Shown in pieces: positions 1 through 64,000 of a stretch of DNA of 64,000 nucleotides (within the stretch, counting starts at the first letter, position 1; each line of letters opens with the position of its first letter). The notes under the pieces were generated by a model, which saw nothing but the letters and a program-made list of their open reading frames with translations, made no database searches and was not told where the DNA came from. A program made the translations under genes and the position numbers. Source of the stretch: Desulfomonilia bacterium (GTDB lineage: Bacteria > Desulfobacterota > Desulfomonilia > UBA1062). The DNA lies in contig JBEKDT010000016.1 of the NCBI GenBank assembly GCA_050014195.1, positions 32,001 to 96,000 of the forward strand, in the 5' to 3' direction.

Positions 1-1034
1 CCCCTGAGGTTGTTATTGAAGATCAGCCAATGGCCTCCCCTGAGGAATTGGTGCTCTGGCCAGTCCCATTTTTCACAGAGGAGCCGGACGAATTCAAAGG
101 GACAGAGCTGGTCTCCTTGTGAGGCTATGATAAGGATGCGGTCTTTGGGTATCTTCGGATAAAAATTGAGTGGGGAGTGAAACTCATAAACCTTTTGTGT
201 CTTCTTTAGGAATTCAGCATTGATTGGGAAAGGGAGTTTGGCGGTATCAGGGCCCAAGGTGCCTGATAAATTTACAACCGGCACCATCATGGCAGCAAAG
301 TTGACTATAGGCTGCAGGCATATAAACAGGGCTGCAAGGTATCCACCGAGGCTTGCACCTATTAGGCCGATGCTGCCGGCCCCAAGAATTTGGAGTACTT
401 TGCAGGTCGAATAAAGGTCATACATAGTCTGCCCCACGCACTCACACGTCATGGCCACATTATCGGGCTGCAGATAGATCCCTCGTTGTGCCTTGGATAT
501 AGGGGCCCTTTTCCAATGGAAAGGGGTTATGAAAAGGGCCACATCCAGACCCAGCTCGAACATCTTCCTGATCCTGAACATCCGTTGTGCCTGTCTTGGG
601 TTGCCTAACATGTACCCATGAAGGCAGAGAACCGTCTTGACATCATCCCTGCCGTGTGTCCACCTGACTATATAACATGTGCTGTTATTACGATGGGCAT
701 TGTAGCTCTCGCGAAGCATGGGATTTTGTGGTTCATAGCCGCTTGAAAATAAGATTAATTGATACTCGCCATCAAGATAAGGTCTTCTCAAGAGGATTTT
801 ATAGGTCGGGATCTCGTTGGGAAAGGTAAAAAAGCTTTTCGGATTCTCGGTAAACCCCTTCTGAATATAGAAATCGACATGCGATTCATATTCTGATCTC
901 GATATATTCCTTGGTCTCTTAAGATGTCTTAAGATCTTCGGCACAAGGAGAAAGAGATTGTCAACTATTCCGCCGAGAAACTCCTGTATGCCTTTCTCCC
1001 CATGAGTGAAATTTTGTGCTACTTCTTTACCCAT
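1..1034 (-). CDS. alpha/beta hydrolase (3' end runs off the window)
   Basis: Not in the ORF track. Manual translation from ATG 1034 (G-rich RBS upstream) is open to the window edge: MGKEVAQNF...VLCLHGY...GASLGG (nucleophile elbow)...GDQLCP (acid)...GGHW (His). Confidence 0.85.
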   Translation of the reverse strand, partial: MGKEVAQNFTHGEKGIQEFLGGIVDNLFLLVPKILRHLKRPRNISRSEYESHVDFYIQKGFTENPKSFFTFPNEIPTYKILLRRPYLDGEYQLILFSSGYEPQNPMLRESYNAHRNNSTCYIVRWTHGRDDVKTVLCLHGYMLGNPRQAQRMFRIRKMFELGLDVALFITPFHWKRAPISKAQRGIYLQPDNVAMTCECVGQTMYDLYSTCKVLQILGAGSIGLIGASLGGYLAALFICLQPIVNFAAMMVPVVNLSGTLGPDTAKLPFPINAEFLKKTQKVYEFHSPLNFYPKIPKDRILIIASQGDQLCPFEFVRLLCEKWDWPEHQFLRGGHWLIFNNNLR

Positions 1035-1139
1035 TAGACCCCCCTTGTTCAACAGTTCATGATGGTATCGGGTGAGAGAATATGCACTCCATCAGTAATA
1101 AGAATAGGTGAAACGAGAACTCGTCCTTAATTTAAACAG

Positions 1140-1976
1140 TTATTTTCGAGCGTACGACCATGCGATAAACCTGCTGAACCATGTGCACAGGATGACTGCG
1201 GTTACAGGGAATATCCGCGTGATCAGGTCCACGACCTTGGCATCGGTCCCTACCATGATGCGCCTCCGGTTCCGCTTGATCCCGGCGATGATGATTTGCG
1301 CCGCCTTGTCGGCAGTGGTCTTGAACAGCTCCTCTTCATAAAGGCATATGGACTTCTCCCGGGTCAATGAGTACATGGCCCGGTTGAATCGAGTATTCCG
1401 TGCAATATTGGTTTTGATCCCACCTGGGTGCACACAGCTCACATGAATGGTTGTGCCCTGCATCTCCTGGGCAAGGGTCTCGGTGTAGCCCTTGACCGCG
1501 AACTTGGCAGAGCAATATGGCCCGTTGTTCGGATTTGGCAGTATCCCGTTGATGCTCGAGATGTTCACCACGTGGCCCTCGGGTCGCGTCTTCAGGAACG
1601 GGAGAAAGGCCATGGTGCCGTACACCACGCCCCAGAAGTTGATGCCCATAAGCCATTCGAAGTCTTCCAGGGGCACGGTTTCCAGGAAATCGCCCAGGGC
1701 CACGCCCGCATTATTGATAATCATATCCACGTTGCCGTGGATGCATTCGGCCTCCTCGGCGAAGCGGAAGACCTGCTCACGGTCCGATACGTCAACGCTG
1801 TGGGTGGAGACCTTCACCCGGGTGCCAATGAGTGCGGCTGTCTCCTGAAGGCCTGCCTCGTCGATGTCCGCCAGGGCCAGGTGACAGCCCTCGGCGGCGA
1901 GGTTGACTGCCAGGGCCCTGCCGATGCCCGATGCGGCGCCTGTCACTGCTGCGACCTTATTCGCAAGGTTCTTCAT
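1140..1976 (-). CDS. short-chain dehydrogenase/reductase (SDR)
   Basis: TGAASGIG Rossmann motif, NNAG, YCSAK (YxxxK). Start moved to MKNLANK at 1976, behind a GAGGAG RBS. Confidence 0.93.
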   Translation of the reverse strand: MKNLANKVAAVTGAASGIGRALAVNLAAEGCHLALADIDEAGLQETAALIGTRVKVSTHSVDVSDREQVFRFAEEAECIHGNVDMIINNAGVALGDFLETVPLEDFEWLMGINFWGVVYGTMAFLPFLKTRPEGHVVNISSINGILPNPNNGPYCSAKFAVKGYTETLAQEMQGTTIHVSCVHPGGIKTNIARNTRFNRAMYSLTREKSICLYEEELFKTTADKAAQIIIAGIKRNRRRIMVGTDAKVVDLITRIFPVTAVILCTWFSRFIAWSYARK

Positions 1977-2010
1977 GAGTGTGCTCCTCTCTTGATATGA
2001 AATGTTCTGA

Positions 2011-3597
2011 TCAGGCGTTCCGGGCCGGGTTCTCCGCATCAAAGGTGTCGGGCGTGACCCCGAGGTTTTTCAGTTCGCCCTTCTTGACCCTGAAGGTCTC
2101 GGTCCGAGGGAAGTCGTCAACAAAACGGATGTAGCGCGGGATGGCGAACCTTGCGAGTTTGTCCTGTAAGAAACCCCACAGGTCTTTGGACGAGAGCTTC
2201 TGCCCGCCAACAAGCCTTACGGATGCCATGATCTCATCCTCGGTCATCTCGGAAGGCACCGCGTATACAGCAGCCTCCATCACGGCGGGGTGCTTGAGGA
2301 TGGCTTGCTCCACGTCATAAGCGGACACGTTCTCGCCTCTGCGGCGCATGGAGTCGGTAGATCTGCCCACGAAGTAAAGGTAACCGTTTTCGTCCTGGTA
2401 CACGAGGTCACCGGTGTATTCCCAATCGCCCCGGGTCTTCTCTCCTGTGGCACCGGGGTTCTTGTAGTATTCCACAGTGGTCTTCCGCTCGGGGTCAACC
2501 TGGAAGAGCAACTCTCCAGTGGTTTTAGCAGGTACGTCATTGCCCTTTTCGTCCACGACCCTGATAGTTGAGACATAGGACTTGCCGATGGAACCCTTGG
2601 GTCCGTCACCGAAGTTGGCGATGAAACCGCTGCCGTCGATGGCCGCATAGGCCTCCCAGATGGTGACATTAAATCGCTTCTCAAAGGGCTCCCAGAGGTC
2701 TGTCGGGCATCCGGCGGAGAAGACGTGGGTCACCCGGTGGTCTTTTTCGTGGGGGTTTGGCGGCGTCTTCATGAGGATGGGTATGATGGCACCAATGGTG
2801 TTGAAAAATGTGGCCTTGGACTGGTAGATCTCATCCCAGAAGTTCCTTGCAGAGAAGCGTTTGGAAAGCGCCACCGTGCAGCCCGCCACCAGTGACTGGG
2901 TGGTGGTGACGAACAAGGCGTTGCCGTGGAACAGAGGCAGCGCGGTGAAGTAGACCTTTTCCGGTGTCAGGAGCAGTTGCGCCAAGGGCCTTATCCTGTC
3001 CACGAGGTTCCTGTTGTACCTTGAGACCACACCCTTTGGAAGGCCGGTGGTTCCTGAAGTGTACATGAGGATGAGGATGTTGCTCTCGTCGAACTCCACA
3101 TTGGGTTTTGTTGATGGCAGATCCTTATTGTAGGCATCCTTCAGGTCCAGCATGCCGTCTGGAACTATGAACCCGGCAGGTGCCTCCAGGGTGTTCACGA
3201 TGATGGTCGTGATCTGGGGCGTCTTGTCGGCCACGCTCCGATAGAGGTCAATGAGGTCGTGGTCCACCACCAGGTACTTGGTATCGCTGTTGTCGATGAT
3301 GAAGGCCAGCCCATCGCCCCGCAGCGCGGTATTGACCGTGTTGATGTACATCCCGATCTTCTGGATGCCGAAGAACACATCCAGGAACTGGGGGGAGTTG
3401 CCCATAAGCACGGCCAGGCCATCCCCAGGTGCAGCGCCGAGCTTCAAGAGGTAATGTGCAAGGTGGTTCGCATTCCTGTCCGTTTCACCATAGGAAATGT
3501 ATCGATCTTGATAGACAAGATAGAGAAAGGGGCTGTCGGGACGCTGTACAGCCTGCTCCTCGAGAACTGAAACCCAGGTTGAAACCTTCTCGCTCAT
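2011..3597 (-). CDS. acyl-CoA synthetase (AMP-forming), CaiC-like
   Basis: YTSGTTGLPKG AMP-binding loop, LPLFHGNA, YTGD, MRRRGENVS. Confidence 0.92.
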   Translation of the reverse strand: MSEKVSTWVSVLEEQAVQRPDSPFLYLVYQDRYISYGETDRNANHLAHYLLKLGAAPGDGLAVLMGNSPQFLDVFFGIQKIGMYINTVNTALRGDGLAFIIDNSDTKYLVVDHDLIDLYRSVADKTPQITTIIVNTLEAPAGFIVPDGMLDLKDAYNKDLPSTKPNVEFDESNILILMYTSGTTGLPKGVVSRYNRNLVDRIRPLAQLLLTPEKVYFTALPLFHGNALFVTTTQSLVAGCTVALSKRFSARNFWDEIYQSKATFFNTIGAIIPILMKTPPNPHEKDHRVTHVFSAGCPTDLWEPFEKRFNVTIWEAYAAIDGSGFIANFGDGPKGSIGKSYVSTIRVVDEKGNDVPAKTTGELLFQVDPERKTTVEYYKNPGATGEKTRGDWEYTGDLVYQDENGYLYFVGRSTDSMRRRGENVSAYDVEQAILKHPAVMEAAVYAVPSEMTEDEIMASVRLVGGQKLSSKDLWGFLQDKLARFAIPRYIRFVDDFPRTETFRVKKGELKNLGVTPDTFDAENPARNA

Positions 3598-3656
3598 GGA
3601 TCCCTCCCGTTTAGGTTTTTTGTTGTAGGGCGACTTCTATCACAAATAGATTTTCA

Positions 3657-3980
3657 TCAATCCGTAAAGAGCCGTGGCGTCTTGATCTCGCCATGCTCGA
3701 TGGGCTTGTAGAAATATTTGGCGATTAATGGCTTTTTCATGATGACCGCATCCTTAGGGCAGATGGCCGAGCAGCACCCGCAGAACATGCACTGGTTCTC
3801 CGGGAACGGCTTCATGGAAGGCCTGGTGTCGAAGGCGATGGCTGCACCGGGGCAGATCTTGGCGCACATGCCGCACTTGATGCATTTTGTCTCGTCGAAC
3901 GCAACCTCCCCGAAGCTCAATTCATCGGGATTGTCATAGTCCGGGATCTTGAAAAATTCGCGAAGACTGAAATTACCCAT
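3657..3980 (-). CDS. 2x[4Fe-4S] ferredoxin-like protein
   Basis: Two CxxCxxCxxxCP motifs (CIKCGMCAKICP, CMFCGCCSAICP). Confidence 0.9.
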   Translation of the reverse strand: MGNFSLREFFKIPDYDNPDELSFGEVAFDETKCIKCGMCAKICPGAAIAFDTRPSMKPFPENQCMFCGCCSAICPKDAVIMKKPLIAKYFYKPIEHGEIKTPRLFTD

Positions 3981-3994
3981 GGTCTGCCTCCTTC

Positions 3995-4738
3995 CTAGTA
4001 GATGACCTGTTTGACGCCGCTCTCATACCAGTCCACCGCGTGGGTCTGGCGCGCGACCATGCCGTTGGGATCCCCCATTGGCCACCCGATGGCAATGCTC
4101 GACAGGAACTTGAAGGGGTAGCCGATGCCGAAGTACTTCTTCCACTTGCGCATGTAATCGAAGGCCGGCCGGACAAAGCCCACCCAGCAGGTGCCGAGCC
4201 CCATGCTGTGGGCGGCCAGCACCATGTTCTGACCCGCGATACCGCAGTCGAGCTCGGGGCAGCTCACGCCACGCACGTCTGCGAAGATGAGTATGACCGT
4301 GGGCGCGCCGTGCCACAGGCCCAGCTTCCTGTCCGCGATCATGGGGATGGCACCGAAGGGCACCGGGTGGAGGTCGTTCTTGCGTATGCGGGTGTTGAAT
4401 TTCACCATGGGCCGTATCCAAGAGGCCCCGGGCTTGCGGTAGTCCACCATATTCCTTAAGATATCGCAGATATTGACCACATCGTCGGTCATGGCATTGA
4501 TGATGCTCGGGTCACGCAGGACAATGAACTTCCAGGGCTGGCAGTTCCCGGCGGACGGGGCGAACCTGCCTGCCTCCAGGATGCGCTTGATCATGAACTC
4601 CGGTACCTGATCGTGCTTGTAGAGACGTACGCTCCTGCGCTGCAGGATTACCTTTTCCGTCTCGGTGAACCCCTGTTTGAGGCGTTCAACACACTCATCC
4701 TTTCCTACCCTTTTCGGTTTCCTCTCGATCTCGGGCAT
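3995..4738 (-). CDS. nitroreductase-family flavoprotein
   Basis: RRSVRLY, APSAGNCQPW, GQNMVLAAHSMGLGTCW. Confidence 0.92.
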   Translation of the reverse strand: MPEIERKPKRVGKDECVERLKQGFTETEKVILQRRSVRLYKHDQVPEFMIKRILEAGRFAPSAGNCQPWKFIVLRDPSIINAMTDDVVNICDILRNMVDYRKPGASWIRPMVKFNTRIRKNDLHPVPFGAIPMIADRKLGLWHGAPTVILIFADVRGVSCPELDCGIAGQNMVLAAHSMGLGTCWVGFVRPAFDYMRKWKKYFGIGYPFKFLSSIAIGWPMGDPNGMVARQTHAVDWYESGVKQVIY

Positions 4739-4760
4739 TGCTCAACCTCCTTTTGACAGG

Positions 4761-6014
4761 CTATTTCACCTTCTCCAGGATATGGATGGCCATGGCAGCC
4801 TCGCCCATACCCAAAAATCCGCCGCCGTTTTCCGCCATGGCGATCCTGCATCCATCAACCTGCCGTTTTTCCGCTTCACCCCGCAGGTGTGTTACGAGCT
4901 CATAAATCTGTGCCAGACCCGATGCGCCGATGGGATGGCCACGGGCCATGAGCCCGCCGCTCGGGTTGATGGGGATCTTTCCGCCGATGGCCGTGGCACC
5001 GCCCTCGGCAAAGGGACCGCCTTGGCCTTCCGGGCAGAACCCCATCTGCTCGGTCTGGTAGAGCTCCCCGAAAGCCGTGGCGTCATGGACCTCGGCCGCC
5101 TGGATGTCCTCCGGTCCCATTCCGGCCATGTCGTAGGCCGCACGGGATGCCCTAAAACAAATGTCGCTCATGCCTTCGCGTTTACCTGATTTCAACACTG
5201 AGGCACGGATGGCGATGGCCCTTTTCTTGCCGTGCTTTTTCATGAATTTCTTGCTGCAGACGATGGCTGCTGCGGCACCGTCTCCGATGGGCGCGCACAT
5301 AGCCCGTGTCAGGGGCCATGCCACCTCACGGTCCGCCAATACCTCTTCCACGGACATGGGGAAGGTGTACTGGGCTAGGGGGTTGAGGGTGGAGTTGTTG
5401 TGTGCCTTGGCCGCGATTACGGCAAGCTGTCTCTGGGTGGTTCCGTAGCGCTCCATATGCATGCGGGCCCCCATGGCATAGAGGTCCATGAACGAGGAGT
5501 GGCCTCCTGGCTTCTCTTGGACAGCCTTCTCTCCCATGAGCTTGGCGCGCTCCTCCTTGTGCTTTTTCGCTTCCTCCTGGAGCTTGGCGATGAGCTGCAT
5601 GGTCACCTCTACGTCGGTGCCGGAGATGAAACCCTCCATGGTCTTGGCCCTATCCTCGCTATAGAGCTTCTCGGTGCCGATGGCGAGCACGCAGTCGAAC
5701 TGTCCGGCCTTGACGGCCATCCATGCCCCGTTCAGGGCTGTTGAGGCGCTGGCGCAGGCGTTTTCCACATTGGTGATGGGTATGCCCTCAAGCCCGTTGG
5801 CCGAGAGCGCTACCTGGCCCCTAATGCAGTGCTGGAACGATGCGATACCCCAGGACGAGTTCGAGAACCATGCCGCTTCGATGTCGTTCTTTCCCAGGCC
5901 GCAGTCCTTCAGGACCAGGTCGAGCGCTTCCCCGGTCAGGGCCTTGATGCCCCTGTCCAGGTACTTGCCGAACTTGATCATCCCTACGCCAATGATGTAG
6001 ACATCGTCACTCAT
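4761..6014 (-). CDS. thiolase, SCP2/SCP-x (lipid-transfer protein) type
   Basis: NVENACASAS (catalytic Cys), EVHDA, NPSGG...GHPIGASG, ENGGG. Confidence 0.9.
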   Translation of the reverse strand: MSDDVYIIGVGMIKFGKYLDRGIKALTGEALDLVLKDCGLGKNDIEAAWFSNSSWGIASFQHCIRGQVALSANGLEGIPITNVENACASASTALNGAWMAVKAGQFDCVLAIGTEKLYSEDRAKTMEGFISGTDVEVTMQLIAKLQEEAKKHKEERAKLMGEKAVQEKPGGHSSFMDLYAMGARMHMERYGTTQRQLAVIAAKAHNNSTLNPLAQYTFPMSVEEVLADREVAWPLTRAMCAPIGDGAAAAIVCSKKFMKKHGKKRAIAIRASVLKSGKREGMSDICFRASRAAYDMAGMGPEDIQAAEVHDATAFGELYQTEQMGFCPEGQGGPFAEGGATAIGGKIPINPSGGLMARGHPIGASGLAQIYELVTHLRGEAEKRQVDGCRIAMAENGGGFLGMGEAAMAIHILEKVK

Positions 6015-6030
6015 GATGAACCTCCTAAAG

Positions 6031-7041
6031 TCATTTAAGTTTGTTCAAGAATTCATCTCCCTGCAGCATGTCGATAACCTCTTGAATGGATGCACGTTCT
6101 TCCTTAGGCACTTCCACCATTTTTTGGAGGAATGATGCGTATTCCGGCAGCGCCTTCTTGGTCATGGGCGATGCAAAGCACTTTATGGTCTGCTCCATCT
6201 CGAGGCTCAGGCCATGGCGGAGCGAGGTCTCGAACCCTTCATGGACAGCCAGCTTCGTTCCGGCAACAGCGACCGGGATGCGTCTGGCCATGATGTCGGC
6301 GAATTCCTGCACCCTGTGAAGGAACTCGACCTTGGCAAAGTGATCGGTAATCAGCCCCATGGCCTTGGCCTCCGGCGGTGTGAGTTGCTTGCCAGTGAGC
6401 ATGAGCTCCAAGGCCCTGGCCTTGCCGATGAGCCTGGGCAAACGCTGGGTGCTGCCGCCGCCCGCGATGATTCCTATAAGGACCTCGGGCTGGCCGATGG
6501 TGAAGTCCTGGTCATGAATCATGAACCTAAAGTCGAAGCAGGCCGACAGCTCGGTACCGCCGCCGTTGCATGGGCCGTTGATGGCCGCGATGGTTATCTT
6601 GCCCATGCGCTCGATGGCAAGATAGAGCCGATGCATCTGGAACCAGAGGAAGAGGGTTGAGGAATAGCTCCGGATTGCCTTGAAATTCTTCAGGGTGAGT
6701 GTCTCATAACCCGGTACCCAGTCCATGAGCCAGTTCGACAGTGTGGTGAGATACGCGAACAACCTGCCCAGAAACCTCATCCGGAAGATCCTGTCCATCA
6801 TGATCTTCTCGTTGTCTGGTGAGATCCTCACGAGTTCTGGGATGGAGAAGTGCATGATGTAGATATCTTCAATACCGCCCGTGAGGATGAAGACCCTGAT
6901 GGACGGGTCCTTCTCCACCTTCCTGACCAGACAGAAGAGCTCTTCGCAGATATCCGTGGTGAGAAAGTTGACCGGCGGGTTGTGGATTTCGACCCACAGG
7001 GTGGCGCCCACCTGCCGCGTTTTCAGATAGCTGTACTCCAT
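6031..7041 (-). CDS. enoyl-CoA hydratase/isomerase (crotonase family)
   Basis: HNPPVN, IAAINGPCNGGGTE, GQPEVLIGIIAGGGSTQRLPRLIG. Confidence 0.9.
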   Translation of the reverse strand: MEYSYLKTRQVGATLWVEIHNPPVNFLTTDICEELFCLVRKVEKDPSIRVFILTGGIEDIYIMHFSIPELVRISPDNEKIMMDRIFRMRFLGRLFAYLTTLSNWLMDWVPGYETLTLKNFKAIRSYSSTLFLWFQMHRLYLAIERMGKITIAAINGPCNGGGTELSACFDFRFMIHDQDFTIGQPEVLIGIIAGGGSTQRLPRLIGKARALELMLTGKQLTPPEAKAMGLITDHFAKVEFLHRVQEFADIMARRIPVAVAGTKLAVHEGFETSLRHGLSLEMEQTIKCFASPMTKKALPEYASFLQKMVEVPKEERASIQEVIDMLQGDEFLNKLK

Positions 7042-7167
7042 GGTGTCCTCCTCTTACAAACGGCCTTACCGCTCTGTCGGGAACGCCTCATCAGGCCCGA
7101 CCCAGGGCTCAGGCAGGCCCATGAGCACAAGGGGAAGATATTCCTGTCTGCCAGATCCTTTCCCTTG

Positions 7168-8316
7168 CTAGAATGTTGCGGCACAGGTGTCCTCCAGCCC
7201 GGCGATCTGACGGATAATACCGATCTTCTTCAGAGGCGCGATCCCGAGCAGAGCCTGGACCTGCCTGGCGTCACGGTAGCGCTTCTCCTGGCCGTAGTCC
7301 TTCATGTACCCGTTACCACCCAGCACCTGTATCCCATCGGTGACCGCCTCGCAGGCCAACTCGTGGATGTGGATCGCCGCAGCAGTAACGCTGGGGCCCC
7401 AGTCTTCACCGCCGAGGTCGATGGCCTGGCAGGACTGGGCCACGCACATCTCGGCTACGTTAACCTTGATGGCCATGCCGGCCAGCAGCATGCTCACCTC
7501 GCTCCAGTTGATGATCTCGCAGCCGCCCTGGAAGCGCTCCTTGGCATAGGCCATGGCCTCATTGAAGGATCCCCTCATGATGCCTGCGTTCATGGCCCCT
7601 GCGGCTGCATGCATCAGTCGGGAGGCCTTCTCGAAGTAAGCCCTGCCTTTTCCTTCTTCTCCGATGAGCTTTGCCTTCACCCCCTTCAGGGAGATATCCA
7701 CGCCGGGGCAAGCATGCAGTCCCAGGCTGAAGATAGGGTTGCTCTTGACGATGCCCTTGTCGGCCAAGTCCACAAGAAACAGGGAGTAGGCAGATCCCGC
7801 ATGAATGCGAGCCGGGATTATGGCACGGGAAGCCAGCCCGCCCAGTACGAGGAACTCGATTGTACCGGTGAGGACATATTCCTTGCCCGACTTGGCTGCC
7901 CTGGGGAGCGTGCTCACCTGGGCCGGGTTCACAAAGACAGGGAAGGCCACCAGGAACTCACCAGCCGAGGCTGCCTTATGAAAGATTGTGCCCGGGAGCT
8001 TTTCTGCCCCGGCACAGAGCATAATCTCCTGGGCCAGGGCATTGGTGAAGATTATGCCGCCCAGCGAGGCGTCGGTCTGGCAGATGTTCTGAAGGATCAC
8101 GCAAAGCGTGCCGATGCCTCCCCCGATGCCACCGAGCTCCTCGGGGAGTAAGACGCCCAGAAAACCCACCTCGTATGCCTTGTCGAGCACACTGGTGAAG
8201 AATTCTCCGAAGGGGTAGCGGTCATGCTCCTCCACCTTCTTGGCAAGTTCCTTGGCGGCAAAGGACCGGGCGAGGTCCTCAAAGGGCAATAGATCGGGCT
8301 TGAGTGAGGTCAGCAT
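7168..8316 (-). CDS. acyl-CoA dehydrogenase family protein, divergent (probable partner subunit)
   Basis: PEELGGIG, YAKERFQGG, IQVLGGNGYMKDY..EKRYRDAR. Lacks the TEP and IYEGT motifs. Confidence 0.88.
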   Translation of the reverse strand: MLTSLKPDLLPFEDLARSFAAKELAKKVEEHDRYPFGEFFTSVLDKAYEVGFLGVLLPEELGGIGGGIGTLCVILQNICQTDASLGGIIFTNALAQEIMLCAGAEKLPGTIFHKAASAGEFLVAFPVFVNPAQVSTLPRAAKSGKEYVLTGTIEFLVLGGLASRAIIPARIHAGSAYSLFLVDLADKGIVKSNPIFSLGLHACPGVDISLKGVKAKLIGEEGKGRAYFEKASRLMHAAAGAMNAGIMRGSFNEAMAYAKERFQGGCEIINWSEVSMLLAGMAIKVNVAEMCVAQSCQAIDLGGEDWGPSVTAAAIHIHELACEAVTDGIQVLGGNGYMKDYGQEKRYRDARQVQALLGIAPLKKIGIIRQIAGLEDTCAATF

Positions 8317-8331
8317 TGGAGTCTCCTTTCC

Positions 8332-9837
8332 TTATTCTTCAAAGACCTTGGCCTGCGGGACCGCAGGGGCGATGAGACACTTGAAAGCATTGAGCCGGTT
8401 GAGCTGGTTGGTGCCCTCATAGATCTGAAGGAGCTTGGCGTCGCGTAGGATCTTCTCCGCTCCAGCATCCTGCCTGAGCCCAGTTGAGCCCATGAGCTCG
8501 AGGGCCATCTGGCAGTTCCTGACGCCGATATCCGTGCCCGCGAACTTAGCCAGCGATGCCCATCCCGAGCAGCACCGCTGGTCTTGCGGCTTGGCCCAGT
8601 CGAAATAGACCTTTCCCATGAACTTCCTGAAGTAGTCCTTTTCCATGACGGGTGCGATAACGGTATCGAAGTAGGCTTTGGGCATGAGAAGGTAGTAGTA
8701 ATAGAAGGGCTTGAGCTGCAGGAGTTGGTACATGCCGCGGTGGCTGTTTGCATAGTTGGCCTCCACATAGGCTAGCCTACCCAGGGCTACGTTCTTGTAC
8801 ATCTCGGCGAGTATGCACTGCACCCACTCGTTGTTGATGAGCAGCTTGCCGTTCACCTCGGTGGTGGAGGCATACTTGAGTGCCGCCTCGAAGGCACCCC
8901 GGGCCGCACCTACGCCGAAGGCACATACGCCGGGCCTCGTGGCCGAGACCACGTAGTCGATGTAATGCTGGGAAATATCTCTGACAGGTTTGTTGGTGAT
9001 CTGTTTCGCCATATCAGTGTCGAAGAGCACGAGCTCGTCCGGGATGAAACAGTCCTCGAAGATGAGCACGCTGGCCGGGCAGGCCCGCTGCCCCATCTTA
9101 TTCTCGTGGGTGCCGAAGGAGAATCCCTTCATGCCAGCCTTCACCATGAGGGCAACCGTGGTTTCCGAAGGCTTCTTGAGGTCGGTGTATGCATAGAGCA
9201 CGGTCCAGGTGGATACGTGCCCCATGGAGATGAACACCTTGGTGCCATTGACGATGTAGCCGTCCTTGACCCGTTTTGCATGGCACGTGATCTTGCCCTT
9301 GTCCGCAAGATCCACCTCCTCCACGTCGGTGCCAGCTGTAGGTTCGGTAATGGCCAGTGCGATGAGGCATGGTTTGCCGGTCTTTTCACCTTCGATTACC
9401 TCACTAAGGATCCGCTTGGTAAGGCGGGCATTGGCTGAAGACATGACGCCGGCAACTCCCAGATAGTGCACGCCAATAACATTCGCGATGCCGAGGCAGA
9501 CCGAGCCAACCTCTTCAACAAAGTAGGACATGGATGGCATGTTGTAGCCTTTGCCTCCGAACATCTTCGGTATCCACATGGTGTAGAATCCCCACCTGTT
9601 GCACAATTCCACCAGGTCCCAAGGCATGTAATCCGGGTCTTCGTGGGTCTTCCGGTCGAGCTCAAGGGCTATAGGCCTTGCAACCTCCTGGTTGAACTTC
9701 CGGGCAATGGCGATGATCTCCCTTGTCTGCCTGACCATGTGCTTAGGCATCCTTGGGGCATAGGGCAGGCTCAGATGGGTGTCCTCAAACTTGGGGAACA
9801 GGGATAGTCGAGCCGAAACTTCTGATCTGGACAGCAT
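8332..9837 (-). CDS. acyl-CoA dehydrogenase
   Basis: AITEPTAGTD, NGTKVFIS, KMGQRA, RDAKLLQIYEGTNQ. Start moved to MLSRSEV (9837), behind AAGGAGG. Confidence 0.92.
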   Translation of the reverse strand: MLSRSEVSARLSLFPKFEDTHLSLPYAPRMPKHMVRQTREIIAIARKFNQEVARPIALELDRKTHEDPDYMPWDLVELCNRWGFYTMWIPKMFGGKGYNMPSMSYFVEEVGSVCLGIANVIGVHYLGVAGVMSSANARLTKRILSEVIEGEKTGKPCLIALAITEPTAGTDVEEVDLADKGKITCHAKRVKDGYIVNGTKVFISMGHVSTWTVLYAYTDLKKPSETTVALMVKAGMKGFSFGTHENKMGQRACPASVLIFEDCFIPDELVLFDTDMAKQITNKPVRDISQHYIDYVVSATRPGVCAFGVGAARGAFEAALKYASTTEVNGKLLINNEWVQCILAEMYKNVALGRLAYVEANYANSHRGMYQLLQLKPFYYYYLLMPKAYFDTVIAPVMEKDYFRKFMGKVYFDWAKPQDQRCCSGWASLAKFAGTDIGVRNCQMALELMGSTGLRQDAGAEKILRDAKLLQIYEGTNQLNRLNAFKCLIAPAVPQAKVFEE

Positions 9838-9949
9838 AGCACCCTCCTTTTTGCTGAACATGTACTCCAACAAGCGGGCCTTTAGCCCAGCCAATAAAAA
9901 AACCGCACTACTGTATTCCTATATGGCTCCCAAACGGCTCCTATGATTG

Positions 9950-10618
9950 TCAGTCTTCCGGGAGCCCTGGAATCTTCATGTCGCCAAGCTCGGTTCTTCC
10001 CTTGTCAGTGAGATACATGGAGACCATGGCATAGGTCAGGCTCATAAGATTGTTGATGGCCTCATTTTTTGTAAACTGTCTTTCCAATAGGTAGCTCATG
10101 GCTACATGGAGACACATACCGATGATTATATGCCCCATGAGAGCGGCATTGACACCCTCAATGAAGCCGAGTTCTTCCCACTTGCGGAAGTCTTCCGCAA
10201 TGTCAGAAGCAAAGTCGTTGAAGAAGTTCCATGTGATGGTATCATTCTCTTCATCAACGCCGAATCCTCCACGCACGATCAGGAGGATTTGCTCCGGGTT
10301 CTGCTCCACGTAGTCGAAGAATGCTATGTAGGCCGGCAGCCACTGCTGAACACGCTCACGGACATCACCGGGCTTTTTTGTCTGGCTGAGTTCCTTGAGC
10401 CTGGCCCTCAGAACCTCATTGGTCTCTCGAATTATTTGTTCGAACAGGTCGCGTTTGTCTTTGAAGTGTGCATAGACACTGCCCGTTGATATGCCTGCTT
10501 CCCTGACAATGTCAGCGATTTGAGTCTTGTGATAACCTTTTTCACTGAACACCTTGCGGGCGGCCTGGAAGATCATCTCCCTTGTCTCGGCCTTGCGTTC
10601 TTCTAGGGCAGTGGTCAT
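9950..10618 (-). CDS. TetR/AcrR-family transcriptional regulator
   Basis: N-terminal HTH: AARKVFSEKGYHKTQIADIVREAGISTGSVYAHFKDKRDLF. Confidence 0.93.
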   Translation of the reverse strand: MTTALEERKAETREMIFQAARKVFSEKGYHKTQIADIVREAGISTGSVYAHFKDKRDLFEQIIRETNEVLRARLKELSQTKKPGDVRERVQQWLPAYIAFFDYVEQNPEQILLIVRGGFGVDEENDTITWNFFNDFASDIAEDFRKWEELGFIEGVNAALMGHIIIGMCLHVAMSYLLERQFTKNEAINNLMSLTYAMVSMYLTDKGRTELGDMKIPGLPED

Positions 10619-10661
10619 TTTCCCTATCCTGAAACAACCTAATTACAAGCATAATAACATT

Positions 10662-10711
10662 GAATCATTATTCCGATACTATAAAGATAAGTTGATGAAA
10701 GAGCATGTCAA
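10662..10711 (-). promoter_or_regulatory. putative sigma70 promoter of the tetR operon plus possible TetR operator
   Basis: Minus strand TTGACA (10711-10706)-N16-TATCTT. Short palindrome GAAT-N4-ATTC (10662-10673) just downstream. Confidence 0.4.
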
Positions 10712-11376
10712 CGATGAATGATGAGAAAACTACATTGAAATTATAACCGATTGAATTATCGGGATTAAAAAATGTAAGACAATAAGACGACACAGTGTGC
10801 ATTGAGAAAACTTACCAAGAGACATGCCAACATTACCATTGGCGTTATACCCATTATGGCATCATACACATGTATGAAATAGGGTATAAGGGCATCCTCA
10901 ATGCTGGCGGAAGCACAAGTGATTCAAACCCTGGGAGCATCAATCAGTTATTCTTAAGCGATTGTCTCTACCCAAGTGTTTCTCAAAAATTTCCGCCAAA
11001 GCTTTCAAAGAATAGGTTTTGATCGGGCAAGAAACAGTAGATGTTTTGTGATGAAATCAATACACGAGTGTAAAACCTATTAAAGTCCAGACTATGGCAC
11101 GACTTTAACTATTTTAGCAATCAGATAAAAGTTAAGATTATGTGCTACTGTCAAATCCAGAGCTGGCCTGATCATTCCATAGATTTTATTTCGAGAGCAT
11201 CAGGTTTCAGGTATTTTAAAAGCACTCATCTATTGCATGATATGCACTCTGATATAGATTTGATATACATCTCATGATATAAAAATAAGTGGTTACACAC
11301 CTGTGATCCCACATCTAAAAATCGCTGATCACGTTCAATGAGAATAGGGAGATTTGTTTTATTAAAAGGAGAAGAA

Positions 11377-11916
11377 ATGAGCCCCTATATACCACTGCCT
11401 AGCATTGAGAGCCTTCCCAAAGAAATCAAAGAAATAGTACAAGCATTTCCACTAAACATCTACTTAATGACAGCAAATGCACCTGCTAGTTTTAAAGGAT
11501 TAGGTGAATTAGCTCGTTCCATTTTATTTGAGAGCGAATTCGATCCACGAAAACGTGAAATTGCTGTGCTCCGAGTTGCTCATGTAACGCAGGCTATCTA
11601 TGAGTGGACCCACCATGTTGCTGTTGCAAAACTTTATGGCCTCACTGATAATGAGATCGAAAAGATCAAAACCGAAGACCCGGTGATATCGCTTGGAGAT
11701 GAAGGCAATCTCCTCTGCCGTGTGGCTGATGAAATAAGCAGGAATGTCAGGCTCGGCGACGAAGCCCTTACCCAAACCCTCAGTCGTTATGGCGTTCGCG
11801 GTGCAACGGAACTTATTTTATGCGTAAGTTACTTCAATTTTATCAGCAGATTCCTTGAATCCACTCGAGTAGAACTAGAAAAAGATGGTGTATTTAACAT
11901 GATTCATAAGACATAA
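11377..11916 (+). CDS. carboxymuconolactone decarboxylase (CMD/AhpD-like) family protein
   Basis: DPRKREIAVLRVA...YEWTHH pattern. RBS AAGGAG before ATG 11377. Lies in AT-rich DNA. Confidence 0.85.
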   Translation: MSPYIPLPSIESLPKEIKEIVQAFPLNIYLMTANAPASFKGLGELARSILFESEFDPRKREIAVLRVAHVTQAIYEWTHHVAVAKLYGLTDNEIEKIKTEDPVISLGDEGNLLCRVADEISRNVRLGDEALTQTLSRYGVRGATELILCVSYFNFISRFLESTRVELEKDGVFNMIHKT

Positions 11917-12308
11917 ATGAAGGATGCCAATAGTGTTGGGTTTTATTTCTTTTTAATTTCAATTAGTTATAGAGATCAACCTGATCAGCCGTCGGGTTCC
12001 CAACAGGACTTCCGATAGAGCTGCCATTATTTTGACGAAAATGCGTTACATCAATCCAAATATCGAAGTGAATATGCTACTGTCGAACAATTGCTGGTAC
12101 TCGCTAACATCGAAGGCATGAATTGTAACAGTAGTTAAGATGCTATCATACAGCTTGTGCGATTTGTAATGTTCTGGGATCTTGCATTTCTTATAGCTCT
12201 TTATACTTCATCTGGATCATCTACGAGTAGAGATAATGTTTAGATATCTTCAATAATATCAATGCAGTGATTATCATGAAATCTATGCTCTGGAATAACC
12301 ATTGTCCT

Positions 12309-12405
12309 TCGGCACCATCGGCAACCCGGGTACGGTATCGACTATGATCACCTGCTGGGTGAGCAATGCCTAGTGCGAAACGCACTGCCCACGATGGTTT
12401 GCCGA
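12309..12405 (+). ncRNA. candidate structured RNA (multi-branch), family not recognised
   Basis: GC-rich patch in AT-rich intergenic DNA. Nested stems, hairpins with GCAA and GAAAC loops, and G-U pairs that favour the + strand. Followed by a terminator. Confidence 0.5.
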
Positions 12406-12459
12406 GAGAAATAAGAAACCCGGTACAACCCACTTATACTCATTACTTCAAGACATTAG

Positions 12460-12490
12460 AAAAGGGTCCTCACATGAGGGCCCTTTTTCT
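12460..12490 (+). terminator. rho-independent terminator
   Basis: GGGTCCTC-ACAT-GAGGGCCC stem followed by TTTTT; the T-G wobble works only on the + strand. Confidence 0.8.
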
Positions 12491-12501
12491 CTTAAAGGTA
12501 C

Positions 12502-12530
12502 TTGAGATGAGCTCTTGCATATATTATTAT
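12502..12530 (+). promoter_or_regulatory. sigma70-like promoter, probably leaderless transcript
   Basis: TTGAGA-N17-TATTAT ends 6 nt before ATG 12537; no Shine-Dalgarno. Confidence 0.5.
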
Positions 12531-12536
12531 TCTGTT

Positions 12537-13130
12537 ATGAAAAAAATAATGAGAAGCCTGATTATTTGCATGATCCTGTTCGGCATCATACCCCTTTCTA
12601 GCTATGCAGCTGCATCGGAGCAGGATTGCCTTGCTGCCATAACAAAAGTTAAACTCAAGCTGCCGCCTGACGATCCTGGGGTCGCTGCTTCACTGGGCAT
12701 CAAGCAGAAGGACGGGCAAATAACGCTTAATGATATCGATGCCGAGGTAATCATCATCGAGATCTTCAGCATGTACTGCCCTTTCTGCCAGAGACATGCA
12801 CCCATGACTAACAAGCTGCAAACAGTCATAGAAACACGCAGCGACACAAGAGGCAAGGTCAGGCTGTTGGGCATCGGTGTTGGCAATTCACCCTATGAAG
12901 TGAAGTTTTTCAAGAAGAAGTACGGCATTCAATTCCCCCTGTTTGATGATGCAAACTCAGCAGTCCTGAACAGTCTTCCCGATATAAGAACGCCATATTA
13001 TTTCGCCATCAGAAAAACAGGCAGATCCCTGAATGTTTTTTTCACACAACAAGGGGCCTTTGAAGATCCCGAGAAATTCCTCAATACCGTGCTGAACAAG
13101 TCCGGACAATTACCAGGGAGAAGCCAATGA
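12537..13130 (+). CDS. exported thioredoxin-like (TlpA/redoxin) protein
   Basis: Signal peptide MKKIMRSLII..SYAA, FSMYCPFC CxxC motif, FPLFDD, RTP cis-Pro loop. Confidence 0.82.
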   Translation: MKKIMRSLIICMILFGIIPLSSYAAASEQDCLAAITKVKLKLPPDDPGVAASLGIKQKDGQITLNDIDAEVIIIEIFSMYCPFCQRHAPMTNKLQTVIETRSDTRGKVRLLGIGVGNSPYEVKFFKKKYGIQFPLFDDANSAVLNSLPDIRTPYYFAIRKTGRSLNVFFTQQGAFEDPEKFLNTVLNKSGQLPGRSQ

Positions 13131-13735
13131 AGAACCCACGACATCATTTACTTGTTGAGATAATATCCATCTTCTGTCTTGTCTTTTTCGGCATGCCTGT
13201 CCTGCATGCATCCGATACACTGAAGGATGAAATCTACCAGGTGGGAACGCTCAAACCTATTGACAGTACACTGAAGGTGAAAGTCGGTGAGATGGCCCCG
13301 GATTTCACCCTTATGTCTCTTTCCGGCAAGGCCATATCCCTGAAGGATTACCTGGGGAAAAAGAATGTCATGCTGTCATTCGTGCCGGCAGCCTGGACCC
13401 CGGTTTGTTCAGATCAGTGGCCGGGATATAATATCGCAAAGGATGAATTCGACAGTTACAATACGGTTCTGCTCGGTATAACAGTGGACAACATACCGAC
13501 CCTCTATGCGTGGACAAAAGCCATGGGTACCCTGTGGTTTCCGGTGTTATCGGATTTCTGGCCCCACGGAAAAACGGCCCAGTCATATGGTGTCTTACGT
13601 TCCAGCGGAACAGCAGAAAGGGCGATTTTCATCATCGACAAAAAAGGGGAGATCCGATACATCGATGTCCACGACATCAACAAGAGACCTCCCCTGGAAA
13701 CCATCATGGCTGAGCTGGAGGAGCTGAATAAGTAA
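13127..13735 (+). CDS. exported peroxiredoxin (AhpC/TSA, AhpE-like)
   Basis: APDFTL, FVPAAWTPVC (PxxxTxxC), LSDFWPHG, ERAIFIID; signal peptide; ATGA overlap with the upstream gene. Confidence 0.9.
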   Translation: MKNPRHHLLVEIISIFCLVFFGMPVLHASDTLKDEIYQVGTLKPIDSTLKVKVGEMAPDFTLMSLSGKAISLKDYLGKKNVMLSFVPAAWTPVCSDQWPGYNIAKDEFDSYNTVLLGITVDNIPTLYAWTKAMGTLWFPVLSDFWPHGKTAQSYGVLRSSGTAERAIFIIDKKGEIRYIDVHDINKRPPLETIMAELEELNK

Positions 13736-13988
13736 CTCATTCTCATCCCAAGAGCAGCTCTTAAGACGTGTGAAGAAGTATCTCCACGTTTTCCTGAAAA
13801 ACTCGAACCCGACTCCATGCATCCCAGGATGTTTGTTTATGATGTGAGCAATAAAATAGTTACAACAGATTATGTAACGGGTCATTATCTAAAGAACTTT
13901 GACATTGCAGCATGATGGGTATTGTTTTTGGGGGTTACTGCATTAATATATCATCTTCGTAGTAAAAATATTAAGAATCGGAGGAAAT

Positions 13989-14558
13989 ATGAAAGGTAAA
14001 ATATTTTCATCAATCATGGTGTTTTTAGTAGCTCTCTTCTTTCAATCTGCTTGCTTAGCTGATGAATTTGAAGATGGTCTTTGCCAATGGGTGCCGAGGG
14101 ATATAAATGCCAAAGTCACGGCTATTAATGTGAAAGCCATGGAAATAACCTTAAAAGCCTCCGGTGGGAATGTGGTCACTTATGCTGTTGATACAAAAGT
14201 GAAGGATCTATCCACCTTTGCTGTAGGTGATAAAATCATGGCAAGATATTATATGTCTTTAGCAGCAGACATCGGCACGGCTACTCCTGAGGAAAAAAAG
14301 ACTCCATCTGTAAAACTCGATGAAACCTGTCCATTGCCACCTAGGGCAACTCCTGGATCAGAGGTAAAAATGCTCCGAGATGTTGGTAAAGTAGAAATGT
14401 TTGATAATATGGCTGGTTTTTTAGTAGTTAAGGATTCAAAAGGTCATGATATTTGGATGAATATCGATAATCAGTCTTTAAGGTCAAATATTAAGCTTGG
14501 AGATTTAATCGCCGTGAAACATTCCCAGCCTTATATCATTGCCCTTAAAAAACTTTAA
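13989..14558 (+). CDS. exported hypothetical protein (two beta-rich, OB-like repeats)
   Basis: GAGGA RBS, signal peptide ending ACLA, repeated 'KV..[IF]..K...G....' and 'GD.I...' units. Confidence 0.7.
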   Translation: MKGKIFSSIMVFLVALFFQSACLADEFEDGLCQWVPRDINAKVTAINVKAMEITLKASGGNVVTYAVDTKVKDLSTFAVGDKIMARYYMSLAADIGTATPEEKKTPSVKLDETCPLPPRATPGSEVKMLRDVGKVEMFDNMAGFLVVKDSKGHDIWMNIDNQSLRSNIKLGDLIAVKHSQPYIIALKKL

Positions 14559-14825
14559 ATACCATACAGATACCGAAATTACCTGGCTCTTGTCTAATGA
14601 GGCAGGAGCCAGGTTCATAGAAATCTTCGAATGGAAATTTGACTTATTGCTCCGGCAAGTAAATATATAAACATATGTACAAGGGTCTTGGGACATGTGG
14701 TCAACACCGGAAATTTCTTTCGTATGCCGGTACACGAGGCTTCGGAGGGCCGCAATTACACTGACCTCGCTCTCGCTCACGACGTATGTCTTGCTTTAAG
14801 TCCCTGATGTGAAGTGCAGGCGAAA

Positions 14826-16334
14826 TCATTTTGTTTCCATCATCATGCCCTTTTCAGGGATGCCGATTGGCAGCTTGTCGTCGTTGCCGGGTCCATGAGA
14901 ATGATTGTCAGTGGAGGATTGCAGGGCTTCAGCGCTCCAGCCGCCGCCGAGGGCTTTAATGAGGAGTACGCTGGCGGTCAGCCGGTTGCCGGTGATACTG
15001 ATGGCGGTCCTCTTGTTGTTCAACTCGGTAATCCGGGTAACGATAACGTCCAGCGCACTGGCCGTGCCCGCTTTATACTGGTTGGTGGTCACCATCACGG
15101 ACTGCTGCGCAGCCGTTACCGCCTCATCCTGTACCCCGGCTTCTTCCTCCAGGATGCGCAGTGCAGCCAGATTGTCTTCCACCTCTTGAAATCCGGTAAG
15201 CACGGTCTGCCGGTAGGATGCCACATTTGCATCATAGGCGGCCCGCGCCTGTTCGGTCTGGGCTTTTCTCAAACCGCCATCGTACACGGTCTCCATGCTT
15301 GCAGGCCCGACCGACCAGAAGCGGCTCGGCCAGGTAAGCCAATCAGCGCTGCCGGCGCTTTGATATCCGCCCGATGCGCTCAAAGTGATTGCAGGGTAAT
15401 ATGCGGCCTGGGCCACCCCGATCTGGGCATTCGCAGCAGCCATGCGTCTCTCGGCGGCTGCAACATCGGGTCTCCGTTCGAGGAGCTCAGAGGGCATCCC
15501 TACGGGTATGGGTGGCAGGTCGGCTGCAAGCTGCATAACGGGTATGGAAAAGTCGGACGCCGGTTTTCCGACCAGCAGGGCAATGGCATGTTCAATCTGA
15601 GCCCGCTGCACGCCGATGTCGATAGCCTGGGCCTGGGTGGTCTTGAGCTGTGTCTGGGCCTGGAGGATATCAGCCCGGGACGCTACACCGCTCGCATAGC
15701 GGTTCATCGTCAGATCGAGGAATCTCTGATAAGCGCTCGCTGCCGTATCAAGGAGCTGTTTCTGTGCATCCAGGTCCTGCAACTGGAAGTAGTCCTGCGC
15801 AAGCTCGGCCTGAGCACTCAAGCGAGCCGATTCGAGATCCGCCGCGCTTGCCTGGGCGTTCGCCTCGCCGGACTCTACGCTGCGGCGGACCTTACCCCAG
15901 ATATCCGGTTCCCAGGATGCATCGAAAGACAGTAAATAGTCCGAGACAATGCCGGAGGACGAGCCGCCTGAAACAGTATTGGAAGAACTCCGGGAGCGCG
16001 TATACGAGGCCCCTGCCGAAAGGGTCGGAAAGTAGGCTGCTCGGGCAGCCTGAACCAGGGCGCGGGCTTGACGGAACTGCGCCTCGGCAGCCGCCACATT
16101 CTGATTCGAAATATTGACGGTCTCTTCGAGGGCATTCAGCCCGGCATCGTTGAACATCTCCCACCATTTCCCGCGGATCACGCCTTCTCTGGGCTGGGCC
16201 TCCTTCCAGCCTTTCATTTCTTTGTAGGACTCGGGTGTTGGTGCAGAAGGTTTCACATAGTCGGGACCAACGGCGCAGCCGAAAAGCATCACCAGTCCGA
16301 TCATAACAATGCTTCGATGCGTTTGTTTATTCAT
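14826..16334 (-). CDS. RND outer membrane factor lipoprotein (NodT/OprM family)
   Basis: Lipobox [37 protein letters not shown] overlap with the mdtC stop. Confidence 0.93.
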
Positions 16335-19300
16335 CTTTGGATCCCTCCAGTCTCCCCCATTACCAGAGTATTTGCCCGGCCTTTGCGGCCTTTCGTGGAC
16401 AGACACCACAGCCTGAAACGGTCAAGGTATAAATAGACGACCGGCGTGGTGTATAAGGTAAGCATCTGGCTAACGATCAGTCCTCCGACAATGGAAATAC
16501 CCAGCGGTCGACGCAATTCGGCCCCGTCCCCGGCGCTGAGCATGAGCGGTATCGCACCAAGCAGAGCCGCCATGGTCGTCATCATGATGGGCCGGAAACG
16601 AATCAGGCATGCCTCGTATATGGCCTCCCTGGAGTTTTTCCCTTGTTTGCGTTCCACATCCAGGGCGAAGTCGATCATCATAATGGCGTTCTTCTTCACG
16701 ATACCGATCAGCAGGATGACCCCGATCAGCGCCATGATGCTGAAATCCGTCCGGGATATCATGAGCGCAAGGATGGCCCCGACGCCGGCTGAGGGCAATG
16801 TGGATATAATGGTGATAGGATGTACATAGCTTTCATACAGGATGCCGAGCACAATATAGATAGTGAACAAAGCTGCAAGGATCAGCCAGGGCTGGCTTTG
16901 CAGGGATGCCTGAAATGTCCGGGCCGTTCCCTGGAAGCTGGCCCTTATGGAGCCCGGCACACCGATGCGGACCGTCGCATCGCTGATGGCTTTCGTTGCA
17001 TCCGAGAGCGATATGCCGACAGGCAGGTTAAAAGAGATCGTGGAAGCTGCGAACTGCCCCTGGTGATTGACCGCCAAGGGCGTATTGTTCAGGGCGTAGG
17101 AAGCAAAGGCCGGAAGCGGCACTTGGGCTCCCCCCGGAAACTGTGTGCTGGTAGGCACACGCATGTATACATCACGGAGCGCCTCGGAACTCTGCCCATA
17201 CTGTGGCGCCACTTCCATAACGACCCGGTACTGATTAAGCGGATTATAGATTATGGACACCTCCCGCTGACCAAAGGAGTCATTCAGGGTTGCATCGATG
17301 AGCGCCGGTGTCACCCCCATGCGCGACGCTGCATCGCGGTCAATGGCGACAGCGGTTTGAAGGCCCCGGTCCTGCTCGTCCGTGTTGACATCCACCAGTT
17401 GAGGGAGCCCTCCCAGGGCATTCTGGATCTTTTTCCCCCAGGTTCTCAGTTCGGTGAGATCTTCGGCTTGGAGGGTATACTGGTACATGGCGCCGGATGA
17501 GCGTCCGCCGACCCGGATATCCTGCACCGACTGCAGGAATAATCGTGCGCCGGGTTCCCTGGCCAGTTTAGGCCGCAGTCGCGCCATCACCTTGTCGGCC
17601 GAATCTTTGCGTTCGCTGCGCGATTTCAAGGACACGAACATGAAGCCGGAGTTGGTCTGGCCGCCTCCCGTGAAGCCGGCGACACTATCGACGGCCGGGT
17701 CCTTCCGGACCACATTCATGATATTGACCAGTTTTTTTTGCATGGCCTGGAAAGAAATGTTCTGGTCGGCCTGGATGCTGCCCGTCAATCGCCCTGTATC
17801 CTGCTGCGGGAAAAACCCCTTCGGGATAACCACGTACAGGTAGATGTTCAGGCACACCGTTAAGAGCAAAAGGAGCATCATAAAAGGCCCGTGCGCGAGC
17901 GCCCAGCCGAGCGAGCGCTCATACCGGTTAAGCAAACCCGTAAACAAACGTTCACCTCTCCGGTAAAACCACCCGCGTTTCAGATCATCTCCGGTTTTGA
18001 GAAGGCGTGCACACATCATCGGTGTCGTTGTAAGAGAGACAACGAGTGATACGAGGACCGCCACCGAGAGTGTCACTGCGAACTCGCGAAATATCCTGCC
18101 GATGACACCGCCCATGAGCAGGATGGGAATAAAAACCGCAATCAGGGAGAGACTCATGGACAGCACCGTGAATCCGACTTCGCGCGCCCCGAGGAGAGCG
18201 GCTTTAAAAGGCTGCATCCCATTTTCGATGTGACGCGAAATGTTTTCCAGCATTACAACGGCATCGTCCACGACGAAGCCGGTGGCTACGGTAAGCGCCA
18301 TCAGTGACAGGTTGTCCAGGCTGTAGTTAAAGAGATACATCACCCCAAACGTACCGATCAAGGATACCGGCACGGCCACACAGGGAATCAGCATGGAGCG
18401 GACGTTGCGCAGGAACAGGAATACCACGAGAATCACCAGGCTCACGGAAATCATCAGGGTGCGCTCGACTTCACGCAGCGATGCCCGGATGGTGGTGGTC
18501 TGGTCTGATGCGATGGTGATCTTGACTGCGCTCGGCACCGAGGCCCTCAACTCCGGCAGGAGGCCATTGACACGATCGACCGTCTCAATGACGTTGGCGC
18601 CCGGCTGCTTGCTGATAATCAGCAAGACGGAGGGTTTGCCATTGTACAGGCCGGCGTTGCGCAAGTCCTGCACGGAATCGACAACCTCGCCCAGATCCTT
18701 AAGCCGCACGGCTGCGCCGTTCTGGTAGCTCACGATCAATGGGATATAATCCTTGGCCGTTTTGCCCTGGTCGTTGGCATATATCTGCCAGTGACGGTCT
18801 CCCTGTTCAACATCGCCCTTGGGTCTGTTGGCATTGGAAGTGACGATCGCCTGGCGCACGGTCTCGAGGCCGATTCCGTAGCGGTTGAGCAGCGTGGGGT
18901 TCAATTCCACCCGGACCGCAGGCAGCGAACTGCCGCCGACGCTCACCTGGCCCACCCCTTTGACTTGAGATATTTTCTGCGCCAGGATGGTGTCGGCTGC
19001 ATCGTATAGCTGGCCACGGGTCATGGTCTCCGAGGTAAGGGCCAGGATCATGATCGGCGCATCAGACGGATTAACCTTGCGGTACGTCGGGTTGCTGGGC
19101 AACCCTGACGGCAGCAGGCTGCGGGCCGCGTTGATCGCCGCCTGCACATCCCGGGCGGCGCCGTCGATATCACGGTCAAGGTCGAATTGTAAGGTGATGC
19201 GCGATGAACCGAGCGAACTGGCGGATGTAATCTCGCTGACACCGGCAATACGGCCGAGCGAGCGTTCAAGGGGCGTAGCCACGGTTGCGGCCATGGTTTC

Positions 19301-19468
19301 CGGACTCGCCCCGGGTAACGAGGCCTGTACGGATATGGTAGGGAAATCCACCTGGGGCAGCGACGCCACGGGCAGGAGGAAAAAGGCGACAATACCGGTG
19401 AGCATCACCCCGAGCGTAAGCAGCGTGGTGGCTACAGGCCGGTGGATGAATGGGGAGGAGAGACTCAT
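16331..19468 (-). CDS. mdtC: RND permease subunit, MdtC/MuxC-like
   Basis: [45 protein letters not shown]; second of two RND subunits. Confidence 0.9.
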
Positions 19469-22400
19469 GAATCGGCCCCGCCGGTTTCCTCAAGCATTAC
19501 CGAAGGGTTGTGAGGACCAACAACGCGCCTGCTGAGACGATCGAAGGCCAGGTAGATCACCGGGGTGGTAAAGAGCGTCAGCATCTGGCTGAAGATAAGC
19601 CCTCCCACCATCGTGATACCCAGGGGATGGCGCAGCTCAGAACCGACCCCTGTGCCCAGCATAAGCGGCAAGGCCCCGAGCAGTGCCGACAGGGTGGTCA
19701 TGATAATGGGCCGGAACCTAAGCAGGGCAGCCTGGAATATGGCTTCGCGGGGTGTCTTGCCCTCCTTGCGCTCGGCATCCAGTGCAAAATCGATCATCAT
19801 GATAGCGTTCTTTTTGACAATGCCGATCAAGAGGACGATGCCGATGATGCCGATGATGCCCAGATCCGTGCCGGAAATCATGAGTGCGAGCAGTGCCCCG
19901 ACACCGGCTGAGGGCAGCGTGGAAATGATCGTTATGGGGTGGATGTAACTCTCGTAAAGCACGCCTAATACAATGTATACGGCTACGATGGCGGCGAGAA
20001 TCAGCAGCAGGGTGCTCGAAAGCGAAGACCTGAAAGCCAGCGCAGCACCCTGAAAGCCGGTCTTTACACTGATGGGCATGCCGATTTCCTTCTCGGCCGC
20101 TTCGATTGCCTTGACCGCATCTCCCAGCGAGGCGGTTTCCGCAAGATTGAAAGAGATGGTCGCCGCGGGAAACTGCCCGAGATGGTTGATAACCAGCGGC
20201 GCCGGTTTTTCCAGGATAGTGGCGATGGAACCCAGGGGCACCTGTGTCCCTGTCAATGATGCGATGTAGAGATCGTTAAGCGCCGCCGGCCCCCGCTTAT
20301 ATTCGCTCTGAACCTCAAGCACGACACGGTATTGGTTCGATTGGGTGAAAATCGTGGACACGAGCCGCTGACCGAAGGCGTCGTATAAAATATTATCGAT
20401 GGCTGCGGTCGTGATGCCCATCCGTCCGGCGGCATCATGGTCGATGGCGACGTAGGCCTGCAACCCCTCATCCTGAAGATCACTTGCCACGTCGGTAAGA
20501 TAGGGAGACCGGGTTATCCTCTCGACGAGACGGCCGTTCCACAGGTTCAATTCGTTCGGATCGGCGGTCTCCATGGTAAACTGGTACTGTGTGCGGCTCA
20601 CCCTGTCCTCGATCGTGAGATCCTGCACGGGTTGCATGTAGAGCTCTATGCCTTCAACCTGCATGAGCTTCGGCTGCAGGCGGCGGATGACACCCATCGC
20701 ATCGGCGTCACGTTTGTCCTTGGCCTTGAGATTAATCATTATGCGCCCGCTATTGAGCGTAACATTGGTTCCATCCACGCCGATGAAGGACGATAGACTT
20801 TCCACTGCGGGGTCCTCTAAGATTACCTTGGCCAGGGACTGCTGGCGCTGGGCCATTGCTGAAAACGAGATCGACTGCGGGGCCTCGGATATGCCTTGAA
20901 TCATGCCCGTGTCCTGCACGGGAAAGAAACCCTTGGGGACGATGACATAAAGAAGCACAGTCAAGGCAAGCGTGGCAATGGCCGTCAGTAATATTAACCC
21001 CTGGTGATTGAGAACCCAGGTGAGCATTTTACCATAGCGGGAGATCGTTTTCTCGAAGAACAGGCCGCTGATACGATAAAATCGGCCCTGTTCGGCTTCG
21101 GGGATATGGTGCAGCAGTTTCGCGCACATCATGGGCGTGAGTGTCAGGGAAACAACCGCAGAAATAAGGATGGCAACGGCCAGGGTGATGGCGAATTCGC
21201 GGAACAGCCGGCCCACAACGTCACCCATGAACAAGAGCGGGATCAGCACGGCCACGAGAGAGATGGTAAGCGAGATAATGGTGAAGGCGATCTGCTGCGA
21301 GCCTTTGATCGCCGCTTCAAGGGGGGAGTCGCCCTGCTCGATGTATCTCGATATATTTTCTATGACGACGATGGCGTCATCCACGACGAATCCCGTAGCA
21401 ATGGTAAGCGCCATCAGTGTCAGGTTATTGATGCTGAAACCTGCCAGATACATCACGCCGAAAGTACCGACGAGAGAAAGCGGCACTGCGATGCTTGGTA
21501 TCACGGTGGCCGAGAGGTTGCGCAGAAACAGGAAGATCACCATGATCACGAGCGCCACGGCCAGGAACATTTCGAACTGGACGTCTTTTACGGAAGCCCG
21601 GATGGTGGTGGTGCGGTCGGAGAGCAATTCTACATCCACCGAACTCGGTAAAGACGCCCGCAGTTGCGGCATGATCTTCTTGATACGGTCCACTACTTCG
21701 ATGACGTTTGCGCCGGGTTGACGCTGTATGTTGACGATGACCGCGGGGACATTGTTGCTCCATGCGGCCAGGCGTATATTTTCGGCGTCATCGAGCGTGT
21801 CGGATACGTCGGACAGGTACACCGGCGCTCCATTACGGTAGGCGACAATGAGCCGTTCATAGTCTTTCGCTGCTTTGAGCTGATCGTTGGCATCAATCAT
21901 CGATGCGCGCGCAGGGCCGTCGAAGCTGCCCTTGGCCTGGTTGACATTTGCATTCGTGATGGCGGTGTGCAGGTCTTCGAGGCTCAGATTATAGGCGCCA
22001 AGAGCTTTGGGATTGGCCCGGATGCGGATTGCCGGCCGCTGTCCGCCGCTTATGCTCACCAGGCCGACACCCGGCAATTGCGAGATCTTCTGAGCGAGGC
22101 GCGTATCAACCAGGTCCTGGATTTTCGGCAGCGGCAAAGTTTTGGAGGTGACGGATAAAGTCAGGATCGGTGCGTCGGCGGGATTGACCTTGCTGTAGAT
22201 CGGCGGCATCGGCAGGTCTGTGGGCAGCAGATTACCGGCGGCATTAATGGCGGCCTGCACCTCCTGCTCCGCCACATCAATGGACAGGGACAGACTGAAT
22301 TGCAAGGTGATCACTGATGCCCCGCCCGAGCTTGTGGAGGACATCTGATTCAGCCCCGGCATCTGGCCGAACTGGCGCTCCAGCGGTGCGGTAATGGATG

Positions 22401-22581
22401 AGGTGACCACGTCCGGACTTGCGCCCGGATAAAGCGTGACGACCTGGATCGTCGGGTAGTCCACCTGGGGAAGGGCCGAGATCGACAGCACGTTGTACGC
22501 TATAATGCCCGACAGGAAAATGGCAGTCATGAGTAAGGATGTTGCGACAGGCCGCTCGATGAAAGGACGGGAGGGATTCAT
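19465..22581 (-). CDS. mdtB: RND permease subunit, MdtB/MuxB-like
   Basis: [40 protein letters not shown]. Confidence 0.92.
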
Positions 22582-22648
22582 AAGGTTGTCTGTTTCAATA
22601 CGTCAGTGCGGCAATGCCGGCAATGATTGTGTGCACCATAGCTCGGTC

Positions 22649-23926
22649 CTATCCTTTAGCCTTTCCCTTGGGGACACCATTACGGGAATTCTTTTTTCCC
22701 TTTGCAGGAGTGCCTGCGGCCTCGTTCGTGACGATCGCCACCTTAGTGCCTTCGCGAAGTTTGTCCCCTCCAACCACGACAACAAATTCTCCCGGTGCCA
22801 GACCGTTTAAGACGGCGACGCTTTCACCTTCCGTGGGACCAAGCTGCAATTGACGCACATTTATGCTCTTGTCCGGCCTTACGACATAGGCAAAGGTTCC
22901 GATGGAACCGCGCTGAGTGGCCGCTGTGGGCATGACGGTCACACCGGACAGGGTATCAACTTTCATAACGGCATTGACAAATTGGTTGGGAAAAAGCGCA
23001 TTATCCTTGTTTGCGAACGTGGCTTTGAGTTTCACGGTTCCCGTGGTTGTGTCAATCTGGTTGTCGATGGCCAGCAGTGTCCCTTTGGCCAAAAGGGTTT
23101 TACCATCCTGACTGTAAGCGTAGGCAGGCAACACTTCTCCCGTGCGCAGTCGTTTCATGATGGCGGGCAGATTATCCTGCGGCACTGAAAATACAACAGT
23201 GACCGGTTGGAGCTGCGTTATCACCGCCATCCCGTTCACATCGGAGGGTTGAACCATATTCCCCTGGTCCACCAGCCGCAAACCGATACGCCCCGATACC
23301 GGGGCAATAACCCGCGAATAGGTGAGTTGCAGCTTTGCGTTGGCGATCTGCCCCTGGTCTGTCTTTACAGCCCCCTTGTATTGCTGCACGAGCGATTCCT
23401 GGGTGGACACCTGCTGCTCGGGGATGGAATCCTGTTTCAGCAGCAGCTTGTAACGTTCCAGGTCTTTCTCGGCATTCATCAATAGCGATTCATCGCGGGC
23501 AAGCTGCCCTTCGGCTTGCATGAGCTGGACCTCAAAGGGCCTGGGGTCTATCTCGGCCAGCAACATACCCTCCTTAACAACCTGTCCCTCCTCGAAATGC
23601 ACCCGTAAAAGCTGCCCGCTGACCTGGGATCGCACCGTGACTGTGTTCACGGGTATTACGGTGCCGAGGCCTCTCAGATTGATATCCATATCCGCCTTTC
23701 TGGCCGCCACGGCCATCACCGGCAGTGGACGCTGAGCATCATTTAAGGCCTTGGCGCGAGCCACGGCCTGAGTTGCCGCATGCATCAGGAAGAGCTTGTA
23801 AACTACGGCGGCGATACAGACGACGATCACGAGCCAGATCCATCGACTTCGCATCATTTTAGAAAACAGATGCGTTCCTTTCATGCTCGGTTGTTGAGTG
23901 GGCTCATTCTCTTGGGGCGGATTCAT
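22649..23926 (-). CDS. mdtA: RND periplasmic adaptor, MdtA/MuxA-like
   Basis: LGTVIPVNTVTVRSQVSG, APVSGRIGLRLVDQGN, DNQIDTTTGTVKLKA, LFPNQFVN. Confidence 0.92.
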   Translation of the reverse strand: MNPPQENEPTQQPSMKGTHLFSKMMRSRWIWLVIVVCIAAVVYKLFLMHAATQAVARAKALNDAQRPLPVMAVAARKADMDINLRGLGTVIPVNTVTVRSQVSGQLLRVHFEEGQVVKEGMLLAEIDPRPFEVQLMQAEGQLARDESLLMNAEKDLERYKLLLKQDSIPEQQVSTQESLVQQYKGAVKTDQGQIANAKLQLTYSRVIAPVSGRIGLRLVDQGNMVQPSDVNGMAVITQLQPVTVVFSVPQDNLPAIMKRLRTGEVLPAYAYSQDGKTLLAKGTLLAIDNQIDTTTGTVKLKATFANKDNALFPNQFVNAVMKVDTLSGVTVMPTAATQRGSIGTFAYVVRPDKSINVRQLQLGPTEGESVAVLNGLAPGEFVVVVGGDKLREGTKVAIVTNEAAGTPAKGKKNSRNGVPKGKAKG

Positions 23927-24141
23927 TTTACTCCCTCGCTCCAGTAAATTCTTTGGACCACAAATTAATGACTATACTTAATTAATACCACTTTGTTGAG
24001 AAACAATAACATCACGTTTATGTGTTTCCCCTATTGCCTTTTTGTCTCAATACTCCTTGGTCCGGATCATCTTCACCCGCGCCTGATGATGATTGCCAGC
24101 ACAATATCCCAAATATCTTAATACCTCAATGGTCACGCGGG

Positions 24142-24987
24142 TTAAGGTGTTTCAACCCGAGATGCTATGCCTACAAATTCGGTTACCGTGTTATCACCCC
24201 AATTGGCAACCCAAACATTGCCTGAATCGTCTATGGCGATGCCGTATGGTTTGCTGCCTACAGCATAAGTCCCTTTAAGCACGCCCGAAGAACTGAATTC
24301 GGTTACATTGTTATTGGTACTACTGACAACCCACATATTGCCTGAACCATCTATGGCTATGCCTGTTGGACCGGCGCTCACAGTAAAAGTTCCTAAAACT
24401 GCTCCGGCAGAACTGAGCTCGGTTACACTGTCACTGCCCTGACTGGTAACCCATAAATTGCCTGAACCGTCTATGGCTATGCCTGTTGGATTGGTGCTCA
24501 CAGTAAACGTTTCTAAAACTGTGCCGGTAGAACTGAGCTCGGTAACATTGTTGCTGCCCTGATTGGTAACCCAAACATTGCCTGAATCGTCTATGGCTAT
24601 GCCATATGGCTCGCTGCCTACAGGATAAGTATGAGGAGCTTGCGGCGTAGCGATTATCATTGAGCCTCCAGTTTCATATCCCGCGCTATTCACCACCCTT
24701 ACTTCAAAGATGTATGTGGTGCCGTTTGTAAGACCTGTAGCGGTAAAACTTGTATTTGTTGTTGAACCAATCTCTGTGTAAGGTCCTTCAAAAATGGTGG
24801 CTTCATATACATTATAACTTGTTGCGCCGGTTGATGCGGTCCATGAAAGGTTTATTTGGCTGGAAGATGCCGCAGCTGCAGTCAGCCCTGTCGGCGTTGT
24901 GGCAGATTCGGAGCCTTTGCAGCCATTCAGAACCATAGATAAACATACAACAAAGAAGCAGACCAAGACGACCCTGAGCTTTTCTAT
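24142..24987 (-). CDS. lipoprotein with an FN3 domain and four NHL-like repeats
   Basis: Lipobox LNGC; FN3 (PTGLTA..INLSW..YNVY..GLTNGTTY); 4x P.GIAID.SGN.WV. Best RBS (AGAGGA) precedes an ATA codon at 24987. Confidence 0.8.
   Translation of the reverse strand: MEKLRVVLVCFFVVCLSMVLNGCKGSESATTPTGLTAAAASSSQINLSWTASTGATSYNVYEATIFEGPYTEIGSTTNTSFTATGLTNGTTYIFEVRVVNSAGYETGGSMIIATPQAPHTYPVGSEPYGIAIDDSGNVWVTNQGSNNVTELSSTGTVLETFTVSTNPTGIAIDGSGNLWVTSQGSDSVTELSSAGAVLGTFTVSAGPTGIAIDGSGNMWVVSSTNNNVTEFSSSGVLKGTYAVGSKPYGIAIDDSGNVWVANWGDNTVTEFVGIASRVETP
24175..24630. repeat. 120-bp intragenic tandem repeat, 4 units
   Basis: TTGCCTGAA(T/C)C(G/A)TCTATGGC recurs at exact 120-bp spacing (near 24218, 24338, 24458, 24578). 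Confidence 0.9.
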
Positions 24988-25138
24988 AACTTTCCTCTTT
25001 CGTAAATTACTGTAATGAAGTTTCGCACATAATATCAACATAAGTATAATCGAGGTATTCTCAAGGGGATCCATAAGGTAAAAGAATGAATCAAAGTCAG
25101 TATCTGATGGGAACAGCCGATTTGACAACATAGCAAAA

Positions 25139-25333
25139 TTAACCGATCAAGAGGCGGCCCTTTTTGTTGGAATACTTTGAAGTGGCTTCTTTGCGCATCT
25201 CCTGGGCCATATGATCAAAAATCTCTTTGGAGAAATTTATAACGTCTTTATTCGTGAACCCGTTGCGGATGAGTTCGCGGTAAAGGCTCTTGGCTAGTAT
25301 CTTGGTGGCTTTATCCGTATCCATATTCTTCAA
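25139..25333 (-). CDS. small helical hypothetical protein
   Basis: 61-64 aa ORF filling the gap between two co-oriented genes; amphipathic KILAKSLYRELIRNGF. Confidence 0.65.
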   Translation of the reverse strand: MKNMDTDKATKILAKSLYRELIRNGFTNKDVINFSKEIFDHMAQEMRKEATSKYSNKKGRLLIG

Positions 25334-25364
25334 TCTTATGTAGAGATTTTCTTTGCGTTTAAGA

Positions 25365-25988
25365 CTACTGAACGGTCACGATAACCGAGGCTTGCTTTTG
25401 TTCCCCACTTCCGTCGGTCACCGTGAGCGTCACCGTATAAGTGCCGGCAGTGCTGAATATTATTGAGCCGGGATTCTGCGCAGTGCTGTTGGTCGCCCCT
25501 CCGTCAAAGTCCCACAGATAGGTGTATGGGCTTGTCCCATTGAACACCGTACTCTGGAAATTCACCGACTGTCCTGCAGAAATCGTTACATCCCCTGAGG
25601 GTGAGGTTATACTTACTATATATGCCGATGAAGGCTGAACGGTCACGACAACCGAGTCTTGCGCTGTAGCTCCACTGCTGTCAGTCACCGTGAGATTAAC
25701 CGTATATGTCCCGGCAGTGCTGAATGATATCAAGCCGGGATTCTGCACAGGGCTGTCGGTTGCGCCACCTCCGAAGTCCCACTGGTAGGTGTATGGGCTT
25801 GAGCCATTGGATACCGAGCATTCGAAATCCACCGACTGTCCTGCATAAATAGTTGTATCAGCCGAGGGTGAGGTTATATTCACTGTAAGGTTATTCTGCC
25901 CACCTCCAAGGTTGCACCCTGCAATAAGCATTACAGTGGAGAAGATTCCGAATGCCCGTGTGATCATTGACAGTCTTGCTTTATCCAT
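25365..25988 (-). CDS. lipoprotein with two PKD domains
   Basis: Lipobox IAGC; two 89-aa units (267-bp DNA repeat) with YTY.WDF.GG and AGTYTV.LTVTD. Confidence 0.88.
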   Translation of the reverse strand: MDKARLSMITRAFGIFSTVMLIAGCNLGGGQNNLTVNITSPSADTTIYAGQSVDFECSVSNGSSPYTYQWDFGGGATDSPVQNPGLISFSTAGTYTVNLTVTDSSGATAQDSVVVTVQPSSAYIVSITSPSGDVTISAGQSVNFQSTVFNGTSPYTYLWDFDGGATNSTAQNPGSIIFSTAGTYTVTLTVTDGSGEQKQASVIVTVQ

Positions 25989-26142
25989 TGATGATACCCC
26001 TTAGGTACAAAGCAGTTTTCATATCCGATACTATAAGATCATCAATACCGGAAGTAAACCCTGTGTCGATGGAGTATCTCATGGACTTTTTAGCTATAAA
26101 GACCTTATTCATGAACCTATGTTACCGGAAAGAGGTTAACTC

Positions 26143-26664
26143 TTACTGTTCCTTAGGCTCATGACGGAATTCTTTACCCTGGGGCGAATGCCGCTTTCCC
26201 TTCATCTCGTGAAACTTGGCCATAAGACGGTGAAAACGATCCGGGCCGAGAATCCTTCTCATACCAAGCATGTACATGATATGCTCGTTAGAGATCATTA
26301 ACCTGTCCTCTTCGATAACCTTGTTCTGGGCAAGTACGGATGTCTCATCGACGGTATCCTTCTCAATCATATCATGCAGCTTGAAGCGGTCTTTCATGAG
26401 AGAGCTCTTGAGATCGACAAGCTTATCACGGTTCTTTACGAACAGATCATCCAATGACTGCTTCTCTCCGGTAGTGATACCGAGATCCTTGGACAGCGCT
26501 GGAGACTGCCACCACTTGAAATAGTGCATACCCTGGTGCATTCCACAATGCATATCCTTTGCCTGGGCCTGTACTGCTCCAAAGAGAATCAGTCCTGCTG
26601 AACATATCAGCGTCATCATGAACAAAGACATTTTCCTAGAACTCTTTCCCGTTAGCTCTTTCAT
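26143..26664 (-). CDS. periplasmic Spy/CpxP/ZraP-like protein (paralog 2)
   Basis: Signal peptide ending AQA, His/Met-rich DMHCGMHQGMH, WW..P...K.L..T..EKQ.L, MRRILGPDRF. Confidence 0.8.
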   Translation of the reverse strand: MKELTGKSSRKMSLFMMTLICSAGLILFGAVQAQAKDMHCGMHQGMHYFKWWQSPALSKDLGITTGEKQSLDDLFVKNRDKLVDLKSSLMKDRFKLHDMIEKDTVDETSVLAQNKVIEEDRLMISNEHIMYMLGMRRILGPDRFHRLMAKFHEMKGKRHSPQGKEFRHEPKEQ

Positions 26665-26695
26665 AGTGCCTCCTGTGTTTTTCTCTTTAGCCGTT

Positions 26696-26726
26696 TAAGA
26701 CGTATGGGATATCCGAAATGTCTACA
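26696..26726 (-). promoter_or_regulatory. ECF-type promoter, copy A
   Basis: TGTAGAC-atttcggatatcccat-ACGTCTTA, about 30 nt upstream of the Spy-like start. Confidence 0.8.
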
Positions 26727-26747
26727 CAGTGATTCTTATTGTTAAGA

Positions 26748-28181
26748 TCACGGCGCTACTTCCCACCCACCACCCAGGGCCTTGTAAAGGGCGATGAGAT
26801 CGGTGACGATGCTGCGCTCGCTCTGCACCAACGCATCCTGGGAAGAATAGAGCGAACGCTGGGCATTGAGCACGTTGAGAAAATCTGTCATGCCTTCCGT
26901 GTAGAGCTGCAGTGACAGGTCCACGGCCTTTTCATTGGCCGCAACAGCATCGTAAAGCACTTTACGATGTTGCTGCTCCTTGGAATATGCGATGAGCGCA
27001 TTCTCCACATCCTGTAGCGCCCCCAGCACCGTTTCCTGGTACGTGATCAAGGCCTGGTCCCGGAGCGCTTCCTGCACGTGGATGTTCGATACGATGGCGC
27101 CCCCTTCAAAAATGGACCACGTGGCCGCGGGACCGACAAAGAATGAGCGATTGGTTTTTGTCAACCAGGAGCCGAACTGGTTATTCTTCCAGTCCACTTC
27201 TCCGGTAAGTGAAAACGCCGGGAAGAGATCCGCGACGGCAACGCCGATCTGGGCAGTGGCGCTGTGAAGCTGGGCTTCGGCCTCACGAATGTCGGGCCGG
27301 CGGCGGAGCAAATCCGATGGTATACCCGCGGGGATCTGTGCAGGTATACCAGGCAGGTTACCTGTGGGCGAAAGCTTTACCAGCAAATCCGCCGGAGGAC
27401 GGGCCAATAGCACGCTCAATGCGTAGATGGATTGTTGCGCTTCGGTTTCAAAGACCGGGATTTGAGACTCGGTCGTCGCGGCGTTGCTGTCCGCATTTGC
27501 GACATCGAGCCCGCTGTCGAATCCGACTTTGTATAGCTTGCGTGTGATCTCTGCGGTGTGCTGCTGGCTTTTCAGATTATTTTGCGCAACCACGATCTCC
27601 TGTTGGTAACCTCTAAGTTGGACATAATTGAGCGCCACTTCTGCGATGAGGCTTACCTGCACGTCTTGGAGATTTTCAACAGCGGCCTCTATGTTCGCAT
27701 TCGCCGATTCGACCGCTCGGCGCTGGCCGCCGAATATATCGAGTTCCCATACCGCATCCAGTCCGGCCTCATAAAGACCTTGTGAACCGTTCCCCGGCGT
27801 GACACCCGCCGTGTGCTCCCGCTGGTAACTGCCGGATCCTGTGACTGACGGCCACAAACCGCCCGCGGCCACGCCACGCATCGCGCGGGCTTGGCGCAGG
27901 CGCGCTTCAGCGAGCGCGAGATCAAGATTCGCCTTGAGAGCCTCATCGACCAGCGCGCTCAATGTCGGGTCATTGAACTGCCGCCACCACCCCGCGAGGT
28001 CCGCCGGTTGCTCCGTCACGACGGACGGTTGTCCGGTCTTCTCCACACCGACCCACGCACCGGGGAGCGCTGCCGGCTGCGGAGTGCGATAATCCGGTCC
28101 GCTCATGCACCCGCTCAACAGCAACATAACCAAACCAAGTGCCCCAACCGGGACCAAGTGCCATTGTTCCTTCACCTTCAT
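26748..28181 (-). CDS. outer membrane factor lipoprotein (TolC/NodT family)
   Basis: Lipobox LSGC, WWRQFNDPTL, PSDLLRRRPDIREAE, LYKALGGGW. Confidence 0.92.
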   Translation of the reverse strand: MKVKEQWHLVPVGALGLVMLLLSGCMSGPDYRTPQPAALPGAWVGVEKTGQPSVVTEQPADLAGWWRQFNDPTLSALVDEALKANLDLALAEARLRQARAMRGVAAGGLWPSVTGSGSYQREHTAGVTPGNGSQGLYEAGLDAVWELDIFGGQRRAVESANANIEAAVENLQDVQVSLIAEVALNYVQLRGYQQEIVVAQNNLKSQQHTAEITRKLYKVGFDSGLDVANADSNAATTESQIPVFETEAQQSIYALSVLLARPPADLLVKLSPTGNLPGIPAQIPAGIPSDLLRRRPDIREAEAQLHSATAQIGVAVADLFPAFSLTGEVDWKNNQFGSWLTKTNRSFFVGPAATWSIFEGGAIVSNIHVQEALRDQALITYQETVLGALQDVENALIAYSKEQQHRKVLYDAVAANEKAVDLSLQLYTEGMTDFLNVLNAQRSLYSSQDALVQSERSIVTDLIALYKALGGGWEVAP

Positions 28182-28188
28182 CACTACC

Positions 28189-29562
28189 TCATTCATACCT
28201 AAGCGCGTCGATGGGATCGAGCCGCGAGCCCTTCCATGCCGGATAGAAACCGAAAATAACGCCCACACTTGCGGACACGACCACGGCCGCCACGATCGCA
28301 CCCACAGAAGGCGCTGTCGGCCAATGGAGCACCTTAGATACAAGATAGGAAGTGCCACGACCGAGAATGATGCCCATGATGCCGCCGAGCAGACAAAGCA
28401 CGACGGCCTCTATCAAGAATTGCTGCAGGATGTCGTTCGGCTCGGCGCCGACCGCCATGCGAAGGCCGATCTCGTGCGTTCGCTCGGTCACCGAGACGAG
28501 CATGATGTTCATAATGCCAACGCCGCCCACCACGAGCGAGATCATGGCCACGTACAGGAGTAGTCTGGTTATCAGCTCTGTAGTCGAACTCATTGCCTTG
28601 GTAATCTCGGTCATGTCACGAACTCTGAAATCGTCCGGATCAGCCGCGAGGAGGTGGTGACGTTCCCGCAGCACGGCCGTCATTTGCCCGATGGCGGAAG
28701 GAATCGCGTCCGCTCCCTTGGCGGCGGTAAGGATCTGGTCCACGTTGGTAAACCGGATAGGTTGCGGCAGGTCCGCCTGCTCGATGCTCGACGGAACCGG
28801 ATAGCGGCTCGAGGTAATGTTCGGATAGATTTGGCTGAGCGAATTGACTTCCGTGGTGTTCGACGTATTGGTGGCGCTCTGGTTGCCGCTCGAAAGGGAG
28901 GTGGCAACCACGCGGTATTTGATCGTCGTCCAAGGCGCGAGGAGGGTATCGTCCTGGTCCTGGCCCATCAAGTTCGCTCCCTTTTGCCTCAACACGCCGA
29001 TGACCTTGAAGGTGACATTCCGGATGCGGATCTCCTTGCCGACGGGCGATTGTCCGCCGAACAACTCCCTCACGATCGTTTGGCCGACCATACACACTTT
29101 GCTCAAGTTGAGGACGTCATGCTCGGTGAACGCTTCGCCTTGGTCCATACCGGTCCAGTCGCGCACCTTTAAAAACGACGGGGTGGTGCCATAGATGGAC
29201 GTAGGCACCCAGTTGCGGTTGCCGTACACCAGCTGCGCGCGGGCGCGCACGATCGGCGCCACGCTCGCGATAGCGGGACACTCCTTCAGAACCGCATCCG
29301 CGTCCTGCGGCGTCAGCGTCATCATGCTCCCGACGCCCATGTTGATGCCGCCGATATTTTGAGCCCCCGGTATGATCACCAGGGTATTGGCGCCTATACT
29401 CGTCATGGTGCGCTGAATGGCGATGGATGCGCCGTTGCCGATCTCCATCATGGTGATGACTGCGGCAACGCCGATGACAATGCCGAGCGTGGTGAGCAGC
29501 GTGCGCATGATGTTCCGTCGAAGCGCACCTGCAGCCGTCTTCAGGATGCCATACAACCTCAT
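28189..29562 (-). CDS. MacB/FtsX-type ABC permease
   Basis: RTLLTTLGIVIGVAAV, VGGVGIMNIMLVSVTERTHEIGLRMAVGA, LDPIDALRYE. Confidence 0.93.
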   Translation of the reverse strand: MRLYGILKTAAGALRRNIMRTLLTTLGIVIGVAAVITMMEIGNGASIAIQRTMTSIGANTLVIIPGAQNIGGINMGVGSMMTLTPQDADAVLKECPAIASVAPIVRARAQLVYGNRNWVPTSIYGTTPSFLKVRDWTGMDQGEAFTEHDVLNLSKVCMVGQTIVRELFGGQSPVGKEIRIRNVTFKVIGVLRQKGANLMGQDQDDTLLAPWTTIKYRVVATSLSSGNQSATNTSNTTEVNSLSQIYPNITSSRYPVPSSIEQADLPQPIRFTNVDQILTAAKGADAIPSAIGQMTAVLRERHHLLAADPDDFRVRDMTEITKAMSSTTELITRLLLYVAMISLVVGGVGIMNIMLVSVTERTHEIGLRMAVGAEPNDILQQFLIEAVVLCLLGGIMGIILGRGTSYLVSKVLHWPTAPSVGAIVAAVVVSASVGVIFGFYPAWKGSRLDPIDALRYE

Positions 29563-30251
29563 GGGGCATCTCCTGAGTGTTCTACGAGGCCGTCCTTGAT
29601 GCGAATGATCCGTCCGGCGTATTGCGCCACGCCGGGATCATGGGTGACGAGGATGATAGTGATGCCATCGTCCCTGTTGAGCTGCTGGAACATCCGGAGT
29701 AATTCCTCGCTCGTGTGCGAGTCGAGGTTGCCGGTCGGCTCGTCCGCGAGGAGTATCTCGGGCTGGTTGATCAGCGCCCTGGCGATTGCTACGCGCTGCT
29801 GTTCCCCTCCAGAGAGTTGGGACGGCTGGTGATCGCTCCGGTCTGCCAGGCCGACCTTGCGGAGCAGTTCCACGGCGCGCTCTTTCTTTTGGTGCTCGCT
29901 CAGGTTCTCCCTCGAATACGTGAGCGGCATCAGGACGTTCTCCAATGCACTGGTGCGCGGCAGCAGGTTGAAGTTTTGGAAAACAAAACCGATTATCCGA
30001 TTTCGCAGCCGGGCCTGTTCCCTGTGGGTGAGGCCGGAAATCTCCCGGCCGTCCAGTAAGTAATCTCCTGAAGTCGGGTGATCGAGGCACCCGAGGATGT
30101 GCATCAGCGTACTCTTTCCGGAGCCGCTGGCGCCCATTAAGGCCGCGAGTTCGCCGCGGCTGATGCCAAGCGACACGCCCTTGAGCACCGGTAGGTCGAC
30201 CTCGCCGAGATGGTAGGTCTTGCGAATATCGTGCAGTTCGATTAGGTCCAT
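29559..30251 (-). CDS. MacB/LolD-type ABC ATPase
   Basis: GASGSGKST, LSGGEQQRVAIARAL, LADEPTGNLD, VTHD. Confidence 0.94.
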   Translation of the reverse strand: MDLIELHDIRKTYHLGEVDLPVLKGVSLGISRGELAALMGASGSGKSTLMHILGCLDHPTSGDYLLDGREISGLTHREQARLRNRIIGFVFQNFNLLPRTSALENVLMPLTYSRENLSEHQKKERAVELLRKVGLADRSDHQPSQLSGGEQQRVAIARALINQPEILLADEPTGNLDSHTSEELLRMFQQLNRDDGITIILVTHDPGVAQYAGRIIRIKDGLVEHSGDAP

Positions 30252-30279
30252 GACTTTCGCCGCTCCCTTACCGGCTTGT

Positions 30280-31617
30280 TTAGCGTTCAGTGCCGGAAGG
30301 CGGGGCTCCCTGGCTTTGGCTCTGAGACCGTCCACGGCCGATTTGAGGCGTGAAAGGATTGCGGTCGGTGCTCGGGGCTGCTTCGGCCTCCCGCATCCCT
30401 TCGCCTATGACCACGCGCAGGCCCTCGGTCAAACCCCTGCCCTCGACCTCGGTGGATGCGCCGTCTGTCAACCCGGTCTTCACGCGAATAGGTCGCACGA
30501 ACTTGCCTTGCTCGACCCAGATGATTCCACGCGAGCCGGCAATGTCAGAGCCGTGGTCCCGATGCCCGGATCTTTTGCGAGAGTCCGGCACTATCTGGTT
30601 GGGCCGCGGCGACCAACTAAGCGCCGCATTCGGGACCATGAGCACACCGTGCCGGCTGCCGATTTGGAATTGGGCGTTAGCCGTCTGATAAGGCAGGAGC
30701 TTGCCGTCTTCGTTGTCGGTGTCGACCGCGACTGTGTACGTGACGACATTTTGCGTCATCGTCGCGTTGAGCCGAACCTGGTCGACATGTCCATGAAACA
30801 CCCGGCCGGGATATGCATCCACGGTGAACGTCACCGGCTGGCCTCTGGAAATGCTGCCGATGTCGGCCTCGTTGACCGACAACCACACCTGAATATGCTT
30901 AAGGTCACTCGCTATGAGGAATAGGCTCGGCGCGCTCAGGCTGGATACAACGGTCTGACCGATGTTAACCCGCCGGTCAATAACCACACCATTGACCGGC
31001 GACTTGATGGTACAGTAATCGAGATTGATGCGCGCAGTGTTGAGGTTGGCCTTAGCCTGTGCCACCGCTGCCTTTGCCTGCTCAACGGCGGCTATGGCCG
31101 CTGCAAGATTGGCCTTTGCAACCTCGTAATTGGCTTGGTATTGATCGTAGGCGCTCTGCGCCAATGCATCGGATGGCCCGAGCTTCTGCGCACGGTTCCA
31201 GTCCGCCTGAGCCTGCAACAACTTCGCCTTCATCTGGAGCACATTGGCATCGGCGCTGATTTTGTTGGCCTCGTTCTGCTGGAGTTGGGCCTTGGCGGTT
31301 TCCAGTGCAGCAGCATACAGTGAATCATCAATTCTCGCCAGTACCGTTCCTGCCTCCACAACGGAACCCCAGTCGATAGGTTTCCCGCGACTGTCCTTGC
31401 CAAAGGCGTTAATCACTCCAGCAACCTGTGCGCCTATGTCCACTGAGGCAATCGGCTCGATCGTGCCTGTTGCACTGATGGTAGTCACCAGATCCCCCCG
31501 TCTTACAGGGGTAGTATGGAATACCTGCCCCTTATCCCTTCCGGACCGGTACGACCACACGCCGACAACGGCAAGCCCGACAACCACCAAAACTACGATT
31601 ATTACTGTTCGTCGCAT
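30280..31617 (-). CDS. MacA-type periplasmic adaptor
   Basis: SATGTIEP, IGAQVAG, coiled coil, SPVNGVVIDRRVNIGQTV, VNEADIG, FTVDAYP. Confidence 0.92.
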   Translation of the reverse strand: MRRTVIIVVLVVVGLAVVGVWSYRSGRDKGQVFHTTPVRRGDLVTTISATGTIEPIASVDIGAQVAGVINAFGKDSRGKPIDWGSVVEAGTVLARIDDSLYAAALETAKAQLQQNEANKISADANVLQMKAKLLQAQADWNRAQKLGPSDALAQSAYDQYQANYEVAKANLAAAIAAVEQAKAAVAQAKANLNTARINLDYCTIKSPVNGVVIDRRVNIGQTVVSSLSAPSLFLIASDLKHIQVWLSVNEADIGSISRGQPVTFTVDAYPGRVFHGHVDQVRLNATMTQNVVTYTVAVDTDNEDGKLLPYQTANAQFQIGSRHGVLMVPNAALSWSPRPNQIVPDSRKRSGHRDHGSDIAGSRGIIWVEQGKFVRPIRVKTGLTDGASTEVEGRGLTEGLRVVIGEGMREAEAAPSTDRNPFTPQIGRGRSQSQSQGAPPSGTER

Positions 31618-31810
31618 ACTTCTCTCCCGTTACGATTATGGACGTATGGATGACCGCAATACAACGCAATCCATATACCACGGGGCCATGAGGTGGAGCA
31701 GATAGCCGGCCGCGTAGTCAGGACATGGAGATGGGCTGTCCAATATCCAATATATTCGCTGTCTGAGCACGTTTTCTTAAGGCGCATTCTAACAAAGCCG
31801 TTTAGCTGTT

Positions 31811-31841
31811 TAGGACGTCTGAGATATCAGAAATGTCTACA
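31811..31841 (-). promoter_or_regulatory. ECF-type promoter, copy B
   Basis: TGTAGAC-atttctgatatctcag-ACGTCCTA, upstream of the macAB-tolC operon. Confidence 0.8.
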
Positions 31842-31926
31842 CAGAGAGAAATGGGAGATATGAGGGGCCGAGCTTCCCGCCCTTACCTGCCCGACCCCAT
31901 CGGGACCGATTATCGGCAGCGAAGTC

Positions 31927-32463
31927 TTATACTGTCTGATCCACCTGAGTAGCTGAAGTGGTCTGGGATGCTGAGTTTGCTGACCCTACGTATTGTTGAA
32001 GGATAGACAAAAGAGTATCGGGGCTCATGTTTTCAATATCCTGTATTGCCTGCGAATTGAGAGATTGACTCGTAGAAGAAGATGATCCGCTACCCGTAGT
32101 TTGTGCCTGTTCCTCAGATATGACATCCTGGGCCAAGCTGGGGTTTGACTGCATGAGCTTCGCATTCTCATCAGACAGCATGATATTGTATAGGGAATCG
32201 CTTGAATCATTCGATTCCTGGTTACCGCTCAGTAAATTGTAGATAGAACTATCCGATCCCACGGTCCCCTGGTTATCAATGTCGAGAAGTGGGTCGTCGT
32301 TCTGTATCTCCTGTGCATAGTTGCTAAGGCTGACAATGTCTGTAGCGTTGGTCCCCGAAGCCTGTGTCTGGGCATTCGACACCTGGGTTGAAGTCGGACC
32401 GGTCTGCAGACTGTTGAGCAAACTTGAAAGGAGAGAGTTGTTGACGTTATTGATGGTTGACAT
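31927..32463 (-). CDS. S/T/Q/N/D-rich hypothetical protein, no Sec signal
   Basis: 178 aa, G-rich RBS, DIVSLS motif, C-terminus VDQTV; one Lys, no Arg. Confidence 0.75.
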   Translation of the reverse strand: MSTINNVNNSLLSSLLNSLQTGPTSTQVSNAQTQASGTNATDIVSLSNYAQEIQNDDPLLDIDNQGTVGSDSSIYNLLSGNQESNDSSDSLYNIMLSDENAKLMQSNPSLAQDVISEEQAQTTGSGSSSSTSQSLNSQAIQDIENMSPDTLLSILQQYVGSANSASQTTSATQVDQTV

Positions 32464-32491
32464 GGCTAATCCCCCTCTTTATCCTGTCTCT

Positions 32492-32974
32492 TCAAACTGT
32501 CGTACTTATGCTTGTCGTACTTATGCTGCTGGTGGTGGTACCATCGGTTGTACTAGTGCTCCCATCACTTCCCGTGCTTGCCGTAGCGTTCTGAGAGTAA
32601 TGGTGGTGATGGTGGTGATGATGTACTTGCCCTGCATTCTGTGTATTCTGCGTATTCTGTATATCCTGCTGCAGAGAAGTGAATGCCTGCTGGGCCGCTG
32701 TCAGGTCACCTGAAGCGAGTGCACTTGCAAGGCTGTTGTAATCGGTTAGAATAGGATTATTCTGATTGGACAGCTGCCCAGTACCGCCAACTTGGCTGAC
32801 GCTTTGGGTATTAGAACCTTGGAATGCTGTTAAAGCCTGCTGGGCTCCTGTCAGATTACCTGACTGGATGGCAGTTATCATATCCTGAAAATCCTGCTGC
32901 TGTTGTTTCCAGTTGCTCTGCATAACGTTCTGATAAGAATTACTTCCTGATGAAATCCCTGATACTGTCGACAT
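32492..32974 (-). CDS. S/T/Q-rich hypothetical protein with His8 tract, no Sec signal
   Basis: 160 aa, RBS GGGAGG, two SG[ND]LT.AQQA repeats, HHHHHHHH. Confidence 0.78.
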   Translation of the reverse strand: MSTVSGISSGSNSYQNVMQSNWKQQQQDFQDMITAIQSGNLTGAQQALTAFQGSNTQSVSQVGGTGQLSNQNNPILTDYNSLASALASGDLTAAQQAFTSLQQDIQNTQNTQNAGQVHHHHHHHHYSQNATASTGSDGSTSTTDGTTTSSISTTSISTTV

Positions 32975-32999
32975 AACGCCCTCCCTACGGGTTTTTTAT

Positions 33000-33121
33000 T
33001 GATCGGCAAATTTTTCCTACCTTCCTGTATCAAAATGTGCCGGTCCTCCCATTGATTGGCTTATCCAGACAATTGCCGCTGCTTTTATCCATTACATATG
33101 CAGATTGCATTTTCTATTCCA
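33000..33121 (-). promoter_or_regulatory. possible sigma54 site and sigma28-like -10 element
   Basis: TGGAATAGAAAATGCA (GG-N10-GC, 33121-33106). GCCGATCA (33007-33000) lies 25 nt before ATG 32974, but its -35 is poor. Confidence 0.35.
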
Positions 33122-33271
33122 TCCTGTTTCTTTCATTGGGTTCTGTCCAGGAACATGGACTATTATGAAAAGCTGGTTATATTTTTTATATGGGTCTCTT
33201 GCTATTCCCGCATTCCCTCTAAATTTTCTCTTTTGAAACTCAATCGGGTGGCAGCCGATGGGGGGGATAAT

Positions 33272-34228
33272 TTAGTCTCTGTGCCTTTCTTCCATCCCGC
33301 CTCTACCGCCGCCGCCCGAGGGCGGTCTGATCTTACCACCGCCATGAGGGGTCGGGTTGCCCTTTCTGCTTCCCCTAGAAGACGGGGTGGTAATCTTATT
33401 CTTTGACATCTTCTGTGTACGGGTCCCGTTAAAAATGGTTCTTTCGCTTTTCTGAACACCCGTAGAGATAAAGTTTCCACCATGAGGAGCACCTATGCCG
33501 GCAAAGGTGCTTCCATGGAATCTCGACACTGCATCGACACGAAAAACCCTATGCTCTCTAACGTCATTGAAATGATTAGATATGAATACCGTCCTATTAT
33601 TCACATATACGATCCTGTGGAAATCTTGGAGGATGAAAAACCCGGCAAACCAGAAATCGGACCACCAGAACGGACAGGGAACCCATGAGTACATGTAATC
33701 ATAGTCAGGAGGTGGTGCGTAGTATGTCACTACCGGCGGGCCTTGGTTGGAATAATAGTTGTTTATCACTGTTTGATCGGGTGATTGCCCGGGACCCGAT
33801 GGGCGGGGTTGATTGGAGGCATAAGGCCTTATGGATAAATTGAGGTCCGCTACTGTGTCTTGGAATATATGCAGGGCCTCATCTCTTTCGTCGGGTAGCC
33901 TTTGGGCAATTGCGGCATCACTCACTGATCTTTGTAACTCGGTGATGATGTCGGGGGTAACCGGGTAATCGGCGATCCACCCATTCCGCGGTGCGATACC
34001 GACCTCACCGAGCCGGCTCTCGGCTTCAACTTCATCCTGGGTTGATCCGAGGCCCAATGCGGTATCCAGCTTGATCGCAAAGTCTCCTTCACGGACCAGC
34101 TGCTGTGCTAACGGAGGCGAGGCCTGTCCGGCCTGCTCTGATTGTGCATGAATCATTGCCGGCATCAGAAACAAAAGACACAGACTGACAATACATGATC
34201 CCTTACACCTGAAAGGCACCCGTTTCAT
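33272..34228 (-). CDS. exported hypothetical protein
   Basis: AAGGAG RBS, signal peptide ending IHA, helical N-domain, Pro/Tyr/Trp-rich middle, Gly/Arg-rich tail. Confidence 0.75.
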   Translation of the reverse strand: MKRVPFRCKGSCIVSLCLLFLMPAMIHAQSEQAGQASPPLAQQLVREGDFAIKLDTALGLGSTQDEVEAESRLGEVGIAPRNGWIADYPVTPDIITELQRSVSDAAIAQRLPDERDEALHIFQDTVADLNLSIRPYASNQPRPSGPGQSPDQTVINNYYSNQGPPVVTYYAPPPDYDYMYSWVPCPFWWSDFWFAGFFILQDFHRIVYVNNRTVFISNHFNDVREHRVFRVDAVSRFHGSTFAGIGAPHGGNFISTGVQKSERTIFNGTRTQKMSKNKITTPSSRGSRKGNPTPHGGGKIRPPSGGGGRGGMEERHRD

Positions 34229-34351
34229 TGAACTTCTCCTTTCATCTTTCGCTCTCCATATATACTAAAGATGGGCTCTGAAAATTCCAGCACCCGTGAT
34301 CAGGAGATACATTTAATATTGTTCATGGCAACTGCTGATATTCAATTAGCA

Positions 34352-35671
34352 TTAAGAATTTCCGATCCTCCCCTCGTGAGATTTTTTAATGGTCTTTTCC
34401 ATTGAATTAAGCTCGGTGACCACGTCTTTGGGAAGCTGATCCTTGGCCTTAAGCGCCTGATCAATATGATATAAACCTGCTCGGTATTCCCCGGTCTTAA
34501 AGAAGTATCTTGCATAGGAAACATGGGCCAAAGCAGGCTTTGTTGTCTTATCATACAGACCCCCGAGGGTGTAATCCACACGCGGATCCTGAGATTGGTA
34601 AGGTAATAATATATCTATGGCTTCCTTGTACTCCCCCCTCTCTTGGTAAATATCTGCCAGGGCCATCTTGGTGCGGGCCGAGTTGGCGTAGGTTTTCAAA
34701 AGGGGGTAGGCCTCTGTTTTTCTCCCGAGAGAATAGAGGTCAAGACCCCTGTATGCGTTGGCAATGGGCAGGTCTATATTTGAGAGCAAGGCAATGGCCT
34801 GTGAGCTGTTACCAAGTCTTGTGTGTAAAAGGCCTAAAGCGAGCGATTTGTAAGGCTCGGGCATCTGTGTCACACGGATATTGACCTCGCCTTCCGACAG
34901 CATCAACCCGATGACACTTGCCTCAAGTATCCAGTAATTCTTGTCTGGTTTAGGATTACCTGGATCAACTTTCAGAATCGCAATTCGGTTTTCCGTAAAT
35001 GGATGGGTCAGAAGGTATTCCGGCATGCTCGATGATCCATTAATAGTTTGGAGCCTGATGAGAAATCTCGCCATTGCCCCAGGATCGAGTCCTGAAGCAC
35101 TTAAGGTCTCTTTTCCGAAGTTGTCTGCTGCATATTCATGCTCTCTGGAGTGGGCAAGCATGATGTTCTGGCTGCCTCCAACTGCTGAGGACATCACGGC
35201 TGCACCGGCCTCGGGGTTTTTTGTCGCAAGCAGGCCTCCCGCAATTATTCCCAGAATCGTGGCAATAGAGAGTGGTTTTTGAAATTGAGAATCTTGAGGT
35301 ATATGCCTCATTTGAGCATGGCCCATCTCATGGCCAAGGACTGCTGATATTTCATCCATATCCTTTGCAACGAGAAAGATGCCAAGCTGTATGAAGATGT
35401 TACCGTCAGGGATTGTGAAGGCATTTACTTCAGTATCCTTGATGACATGTATCTTGAAAGAATATAACGGGTCCTTAACATGATCGGCCAAGCGGTCTAC
35501 AAGCATCTGAACCGGCCTGACGATCTCCTCGTCGTGAACAAGGAGATTGTTATCCTCCATCATTTTGACAAACTCATTCGCACTCTTAGTTTCCTCTGCA
35601 TATGTCATGGCCATGACAGATTGAACTGGCAGTACCATAAGCACCAGGAGAACAATCATAATCTTTTTCAT
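34352..35671 (-). CDS. M48 metalloprotease with TPRs, BepA/YfgC-like
   Basis: Signal peptide, VNAFTIPDG, HEMGH zinc motif, EYAAD, YLLTHP, helical TPR-like C-terminus. Confidence 0.88.
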   Translation of the reverse strand: MKKIMIVLLVLMVLPVQSVMAMTYAEETKSANEFVKMMEDNNLLVHDEEIVRPVQMLVDRLADHVKDPLYSFKIHVIKDTEVNAFTIPDGNIFIQLGIFLVAKDMDEISAVLGHEMGHAQMRHIPQDSQFQKPLSIATILGIIAGGLLATKNPEAGAAVMSSAVGGSQNIMLAHSREHEYAADNFGKETLSASGLDPGAMARFLIRLQTINGSSSMPEYLLTHPFTENRIAILKVDPGNPKPDKNYWILEASVIGLMLSEGEVNIRVTQMPEPYKSLALGLLHTRLGNSSQAIALLSNIDLPIANAYRGLDLYSLGRKTEAYPLLKTYANSARTKMALADIYQERGEYKEAIDILLPYQSQDPRVDYTLGGLYDKTTKPALAHVSYARYFFKTGEYRAGLYHIDQALKAKDQLPKDVVTELNSMEKTIKKSHEGRIGNS

Positions 35672-35780
35672 GGCAATATCATGTACCTTCCACAGTCAAA
35701 TGAGCTTCATCAGAGCCCTGGCTTCTTGAAGCCGTGTAATTCGCCCACCGTTCCTCTTCAGTGTCATTTCCTTTGAGCAT

Positions 35781-35811
35781 TATGACGTCCCGTTTGAGAG
35801 TTTAGTCTACA
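35781..35811 (-). promoter_or_regulatory. ECF-type promoter, copy C
   Basis: TGTAGAC-taaactctcaaacggg-ACGTCATA, about 110 nt upstream of the M48 gene. Confidence 0.75.
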
Positions 35812-35914
35812 TGACTGCTATTAACGGAAACGAGAGCATAGAAGAGCACTGTTTTATTTCTATAGTTCGATAATCACAACCAGGCAAGGCCTTTACAAAG
35901 ATTTACACTCTTCC

Positions 35915-35944
35915 TGTAAACAATGGGGCGGCACAGACGTCTAA
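35915..35944 (+). promoter_or_regulatory. ECF-type promoter variant, divergent from copy C
   Basis: TGTAAAC-N15-ACGTCTAA (spacer 1 nt shorter), pointing at the MBL gene. Confidence 0.5.
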
Positions 35945-36041
35945 CTAAGCAATATAAACGAAACGTGATTGTTTACTTTACTATTACCTTAGACCCCCTT
36001 GACCAGCCGCGCAAATCAGGTATAGAGTCCTTCACTAAACT

Positions 36042-36980
36042 ATGATCCTGGAAAAGCTCACGGCACAAGGCATCCGCATCACCAGCGTCACGGACTCTCT
36101 CCATGTGATCCACGGGAACAACCGCGGACGGTCGCCCTTCTGTAATGCCTTCCTGGTCCTTGACACCGTGAATTGCCTTTTCGATACGGGGTGTGGGCTG
36201 GACATCATTGAGAAGCTCTGCTCGGAGGTACGGATAGACCGGGTATTTGTTTCGCACTCCCACCTGGACCATACCTCTGGATGCTGGATGATCGATAAGA
36301 CCTCGGGGTCCGAGATCATGGTTCCCGAAGAGGACAGCGACACCATAGCGACAGCAGAGCTCCTGGCATTACGTTTTGTGGGTGAGCAGCTCTTCACAAC
36401 CTGGATGGAGACCTACCCAGGGCTCACCGGGTTCAGGGACTTCACCATCACCTCCACCTTCAGCCATGAATATGAATTCTCCACCGGCTCCTTGAGCTTC
36501 GTGGCCCTGTACACCCCGGGGCACTTGAATGATCACTATTGCTTCTGGGTGCCGGATAAGAAGATCCTTCTGGGGTTTGACATTGACCTGAGCCCCTTCG
36601 GGCCGTGGTACGGCAACCCGGAGTGCGACATAGCGTTGTTCAAGAATTCAATCGCAGGGATCATGGAATTGCCCTCAGAGGTCTACCTCTCGTCCCATGC
36701 ACGGCCCATCAAGAACCCGTACATCAAGAAGAGGCTCCATGCCTTCAGAGCATTCTTTGATGAGCGAGACCGGCAGATCCTGGACCTCCTTTCGCAATCG
36801 CCTCTCATGGGCATAGAGGATCTCGTGAGGCTCTCACCCTTCTACGATGCGGACCATGCCTCGCTCTCGGACGAACTCCTCTGGTTCGGCGAGGAGCAGA
36901 TGATCCGGAAGCATCTGGATGGTCTGATGGATAAGGGATTGGTTGTCCGTGAGGGAGAGTTCTACCGGGTCAGTCGCTAA
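36042..36980 (+). CDS. metallo-beta-lactamase-fold hydrolase with C-terminal winged-helix-like region
   Basis: FDTG, SHSHLDH (HxHxDH), TPGH, SSH. Confidence 0.88.
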   Translation: MILEKLTAQGIRITSVTDSLHVIHGNNRGRSPFCNAFLVLDTVNCLFDTGCGLDIIEKLCSEVRIDRVFVSHSHLDHTSGCWMIDKTSGSEIMVPEEDSDTIATAELLALRFVGEQLFTTWMETYPGLTGFRDFTITSTFSHEYEFSTGSLSFVALYTPGHLNDHYCFWVPDKKILLGFDIDLSPFGPWYGNPECDIALFKNSIAGIMELPSEVYLSSHARPIKNPYIKKRLHAFRAFFDERDRQILDLLSQSPLMGIEDLVRLSPFYDADHASLSDELLWFGEEQMIRKHLDGLMDKGLVVREGEFYRVSR

Positions 36981-37038
36981 AAAAGATTCATCATAGTAAA
37001 GCATACCCGGATCATTGAGGATCATGCAGAGGGATACT

Positions 37039-37437
37039 TTACCACGAAGAGCTTAGCGCAGCATAGCCGCAACCAAAATGGAGCATGGGGTTTGAGCAGA
37101 CATAGGAGTACTTCACCACGAAGAGCACGAAGAACACAAAGAAAGAAATCTTTTTGAAATCGCTGAACCGGTTCAATGGATCCAAAAGTGTTTGTTCTGG
37201 TTTTTAGATCTTTTTCGTGCTCTTCGAGTTCTTCGTGGTGAGAAAAGAATTAGGATGCGAACCATCATACTGGATGGGTCAAAATGATGCACAAAAAACA
37301 AGAAAATGATGGATAGTAGTACGAAGGACACGAAGAAAGGAATCCTTTTGAAATTGCGAACAGGTTCAAAGGATCCAAGAGTTTTTGTTCTGCATTTTTT
37401 AGGTCTTCTTCGTGCTCTTCGTGACCTTCGTGGTGAA
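37039..37437. repeat. cluster of palindromic, MITE/REP-like elements
   Basis: Element 1 (37113-37241): TCACCACGAAGAGCACGAAG...CTTCGAGTTCTTCGTGGTGA. Element 2 (37321-37437): similar core and right arm. Lone left arm at 37039-37052. Confidence 0.8.
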
Positions 37438-37499
37438 AACAATGTGCCTCAAAATATTTTTAGAACTTCCTAAAAAAATACGCCTCACAGAGAAGAACC

Positions 37500-38591
37500 C
37501 TAAAAGATAAACCGCCTCCACGCCACATTCAGCACGATCCCGATGCAGATGAGGTTTATCATCATGAACGACCCTCCATAACTGATGAAGGGCAGCGGCA
37601 CACCCACCACCGGGAAGATCCCGATGGCCATGGATATGTTGATGAACACATGCAGCGTGAAATAGGCGGCAATGCCGAAGCATAAGAGCGCCCCGAACCG
37701 GTCCTTGGCCTTGATGCCGACGGTTATGATCCTGGTGATCAAGAGCAGATAAAGCAATATGAGGATACCGGAACCCAAGAACCCCCACTCCTCGGCCACT
37801 ACGGAAAAGATAAAATCGGTATGATGCTCGGGCAAGAACTTGAGCTGGGTCTGGGTCCCATGGAGGAACCCCTTTCCGATAAGCCCACCCGAGCCGACGG
37901 CGATCTTTGATTGTATGGCATGGTAACCGCTTCCTAAAGGATCGCGTGAGGGATCAAGAAACGTTAACACACGGTTCTTTTGATAGTCCTTGAGTGAAAA
38001 CCATAAGAAAGGCAATCCGGCAAGAAACAATCCAGCCAATGTGAGTATCGTGGAGCGTTTGATCCCCAGCATGAGAAACATGGCACAAGCAATGAAAGCG
38101 ATGATTGCCGCCGTACCGAGATCGGGCTCCAGCAAAATGAGCGTCACGGGTATGAAGATGATTATAGCAGGGAAGAAGAGCTCCCTGATGCCGTGGGACA
38201 GGATGTGTTTTTTCTTCTCTCCCCAATACGCCATCCAGATGATCACAAAGACCTTGGCGAACTCTGACGGCTGCATGTGCAGCGGCCCGAAGATGATCCA
38301 CCGCCTTGCACCGGAAACCTCCCTTCCGATGACAAACACCAGGAGCAAGCCTAGGACCCCCAGACCGTAGAAAGGCCATGCAGAGTACATGAGCGTCCGG
38401 TAATCCACAATAAAGGCGATTGCCAGAAAGACGATGCCGATGCATATCCCCACCATCTGTCTGAAGAAGATACTGCTGCCGATGCCGAAAGTCGAGCTGT
38501 AGACGCAGAGCAGCCCGATAGCCATGATGCAGACCGTGGTCCAAAGGATACTCCGGTCAAGGTTTTCGGATATCTTGGTGTATCTGCTCAT
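37500..38591 (-). CDS. rodA: rod shape-determining protein RodA (SEDS)
   Basis: GARRW, QPSEFAK, EPDLGT, LPEHHTDFIF, PLPFISYGGS. Confidence 0.96.
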   Translation of the reverse strand: MSRYTKISENLDRSILWTTVCIMAIGLLCVYSSTFGIGSSIFFRQMVGICIGIVFLAIAFIVDYRTLMYSAWPFYGLGVLGLLLVFVIGREVSGARRWIIFGPLHMQPSEFAKVFVIIWMAYWGEKKKHILSHGIRELFFPAIIIFIPVTLILLEPDLGTAAIIAFIACAMFLMLGIKRSTILTLAGLFLAGLPFLWFSLKDYQKNRVLTFLDPSRDPLGSGYHAIQSKIAVGSGGLIGKGFLHGTQTQLKFLPEHHTDFIFSVVAEEWGFLGSGILILLYLLLITRIITVGIKAKDRFGALLCFGIAAYFTLHVFINISMAIGIFPVVGVPLPFISYGGSFMMINLICIGIVLNVAWRRFIF

Positions 38592-40389
38592 GCGAGGTCT
38601 CTTTCCGGAGGTAATACCCCTTTATGACATCCTTGACAATGGGTGCACAAGCAGAGCCTCCATGCCCGGCATGCTCCAGCAGTGCCACCACTACAATCTC
38701 CGGTTTCTCGACCGGAGAAATCCCGAAGAACCAGGCATGGTCTCGATACTTGTAGGGGATATCCGATTCATCGGGCCGCTTTGATATATATCCCCTGGCT
38801 ACCTGGGCCGTGCCCGTCTTCCCCCCGATGGATAGTTCAGGGTCATAGATGGCGTGACCCGTGCCGTGTGCATCTTCAACCGCCTCCTTGAGACCTTCCT
38901 TGATGAGGGCGAGGTGCCGGCTGGGGATGGCGATATCCCTCTCCAGCACAGGCTCTCCTTCCACAAGGATCTTGGGTGTATAGACCTTGCCGCCGTTGAC
39001 TATTGCACTCATGGCCTTGGCAACCTGAAGGGGGGTGACCAGCGTATATCCCTGGCCGATGGCGGCGATCGCATCCTCACCCGGATGCCAGGGCTGGTGA
39101 AACCGTTGCCGTTTCCATTTCTTAGTCGGCATAAGACCCGGCAACTCATCGGGAAGGGCAATACCGGTCCTGGCACCAAGCCCGAGCTGAAAGCCCGTAG
39201 CAGCGATGTTATCGATTCCCAGCGCCCTTCCCTGCGTGTAGAAATACACATCGCAGGACTGGGCAATGGCGCTTATCAGGTCAAGGCTGCCATGCCCGTG
39301 CGACTGCCAGCACCGGAAGGTCATATTGCCGACTTTATAAAAACCAGGGCAGAACACCCGCGCATTGGGGTCAAGGATGCCCGTACGCAAGCCTGCCAGG
39401 GACACAATAATCTTCATGACCGACCCCGGAGGATACGCCCCCCTCATGCATCGGTTCTCCAGGGGGTCCAAGGGATCATCTATGATCTGCTTCCACGCTC
39501 CGGGGGTCATGGATGATGCGAAGATGGCAGGGTCGAAACCTGGGGTGCTCTCCATAACAAGGACCTCGCCTGTGGAGGGGACCATGGCGACCACGGCACC
39601 TGCCCTTTCACCGAGGTCCTGTGATGCTATGGTCTGAAGCCCCTGGTCGATGGTGAGCTTCACGTCCTTGCCCGAGGCAGGTTCCTCCTCACCGAGCACC
39701 TTGACCCTGTGCCCCCGTGCATCCACTTCAAAGACCCTTTTCCCCTTATCACCCTTCAGTGTATCCTCGTAGATAAGCTCGATCCCACTTTTACCGACAA
39801 GATCTCCCGGTGCATAGTCATCCTCATCGCTCTGCTCTTCAAGCTGCCTTTTGGAGATCTCACCGATGAATCCCAGCACATGACAGCCAAGGGACTGGTA
39901 AAGATACTCCCGCTCCGGGATGGTCTCGATAGAGACACCCGGGAGATTGAACATCTGTGTCTCGATCTTGGCCACCTGTTCAAAGGTGATGTCCCTTGCC
40001 ACGGTCAGAGGGTCATAGGGTTTGCTTTTGCCCTGCAGGATTGCCTGCCGGATCTCAGATGGCTGTTTATCCAAAAGCGGCGCAAGGCGTTCGGATATCT
40101 CTTTTGGATTTGAGATGTCCTCAGGCAAAGCCATGACATTGTAGGCGGGCCTATTGTCGGCAAACACTACTCCCGCCCTGTCCAGGATCTTTCCCCGGGC
40201 GGCAGGCACCGCAATGATGCGGATACGGTTGTTCTCGGAGAGTCCCTCATAATACGAACCCTTGATGATCTGCATGACAAAGAGCCGCATCACCAATATG
40301 CCGAGGAGTACAAGAACAAAGACGATCAAGTACAACGACTTCTTCTTGAGGTCTTCATCAAGCTGGGGGTTCGTGATGTTAGGCTTCAT
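38557..40389 (-). CDS. mrdA: penicillin-binding protein 2
   Basis: ARGKILDR, YPPGSVMK (SxxK), SCD, KTGTAQ, RDHAWF. Confidence 0.96.
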   Translation of the reverse strand: MKPNITNPQLDEDLKKKSLYLIVFVLVLLGILVMRLFVMQIIKGSYYEGLSENNRIRIIAVPAARGKILDRAGVVFADNRPAYNVMALPEDISNPKEISERLAPLLDKQPSEIRQAILQGKSKPYDPLTVARDITFEQVAKIETQMFNLPGVSIETIPEREYLYQSLGCHVLGFIGEISKRQLEEQSDEDDYAPGDLVGKSGIELIYEDTLKGDKGKRVFEVDARGHRVKVLGEEEPASGKDVKLTIDQGLQTIASQDLGERAGAVVAMVPSTGEVLVMESTPGFDPAIFASSMTPGAWKQIIDDPLDPLENRCMRGAYPPGSVMKIIVSLAGLRTGILDPNARVFCPGFYKVGNMTFRCWQSHGHGSLDLISAIAQSCDVYFYTQGRALGIDNIAATGFQLGLGARTGIALPDELPGLMPTKKWKRQRFHQPWHPGEDAIAAIGQGYTLVTPLQVAKAMSAIVNGGKVYTPKILVEGEPVLERDIAIPSRHLALIKEGLKEAVEDAHGTGHAIYDPELSIGGKTGTAQVARGYISKRPDESDIPYKYRDHAWFFGISPVEKPEIVVVALLEHAGHGGSACAPIVKDVIKGYYLRKETSHEQIHQDIRKP

Positions 40390-40852
40390 AGGCTTTCTTC
40401 AGGCGGTCTACAAGGACAACCATCAGGGGACTTATCAGACCGGTGAGCACCGCGCCTGTTGCAAGCGGAATAACTTCGGACCGTGTCAGGTTCAGGTCCA
40501 GGGAGACAACCAGCGAACTGGCAGCAAGTATATAGATAACCATGGCAAGGATGAGCTGGGTATAGACGTTCTCCAGGTATACGATGCCCTTGAGGAGATA
40601 GACGATAAGATAGGTACACAGGTAGATCATGGGAATGAGGCCCGGCCTGGCGCCCGAAAATGCCTGGAGGATGATGGATGCAACGATGACAACGGCGAGT
40701 CCTTCAGAAAAGCTCATCTGGATAATGATGCCGATGATCATGCCTATAAAGAGATCAATGCGTAATCCGCTCCAAACATCCGGGATTAAAACGGTCTCGA
40801 TGAATACGGCCAGGAAGATAATGCCCAAGAGGCTAATCTGCGTCCGCAGCAT
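40379..40852 (-). CDS. mreD: rod shape-determining protein MreD
   Basis: About 157-aa polytopic membrane protein between mreC and mrdA. Confidence 0.8.
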   Translation of the reverse strand: MLRTQISLLGIIFLAVFIETVLIPDVWSGLRIDLFIGMIIGIIIQMSFSEGLAVVIVASIILQAFSGARPGLIPMIYLCTYLIVYLLKGIVYLENVYTQLILAMVIYILAASSLVVSLDLNLTRSEVIPLATGAVLTGLISPLMVVLVDRLKKAYEA

Positions 40853-41653
40853 ATGAGCCCACCCCGAATACACCCTCGATCTTTGACATCTCCACGCACG
40901 GGCTCACCATGATCTTGATGAAGATCTTGTGGGGATCGCGCTTTATCTCGGCGATACGTCCTATCCTTAACCCCTTTGGGAAGATGCCTTCCAGGCCGGA
41001 GGTGACAACTATGCTCCCCACCTGCACCAGTTCGGTGGTGCGCACATATTCCAGGCTGAGCATATTTGTGCCCGTGCCCTTTACGATGCCCTTCACGCGA
41101 GTCTCTTCGATAATAGCCGGAACTGCGCTGTTGGGGTCCGTGATGAGCAGCACCTGGGAGGTGTGGGGGGATACGGTAAGGGTCCTTCCCAGCATACCCA
41201 AGGGCGACACCACGGCCATGTTTGCTAAAAAGCCGCTGGTACCCCCCCGGTCGATCACGACGGTCTTGAACACGTTCGTGATGTCCTGTGAGAGGAGCCG
41301 TGCCGGGATCAGCTTGAAATCCGGATGTTCGCCTCTAAAGTCCAGCATGATCCTTAACCGTCCATTCTCGCTCTTAAGCTCCTGCATGGTCATACAACGG
41401 ACCCGAGCCTGCTCAAGGTTCTTTTTGAGCTCCTTGTTCTCAGAGCGGGTATTCACCAGGGCCACATAGTCGGTCCATAGATCATATGCGAATTGAAACG
41501 GCGCCGTAACGACCTTTTCGGCTATGAAAAAGCCTTCCCGAACAGGATTTAGGCCGAAGGAGAGTGAGCGGTACTGACCCAAAGAGAGCAGGACGATCAC
41601 GATTGCGAGTGCAACGGCGATCAGGATAATCTTGGGCGTATTGCCGTGTTCCA

Positions 41654-41654
<1 letters not shown>
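40833..41654 (-). CDS. mreC: rod shape-determining protein MreC
   Basis: TM segment, coiled coil (ENGRLR), IDRG, VLLITDPNS, VVTSGLEGIFPKG. Confidence 0.94.
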
Positions 41655-42727
<1,073 letters not shown>

Positions 42728-42824
42728 TCACGCCCTCTTAACAAATGCAACTGTCTTTTACAAGGCCATTAAAAGATCCGCTGCGGTTGCGAAAACCTCC
42801 TCTTTATGATAGCAAGACACCTTG

Positions 42825-43820
42825 ATGGACACCACTTGTAGCATAATCCTTGCAGCCGGGAAAGGTACCAGATTGAAATCGGACCTTCCCAAGGTCCTTC
42901 ACGAGATCTTAGGATATCCCCTTGTTTATTACTCCCTGACCCTGGTGCGCGACATCACCAAAGGCATAATCGCAGTCGTGGGCCACGGACGGAACAAGGT
43001 GATTCCCTACCTCGATGCCTTCCATGTCAACGTCGTGGTCCAGGAACCACAGCTCGGCACGGGCCACGCCATCCTCATGGCAAAAAAGGCGCTGTTGGAA
43101 GCACATGCCGGACATGTCCTCATCCTGCCCGGGGACATGCCGCTGATTCGCATGGAATCCCTGGCCGGGCTTCTTGATGCCTACCACGCCTCGGGTGTGG
43201 ACATGGGCATACTCACGGCCCGCCTGGCAGACCCATGGGGTTATGGGAGGATTGTCAGGGACAAGAAAGGTAATGTTAAAGGCATTGTAGAGCATAACGA
43301 TGCTACGGAAAGACAAAAGAAGATTGATGAGATAAATACCGGTGTCTATGTGATAAATAAAAAATTCCTGCTCTCGTCGGTGGAAAAAATCTCTCCGGAC
43401 AACAATAAGGGCGAGTTTTATCTGACGGATGTAGTGGCAATGGCGAAGGAGGTGGTATCCTTCATGGTCACGGACCCTGACGAGGCATACGGAATCAATT
43501 CCAGAGGCCAGCTTGCCATTGCACAAACAAGGATGCAGCAGCGCATCAACAATGCCCTCATGGAATCGGGGGTGACCCTTGTGGACCCGGCAACTGCGTG
43601 GATCAGCCCTGCAGTTAGGATCGGACATGACGTTGAGATCTGGCCCAATGTCCATGTCATGGGGAAAAGCCGGATCGGATATGGCGTGAAGATCATGCCG
43701 AATACGTGGATAAAGGACTCTACCGTCGGTAAAAAGACGATCATCGGCATGGGCAGCATGATAGAAGACAGGACAATTGAAGCCGACGGGGTCATCGTTC
43801 CCTACTCACGGATGACCTGA
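42825..43820 (+). CDS. glmU: GlmU-like N-acetylglucosamine-1-phosphate uridyltransferase, C-terminally truncated
   Basis: ILAAGKGTRLKSDLPKVLH, QLGTGHA, GYGRIVR, EINTG, EFYLTD. Only a few hexapeptide turns follow, ending near residue 331. Confidence 0.85.
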   Translation: MDTTCSIILAAGKGTRLKSDLPKVLHEILGYPLVYYSLTLVRDITKGIIAVVGHGRNKVIPYLDAFHVNVVVQEPQLGTGHAILMAKKALLEAHAGHVLILPGDMPLIRMESLAGLLDAYHASGVDMGILTARLADPWGYGRIVRDKKGNVKGIVEHNDATERQKKIDEINTGVYVINKKFLLSSVEKISPDNNKGEFYLTDVVAMAKEVVSFMVTDPDEAYGINSRGQLAIAQTRMQQRINNALMESGVTLVDPATAWISPAVRIGHDVEIWPNVHVMGKSRIGYGVKIMPNTWIKDSTVGKKTIIGMGSMIEDRTIEADGVIVPYSRMT

Positions 43821-43874
43821 AGGACTATAAGCCTCAGATTGACTTTCTCTCGCTGCACGCCTACATAATTATAT

Positions 43875-46310
43875 ATGGACTGGCTCAAAAATATCTTCCG
43901 AAACACCGACGACGAGTCTGATCTTATAGAGATCGAGGAACTTCATGAGATCATGCCGGTGCTGCCGCTCAAGGATGCTATCCTGCTTCCGGGCGCAGTG
44001 CTGCCGCTCATTGTGACGAATCCCACGTCGGCCTCGCTTATCAAGGAGTTTCACAGCAGCGGAAGCTCGATCGTTGCCGTTGGTATGAGGAAACCTTACG
44101 AGCCTATTCCGGCGGCATGGGAAAACCTCTTTCGCATCGGATGCGTTGCCAAAATCACCAAGGTCACCTCAAACAAACCAGGCGAGCTTTCCATCATGAT
44201 CAGGGGCATCCAGAAGGTGCTGATCGAAGAAAAGGTCGTGGATCACCCCTACATGAAGGTCCGCGTCACCTACCTCTCCGAGGATGCCACGCCGGACAAG
44301 CAGGTCTATGCACTGGCGCTGTCCACAAGAGACCTCCTGACCCAGCTTGCACGCCTGTCCTACCAGAACATGGACACCGTGCTTTCAAACCTTGCAAAGA
44401 TCAAGGACCCCCTCATGCTCCTCTCCACCGCGGCCACGAACCTGCCCATCCCGGTGGTGAAGAAGCAGCAGATCCTCGAAGAGGATACCTTTGAGAAGAA
44501 GTACACGCTCCTGTATGAGAGCCTCCGTGAGGAGCTCGATATCCTGGAGCTCTCCTCCAAGATCAGCGAGAAGGCCAGGGGCGAGATAAACAACGCCCAG
44601 CGGGAGTATTATCTCAGGCAGCAGCTCAAGGCCATCAAGAAGGAGCTGGGTGAATCCGGCACCGACGCGGATGACGAAATGGATGAATTGCGCAAGGAGA
44701 TAGAGGCCAAGTGCCTGCCCGAAGAGGTCAAGACCGAGGTTGACAAGGATCTCAAGCGGATCTCCAGGATGCAGCCCTCATCCTCGGAATATGTTACCAT
44801 CCGCACATACCTTGATTGGATTCTCGACCTGCCCTGGAACGAGAAGTCCGTTGACAACATCGAGATCTCGGCTGCGGAGCAGATCCTCGACGAGGATCAT
44901 TTCGACCTGAAGAAACCCAAGAAAAGGATCGTGGAGTTCCTCTCGGTCAAGAAGTTGAAACACGACCTGAAGGGGCCGATCCTCTGCTTCGTGGGCCCGC
45001 CTGGTGTGGGCAAGACATCGCTCGGCAAATCCATCGCCCGGGCCATGGGCAGAAAGTTCGTGCGCATCTCACTGGGCGGGGTGCGGGACGAGGCCGAGAT
45101 CCGGGGCCACCGGAGGACCTATATCGGGGCGTTACCGGGACGCATCATCAACGGCATCAAAACGGCGGGAACTCTAAACCCGGTCTTCATGCTTGACGAG
45201 ATCGACAAGCTCACTCACGATATCCACGGCGACCCGGCGTCCGCTCTCCTGGAGGCGCTTGATCCGGAACAGAACAGCCACTTCACGGACCATTACCTGA
45301 ACGTCCCCTATGACCTCTCCAAGGTGTTTTTCATTACTACGGCCAACGTCGTGGACACCATTCCCGCAGCCTTGAAAGACCGCATGGAGATCGTGGAGAT
45401 CGAGGGCTACACCCACGAGGACAAGATCGCAATTGCCAGGAATTACCTCCTCCCCAAGGAGATTGAGGCCAACGGTCTCACCGGCAGGTATATCAATTTC
45501 CTGGACGAGGCCATAGGCCACATTATCCGCCACTATACCCGGGAGTCAGGCGTGAGGAACCTCCAGCGGGAAATCGCCGCCGTCTTGCGCATGATCGCAT
45601 CCCAGGTGGCAAGGGGCTGCAGTGACGATTTCGTCATCGACCACGCCTTCATCGAGAAGGCCCTTGGTCCGGTGCGATATCTGCCCGAAGCAAAACAGAG
45701 GACCCGTATACCCGGCATTGCCACAGGCCTTGCCTGGACACCCTTCGGCGGCGAGATCCTGTTCGTCGAGTCGGCCCTTGTCGAAGCAAAGGATGAGATG
45801 ATCCTCACAGGACAGATGGGTGATGTCATGAAGGAGTCGGCCAGGCTTGCCTTAAGCATCATCAAGGGTATGGGGTGTACGATCGGGAAGGACCATTGCA
45901 TCCACATACACGTACCCGCAGGGGCCATCCCCAAGGATGGGCCGTCGGCAGGGGTCACCATCGTCACCTCGATCATCTCTCTCCTCACAAACAAGGTGGT
46001 AAGGGACGACCTCGCCATGACAGGGGAGATCACGCTGAGGGGAGTGGTCCTGCCTGTAGGCGGTATCAAGGAGAAGGTGCTCGCGGCACGAAGGGCCGGC
46101 TGCACAACCATTATCCTGCCCAAGATGAATGAGAAAGACCTTAAGGACATTGAGCCTTATGTAACCGATGACCTTACCATCCATTTCGTGGAAAACATCG
46201 AAGATGTACTCGCACTGGCATTTCCGGAAGACCCCGAAGGTATCTTTGCAGCCTTTTCACACCCTAGCGCCGAAGAGGCCGTATCCGACGCGCAAAGGCC
46301 TAGAGTCTAG
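43875..46310 (+). CDS. lon: ATP-dependent Lon protease
   Basis: QREYYLRQQLKAI, GPPGVGKTS, DEIDK, PKDGPSAG, GGIKEK. Confidence 0.97.
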   Translation: MDWLKNIFRNTDDESDLIEIEELHEIMPVLPLKDAILLPGAVLPLIVTNPTSASLIKEFHSSGSSIVAVGMRKPYEPIPAAWENLFRIGCVAKITKVTSNKPGELSIMIRGIQKVLIEEKVVDHPYMKVRVTYLSEDATPDKQVYALALSTRDLLTQLARLSYQNMDTVLSNLAKIKDPLMLLSTAATNLPIPVVKKQQILEEDTFEKKYTLLYESLREELDILELSSKISEKARGEINNAQREYYLRQQLKAIKKELGESGTDADDEMDELRKEIEAKCLPEEVKTEVDKDLKRISRMQPSSSEYVTIRTYLDWILDLPWNEKSVDNIEISAAEQILDEDHFDLKKPKKRIVEFLSVKKLKHDLKGPILCFVGPPGVGKTSLGKSIARAMGRKFVRISLGGVRDEAEIRGHRRTYIGALPGRIINGIKTAGTLNPVFMLDEIDKLTHDIHGDPASALLEALDPEQNSHFTDHYLNVPYDLSKVFFITTANVVDTIPAALKDRMEIVEIEGYTHEDKIAIARNYLLPKEIEANGLTGRYINFLDEAIGHIIRHYTRESGVRNLQREIAAVLRMIASQVARGCSDDFVIDHAFIEKALGPVRYLPEAKQRTRIPGIATGLAWTPFGGEILFVESALVEAKDEMILTGQMGDVMKESARLALSIIKGMGCTIGKDHCIHIHVPAGAIPKDGPSAGVTIVTSIISLLTNKVVRDDLAMTGEITLRGVVLPVGGIKEKVLAARRAGCTTIILPKMNEKDLKDIEPYVTDDLTIHFVENIEDVLALAFPEDPEGIFAAFSHPSAEEAVSDAQRPRV

Positions 46311-47574
46311 CAAACGCATTTGCTGCGGCCTTTGATGCCTGCTCCATGATATCGGGCGTGTGGGCTGTGCTGATGAATAGGGCCTCATAGGCCGATGGTG
46401 CCAGGTACACACCCTCATCGAGCATGGCGTGGAAGAACTTCGCATACCTCGCTGCATCCGATGCCATCACATCTTCAAAGGTCTCCACCGGCCCTTCATG
46501 GAAAAACATCCCTGCCATTGGGCCTACCCTATTGATCCTCAGCGGTATGCCTTTCTTATACGCCTGGTCCTCAAGCACTGAGGTGAATGCAGCCAGGGCC
46601 CGTCCTAGTCCCTCATAGGGGTTCAGGTCTTTGAGTGTCTTAAGTGTCGCTATGCCGGCGGCCATGGCCAGGGGGTTACCGGACAGCGTGCCCGCCTGGT
46701 AGACCGGACCGGTCGGAGAGAGCAGGTCCATGATATCCCCCCGGCCTCCGAAGGCTGCAGCCGGCATGCCGCCGCCCAATATCTTACCCAAACAGGTGAG
46801 GTCCGGTGTTATGCCGGCAAGGTCCTGGTAACCGCCGAAACAGAACCTGAAGCCCGTGATCACCTCATCGAAGATGAGTAACGCCCCACAGGCCTTTGTC
46901 TGACCACGGATCGTTTCCAGGAAACGCTGCCTGGGCAGTACCACCCCCATGTTCCCTGCCACGGGCTCCACGATGACTGCAGCCACCTCGGCCCCTCGCT
47001 TGTTCATGAAGTCTTCGAAGTGCACCGTATCATTGTAGGGCAGCACGGCAGTCGTTGAGGCGAGCCCCTCCGGTACGCCCGAGGAATCGGGGACACCCAG
47101 GGTCAACAAGCCGGAGCCCGCCTTGACCAGGAGGCTGTCCACATGGCCGTGATAGCACCCCTCAAACTTGACGATGAGCTGTCTATTGGTAGCTGCCCGT
47201 GCCAGCCTGATGGCGCTCATGGTCGCCTCGGTGCCCGAGCTGACGAATCGGACCTTCTCGATGCTGGAAAAGGCAGCGCATACAAGTTCGGCCAACCTGG
47301 TTTCCAACTCGGTCGGTGCCCCATAACTCATGCCCAGGCCGGCCTGCTGTCTGACGGCATCCACCACTGCCTTATGACAGTGGCCGAGGATGAGCGGCCC
47401 CCAGGAGAGCACGAAATCAATATACCGCTTTCCCTCGGCATCCGTAAGGAAGGCACCTGCACCCCGGACTATGAACCGGGGAACGCCGCCCACCTTCCGG
47501 AATGCCCGGACCGGCGAATTCACACCACCCGGAATGACCTTCTGCGCCGCCTCGAACAGGTCCTTATTCGTCAC
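46300..47574 (-). CDS. hemL: glutamate-1-semialdehyde 2,1-aminomutase
   Basis: PGGVNSPVRAF, SGTEATM, GCYHGH, FDEVITGFR, GKILGGG, YQAGTLSGNP. Confidence 0.96.
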   Translation of the reverse strand: MTNKDLFEAAQKVIPGGVNSPVRAFRKVGGVPRFIVRGAGAFLTDAEGKRYIDFVLSWGPLILGHCHKAVVDAVRQQAGLGMSYGAPTELETRLAELVCAAFSSIEKVRFVSSGTEATMSAIRLARAATNRQLIVKFEGCYHGHVDSLLVKAGSGLLTLGVPDSSGVPEGLASTTAVLPYNDTVHFEDFMNKRGAEVAAVIVEPVAGNMGVVLPRQRFLETIRGQTKACGALLIFDEVITGFRFCFGGYQDLAGITPDLTCLGKILGGGMPAAAFGGRGDIMDLLSPTGPVYQAGTLSGNPLAMAAGIATLKTLKDLNPYEGLGRALAAFTSVLEDQAYKKGIPLRINRVGPMAGMFFHEGPVETFEDVMASDAARYAKFFHAMLDEGVYLAPSAYEALFISTAHTPDIMEQASKAAANAFARL

Positions 47575-48049
47575 AAGAATCCTCCTGGAAAGAATATCTC
47601 ATGGATGTCTTCTTCAGTTCCCGTATGCTCCAGAATATTTGATAATCCCTTATGCCGGTCAACGATGAGATGCCTTCAACCGTTTCTAAAAGTTCTTCCC
47701 TCGTCCGCGCATGGATCATGGAAAAGACCGTATAGGGGGCAAAACCCTCACGCTCATAGCAGTGGCTCACAGAAGCAGAAGATGCGATTTGTGCTCCAAG
47801 CCCGTCCACTTGAGCCGGCGGCACGGCCCAGACCACCATGGCATTGGCCCTGAACCCGGCCTTTCTATGCCTAAGCACGGCCTTAACCTCTCTGATTACC
47901 CCTTTTTCTTTCAGCGTTTGGAGCCGTGACATGACCTCTTGAACGGAAATGCCGATCTTGTCTGCCCACCTATCAAAGGGCCGTTCGCACACATCCAGGT
48001 CCCCTTGGGCACAAGCGAGGACCTTCTTGTCGATATCATCGAGTTTCAT
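47564..48049 (-). CDS. ahbB: siroheme decarboxylase subunit (AhbB/NirH-like, Lrp/AsnC fold)
   Basis: QGDL...RPF, LRHRKAGFRANAMVVW, VSHCYER, FSMIHA, ELKKTSM; adjacent to hemL. Confidence 0.82.
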   Translation of the reverse strand: MKLDDIDKKVLACAQGDLDVCERPFDRWADKIGISVQEVMSRLQTLKEKGVIREVKAVLRHRKAGFRANAMVVWAVPPAQVDGLGAQIASSASVSHCYEREGFAPYTVFSMIHARTREELLETVEGISSLTGIRDYQIFWSIRELKKTSMRYSFQEDSCDE

Positions 48050-48162
48050 GGATGTGATCTCAACACAGCTTAGTGGACTAATCAACCATGAAAGTGCAAA
48101 AGCGACCGGCAGTAAAGCTGAGTTATTGTCAGGCAATGAAGCGGCAGGGCTTATAAGACAAA

Positions 48163-48201
48163 GGAAAACGGGGCACACAATCAATGCACGCCCCGTTTTC
48201 C
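48163..48201 (-). terminator. probable terminator of the ECF operon
   Basis: 12-bp inverted repeat GGAAAACGGGGC...GCCCCGTTTTCC just past the 48210 stop, followed by TTTGTCTT on the minus strand. Confidence 0.7.
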
Positions 48202-48209
48202 CATTCGGT

Positions 48210-50129
48210 TTAGCCGGTGAGTTTCACCATAATATATCCCGAGGTCAAGGTTGCGGTGGTGTTATTAAACGTACCCCAGGCATAGATGTGTTTTATCTTT
48301 GAACCTGCGGTAATCTTGCTCCGGAGGTCGGTCTCAAAGCTTGAAAATGTGGAGTAAACCTGGGAGGCGCCCCCTTGGTCGATGCGGAACCTGGCTGAGC
48401 CGTCAGTCGAGGGTACGATCTCAGGGGTAGTAACAGGCAGTAATTCGAGATCGGTGAGCACCCCCATCCTGTTGATGCGATGGAAGAAACCGGTATTCGT
48501 AAGATTAAGCGTGAGGCCTGCGCCCTTGATATCGCTGAAAGCGTCCTTTTTTCCGGCGCCCCAGCCGACATTCATCATTCCTTGTACATCAGAAACATCA
48601 ACGATTGTCTGGGCCTCGAAGTCGGGTACTGTCGGAGGATTTGCAGTTTCGAATGCACTCACAAACCCCAGCACCTTTACCGGTGTTCCTGCTATAAATA
48701 GCGAAAGATCGAGTGGGCTTGCACCTATGATATAATTAGTCGGATCGGCATCATGAGCCGTATCGATGCCGGTACCGGTAAAATCAAACAATTCGATGTC
48801 CTTGTTATTCTTTATATTCCGCCAGTCGATGGACTGGAGATTCACGGCCAGTTCCTCATTGCTGAGAGGCTCTGTCGCTACGGTCCCGATAAGCACGGTC
48901 AGGAGCATGCGCGCAAAACCGCTGGTTGCGTCAAGTTGGAGATTACTAGATCCGGGATTTGTGAGAGTCCCGAAGACCATGACACGCTGCCCCACAGAGA
49001 TGTCATCTTTCGTGTAGCTGTCCTTTGAATACTGCCTGCTCACCTTGGTGCCGCTCCCGAGGGTTACCTGCACCTTGTCTTTATAAACTATGCTCCCGCC
49101 TGCCCTGATCATGGTCGCGCCCTTAAGGGTCAGCACATCACCTAAGCGGCTGAGCACGGTGCCTCCGGCAACATCGAGGGCCCCTCCGGGAACGCTCGAT
49201 CCCGCCAGGACTTCCGTGGCTACAAAGTGCAGTGGGTTTGCGACGAACTGGCCATGGCTGATGAGAGCCGTGTAGGCAGGCAAACCACTTAAAACCGTGA
49301 GACCCGACGAACCCTGGTAGCTGATGCTGTTGATGTTATAGACAGTGCTGTCATCTACGGTAACCTTCACAACCCCAAAGCTTGTTTCATGTACCGCAAG
49401 GTCTTGGACGAAAGGACGAAGGATGATATTGAATGTGTTGTCGGCCACATCTACATCCTTAAGCGGACCCCTCAGGCGCTGGATCTTGTCCTGATCGGGC
49501 TGCAGGTCGGCCTTGAGAATAGGAGTCACCGTCATGGAGGCCGAGTTGCCGTCCGCTGCCAATGTCACGGTGTTCGTGGCGGCAAGGTCGAAGTCAAGAG
49601 AGAGATGGGCAAGCACACCCGGAGCAATCGTGAGAGAAGACACGTCGAGATCCATGGTAACTTGGACCGGCTGGGTGATGGGTGTGGCGTTTCCTTCATC
49701 GTCAAGGATGTCTATGCTTGTTACCGGCACCGCCGCACCTGCGGAATTCTCCACCATAATGTCGGCATCGGAGTAATCCAGGGTGAGGACGGCCTTGGTA
49801 TAGGCCCCCAATGGTACGGTGCATGCCGTCAGGAATTCCGTCATATCGGTCAGCTGGGCGAAGTCTACCGATGTTTTCAACGGGAGGGTCTCAACTACCG
49901 CCCCATTGGCCTTGGTCAGGGTAAGGGAGGTCACGTCCACCTGATAGTGCACAAAGTCTCCGGGCGCATCGGTGAGTCCGATCAAGGCCTGGCCTGATGT
50001 GGAACTGATCCCGGTTGATGAAGAGCTGCTCCCGCCTGTGCTGCTGCCGCACCCTTGCAGGATAAAGAATAAGGACAAGAACAGGATAAAACTGATTCCC
50101 TTCCGTGGGCAAGAAAATATTCCCTTCAT
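48210..50129 (-). CDS. large lipoprotein, DUF4382-like N-domain plus beta-rich repeats
   Basis: Lipobox LQGC, Ser/Gly linker, IGLTDAPGDF...LDFDL pattern. Confidence 0.75.
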   Translation of the reverse strand: MKGIFSCPRKGISFILFLSLFFILQGCGSSTGGSSSSSTGISSTSGQALIGLTDAPGDFVHYQVDVTSLTLTKANGAVVETLPLKTSVDFAQLTDMTEFLTACTVPLGAYTKAVLTLDYSDADIMVENSAGAAVPVTSIDILDDEGNATPITQPVQVTMDLDVSSLTIAPGVLAHLSLDFDLAATNTVTLAADGNSASMTVTPILKADLQPDQDKIQRLRGPLKDVDVADNTFNIILRPFVQDLAVHETSFGVVKVTVDDSTVYNINSISYQGSSGLTVLSGLPAYTALISHGQFVANPLHFVATEVLAGSSVPGGALDVAGGTVLSRLGDVLTLKGATMIRAGGSIVYKDKVQVTLGSGTKVSRQYSKDSYTKDDISVGQRVMVFGTLTNPGSSNLQLDATSGFARMLLTVLIGTVATEPLSNEELAVNLQSIDWRNIKNNKDIELFDFTGTGIDTAHDADPTNYIIGASPLDLSLFIAGTPVKVLGFVSAFETANPPTVPDFEAQTIVDVSDVQGMMNVGWGAGKKDAFSDIKGAGLTLNLTNTGFFHRINRMGVLTDLELLPVTTPEIVPSTDGSARFRIDQGGASQVYSTFSSFETDLRSKITAGSKIKHIYAWGTFNNTTATLTSGYIMVKLTG

Positions 50130-50250
50130 GCTGATACCTCCTCATGGGTATAGCTATCTTTTCTTTTATGTATTCCAACTCATGATTTTCGAATGTATTA
50201 TGATGCTGCGCAAGTTATCTTTTGGTAATCTTTTTAATGCTGCATAAGTA

Positions 50251-50718
50251 TTACTGTTCCTCTTTACCCCTGAACCCCTGGCCTTCATGCCCAAACCTTT
50301 TTTTCCGCATCTCATCCGCCATTGCACTCAGCCGCTGGAAACGGTCCTGACCAAGGATCTTTCTTACGCCAAGGATATACTTGAAGCGCTCTGCAGCAAG
50401 TTTCTGCCTCTTCTCCTCCACCCGTTTGTACTGGGCTGCCGCGGATGCATCATTTACGGGCTCTTTATTCAGGATGTCCTCCAGCTTGAGCCGCTCTTTA
50501 TCAAGATCGCTTTTCATGTCGATGAACTTGTCCCGGTTCTTGATGAACATATCATCAAGGGCCTGCTTTTCTTTATCCGTCAGGTTGAGTTCTTTGGCCA
50601 CCCCGGGCCGTTGCCACCACCTCCCGTTCCCCATGTCCTGTGCATAAACATCCCCGGAGGTGATGATCATTGCGGCAAGCACCACAACAGCCACGACAAA
50701 GTACTTATTCATATCCAT
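50251..50718 (-). CDS. periplasmic Spy/CpxP/ZraP-like protein (paralog 1)
   Basis: Signal peptide ending VYA, WWQRPGVAKELNLTDKEKQAL, VRKILGQDRF. Confidence 0.82.
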   Translation of the reverse strand: MDMNKYFVVAVVVLAAMIITSGDVYAQDMGNGRWWQRPGVAKELNLTDKEKQALDDMFIKNRDKFIDMKSDLDKERLKLEDILNKEPVNDASAAAQYKRVEEKRQKLAAERFKYILGVRKILGQDRFQRLSAMADEMRKKRFGHEGQGFRGKEEQ

Positions 50719-50723
50719 TCTCC

Positions 50724-51254
50724 TTATATATCCATTACATCCGGCATCGTTTCCATCGGGTCCATATAATCAAAGGCATCATCATCCATGGTAGAATCGC
50801 TCGAAGGCAGGATCTCGACATAGGCCGAAGCAAAAGGATTTTCTTCAAGCTGCCGGACATCGGCAGTGAACCTCTCATCCTGCGCCATCTCCCGAGCGAG
50901 ATCGGCCCTGGTCCCGTGCGGTATTGTCCGGGTGAAAAACTGGGGCAGAACCAGGGCCAATACCAGCGCCAAGGATGCCAAGACTGCAACGGCCCCCGTG
51001 GGCCATCTGATGAGCCATGTTGATGGTTTTACCGGCTCCAAGGCTGGAAGCCTGACCTTCATCCGGGAGACCGGAGTGAACCGTAAAGCCTGTTCCGAGA
51101 TCGAATCGAGCCGGCCGGCTAAAAGCCTTCTGGCTTCGCAGCATTCAGGGCAGTGTTCCAGATGATCCCGTTCATGCATGGTAAGGTCTTGCTCGTCTAT
51201 CAGAGACATGGTTATACGCTGCGGGTCCAGATGCACATTTTTATCGTGCCTCAT
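50724..51254 (-). CDS. zinc-binding anti-sigma factor (ZAS), single TM segment
   Basis: HLEHCPEC (HxxxCxxC), one hydrophobic helix, ATGA overlap with the sigma gene. Confidence 0.85.
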   Translation of the reverse strand: MRHDKNVHLDPQRITMSLIDEQDLTMHERDHLEHCPECCEARRLLAGRLDSISEQALRFTPVSRMKVRLPALEPVKPSTWLIRWPTGAVAVLASLALVLALVLPQFFTRTIPHGTRADLAREMAQDERFTADVRQLEENPFASAYVEILPSSDSTMDDDAFDYMDPMETMPDVMDI

Positions 51255-51877
51255 TTCTCTACCTCCCCGGACATTCCTTCGTCCGGATATTCTTTTCTAA
51301 ACTTCTCAATGGCCCGGTACAGATGTGTTTTTACCGCGCTCTCGCTCCTGCCAAGCGTTATTGCAATCTCCTGGATGCTCAAGCTTTCGAGAAAGCGCAA
51401 TCTGAATACCTCCTGCTGGAGTCCCGGCAGACACGTAAGAAATTTGTTGAAACGGTCCCAGAATCGCTTTCCGGCCAGTTGGTCGTAACCGTCCGGGCTT
51501 GGGTCCGGATGCTCCTGATCTATATCCTTTTCTCCAAAACTGAACAGGGAGGCAAATTTCTGCCTCCTTCGAAAATCTTTGACCTTATTGACGGCGATGC
51601 GATAGAGCCAGGCCCTAAAGAGCTCAGGGCTCCTGAGCGTGTTCATGCTGCCGTATGCCTTCAGGAACACGTCCTGAACCAGGTCTTCTGCATCCGCTCT
51701 TGACTGAAGACGTGCATACACCATGCGAAAAATTCCCCCTTGATGGATCTCGATCAGCTCCTCAAATGAGCGCCTGTCACCGTCAATGGCAGCCCTGACG
51801 AGGATCTCGATATCCGTGTTGATCTTGTTATCCTTGTGCCTTCCATCTTCCTGCATCGACCTGCATTCTACCAGCAC
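51251..51877 (-). CDS. ECF RNA polymerase sigma factor
   Basis: Region 2: DAEDLVQDVFLKAY...FRAWLYRIAVN. Region 4: QQEVFRLR...IQEIA..L..SESAVKTHLYRA. Exact start uncertain. Confidence 0.94.
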   Translation of the reverse strand: MLVECRSMQEDGRHKDNKINTDIEILVRAAIDGDRRSFEELIEIHQGGIFRMVYARLQSRADAEDLVQDVFLKAYGSMNTLRSPELFRAWLYRIAVNKVKDFRRRQKFASLFSFGEKDIDQEHPDPSPDGYDQLAGKRFWDRFNKFLTCLPGLQQEVFRLRFLESLSIQEIAITLGRSESAVKTHLYRAIEKFRKEYPDEGMSGEVEK

Positions 51878-51917
51878 TTAAATATCCGCGTCTGCCTTTT
51901 TCTTACCTGTTGCCATG

Positions 51918-51948
51918 TAAGACGTATGAGGAAAAGGATTTGTCTACA
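51918..51948 (-). promoter_or_regulatory. ECF-type promoter, copy D (probably autoregulatory)
   Basis: TGTAGAC-aaatccttttcctcat-ACGTCTTA, directly upstream of the ECF sigma gene. Confidence 0.82.
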
Positions 51949-52014
51949 TTGATTTGATGGGTTACACGAACTTTTCACCATCATCCATGACTGTGTGATC
52001 AGTAATCACTGACC

Positions 52015-52506
52015 TTATTCGACTCGCCCCGGCACATTGAATATCATTGGTGTGTGTCCAGTAAGGATGAGGAACCGCTCGATATCATCCCGTGAGATCA
52101 CGAGAGTGCTCGTGTTTACCAGGGGATGACACTGGATGGCCTTACTCTGCCAGAGATCCTTATCCACAATGACCTCCACCCTGCCTTTTGTGTCGTTCAC
52201 TGCGGCAAGGATTGTCACAGACCCCGGTGTGAGGCCGAGGTATTCCATGAGACGCTCAGACGAAGCAAAGCTCAGACCCTTGACCTCAAGCGCATCCTCA
52301 AGACCCTTGATATCCACCGTCTTCTCGTCGCGTACACTCACCAGGAAATGCCGGCGGGCCTTGCGGTCGCGCAGGAACAGATTCTTGGTCTTGGAGGCAT
52401 TGGTCTTTAAGTCAAGACTGTCCGCCTGTTCACAGGTATATACGGCCTCATGGTCATAGCGCTCATAGGGTATATCGTTCATGTGGAGAAATTCATAGAT
52501 GTCCAT
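52015..52506 (-). CDS. ProX/PrdX (YbaK-like) aminoacyl-tRNA editing protein
   Basis: TKNLFLRD, LSFAS, LGLTPGSVT, CHPLVNTST. Confidence 0.9.
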   Translation of the reverse strand: MDIYEFLHMNDIPYERYDHEAVYTCEQADSLDLKTNASKTKNLFLRDRKARRHFLVSVRDEKTVDIKGLEDALEVKGLSFASSERLMEYLGLTPGSVTILAAVNDTKGRVEVIVDKDLWQSKAIQCHPLVNTSTLVISRDDIERFLILTGHTPMIFNVPGRVE

Positions 52507-52527
52507 AGCTCTCCTCTCCGGTCATTA

Positions 52528-53202
52528 TTAGGTAAAACCGCACCAGGTGGTTATGGTGTTCATATCCTCTCGCGGACTTACTACCCTGTTCGCCGGGAAA
52601 TCCAAATCCGGGTAGCCGATGGCTATGGAGATGATGATACGCTTTGTTTCCGGAATTTTTACCACGGATCTTATGTTTTCCGGATACATAACGCCCTGGT
52701 CTTCAATGCAGGTACCAAGGCCATGATCGAGGGCTGCCAGGCATATGGTCTGCATGAGGGCACCTATATCCATGAGGGGGCCTGCTTCGGTCAAGGCATT
52801 ATCGGTCAGGATGATTACCGCACTAGGCGCGTCGAAGAATCGGAATCCACGCTCCATCCAGGCTGCACGCTTGTCCTTGTCCTCCCTGGGGATGCCCATG
52901 AGGCGGAAGATGCGCATGGCCACCTCCACCTGCCGTTTGCGATAGACGCTTTGATTCGGCCAGCCCGTAATGATGTGTTCGGGGTGTATCATGGCCCCGG
53001 AGCGGAGACTGCAGACGTTCTCATGGGCGATCTTTTTCAGAACATCGCCGTCGATCACGAGGAACTCCCAGGGCTGGGTGTTCATGGTGGACGGGGCCCT
53101 GCACGCAAGCTCCAGGATCTCTTCAAGGATCGCCCTGGGCACTTTGTCCGGCTTGAAGCCCCTTATGCTCTTCCTGCTCCGTATGGCTGTCTCGATGTCC
53201 AT
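52528..53202 (-). CDS. nitroreductase-family protein
   Basis: RKSIRGF, APSTMNTQPW, FFDAP, GLGTC. Confidence 0.9.
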   Translation of the reverse strand: MDIETAIRSRKSIRGFKPDKVPRAILEEILELACRAPSTMNTQPWEFLVIDGDVLKKIAHENVCSLRSGAMIHPEHIITGWPNQSVYRKRQVEVAMRIFRLMGIPREDKDKRAAWMERGFRFFDAPSAVIILTDNALTEAGPLMDIGALMQTICLAALDHGLGTCIEDQGVMYPENIRSVVKIPETKRIIISIAIGYPDLDFPANRVVSPREDMNTITTWCGFT

Positions 53203-53235
53203 ATCGCCCCCTTCATATACTGAAATCCTCTATAC

Positions 53236-53811
53236 CTAGAACCGTTTGATGATGATATCTTCAAGCGAGCGCTTGGGAACATGGTGCACGCCTTTCTCAT
53301 CCCGCCAATACCGGATATCTCCCTCAGTGCCCACTGCATCGATCCTGACCTCTTCTTTGGGCTTGCCCAGAGCGATCACCAGCAAGATCTCATAGTGCTC
53401 AGGGATGCTCAGTGCTTCAGCAAGGCCCTTTCTACTGAAAGCGGCGATCATGCACCCGCCGAGCCCCTTCTCTGCGGCCCCCAAGAGAATTGATTGTGCC
53501 GCAATCCCGTGGTTGCACCAGAAATTCGTAGTTATCTGCTTGTCGCCAAGGATGATGATATAGGCCGAAGGTCTCTCTCCCTCGGAGGGGCCCGGCCAGT
53601 CTTTGAGGTATGCAGCCCAGCCGAGATGAGGGAATATGGAGGAATTGGCCTGCACATCAGCCGAGATGAAATACTTCAGAGGCTGCATATTGGCTGCTGA
53701 GGCGGAGAGACGCGCAAGATCCACGAAAGCCTTCAGCTCATCTTTTGTGACTATATGGTCCTGGTAAAACCTCCTGTACGATCTGTTCCGGATAACTATA
53801 TCCCTCAACAT
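53236..53811 (-). CDS. nitroreductase-family protein
   Basis: NRSYRRF, SASAANMQPL, AQSILLGA..GLGGC, HHVPKRSL; start at MLRD. Confidence 0.9.
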   Translation of the reverse strand: MLRDIVIRNRSYRRFYQDHIVTKDELKAFVDLARLSASAANMQPLKYFISADVQANSSIFPHLGWAAYLKDWPGPSEGERPSAYIIILGDKQITTNFWCNHGIAAQSILLGAAEKGLGGCMIAAFSRKGLAEALSIPEHYEILLVIALGKPKEEVRIDAVGTEGDIRYWRDEKGVHHVPKRSLEDIIIKRF

Positions 53812-53840
53812 AGTCCTTTTCTCCATTCGTTGAAATTCTC

Positions 53841-54290
53841 CTATAGTATAGACTTCGGCCTGATATTCTTCCACTGAGCGCCCATGGGGCATGCCTTCAT
53901 GCACGCAATACAGTTGTCCACATCCGTAATCATGGTCTGGCCGAACTCAACCATGAAATCCCTCTTATGGATCTCCACGGGCTTGTCTGCAGATACGGGT
54001 AATGAGAGAAACCCGCCTCGCTCAAGATATCGGCCCACCTTTTCTGCGACCCGGTCCAAAAGTCTCGATGTCTGCATCTTGTTTCTGGTCCAGAGTTTGA
54101 GATCCGGGGAATAAACCGCTCCCAGGCTGTGTGAGACCGCCATGACGATCACGCTCCCGGCTGTGGGCATAAGCCTTAAGGCAGGTCTGGCCGGGCGGGC
54201 AAGAAGCAGATCATCGGCACAGGCAATGCCGACGAGGTCGATCCCTTCCGCGAGGATCATCTGCTTGATCGAGGCTGAGTCAAGTTCCAT
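53841..54290 (-). pseudogene. epoxyqueuosine reductase (QueG)-like protein with apparent internal deletion
   Basis: QueG-like N-terminus (IK.....GIDLVGIA, P..LMP.A.SVIV) joined almost directly to the final C..CMKACP; only 149 aa. Confidence 0.55.
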
Positions 54291-55005
54291 GTTGAGCCCT
54301 CGATTTCTGAAGGTTCTTCAGGAACGGCTTATTGAGGAAGCTCTTCTCGTCGAGAGAGCAGAGCTGCTCGAACATGGGGACCGTCACACTAAAGGCCAGG
54401 ATGTCGGGTGGCAGCCACTGCCGCATGGCTATGTCGGTGGCTCCGATAATGGCCTGGGGCAGGCTTAAGTCTTCGAATGGGGTGATCATCTCCATGCAGC
54501 CTGACCCGAAGGGGGCCAGGACGGCAGGCGGGTCGCCGGGGGCGTTACGGTAGTGCGCTCCGATGATGAGTGCGCTCAACTGGTCGGGGTTCACATAAAA
54601 GGTCACGGTCTTCAGGTACGGTTCCTTGCCTTCTTTCAGGGGCCCTATAAGGATATTGGGATGTTCCTGGCGGTAGGTCCTGCGCTCGTCGATCCATCTG
54701 CCCATGATCTCGTGGTCGGCCTTGAGCCCCTCGGCGTCCACGAGGAAGGTGATGTATTCCTGCCTGGACCGGGTGGCCACGCTACACAGGGCCGTTCCGG
54801 CACCACCGCATCCGAAGTTGTCTTTGGTGATAAGCAGGGTTTTCCCACCCAGCCAGTCCTTGTAAAAGGCGAAGACACAAACATGTTTCTTGGGTTCAGG
54901 TGCCGCCACCGGTTCGAACCCGGAAGTATCCGGCGCATCATAGAACCCGATGAGGGGTGTCTTGATGCCGAGGCGTTCAATAAGTCCGGAAGGATCTTGT
55001 TTCAT
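54280..55005 (-). CDS. DUF169-like protein
   Basis: CV......GK.......FGC.GA, NPDQLSAL, PFGSGC, D...R..LP. Confidence 0.7.
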   Translation of the reverse strand: MKQDPSGLIERLGIKTPLIGFYDAPDTSGFEPVAAPEPKKHVCVFAFYKDWLGGKTLLITKDNFGCGGAGTALCSVATRSRQEYITFLVDAEGLKADHEIMGRWIDERRTYRQEHPNILIGPLKEGKEPYLKTVTFYVNPDQLSALIIGAHYRNAPGDPPAVLAPFGSGCMEMITPFEDLSLPQAIIGATDIAMRQWLPPDILAFSVTVPMFEQLCSLDEKSFLNKPFLKNLQKSRAQHGT

Positions 55006-55095
55006 GCTTCCTCCTTTCGTGCTTCATGCATGAGCATGTACACGTTAAACTGTTGTGCAAGATACATCATCAGGGGTGTGCTCGCGTGAGACGGG

Positions 55096-56187
55096 TCAGT
55101 TGTCTATGGGCATGTGAGGCTCTTCCAGGGCAGCTTTCTCAAAACTGTCAGGGTCCCATTGTGGCCGGTTATCCTTGTCGATGAGCCGCGCGCGCACCCC
55201 CTCCCTGAAATCGTGCCGCCCCATCAGATATCGGGCGACCTTCAGATCCGCCTGGAAGACTTCGGCAAGGTCCCTGCCCTCGTCGCGGCGCAGACACTTG
55301 AGCGTAACAAAAACGGCGCCCGGCGAACGCTCCTTAAGCCTGCCGAACACCCCTTCACAGAGATCATTGAGTATGCTGCAGGCCCTCAGACCATTCAATA
55401 TGTCAAGCACGGATGTCTTACCGGCGAAATACTCCTTGACCCATCGGTCCATTTCCGGGTTTGCAGGTATCTCTCGTTGCTCAAAAGGCCTGAGGAGATC
55501 CCGCAATCTTCTTACCGCATCTTTCCTCTCTGAAGACAAGGAAGGTGCATGCAGTTTCAGGGTCTCCAAGGCATCATCAAACCTTGATGAGGGGATGAGA
55601 CAGTCGGCCAATCCGATGCGTACGCATTCAGCGCCGATCATCTCATACCCGGTGAGGCCGAGGAACTCCGGATAGCCCCCAGAGCACTTCAAGAACAGCC
55701 AACCCGTAGAGCCGACATCGGGGAAGAAGCCGATCCGCGTCTCGGGCATGGCCATGCGCGTTGTCTCGCTTGCGATGGTGATGTCCGCCCCTGAGGAAAG
55801 GCCAAGACCGCCTCCCATGGTGACCCCATGGGCAAATACGATCACGGGCTTGGGATATCGGTGGATGGCCAGGTCAAGATCATTCTCCTCCTTGAGAAAT
55901 TGCATGGCGGGCTCAAGATTATTTTCCGTAACGGCCCGGGCCAACAGCTTGATGTCACCGCCGGCACAAAACCCCCTCTCGCCTGCGCCGCTTAGGATGA
56001 TGAGTCTTACCGAATCATCGTTCCTTGCATCATAGAGTGCCTCAGCTATGATGTAGATCATATCCAGGGTGAGACTGTTGATTACATCAGGCCGGTTGAG
56101 GACCATGTGCACGACCCCGTCCGAGCGTCTGATGAGGACCGGCTGTGCGGTTGATTCATTGAGTTCATTCATGTCATTCACTCGCAT
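55096..56187 (-). CDS. 3-hydroxyisobutyryl-CoA hydrolase-like (crotonase ECH_2 family)
   Basis: LNRPDVINSL, FCAGGDI, TMGGGLGL, AMPETRIGFFPDVG, DFREGVRARLIDKD..P.W. Confidence 0.9.
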   Translation of the reverse strand: MRVNDMNELNESTAQPVLIRRSDGVVHMVLNRPDVINSLTLDMIYIIAEALYDARNDDSVRLIILSGAGERGFCAGGDIKLLARAVTENNLEPAMQFLKEENDLDLAIHRYPKPVIVFAHGVTMGGGLGLSSGADITIASETTRMAMPETRIGFFPDVGSTGWLFLKCSGGYPEFLGLTGYEMIGAECVRIGLADCLIPSSRFDDALETLKLHAPSLSSERKDAVRRLRDLLRPFEQREIPANPEMDRWVKEYFAGKTSVLDILNGLRACSILNDLCEGVFGRLKERSPGAVFVTLKCLRRDEGRDLAEVFQADLKVARYLMGRHDFREGVRARLIDKDNRPQWDPDSFEKAALEEPHMPIDN

Positions 56188-56243
56188 GTACTTGATGAGG
56201 GATGAAGAGCCTGAACAGCAGAATGCCTTCTACGGCAACCCCC

Positions 56244-57314
56244 TTATCCTTGGTTGCTGAAAAGCTCCTTCATACGCATAAGCAATGTGAGGTCGCCCTC
56301 AGCCGTATATTTGCCCTTCATGAAGGCATCCTGACCATCCGCCTTTCCCGTAAGAATATCCATCCAGACCTCAAAGGGGGCCTTTACCACGAGGTCGGGG
56401 CCTGCCGCCGGTCCCATGAATTCTTCAATGCCCCCATCGGCAATTATGAATGAGCAGGAACCCGACTGCTCACCGGTAAAATCAAACTGGAGGACAGCGT
56501 GCTTAGAGTCTGCAGACTCAGGCTTGTAGGCCATCTTCATAAGCAGGGCAAAATCCTCTATGGTCTCCGGCCTTGGAACAACGCCCTTCGCCCTCAACTC
56601 CTCAGGGGTCATCTTCTCCCGGATGCAGGTCTTCCAGAAGATATTTGCAGCCCTCAACAAAACCTTCTTATCACCTATGGGTTGAGTGATTCGTTCCATT
56701 GTCTCAGGTGCAATCCTCATGTTTTTTACCATCTCTCCACCCGCCTTCGAGAGGGCATCAAGGATTTCATCGCGCACCTTCTTGTTCGGCCCCATTACCA
56801 TGGCCTCGGCTGCAGGCCTATAGATCTCGGCGATGAGTCCTCTGCCGTACATGAATCGCATATGGTTTGAAAGCTGATCGAACACCGACATCTCAGGAAA
56901 GCCTGCCGCTGAAAGAACTGCAACCGCTGGGTGATGAAGGCGAAGAGGGTGGTAGCTGATGCCTTTCTTTTCCTGAATAAACGGTTCCAGCACAGGCAGG
57001 GTCCGCTCTATGAAGGCCTTCATGGCAGCGTTCATGGTGTAGTGGTACAGGGGGGTAGCAAAAACTGCGATATCGGATTCGATAAACTTGGGGAAGAGCT
57101 CCTCACTCATGTCGTCACGGTGGATGCACCTGCCGGGTGACTTGGTCCAGCAGGTCAAGCACCCAACACAGTTCTTAACGGACTTCGTCCGCAGGTGGAC
57201 AACCTCCACCTGGGCACCGGCCTTTTCCATCCCGGCTGCGAGATGGCTCAACATGAGCTCTGTCTTGCTCTGGCCCTTGATCCTGGGGCTGGAATTCAAA
57301 GCAAGTACCTTCAT
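56244..57314 (-). CDS. iron-sulfur flavoprotein (NADPH-FMN reductase fold) fused to an SCP2 domain
   Basis: NSSPR, CVGCLTCW.....C, ATPLY, KAFIER; C-terminal QFDFTG...AFMKGKY..EGDL (SCP2). Confidence 0.85.
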   Translation of the reverse strand: MKVLALNSSPRIKGQSKTELMLSHLAAGMEKAGAQVEVVHLRTKSVKNCVGCLTCWTKSPGRCIHRDDMSEELFPKFIESDIAVFATPLYHYTMNAAMKAFIERTLPVLEPFIQEKKGISYHPLRLHHPAVAVLSAAGFPEMSVFDQLSNHMRFMYGRGLIAEIYRPAAEAMVMGPNKKVRDEILDALSKAGGEMVKNMRIAPETMERITQPIGDKKVLLRAANIFWKTCIREKMTPEELRAKGVVPRPETIEDFALLMKMAYKPESADSKHAVLQFDFTGEQSGSCSFIIADGGIEEFMGPAAGPDLVVKAPFEVWMDILTGKADGQDAFMKGKYTAEGDLTLLMRMKELFSNQG

Positions 57315-57465
57315 AACGTCCTCCCTCACAACGGAATACTTCAAGAAAATATACCCAGGCGACTGAATATACCTTATATGCCGGATTCATGACAAGGAGA
57401 TCACATAAAAAGGCGATTATTACACGATATTAAGATGGAATGTACACATGGTCAGGGGGTAAAAC

Positions 57466-58749
57466 TTATTCCAGGTAACTCTTGAGCTGTTCCATCCGTA
57501 CCTTCACTTGCTCCTTGATCGATCCAAGCTCTGCGGGGTCTATCTCAAGGGCTTTCAGGGAAGTCAGAGTTTCCGGGTCAATGCCTTCGGGATTGGGTGT
57601 GCCATACCCCATGGACTTTACGAGAACATTGGCGAGATGCACCACCAGCAGCTCTTTGCTCGGCGTCTGGATACCATCTATATGGTCATGGAGCTCCGCT
57701 ACCTGCAAGTACACCCCGGGGAAATTCCACCTTTTTAAGAGAACCGCCCCGGTCTTACCGTGATAGGCCGCGAGCGAGTCCAACAACTCATCGGCAGGAA
57801 CAGCCTTTATGTCTTTTTCCTTCTTTTCGATCTCTCCCATAACCCGCAGGAGCATGAGCTTCCCGATGTCATGGAGCAGGCCCATCGTGAAGGGGTCCTC
57901 ACTCAGCTTCATCCCCTTGGCCTCAGTAATGACCTGGCAAGCATGGGCACACGAAAGTGAATGCTCCCAGAGCTTCTCCATGACTTCGGTGTATTTCGGA
58001 TTGGTCCCAAGATAGAGCGACCTGTTGGAAAGGGCATCGACTGTCTGTTTCGTGGCTAAAAGCCCCAAACGGCCGATGGCCTGTTCCACGGTGATGTTTT
58101 CCGTCAGGCCTCGATAAAAGGACGAGTTGGATATACTGATGAGCTTCGATGAGATAGCCGGGTCCTGCTTTAAAAGCCCTCCGATCTCCTGCAGATTTGC
58201 CCCTGTTTTTATCAGGGCATGGAACTTGGTCTGTATCCGGGGCATGGGCGGGAGCTCGATCTCACCTCTATTGAACTGTGCAATGATCTTGGTAAGCGGA
58301 TTCTTCTTTTCCCGGGCAGCTCCGTTCTCGGTCGATGACCCGTTTGGTGGCTGCTGCTCAGAGAGTCCGTTATCCTTTAATTTCTTGGCAACAGTCTCCA
58401 TGGTGAAGGGCTTCATGATATAGTCATTACAGCCGGATTTAATGCAGGTAAGAATAATATCCTTTTCAGATGACGCAGTGACCATGAAGATCTTGACCTG
58501 GCCTTCTTTGGGTATACCATTATCATTCTCCATGCTGCGGATCCGGTCGAGCACTTCGGTTCCATCCATCTCCGGCATTGAGATATCCAACATGATCAGA
58601 TCATATTGCTTCTCTTCCGCAGAAGCATCCATGAATGCCTTGAGGGCATCCTGTCCGCCCGTTACCTCATCGCACTCACCAAGCGAGCTCATGATGCGCT
58701 TCATCTTCTCCCGGCTGACAAGCTCATCATCAACCACGAGGATTCTCAT
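57466..58749 (-). CDS. response regulator, REC plus HDOD domain
   Basis: ILVVDD, LDISMPEMDG, KP; ELPPMP, QDPAISSKLI..SNS, LWEHS, GLLHDIGK. Confidence 0.9.
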   Translation of the reverse strand: MRILVVDDELVSREKMKRIMSSLGECDEVTGGQDALKAFMDASAEEKQYDLIMLDISMPEMDGTEVLDRIRSMENDNGIPKEGQVKIFMVTASSEKDIILTCIKSGCNDYIMKPFTMETVAKKLKDNGLSEQQPPNGSSTENGAAREKKNPLTKIIAQFNRGEIELPPMPRIQTKFHALIKTGANLQEIGGLLKQDPAISSKLISISNSSFYRGLTENITVEQAIGRLGLLATKQTVDALSNRSLYLGTNPKYTEVMEKLWEHSLSCAHACQVITEAKGMKLSEDPFTMGLLHDIGKLMLLRVMGEIEKKEKDIKAVPADELLDSLAAYHGKTGAVLLKRWNFPGVYLQVAELHDHIDGIQTPSKELLVVHLANVLVKSMGYGTPNPEGIDPETLTSLKALEIDPAELGSIKEQVKVRMEQLKSYLE

Positions 58750-58837
58750 TTAACCTCCTGACCTCAATGTACAATCCTTCTGAGGAGTTATCGCCAGGTC
58801 ATTTATCAACTCCGCTGTCTCGTTTCTTTCCATATTT

Positions 58838-61711
58838 TTAGAACCCATGTGTAAAAGTCTCAAGTCTCTGAAATGCTTGTTCGAGCCTGCCCAGCGCTTC
58901 CATCCCACCCTCAAGGGATCCTTCTCCGGCAAGCCTTTCAAGCTCAAGGGCACGGCCCGACAGGTCATCAGCGGTCAGGTTGGCGGCGCCGCCTTTAATA
59001 GAGTGGGCCTCCTTCCTGACGATCTCTGCATTACCGTCCGTAAGGGCCTTTCTCATGACGGGGATCTGCCCCCTCACGGTTTCCACAAAACCGTTCAGAA
59101 GCCTTAAAAGGAAATCCTTGTCGCCATCGAACTCTTCGAGTGCCCGCCCCTTATCGAGCGGGGTATGTTCTTCGCTCATTGAGGTCATGCAGTGTTTATC
59201 GGCCGCCTCAAGGAGACATGTTTTCACGGTATTTTGCACCGGGACCCACTTCTTGACCATCGCGATTAAATCGTGTCGCTTCACCGGCTTAGGAAGGAAG
59301 TCATCCATTCCTGCATCAAAACATTTCTTCCTGAACTCCTCGATTACATGGCCGGTCATCGCAATGATGGGGATGTGTTTTCCGGCCTTATCGCCACCAG
59401 CGAGCCTCTCTTCAAGCTGCCGTATGGCCTTTGTCGCAGCGAAGCCGTCCATGTGCGGCATCTCGATATCCATAAGGATGAGATCATAAGCAGTTTGCTT
59501 GTATGCAGCCAAGGCCTGCTCCCCATCATCCACCACATCCACGAGACATCCTGCAGTGGTGAGGTGTATTAAGCCCACTTGTTGATTTGTCGGATAATCA
59601 TCCGCCAACAAGATATGCGGGCCTGTGCTGTTCTCTTCTGCGAGGGCATAGCGGGTAATCAGTTTCCCTGAAGATATCTGGGGATTCACTTCTCCCTGTT
59701 TAAGCACGGCGGTTATGACACGATGGAGTTCATCGTTGCGAATCGGTTTGGGCAGATATCCCTGAATGCCCACCTGAGAGCACCTCAGTCCGTCTCCGAT
59801 ACTGCCGGATGGGGTAAGCATAATGATGGGAACACCTTTCATAGTGTTCAGGGCCCTGATATGAGCAACAAGCTCGAATCCATCCATGAGAGGCATGTAG
59901 GAATCGGTGACCACAAGGTTGATCTCGTTATCGGCCGAAGCCTTGTCTTTCAGGATGTCCAGGGCCTCCTGTCCGGAAGTGGCCTCCACCGGTATACAAC
60001 CCCAGGCACTGAGATAGGATGCAAAGGTTGAGCGTGCGGATGTGTTGTCATCCACCACAAGCACATGTAATCCTGAGAGGTCTATCTCTGACTGAACAGG
60101 ACGTGTGTCCTGCCCTTCCTGGAGTGAAAAGACCGCTGTAAACCAGAATGTGCTCCCTTTTCCCCTTTCGCTCTCCACCTCGATCCGGCCTTCCATCAGC
60201 TCTGTGAGTCTCTTTGATATGGAGAGCCCTAACCCTGTTCCGCCGTATTTACGCGTCGTGGATGAGTCTTCCTGGGTAAAGCTCTCAAAGATTGCATCCT
60301 GTTTGTCAGGGGGAATACCGATGCCTGAATCCTTCACAAGGAAGCGAGCCAATGCCTTAGCGCCTATACCTTCGAGGTACTCTACTTTGAGGAGGATCTC
60401 CCCTTTGTCGGTAAATTTCAAGGCATTGTCCACAAGGTTGGTCAGGATCTGTCTGAGCCTGCCGGGATCTCCCACGATGCGGGTCGGCATCTCGGGGGAT
60501 ATATACAGGATGAGTTCCAGGTCCTTCTGCTTAGCCCTCACGGCAAAACTGCGGGCAATGTCCTCCATGAGGATCTTGAGATCAAACGGGATTTTCTCCA
60601 GCTCAAGCCGCCGGGACTCCAGCTTGGAAAAATCCAGGATATCATTAATGAGGCTCAACAGGTTTTCCGACTCACGGTAAATCGTGGTTATGACCTCCTG
60701 CTGATCATCGGTTAGATCGGTATCCAAGGCGATCTCCGTCATCCCGATGATGCCGTTCAAGGGGGTGCGGATCTCATGGCTCATGTGGGCCAGAAATTCG
60801 CTCTTGGCCCTGTTCTGGGCCTCTGCCTTGATCATGGCCTTGCGGAGCTCTTCCGCATGTTTTCGATGGGTGATGTCCCTCAATATCCCCCTGAACCCCG
60901 ACGGCTGCCCTTTCAAATCTTTCATCAGGCTGATGGAACTCTCTATAGACCTTTTCTCTCCATCTTTAAGGATGATCTCCCAATCGAATCCCTTGTCCGG
61001 TCTTCCGGTCTTGAAAGCCATATGAAAAACCGAGAATATCTGCCGTGCAGTGGCAGCATCCATGAACTTCCGGTAGCTGTACCCTATAATCTCATCCCGT
61101 GGAAACCCGACAATCCTGCTCATGGAATCATTCACAAAAATGAAGTTTCCCGTGAGGTCGACTTCATAATAGCCTTCCTCAATGTTATCAAGGATACTCC
61201 GGTATCTCTCCTCACTCTTTTTAAGCGCCTTGAGTGCACGGTGGCTTTCGGTAATATCCCTTGCAATAACCCTCACCATGACCGGGGCCATCTCATCGGA
61301 AACAAGGGTTGCCTTGTATTCCATGATGCTCTCTTTGCCATCAAGTGTCTCGATCCTGAGGGAACCTTTTACATTCCGGTCCCTCATGATTTTCTCCATA
61401 TACTCATCATATTCTTGCCGGTACCGTTTCGGTATGAGGTCGCTAACCTCGGCTCCGACAAGGTCTTTCTCAGAGAACCCGTAGAAATCGTTATCAACAA
61501 GATTTATCTCCATGATGCGGCCATTTAGATCATGGATGACAAAAAGGTCGGAAGTATTCTTTAAGATGAACTGGTAGCGCGCCTCGATCTGCCCAAGCCT
61601 CTCCTTAGTCATCTTCAACTCGCTCAAAGTATCGATGACATCAAGAGAGCCAGACTCAAGGCCCTGCCCGACCTCATCTTCGCGCTGGTTTTCCTTCATT
61701 ACTACCGCCAT
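58838..61711 (-). CDS. cytoplasmic hybrid histidine kinase (PAS-PAS-HisKA-HATPase-REC-REC-Hpt)
   Basis: [33 protein letters not shown], two REC domains, AHSIKG Hpt. Confidence 0.94.
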
Positions 61712-61919
61712 ACCTCTTCAATGAATATGACTTATTTTCCCCATCGGAAATTAAATTCCAAAATATTAGGGCTTTTCGAACAAATCGACTATCGAGAACG
61801 TCTCTTACATCAAACAAAGGCCTGTTATAGCCACACCACCCAAGGCTATCCCAAGAAGGGGTATCCCCTCGGTATCAATAATACCCTGAAGCATATTCAA
61901 GGGTGAAGATACTAAACTT

Positions 61920-61950
61920 GGTGGGTTATGCTTCGCTCCACCTACCCTAC
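61920..61950 (-). repeat. single GTAG-family REP-like palindrome
   Basis: Minus strand GTAGGGTAGGTGGAGCGAAGCATAACCCACC: GTAG head, imperfect stem with a GC-GAA-GC mini-hairpin; just past the wbqC stop. Confidence 0.6.
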
Positions 61951-61976
61951 GGGGCTAAGCGATAAGTGATCAGTGA

Positions 61977-62660
61977 TCACTGCCTTATTATCTCGCGAGT
62001 CCTGGGCCCACAGGTGAACAGGAGATCAAATATCGAAAGGTTGGATATAAACGGCCCCCATAATTGGGGGTATATCGGTATTGGGGGTTTGTGGAATTCC
62101 ATTTCAATGCCGGCCTGTTCAAAGAGAACACTGTCGAGCCACTTCGTGGCCGAATCCTGCGCCAGATAGCGTGATGCACCCAAGGCCAGGCAGATATCCA
62201 CGATCAGAGCGGTGCCCTTTTCCTTGATACCGAGTTCGGACAATCTGATGATCCTGGTCGTGCAGTCAAGTTCTCCAAGCACATATGCCATGATTTCCAT
62301 GTTCATATCCAAGATGTTTTCCTGATCCGGAGAAAACAGACGTTCAAAGATACCTAAATGCTCTTCACGGTAGGGTGCATGCCAATAGGCCTGCTGCAAA
62401 CTTGCCAGGTGCTTTTTTTGCCAGAGCACTTCATTACAGATCTTCACCTTGCTGATCATCTGCAGACCCAAACCCTTCTTACACACCGGGATGCTCATCC
62501 ACAACGTTCCCTGGTCATTTTTGAACCGGTTGCGGGTGATCCAGGTGGAGCCTTGGGGAAACTGGACCTCATCAAGGACAACGAAGATATCACAGGCCAG
62601 GATCTTGGCAAAATATCCCGGATAGGGGCAGAAATAGGGTCGCGCAGTCGATACGATCAT
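61977..62660 (-). CDS. WbqC-family protein
   Basis: PYF.PYPGYF.KI...D.FV.LD.VQF, RNR, W..KH......Y..APY, Y.Q....F..NLSI.DLLF..G. Confidence 0.9.
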   Translation of the reverse strand: MIVSTARPYFCPYPGYFAKILACDIFVVLDEVQFPQGSTWITRNRFKNDQGTLWMSIPVCKKGLGLQMISKVKICNEVLWQKKHLASLQQAYWHAPYREEHLGIFERLFSPDQENILDMNMEIMAYVLGELDCTTRIIRLSELGIKEKGTALIVDICLALGASRYLAQDSATKWLDSVLFEQAGIEMEFHKPPIPIYPQLWGPFISNLSIFDLLFTCGPRTREIIRQ

Positions 62661-62734
62661 CTTGTCCCTCAAGAGTTTAAAAGTACACCCTCATAATCAA
62701 ACCCTAACATCAGGGTACCATAAAGAAGGGCGTA

Positions 62735-63226
62735 TTACAGATCGTAGAGTGTTTCATCCACCTTGGGCTTGGTGCCCTTTTTCCCTGTCCCTGACTTCTG
62801 TTCCATTAAGAAAGGGTCTTCTCCTTCAAGCAGGTCGCCCATCTCGGCCTCGATCTTTTCAGGATCTTCACCTCGCTCCATTCTTGCCAGGGCCTCTTCC
62901 ATGCCTGAGCCCATCTTCAGACCCGTTGCCTCTGTCAGTTTTCTCATGAGCTGGGCGGCCTGCCGGGGATCGTCCTCCTTAATGTTTCCTGCCTCGCTCG
63001 CCAGCATGGACATGGCCTTTTCCATCTTGGCCTCATCGAAGGGCGGCATGTCGCCTTCCGCCTCATCGCCTTTTCTCCCTGATAACGCAGAGAATATCGA
63101 AACCCTGCGCTTGAGCTTGACGGTCTTGCACTTCGGGCACTTCGGCGTCTTGTCCGTATTGATGGTCCTGGAAAAGAAGTTGTATATCGTGTCGCACCTG
63201 TTGCAATAAAACTCGTAGATCGGCAT
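62735..63226 (-). CDS. FmdB-family zinc-ribbon protein
   Basis: MPIYEFYCNRC...CPKC. Confidence 0.88.
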   Translation of the reverse strand: MPIYEFYCNRCDTIYNFFSRTINTDKTPKCPKCKTVKLKRRVSIFSALSGRKGDEAEGDMPPFDEAKMEKAMSMLASEAGNIKEDDPRQAAQLMRKLTEATGLKMGSGMEEALARMERGEDPEKIEAEMGDLLEGEDPFLMEQKSGTGKKGTKPKVDETLYDL

Positions 63227-63527
63227 GGAAACTCCTTAAAAAGATTTTCGTAAACCCTATATGGAATAAACCCATTCAAGAAATCAAGATGGTATTTATC
63301 TCAAAGGGGTGTTACCGGAAAAGCCCTTCACCATAAAGGCTGAATTGTATCTGACACAATATCTATAGTCAAAGTCCTTAAGCATTCCGCACTTGCTCAC
63401 CCTATGCTATCTTTATTCTTGACTTTTTAGGCTGCAATGCCTATAAGCACATCAGCTAGGCATATCATTCATGAAATCAGGACCACATTGTCGATAGATA
63501 GTTCAACCAACCTACCAAGGAGTATTC

Positions 63528-64000
63528 ATGCACTTTATTGATTTGCATCTAGACGAGCGTATTATGCTCGGTATCAATGACGCGGGTTTCACCGTATGCA
63601 CACCGGTCCAAGAGGCTACGTTCAAGCACAGCCTGAAAGGCAGGGATGTGTGTGCCCAGTCCCAGACGGGAACGGGAAAGACCGCAGCCTTTCTCATTAC
63701 GATCCTCCAGAACCTTAAAGATCAAAAAGGCGCTAAGGCCATGATCATCGTGCCGACCCGGGAACTCGCCGTCCAGGTAGAGAGTGAGGCCGTACTCCTC
63801 GGGACCCATCTCGACGAGTTCAAGGTCGCCTGCATCTATGGCGGTGTCGGATACAAGAGCCAGGAACAGCAGCTACGCCAGGGAGCAAACATCATTGTGG
63901 GCACACCCGGCAGGATCATTGACCTCAACCGGTCAGGGAAACTGAGCTATAAAGACATCGGAATCCTTGTCATCGACGAGGCGGACCGCCTTTTCGATAT
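63528..64000 (+). CDS. DEAD-box RNA helicase (RhlB-like; 3' end off the window)
   Basis: Not in the ORF track. AAGGAG RBS; Q motif GF..CTPVQ, SQTGTGKT, PTRELA, GTPGR, DEAD. Confidence 0.93.
   Translation, partial: MHFIDLHLDERIMLGINDAGFTVCTPVQEATFKHSLKGRDVCAQSQTGTGKTAAFLITILQNLKDQKGAKAMIIVPTRELAVQVESEAVLLGTHLDEFKVACIYGGVGYKSQEQQLRQGANIIVGTPGRIIDLNRSGKLSYKDIGILVIDEADRLFD

Follow-up and report, generated by a model that had tools for sequence, protein, structure and literature searches.

A conserved ECF-type promoter and the predicted envelope-stress regulon of an ECF sigma factor in a Desulfomonilia bacterium

A 64,000-nucleotide stretch of a Desulfomonilia genome (contig JBEKDT010000016.1, positions 32,001 to 96,000; here called the window) contains four copies of a bipartite repeat that very probably serve as promoters for the ECF sigma factor encoded at 51251-51856, which would thereby run an envelope-stress regulon. 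This is the best explanation overall. By sequence comparison, the sigma factor and its predicted promoter occur across many Desulfobacterota-type anaerobes of several families. Autoregulation of an ECF sigma factor, control by a zinc-finger anti-sigma, and targets in chaperoning and export together form a familiar logic, now mapped in a new lineage, and the surprise is limited; the finding supplies a promoter and a list of targets, both open to testing, for a Desulfobacterota-type envelope-stress sigma factor.

The first-pass annotation described the repeat as TGTAGAC-N16-ACGTCNTA and reported four minus-strand copies, all intergenic and facing genes, which is what the window contains (Table 1). 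The distance to the gene is 31 bp for Spy-like gene 2, 193 bp for macA, 109 bp for the M48 peptidase gene and 61 bp for the likely sigma ATG. No match to this motif occurs in any of 100 dinucleotide shuffles of the window, and the window copies are the only exact ones in the 4.2-Mb genome (29 contigs, 4,215,580 bases). The definition is too narrow. A broader consensus covering the four copies is TGTARAC-N17-CGTC, with a run of A/T after the -35, a 17-bp spacer and WT after the -10. Searched as TGTARAC-N16/17-CGTC, it has 14 further matches, 18 genome sites in all against three for the reversed pattern, and about 16 of them stand before genes, mostly for exported proteins. Ten matches fall at spacer 17, compared to zero to three at each of 15 other spacers; at a looser threshold of 16 bits, wrong spacers yield up to 7 matches against 13. 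The GAC ending of the -35, previously considered a variant, is neither fixed nor diagnostic, since 37 distant promoters have G in 19 cases and A in 18, making AAC about equally common. That the motif had been defined after the fact is answered by a matrix trained solely on these 37 distant-orthologue promoters, which recovers all four sites in a genome scan and ranks them high. The sites of Spy-like gene 2 and macA have 47 bp in common at 87% identity and are thus duplicates rather than independent occurrences.

Table 1. Features of the predicted regulon in the window.
Feature	Position	Strand	Remarks
PKD-domain lipoprotein-like gene	25365..25988	-	Pfam
Spy-like protein 2	26143..26664	-	His/Met-rich N-terminus; 44% identical to protein 1
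ECF promoter (predicted) of Spy-like gene 2	26696..26726	-	Rank 6 in genome
MacA-like adaptor, ABC ATPase, MacB permease, outer-membrane factor	26748..31617	-	Pfam/NCBIfam
ECF promoter (predicted) of macA-macB-macB-OMF	31811..31841	-	Rank 13 in genome
Exported protein without Pfam family	33272..34228	-	Directly behind promoter in G003
M48 peptidase + TPR, BepA-like, second paralogue	34352..35671	-	Pfam/NCBIfam
ECF promoter (predicted) of second BepA-like gene	35781..35811	-	Rank 4; kept at same gene in G002, G003
TTTAC-N5-TTTAC box	35892..35906	+	8 bp upstream of fifth promoter; reverse of CpxR consensus GTAAA-N5-GTAAA
Fifth site, TGTAAAC-N16-CGTC	35915..35944	+	Missed by first-pass annotation; divergent from site 3
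Intrinsic-terminator-like hairpin closing sigma operon	48162..48202	-	18-pair stem, consensus scan
DUF4382 lipoprotein-like gene, last in sigma operon	48210..50129	-	Pfam
Spy/CpxP-family exported protein 1	50251..50718	-	Present in 49/50 clade loci
Putative anti-sigma	50724..51254	-	Zinc motif H8..H31xxxC35xxC38; one hydrophobic helix (about 89-107)
ECF sigma factor	51251..51856	-	201 aa from likely ATG (208 aa from GTG 51877)
Second, sigma70-like element	51865..51894	-	CAGACG-N18-TAGAAT between ECF promoter and start codon
ECF promoter of sigma operon (autoregulatory, predicted)	51918..51948	-	TGTAGAC-N17-CGTC; rank 1 in genome; 18/18 orthologous loci

The genome encodes two sigma factors of ECF size, of which this is one. 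It matches Pfam Sigma70_r2 and r4_2 with no r3 match, is above the cut-off for TIGR02937 and, small and having sigma2 and sigma4 without sigma3, belongs to the ECF (group 4) type. The module had been drawn to the GTG at 51877, but a frame comparison of orthologues places the start most likely at the ATG at 51856. The next gene had been labelled a ZAS anti-sigma, which its HxxxCxxC motif with an upstream His, its location at +1 and a profile match to RsiW (E=1.3e-4) support. In an alignment of 46 sequences, H31, C35 and C38 are invariant and H8 is present in 90% or more; the protein has no Pfam family, and zf-HC2 matches none of the 46. It has an acidic exported tail of 68 aa, and at 48 of the 50 clade loci a homologue lies downstream of the sigma gene. 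Spy-like protein 1, whose profile matches Spy structures (E=1.3e-6) and whose homologues include 13 with LTXXQ, fits the Spy/CpxP family, and a chaperone role is predicted. A predicted complex between a Spy-like dimer and the anti-sigma tail scored 0.28 against a mark of 0.32. Homologues of the DUF4382 gene found elsewhere have their own promoter copy at three of nine loci. The sigma70-like element, missed by a consensus promoter scan, recurs with this pattern at 14 of the 18 orthologous loci and probably gives basal expression.

Taken together, these parts suggest a mechanism. The weak sigma70-like promoter would supply basal sigma and anti-sigma, and the membrane anti-sigma would capture the sigma factor via its zinc-finger domain. 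Upon envelope stress, the anti-sigma would be removed, most likely through proteolysis that begins at its acidic exported tail, as happens with RsiW or RseA. The released sigma factor would boost its own operon and switch on Spy-like chaperones, the BepA-like protease, MacAB-TolC-type exporters, outer-membrane barrels and lipoproteins. Bacillus subtilis SigW is one of the sigma factor's top sequence matches in the PDB (E=1.7e-14), and its anti-sigma RsiW is released by proteolysis. Unlike SigW/RsiW, the present system has predicted targets in a Gram-negative envelope, an exported tail that is short and acidic, a Spy-like partner gene and a -35 of TGTARAC with a 17-bp spacer.

Autoregulation, as the annotation had proposed, is supported by the upstream regions: the motif is exact at all 18 orthologous sigma loci, whose proteins are 44-100% identical and whose spacers have diverged. 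In the wider clade, placed by a quick tree, the exact motif is found at 33 of 50 sigma loci and at 45 with relaxed matching, with zero control matches, and the spacer is 17 in 32 of the 33 exact sites. Five of the 50 loci have no site within 700 bp; two of these have one further upstream, and two lie on short contigs. The exact motif is absent upstream of all 29 outgroup sigma loci, and the motif is absent from all 26 other M48 homologue loci used as controls. (L223, without upstream DNA, was left out of the outgroup and ingroup counts; L044, likewise without it, is among the 26.) A de novo search of distant upstream regions recovered the motif in 38 of 43, with a log-likelihood of 527 compared to 122 for shuffled input. 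Such locus counts overstate the support because kin are not independent. Across the clade, the trio of sigma, zinc-finger anti-sigma and Spy-like protein is conserved together with the motif.

Co-occurrence of motif and sigma factor is no proof of which factor reads the site. Another factor might do so and govern the targets as well as the sigma operon, either a transcription factor or the second ECF, on contig C24, a homologue of which is present in 21 of 24 family genomes. This is very unlikely: the motif is found at none of 20 loci of the second ECF, which lies outside the sigma clade in the tree, while the motif is bipartite with a fixed spacer, as in ECF promoters, and tracks the sigma factor of the window through several families. 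Moreover, in a Syntrophobacteraceae-like subclade of eight members, the -10 has changed to CGTT along with the region-2 loop, which has its own sequence there, although this represents one event only. The natural variants (AAC/GAC, CGTC/CGTT, and 16/17 bp with an activator box) provide material on sigma-promoter specificity.

The gene labels originally given to the targets in the window hold, with Pfam matches to Metal_resist (PF13801), HlyD/ABC/MacB_PCD/OEP and Peptidase_M48 with TPR; the best NCBIfam matches are MacA, MacB and BepA, all under cut-off. In one G002 copy, no intact gene stands between the promoter and the PKD-domain gene, which is probably co-transcribed with Spy-like gene 2; for the exported protein gene at 33272..34228, co-transcription is also probable. 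Orthologous macA in G002 and G003 also has an upstream site. The motif is absent at six of seven MacA homologue loci (35-38% identity), and the other BepA-like copy, on contig C8 and 59% identical, has no site. Since these six MacA loci and the 26 housekeeping BepA-like loci have no site, the BepA-like and MacA targets joined recently and are not ancient members. The 193-bp leader of macA, examined for a small RNA, folds no better than shuffles (z=1.27), and there are no Rfam matches in 23000-53000. The fifth site lies at the edge of the target island, facing a metallo-beta-lactamase-fold gene (36042-36980); in G003, the gene it faces is another one, and those after the metallo-beta-lactamase-fold gene differ from those here.

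Sequence patterns support the proposal that the sigma factor controls envelope and export genes, but not the confinement of the regulon to a region 16-25 kb away, as the sites are genome-wide. Physical clustering was ruled out as a feature, the G003 target island being on another contig than sigma. In ten further genomes, the targets include OEP, OMP barrel, OmpA, glycine-zipper, DUF3300 and DUF6600 proteins; the classical sigma-E targets bamA, surA and degP are not among the G000 sites. The core regulon is predicted to comprise the sigma operon, outer-membrane factors and small exported proteins. Target conservation was taken from pattern searches because family-level searches drew just two same-genus genomes each. 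The motif places many unnamed exported proteins in one response.

The G000/G002/G003 branch has 18-32 sites, and its regulon appears to have grown via copied promoter-plus-gene units. Only the sigma-gene site might be a working promoter and the others passive remnants of duplicated DNA, as the 47 bp common to the sites of Spy-like gene 2 and macA would suggest. Homology blocks with G002 and G003 stop at the promoter, spacer sequences recur between sites, and some copies stand before genes that are no longer intact, a 48-aa Spy-like remnant among them. However, the -35 and -10 letters are constant while spacers and flanks diverge, and unrelated targets in distant genomes have unrelated spacers. 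Exported proteins are also enriched: the gene behind 57 of 70 intergenic sites has a hydrophobic N-terminus, compared to 813 of 2958 background ORFs. Passive remnants are thus given very little probability, and working promoters remain the preferred reading.

The PF13801 “heavy-metal resistance” family matches 44 of 46 homologues of Spy-like protein 1, Spy-like protein 2 holds 9 His and 15 Met, and there are exporters among the targets. This brings to mind CnrH/CnrY/CnrX of Cupriavidus metallidurans (ECF291), which also combines an ECF, a single-pass anti-sigma and a PF13801-family periplasmic protein and controls its own operon and an exporter (PMC6851896). The protein here might likewise detect metal and signal via the anti-sigma to metal exporters, but this is improbable. 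CnrX has the metal ligands His42, His46, Glu63 and His119 (PMC6851896), whereas the operon-encoded family has invariant W34 and W35 and no conserved His, and its best structural-sequence match is Spy, not CnrX. The exporters are not heavy-metal RND pumps such as CzcA/CusA but belong to the MacAB and OMF types; in addition, the anti-sigma is a zinc-finger one and the promoter differs. Assignment to ECF291 was rejected: as described, the group requires a CnrY-type protein at -2 and CnrX at -1, and the order here is sigma, anti-sigma, PF13801.

The regulon had been thought undescribed, and a literature search found no ECF regulon described for Desulfobacterota-type anaerobes, but ECF111, ECF281s2 and ECF290 are already on record with this architecture (PMC7826278 supplement). 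ECF111 shares the single-pass anti-sigma at +1, the LTXXQ/heavy-metal-resistance protein at +2 and a conserved promoter pointing to autoregulation (proteobacterial subgroup 10.94%; PMC7826278 Supplementary Text S2). Its promoter, TTGAACCT / GTCTAAA, resembles TGTARAC / CGTCWT in the -10 but not in the -35, although a subgroup motif could differ from that of the group; the group description, on which this comparison is based, mentions no zinc finger and describes no regulon. ECF281s2 and ECF290 also have a single-pass anti-sigma at +1 and a heavy-metal-resistance protein at +2. The ECF281 anti-sigma carries a zinc finger, as here, but its promoter is GGAACTT / GTCTAA, unlike TGTARAC / CGTC, and the +2 protein of ECF290 is membrane-bound, unlike the exported Spy-like protein (PMC7826278). 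A -35 without AAC is not unusual, since ECF41, ECF42 and ECF120 combine a TGT-starting -35 with a CGTC -10 (TGTCACA, TGTCGAT and TGTAACAAA / TCGTCAT); ECF41 and ECF42 have C-terminal extensions, absent here, and ECF120 is a Bacteroidetes group (PMC7826278). Neither TAGAC nor GTAAAC occurs in the readable text of that supplement, whose ECF tables may already include the motif of the sigma's subgroup.

A short-spacer promoter subclass, including the fifth window site, bears a box of the CpxR type, for which the consensus is GTAAA-N5-GTAAA (PMC5063474, PMC8831704). The box is exact at four promoters and before the gene for a CpxR-like regulator. Over a 206-aa part, that regulator matches OmpR at 211 bits and CpxR at 207 bits, neither reaching the cut-off. 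The box-promoter composite is found in the four of 25 genomes that have this regulator, with one mismatched match in G027. In those four, 13 of 14 copies have the short spacer, and the half-sites are fixed while the linkers vary; the copies derive from perhaps two ancestral promoters, which makes the real sample small. The E. coli Cpx regulon also has Spy, CpxP and proteases as targets (PMC8831704); in contrast to E. coli sigma-E/Cpx, Spy/CpxP-like genes are here under an ECF promoter, and the box is reversed. In E. coli, degP is jointly controlled by CpxR and sigma-E. Literature searches turned up neither this degP precedent nor ECF co-activation.

A tentative and somewhat doubtful proposal is that these are two-key promoters, whose firing would require both anti-sigma release and a phosphorylated response regulator, the branch having gained the CpxRA-like system first. 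The reversed box would act 8 bp before the ECF -35, with a spacer one base below the optimum of the sigma factor, and dual control would cover Spy-like paralogues and others. If so, Spy-like proteins would close both loops. In metagenomes, 16 of 19 composite loci are similar to the G000 genome; the other three, with a 17-bp spacer and no similarity, were treated as chance.

The ECF sigma factor gene is preceded by one of four copies of a motif, TGTAGAC-N16 with a fixed -10, that lie where the first-pass annotation had placed them; none of 100 shuffles produced any match. Each copy is intergenic and directed into a gene, as that annotation had said, and its gene labels are backed by Pfam and NCBIfam. 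The exact motif has no other copies across the 4.2-Mb genome.

Coordinates of the features discussed, in window numbering
Feature	Position	Strand	Remark
Site 1	26696-26726	-	Spy-like gene 2
Site 2	31811-31841	-	macA
Site 3	35781-35811	-	M48 BepA-like gene
Site 4	51918-51948	-	sigma gene
Boxed short-spacer site	35915-35944	+	one of four in the genome
Sigma gene	51251-51856	-
Anti-sigma gene (putative)	50724-51254
Spy-like gene 1	50251-50718
Low-complexity ORFs	31927-32974	-	two, 160 and 178 aa, Ser/Gln/Thr/Asn-rich, one with a His run; between M48 unit and macA
MdtABC-like RND operon, outer-membrane factor	14826-23926	-	downstream of Spy-like 2, PKD and fn3/NHL genes
fn3 and NHL-repeat protein	24142-25131	-	other repeat numbers in G002 and G003

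At E<=1e-35, one close sigma homologue is found in all 14 same-genus genomes and in 3 of 10 others of the family, and in none of 16 genomes of another family. Conservation of the promoter at these loci makes an autoregulated ECF regulon, as first proposed, a well-supported reading of the sequence: TGTARAC-N16/17-CGTC lies within 1.5 kb upstream at all 18 orthologous sigma loci (the window's own among them), mostly 60-150 bp from the gene start, and 17 have the GAC ending. The motif itself stands, with its spacer revised to 17 bp at 17 of the 18 loci, the annotated N16 plus one base. Among named records, the sigma factor's closest relatives belong to Desulfomonilia, Syntrophobacteraceae and Desulfobacterales.

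A scan of the collection for sigma homologues gave 80 loci, 50 of which form, with L223, one clade with the window's sigma factor (SH-aLRT 99, quick tree). Within 700 bp upstream, 33 of the 50 have the exact motif and 45 a relaxed one, with no control matches; downstream, 48 have an anti-sigma gene and 49 a Spy-like gene. The exact motif is absent from all 29 outgroup loci, and four have loose matches. When 43 distant upstream regions were searched by EM without a seed, the motif (ttTGTAgAC.Aatt........cat.CGTCtt) was recovered in 38, although all such counts exaggerate independence because the genomes compared are kin. One distant genome has a second sigma factor of this clade with its own promoter copy (L309, G054:C3:4590641). 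Three of the loose outgroup matches are Acidobacteriaceae ECF loci (L231, L236, L243), each next to a Spy-like gene and preceded by a similar promoter; they are weakly placed as sister of the clade and are candidates for the acidobacterial ECF111 subgroup.

Besides this sigma gene, the genome has one more of ECF size. It lies on contig C24 and falls outside the clade in the tree, and the motif is found at none of 20 loci of its type. An eight-member subclade combines a CGTT -10 with a region-2 loop sequence of its own, a single event. In general, the region-2 loop reads the flipped -10 base.

The putative anti-sigma gene overlaps the sigma stop codon. Its product has a single hydrophobic helix, and its tail of 68 residues carries a net charge of -12; H31, C35 and C38 are invariant and H8 nearly so among 46 sequences, and its profile matches RsiW, with no Pfam family matched. 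The third gene has PF13801 in 44 of 46 homologues, its profile also matches Spy structures, and the family has no conserved His. A Cnr-type metal sensor is a less likely identity for this module, as the conserved ligands and a heavy-metal RND target, features of such sensors (PMC6851896), are absent. The last gene of the operon encodes a DUF4382 protein, and a strong hairpin follows it. A sigma70-like element, C[AG]GAC[AG]-N17/18-TAG[AT]AT, immediately precedes the coding sequence at 14 of 18 loci. Its distance to the ATG varies by one base among genomes, and an upstream GTG is out of frame in some, so that ATG 51856 is the likely sigma start.

The observed motif, conservation, gene order and target type are compatible with the following proposed circuit. 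Basal transcription would come from the sigma70-like element, and the zinc-finger domain of the anti-sigma factor would sequester the sigma factor. Envelope stress may trigger anti-sigma proteolysis, the released sigma factor would then feed back positively through the ECF promoter, and the Spy-like proteins may damp the response. PMC7826278 describes this gene trio for ECF111, ECF281s2 and ECF290 and TGT...CGTC promoters for ECF41, ECF42 and ECF120; neither TAGAC nor GTAAAC occurs in the running text covered, article and supplement. Compared by group description, the locus shares the gene context of ECF111 but differs in its -35 (PMC7826278). No description of the motif or regulon was found in the literature set searched, which takes in few subscription journals. 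The regulon is conventional in its logic; as a regulon it is new for this lineage.

The regulon is wider than first read, with 18 TGTARAC-N16/17-CGTC matches in the genome versus 3 for the reversed pattern. The related genomes G002 and G003 have 32 versus 4 and 20 versus 4, and the other 12 genus genomes 5-12 versus 0-8. A matrix from 37 distant promoters placed the four window sites at ranks 1, 4, 6 and 13 genome-wide; at a looser threshold it is noisier (wrong spacers up to 7 versus 13). With the de novo matrix, spacer 17 yields 10 matches, and the 15 other spacers yield 0-3 each. Fifteen of the 18 sites are flagged intergenic and one more lies upstream of a target's paralogue. Beyond the window, the targets include a DUF4382 paralogue, a third Spy-like gene, an outer-membrane factor, two small exported paralogues and an operon with DUF1425 and LpoB genes. 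Among 95 sites from six genomes, 70 are intergenic with a called gene, and by a crude hydropathy rule 57 of these 70 targets have a hydrophobic N-terminal stretch, versus 813 of 2958 background ORFs. Targets in ten further genomes include OEP, OMP-barrel, OmpA, glycine-zipper, DUF3300, DUF6600 and EF-hand proteins; 9 of the 21 scanned there lack a Pfam family. A gene behind one G002 site (L126, G002:C31:14144) resembles Skp/OmpH by eye. G031, a genome without a close sigma homologue, has about 30 near-identical relaxed matches, spread over many contigs, that look like a repeat element.

G002 and G003 keep sites before orthologous macA, M48 and Spy-like genes. The M48 target is a second paralogue; none of 26 other M48 homologue loci has a site, and only one of seven other MacA loci does (1.4 kb up, preceding an outer-membrane factor), which argues that these targets are not ancient. 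Promoter-plus-gene units were evidently copied and shuffled, since sites 1 and 2 are 87% identical over a common 47 bp and blocks homologous to G002 and G003 terminate at the promoter. The 16-25 kb separating sigma gene and targets, remarked on at first, has no meaning, because G003 has the island and the sigma gene on different contigs.

The part most deserving experiment is a subclass of four sites with a 16-bp spacer, in which a gap of exactly 8 bp separates an upstream TTTAC-N5-TTTAC from the -35. The CpxR consensus of PMC5063474 and PMC8831704 is the reverse of this box. In an extended form the box has five copies in the genome: one at each of the four sites and a fifth upstream of an OmpR/CpxR-like regulator gene. 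A histidine kinase gene follows this regulator gene, and the third Spy-like gene is nearby. Composite and regulator share one distribution, both being present in four of 25 genomes, while G027 adds a single mismatched match to the composite, and 16 of 19 metagenome composite loci are from this lineage. Co-activation by a CpxR-type regulator and the sigma factor is a hypothesis only, because short spacers also occur without the box and the copies share ancestry; repression is also possible. One locus (L252, G000:C2:5649), before a repeat-domain lipoprotein gene, has the box and TGTAAAC with no CGTC -10; the homologue of this lipoprotein in G013 is preceded by a complete promoter of the short-spacer type.

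No family was found for the low-complexity ORFs; a similar gene is divergent from the CpxR-like regulator, on contig C22, and a paralogue is on C5. The MdtABC-like operon has no ECF site of its own, and read-through from site 1 is possible.
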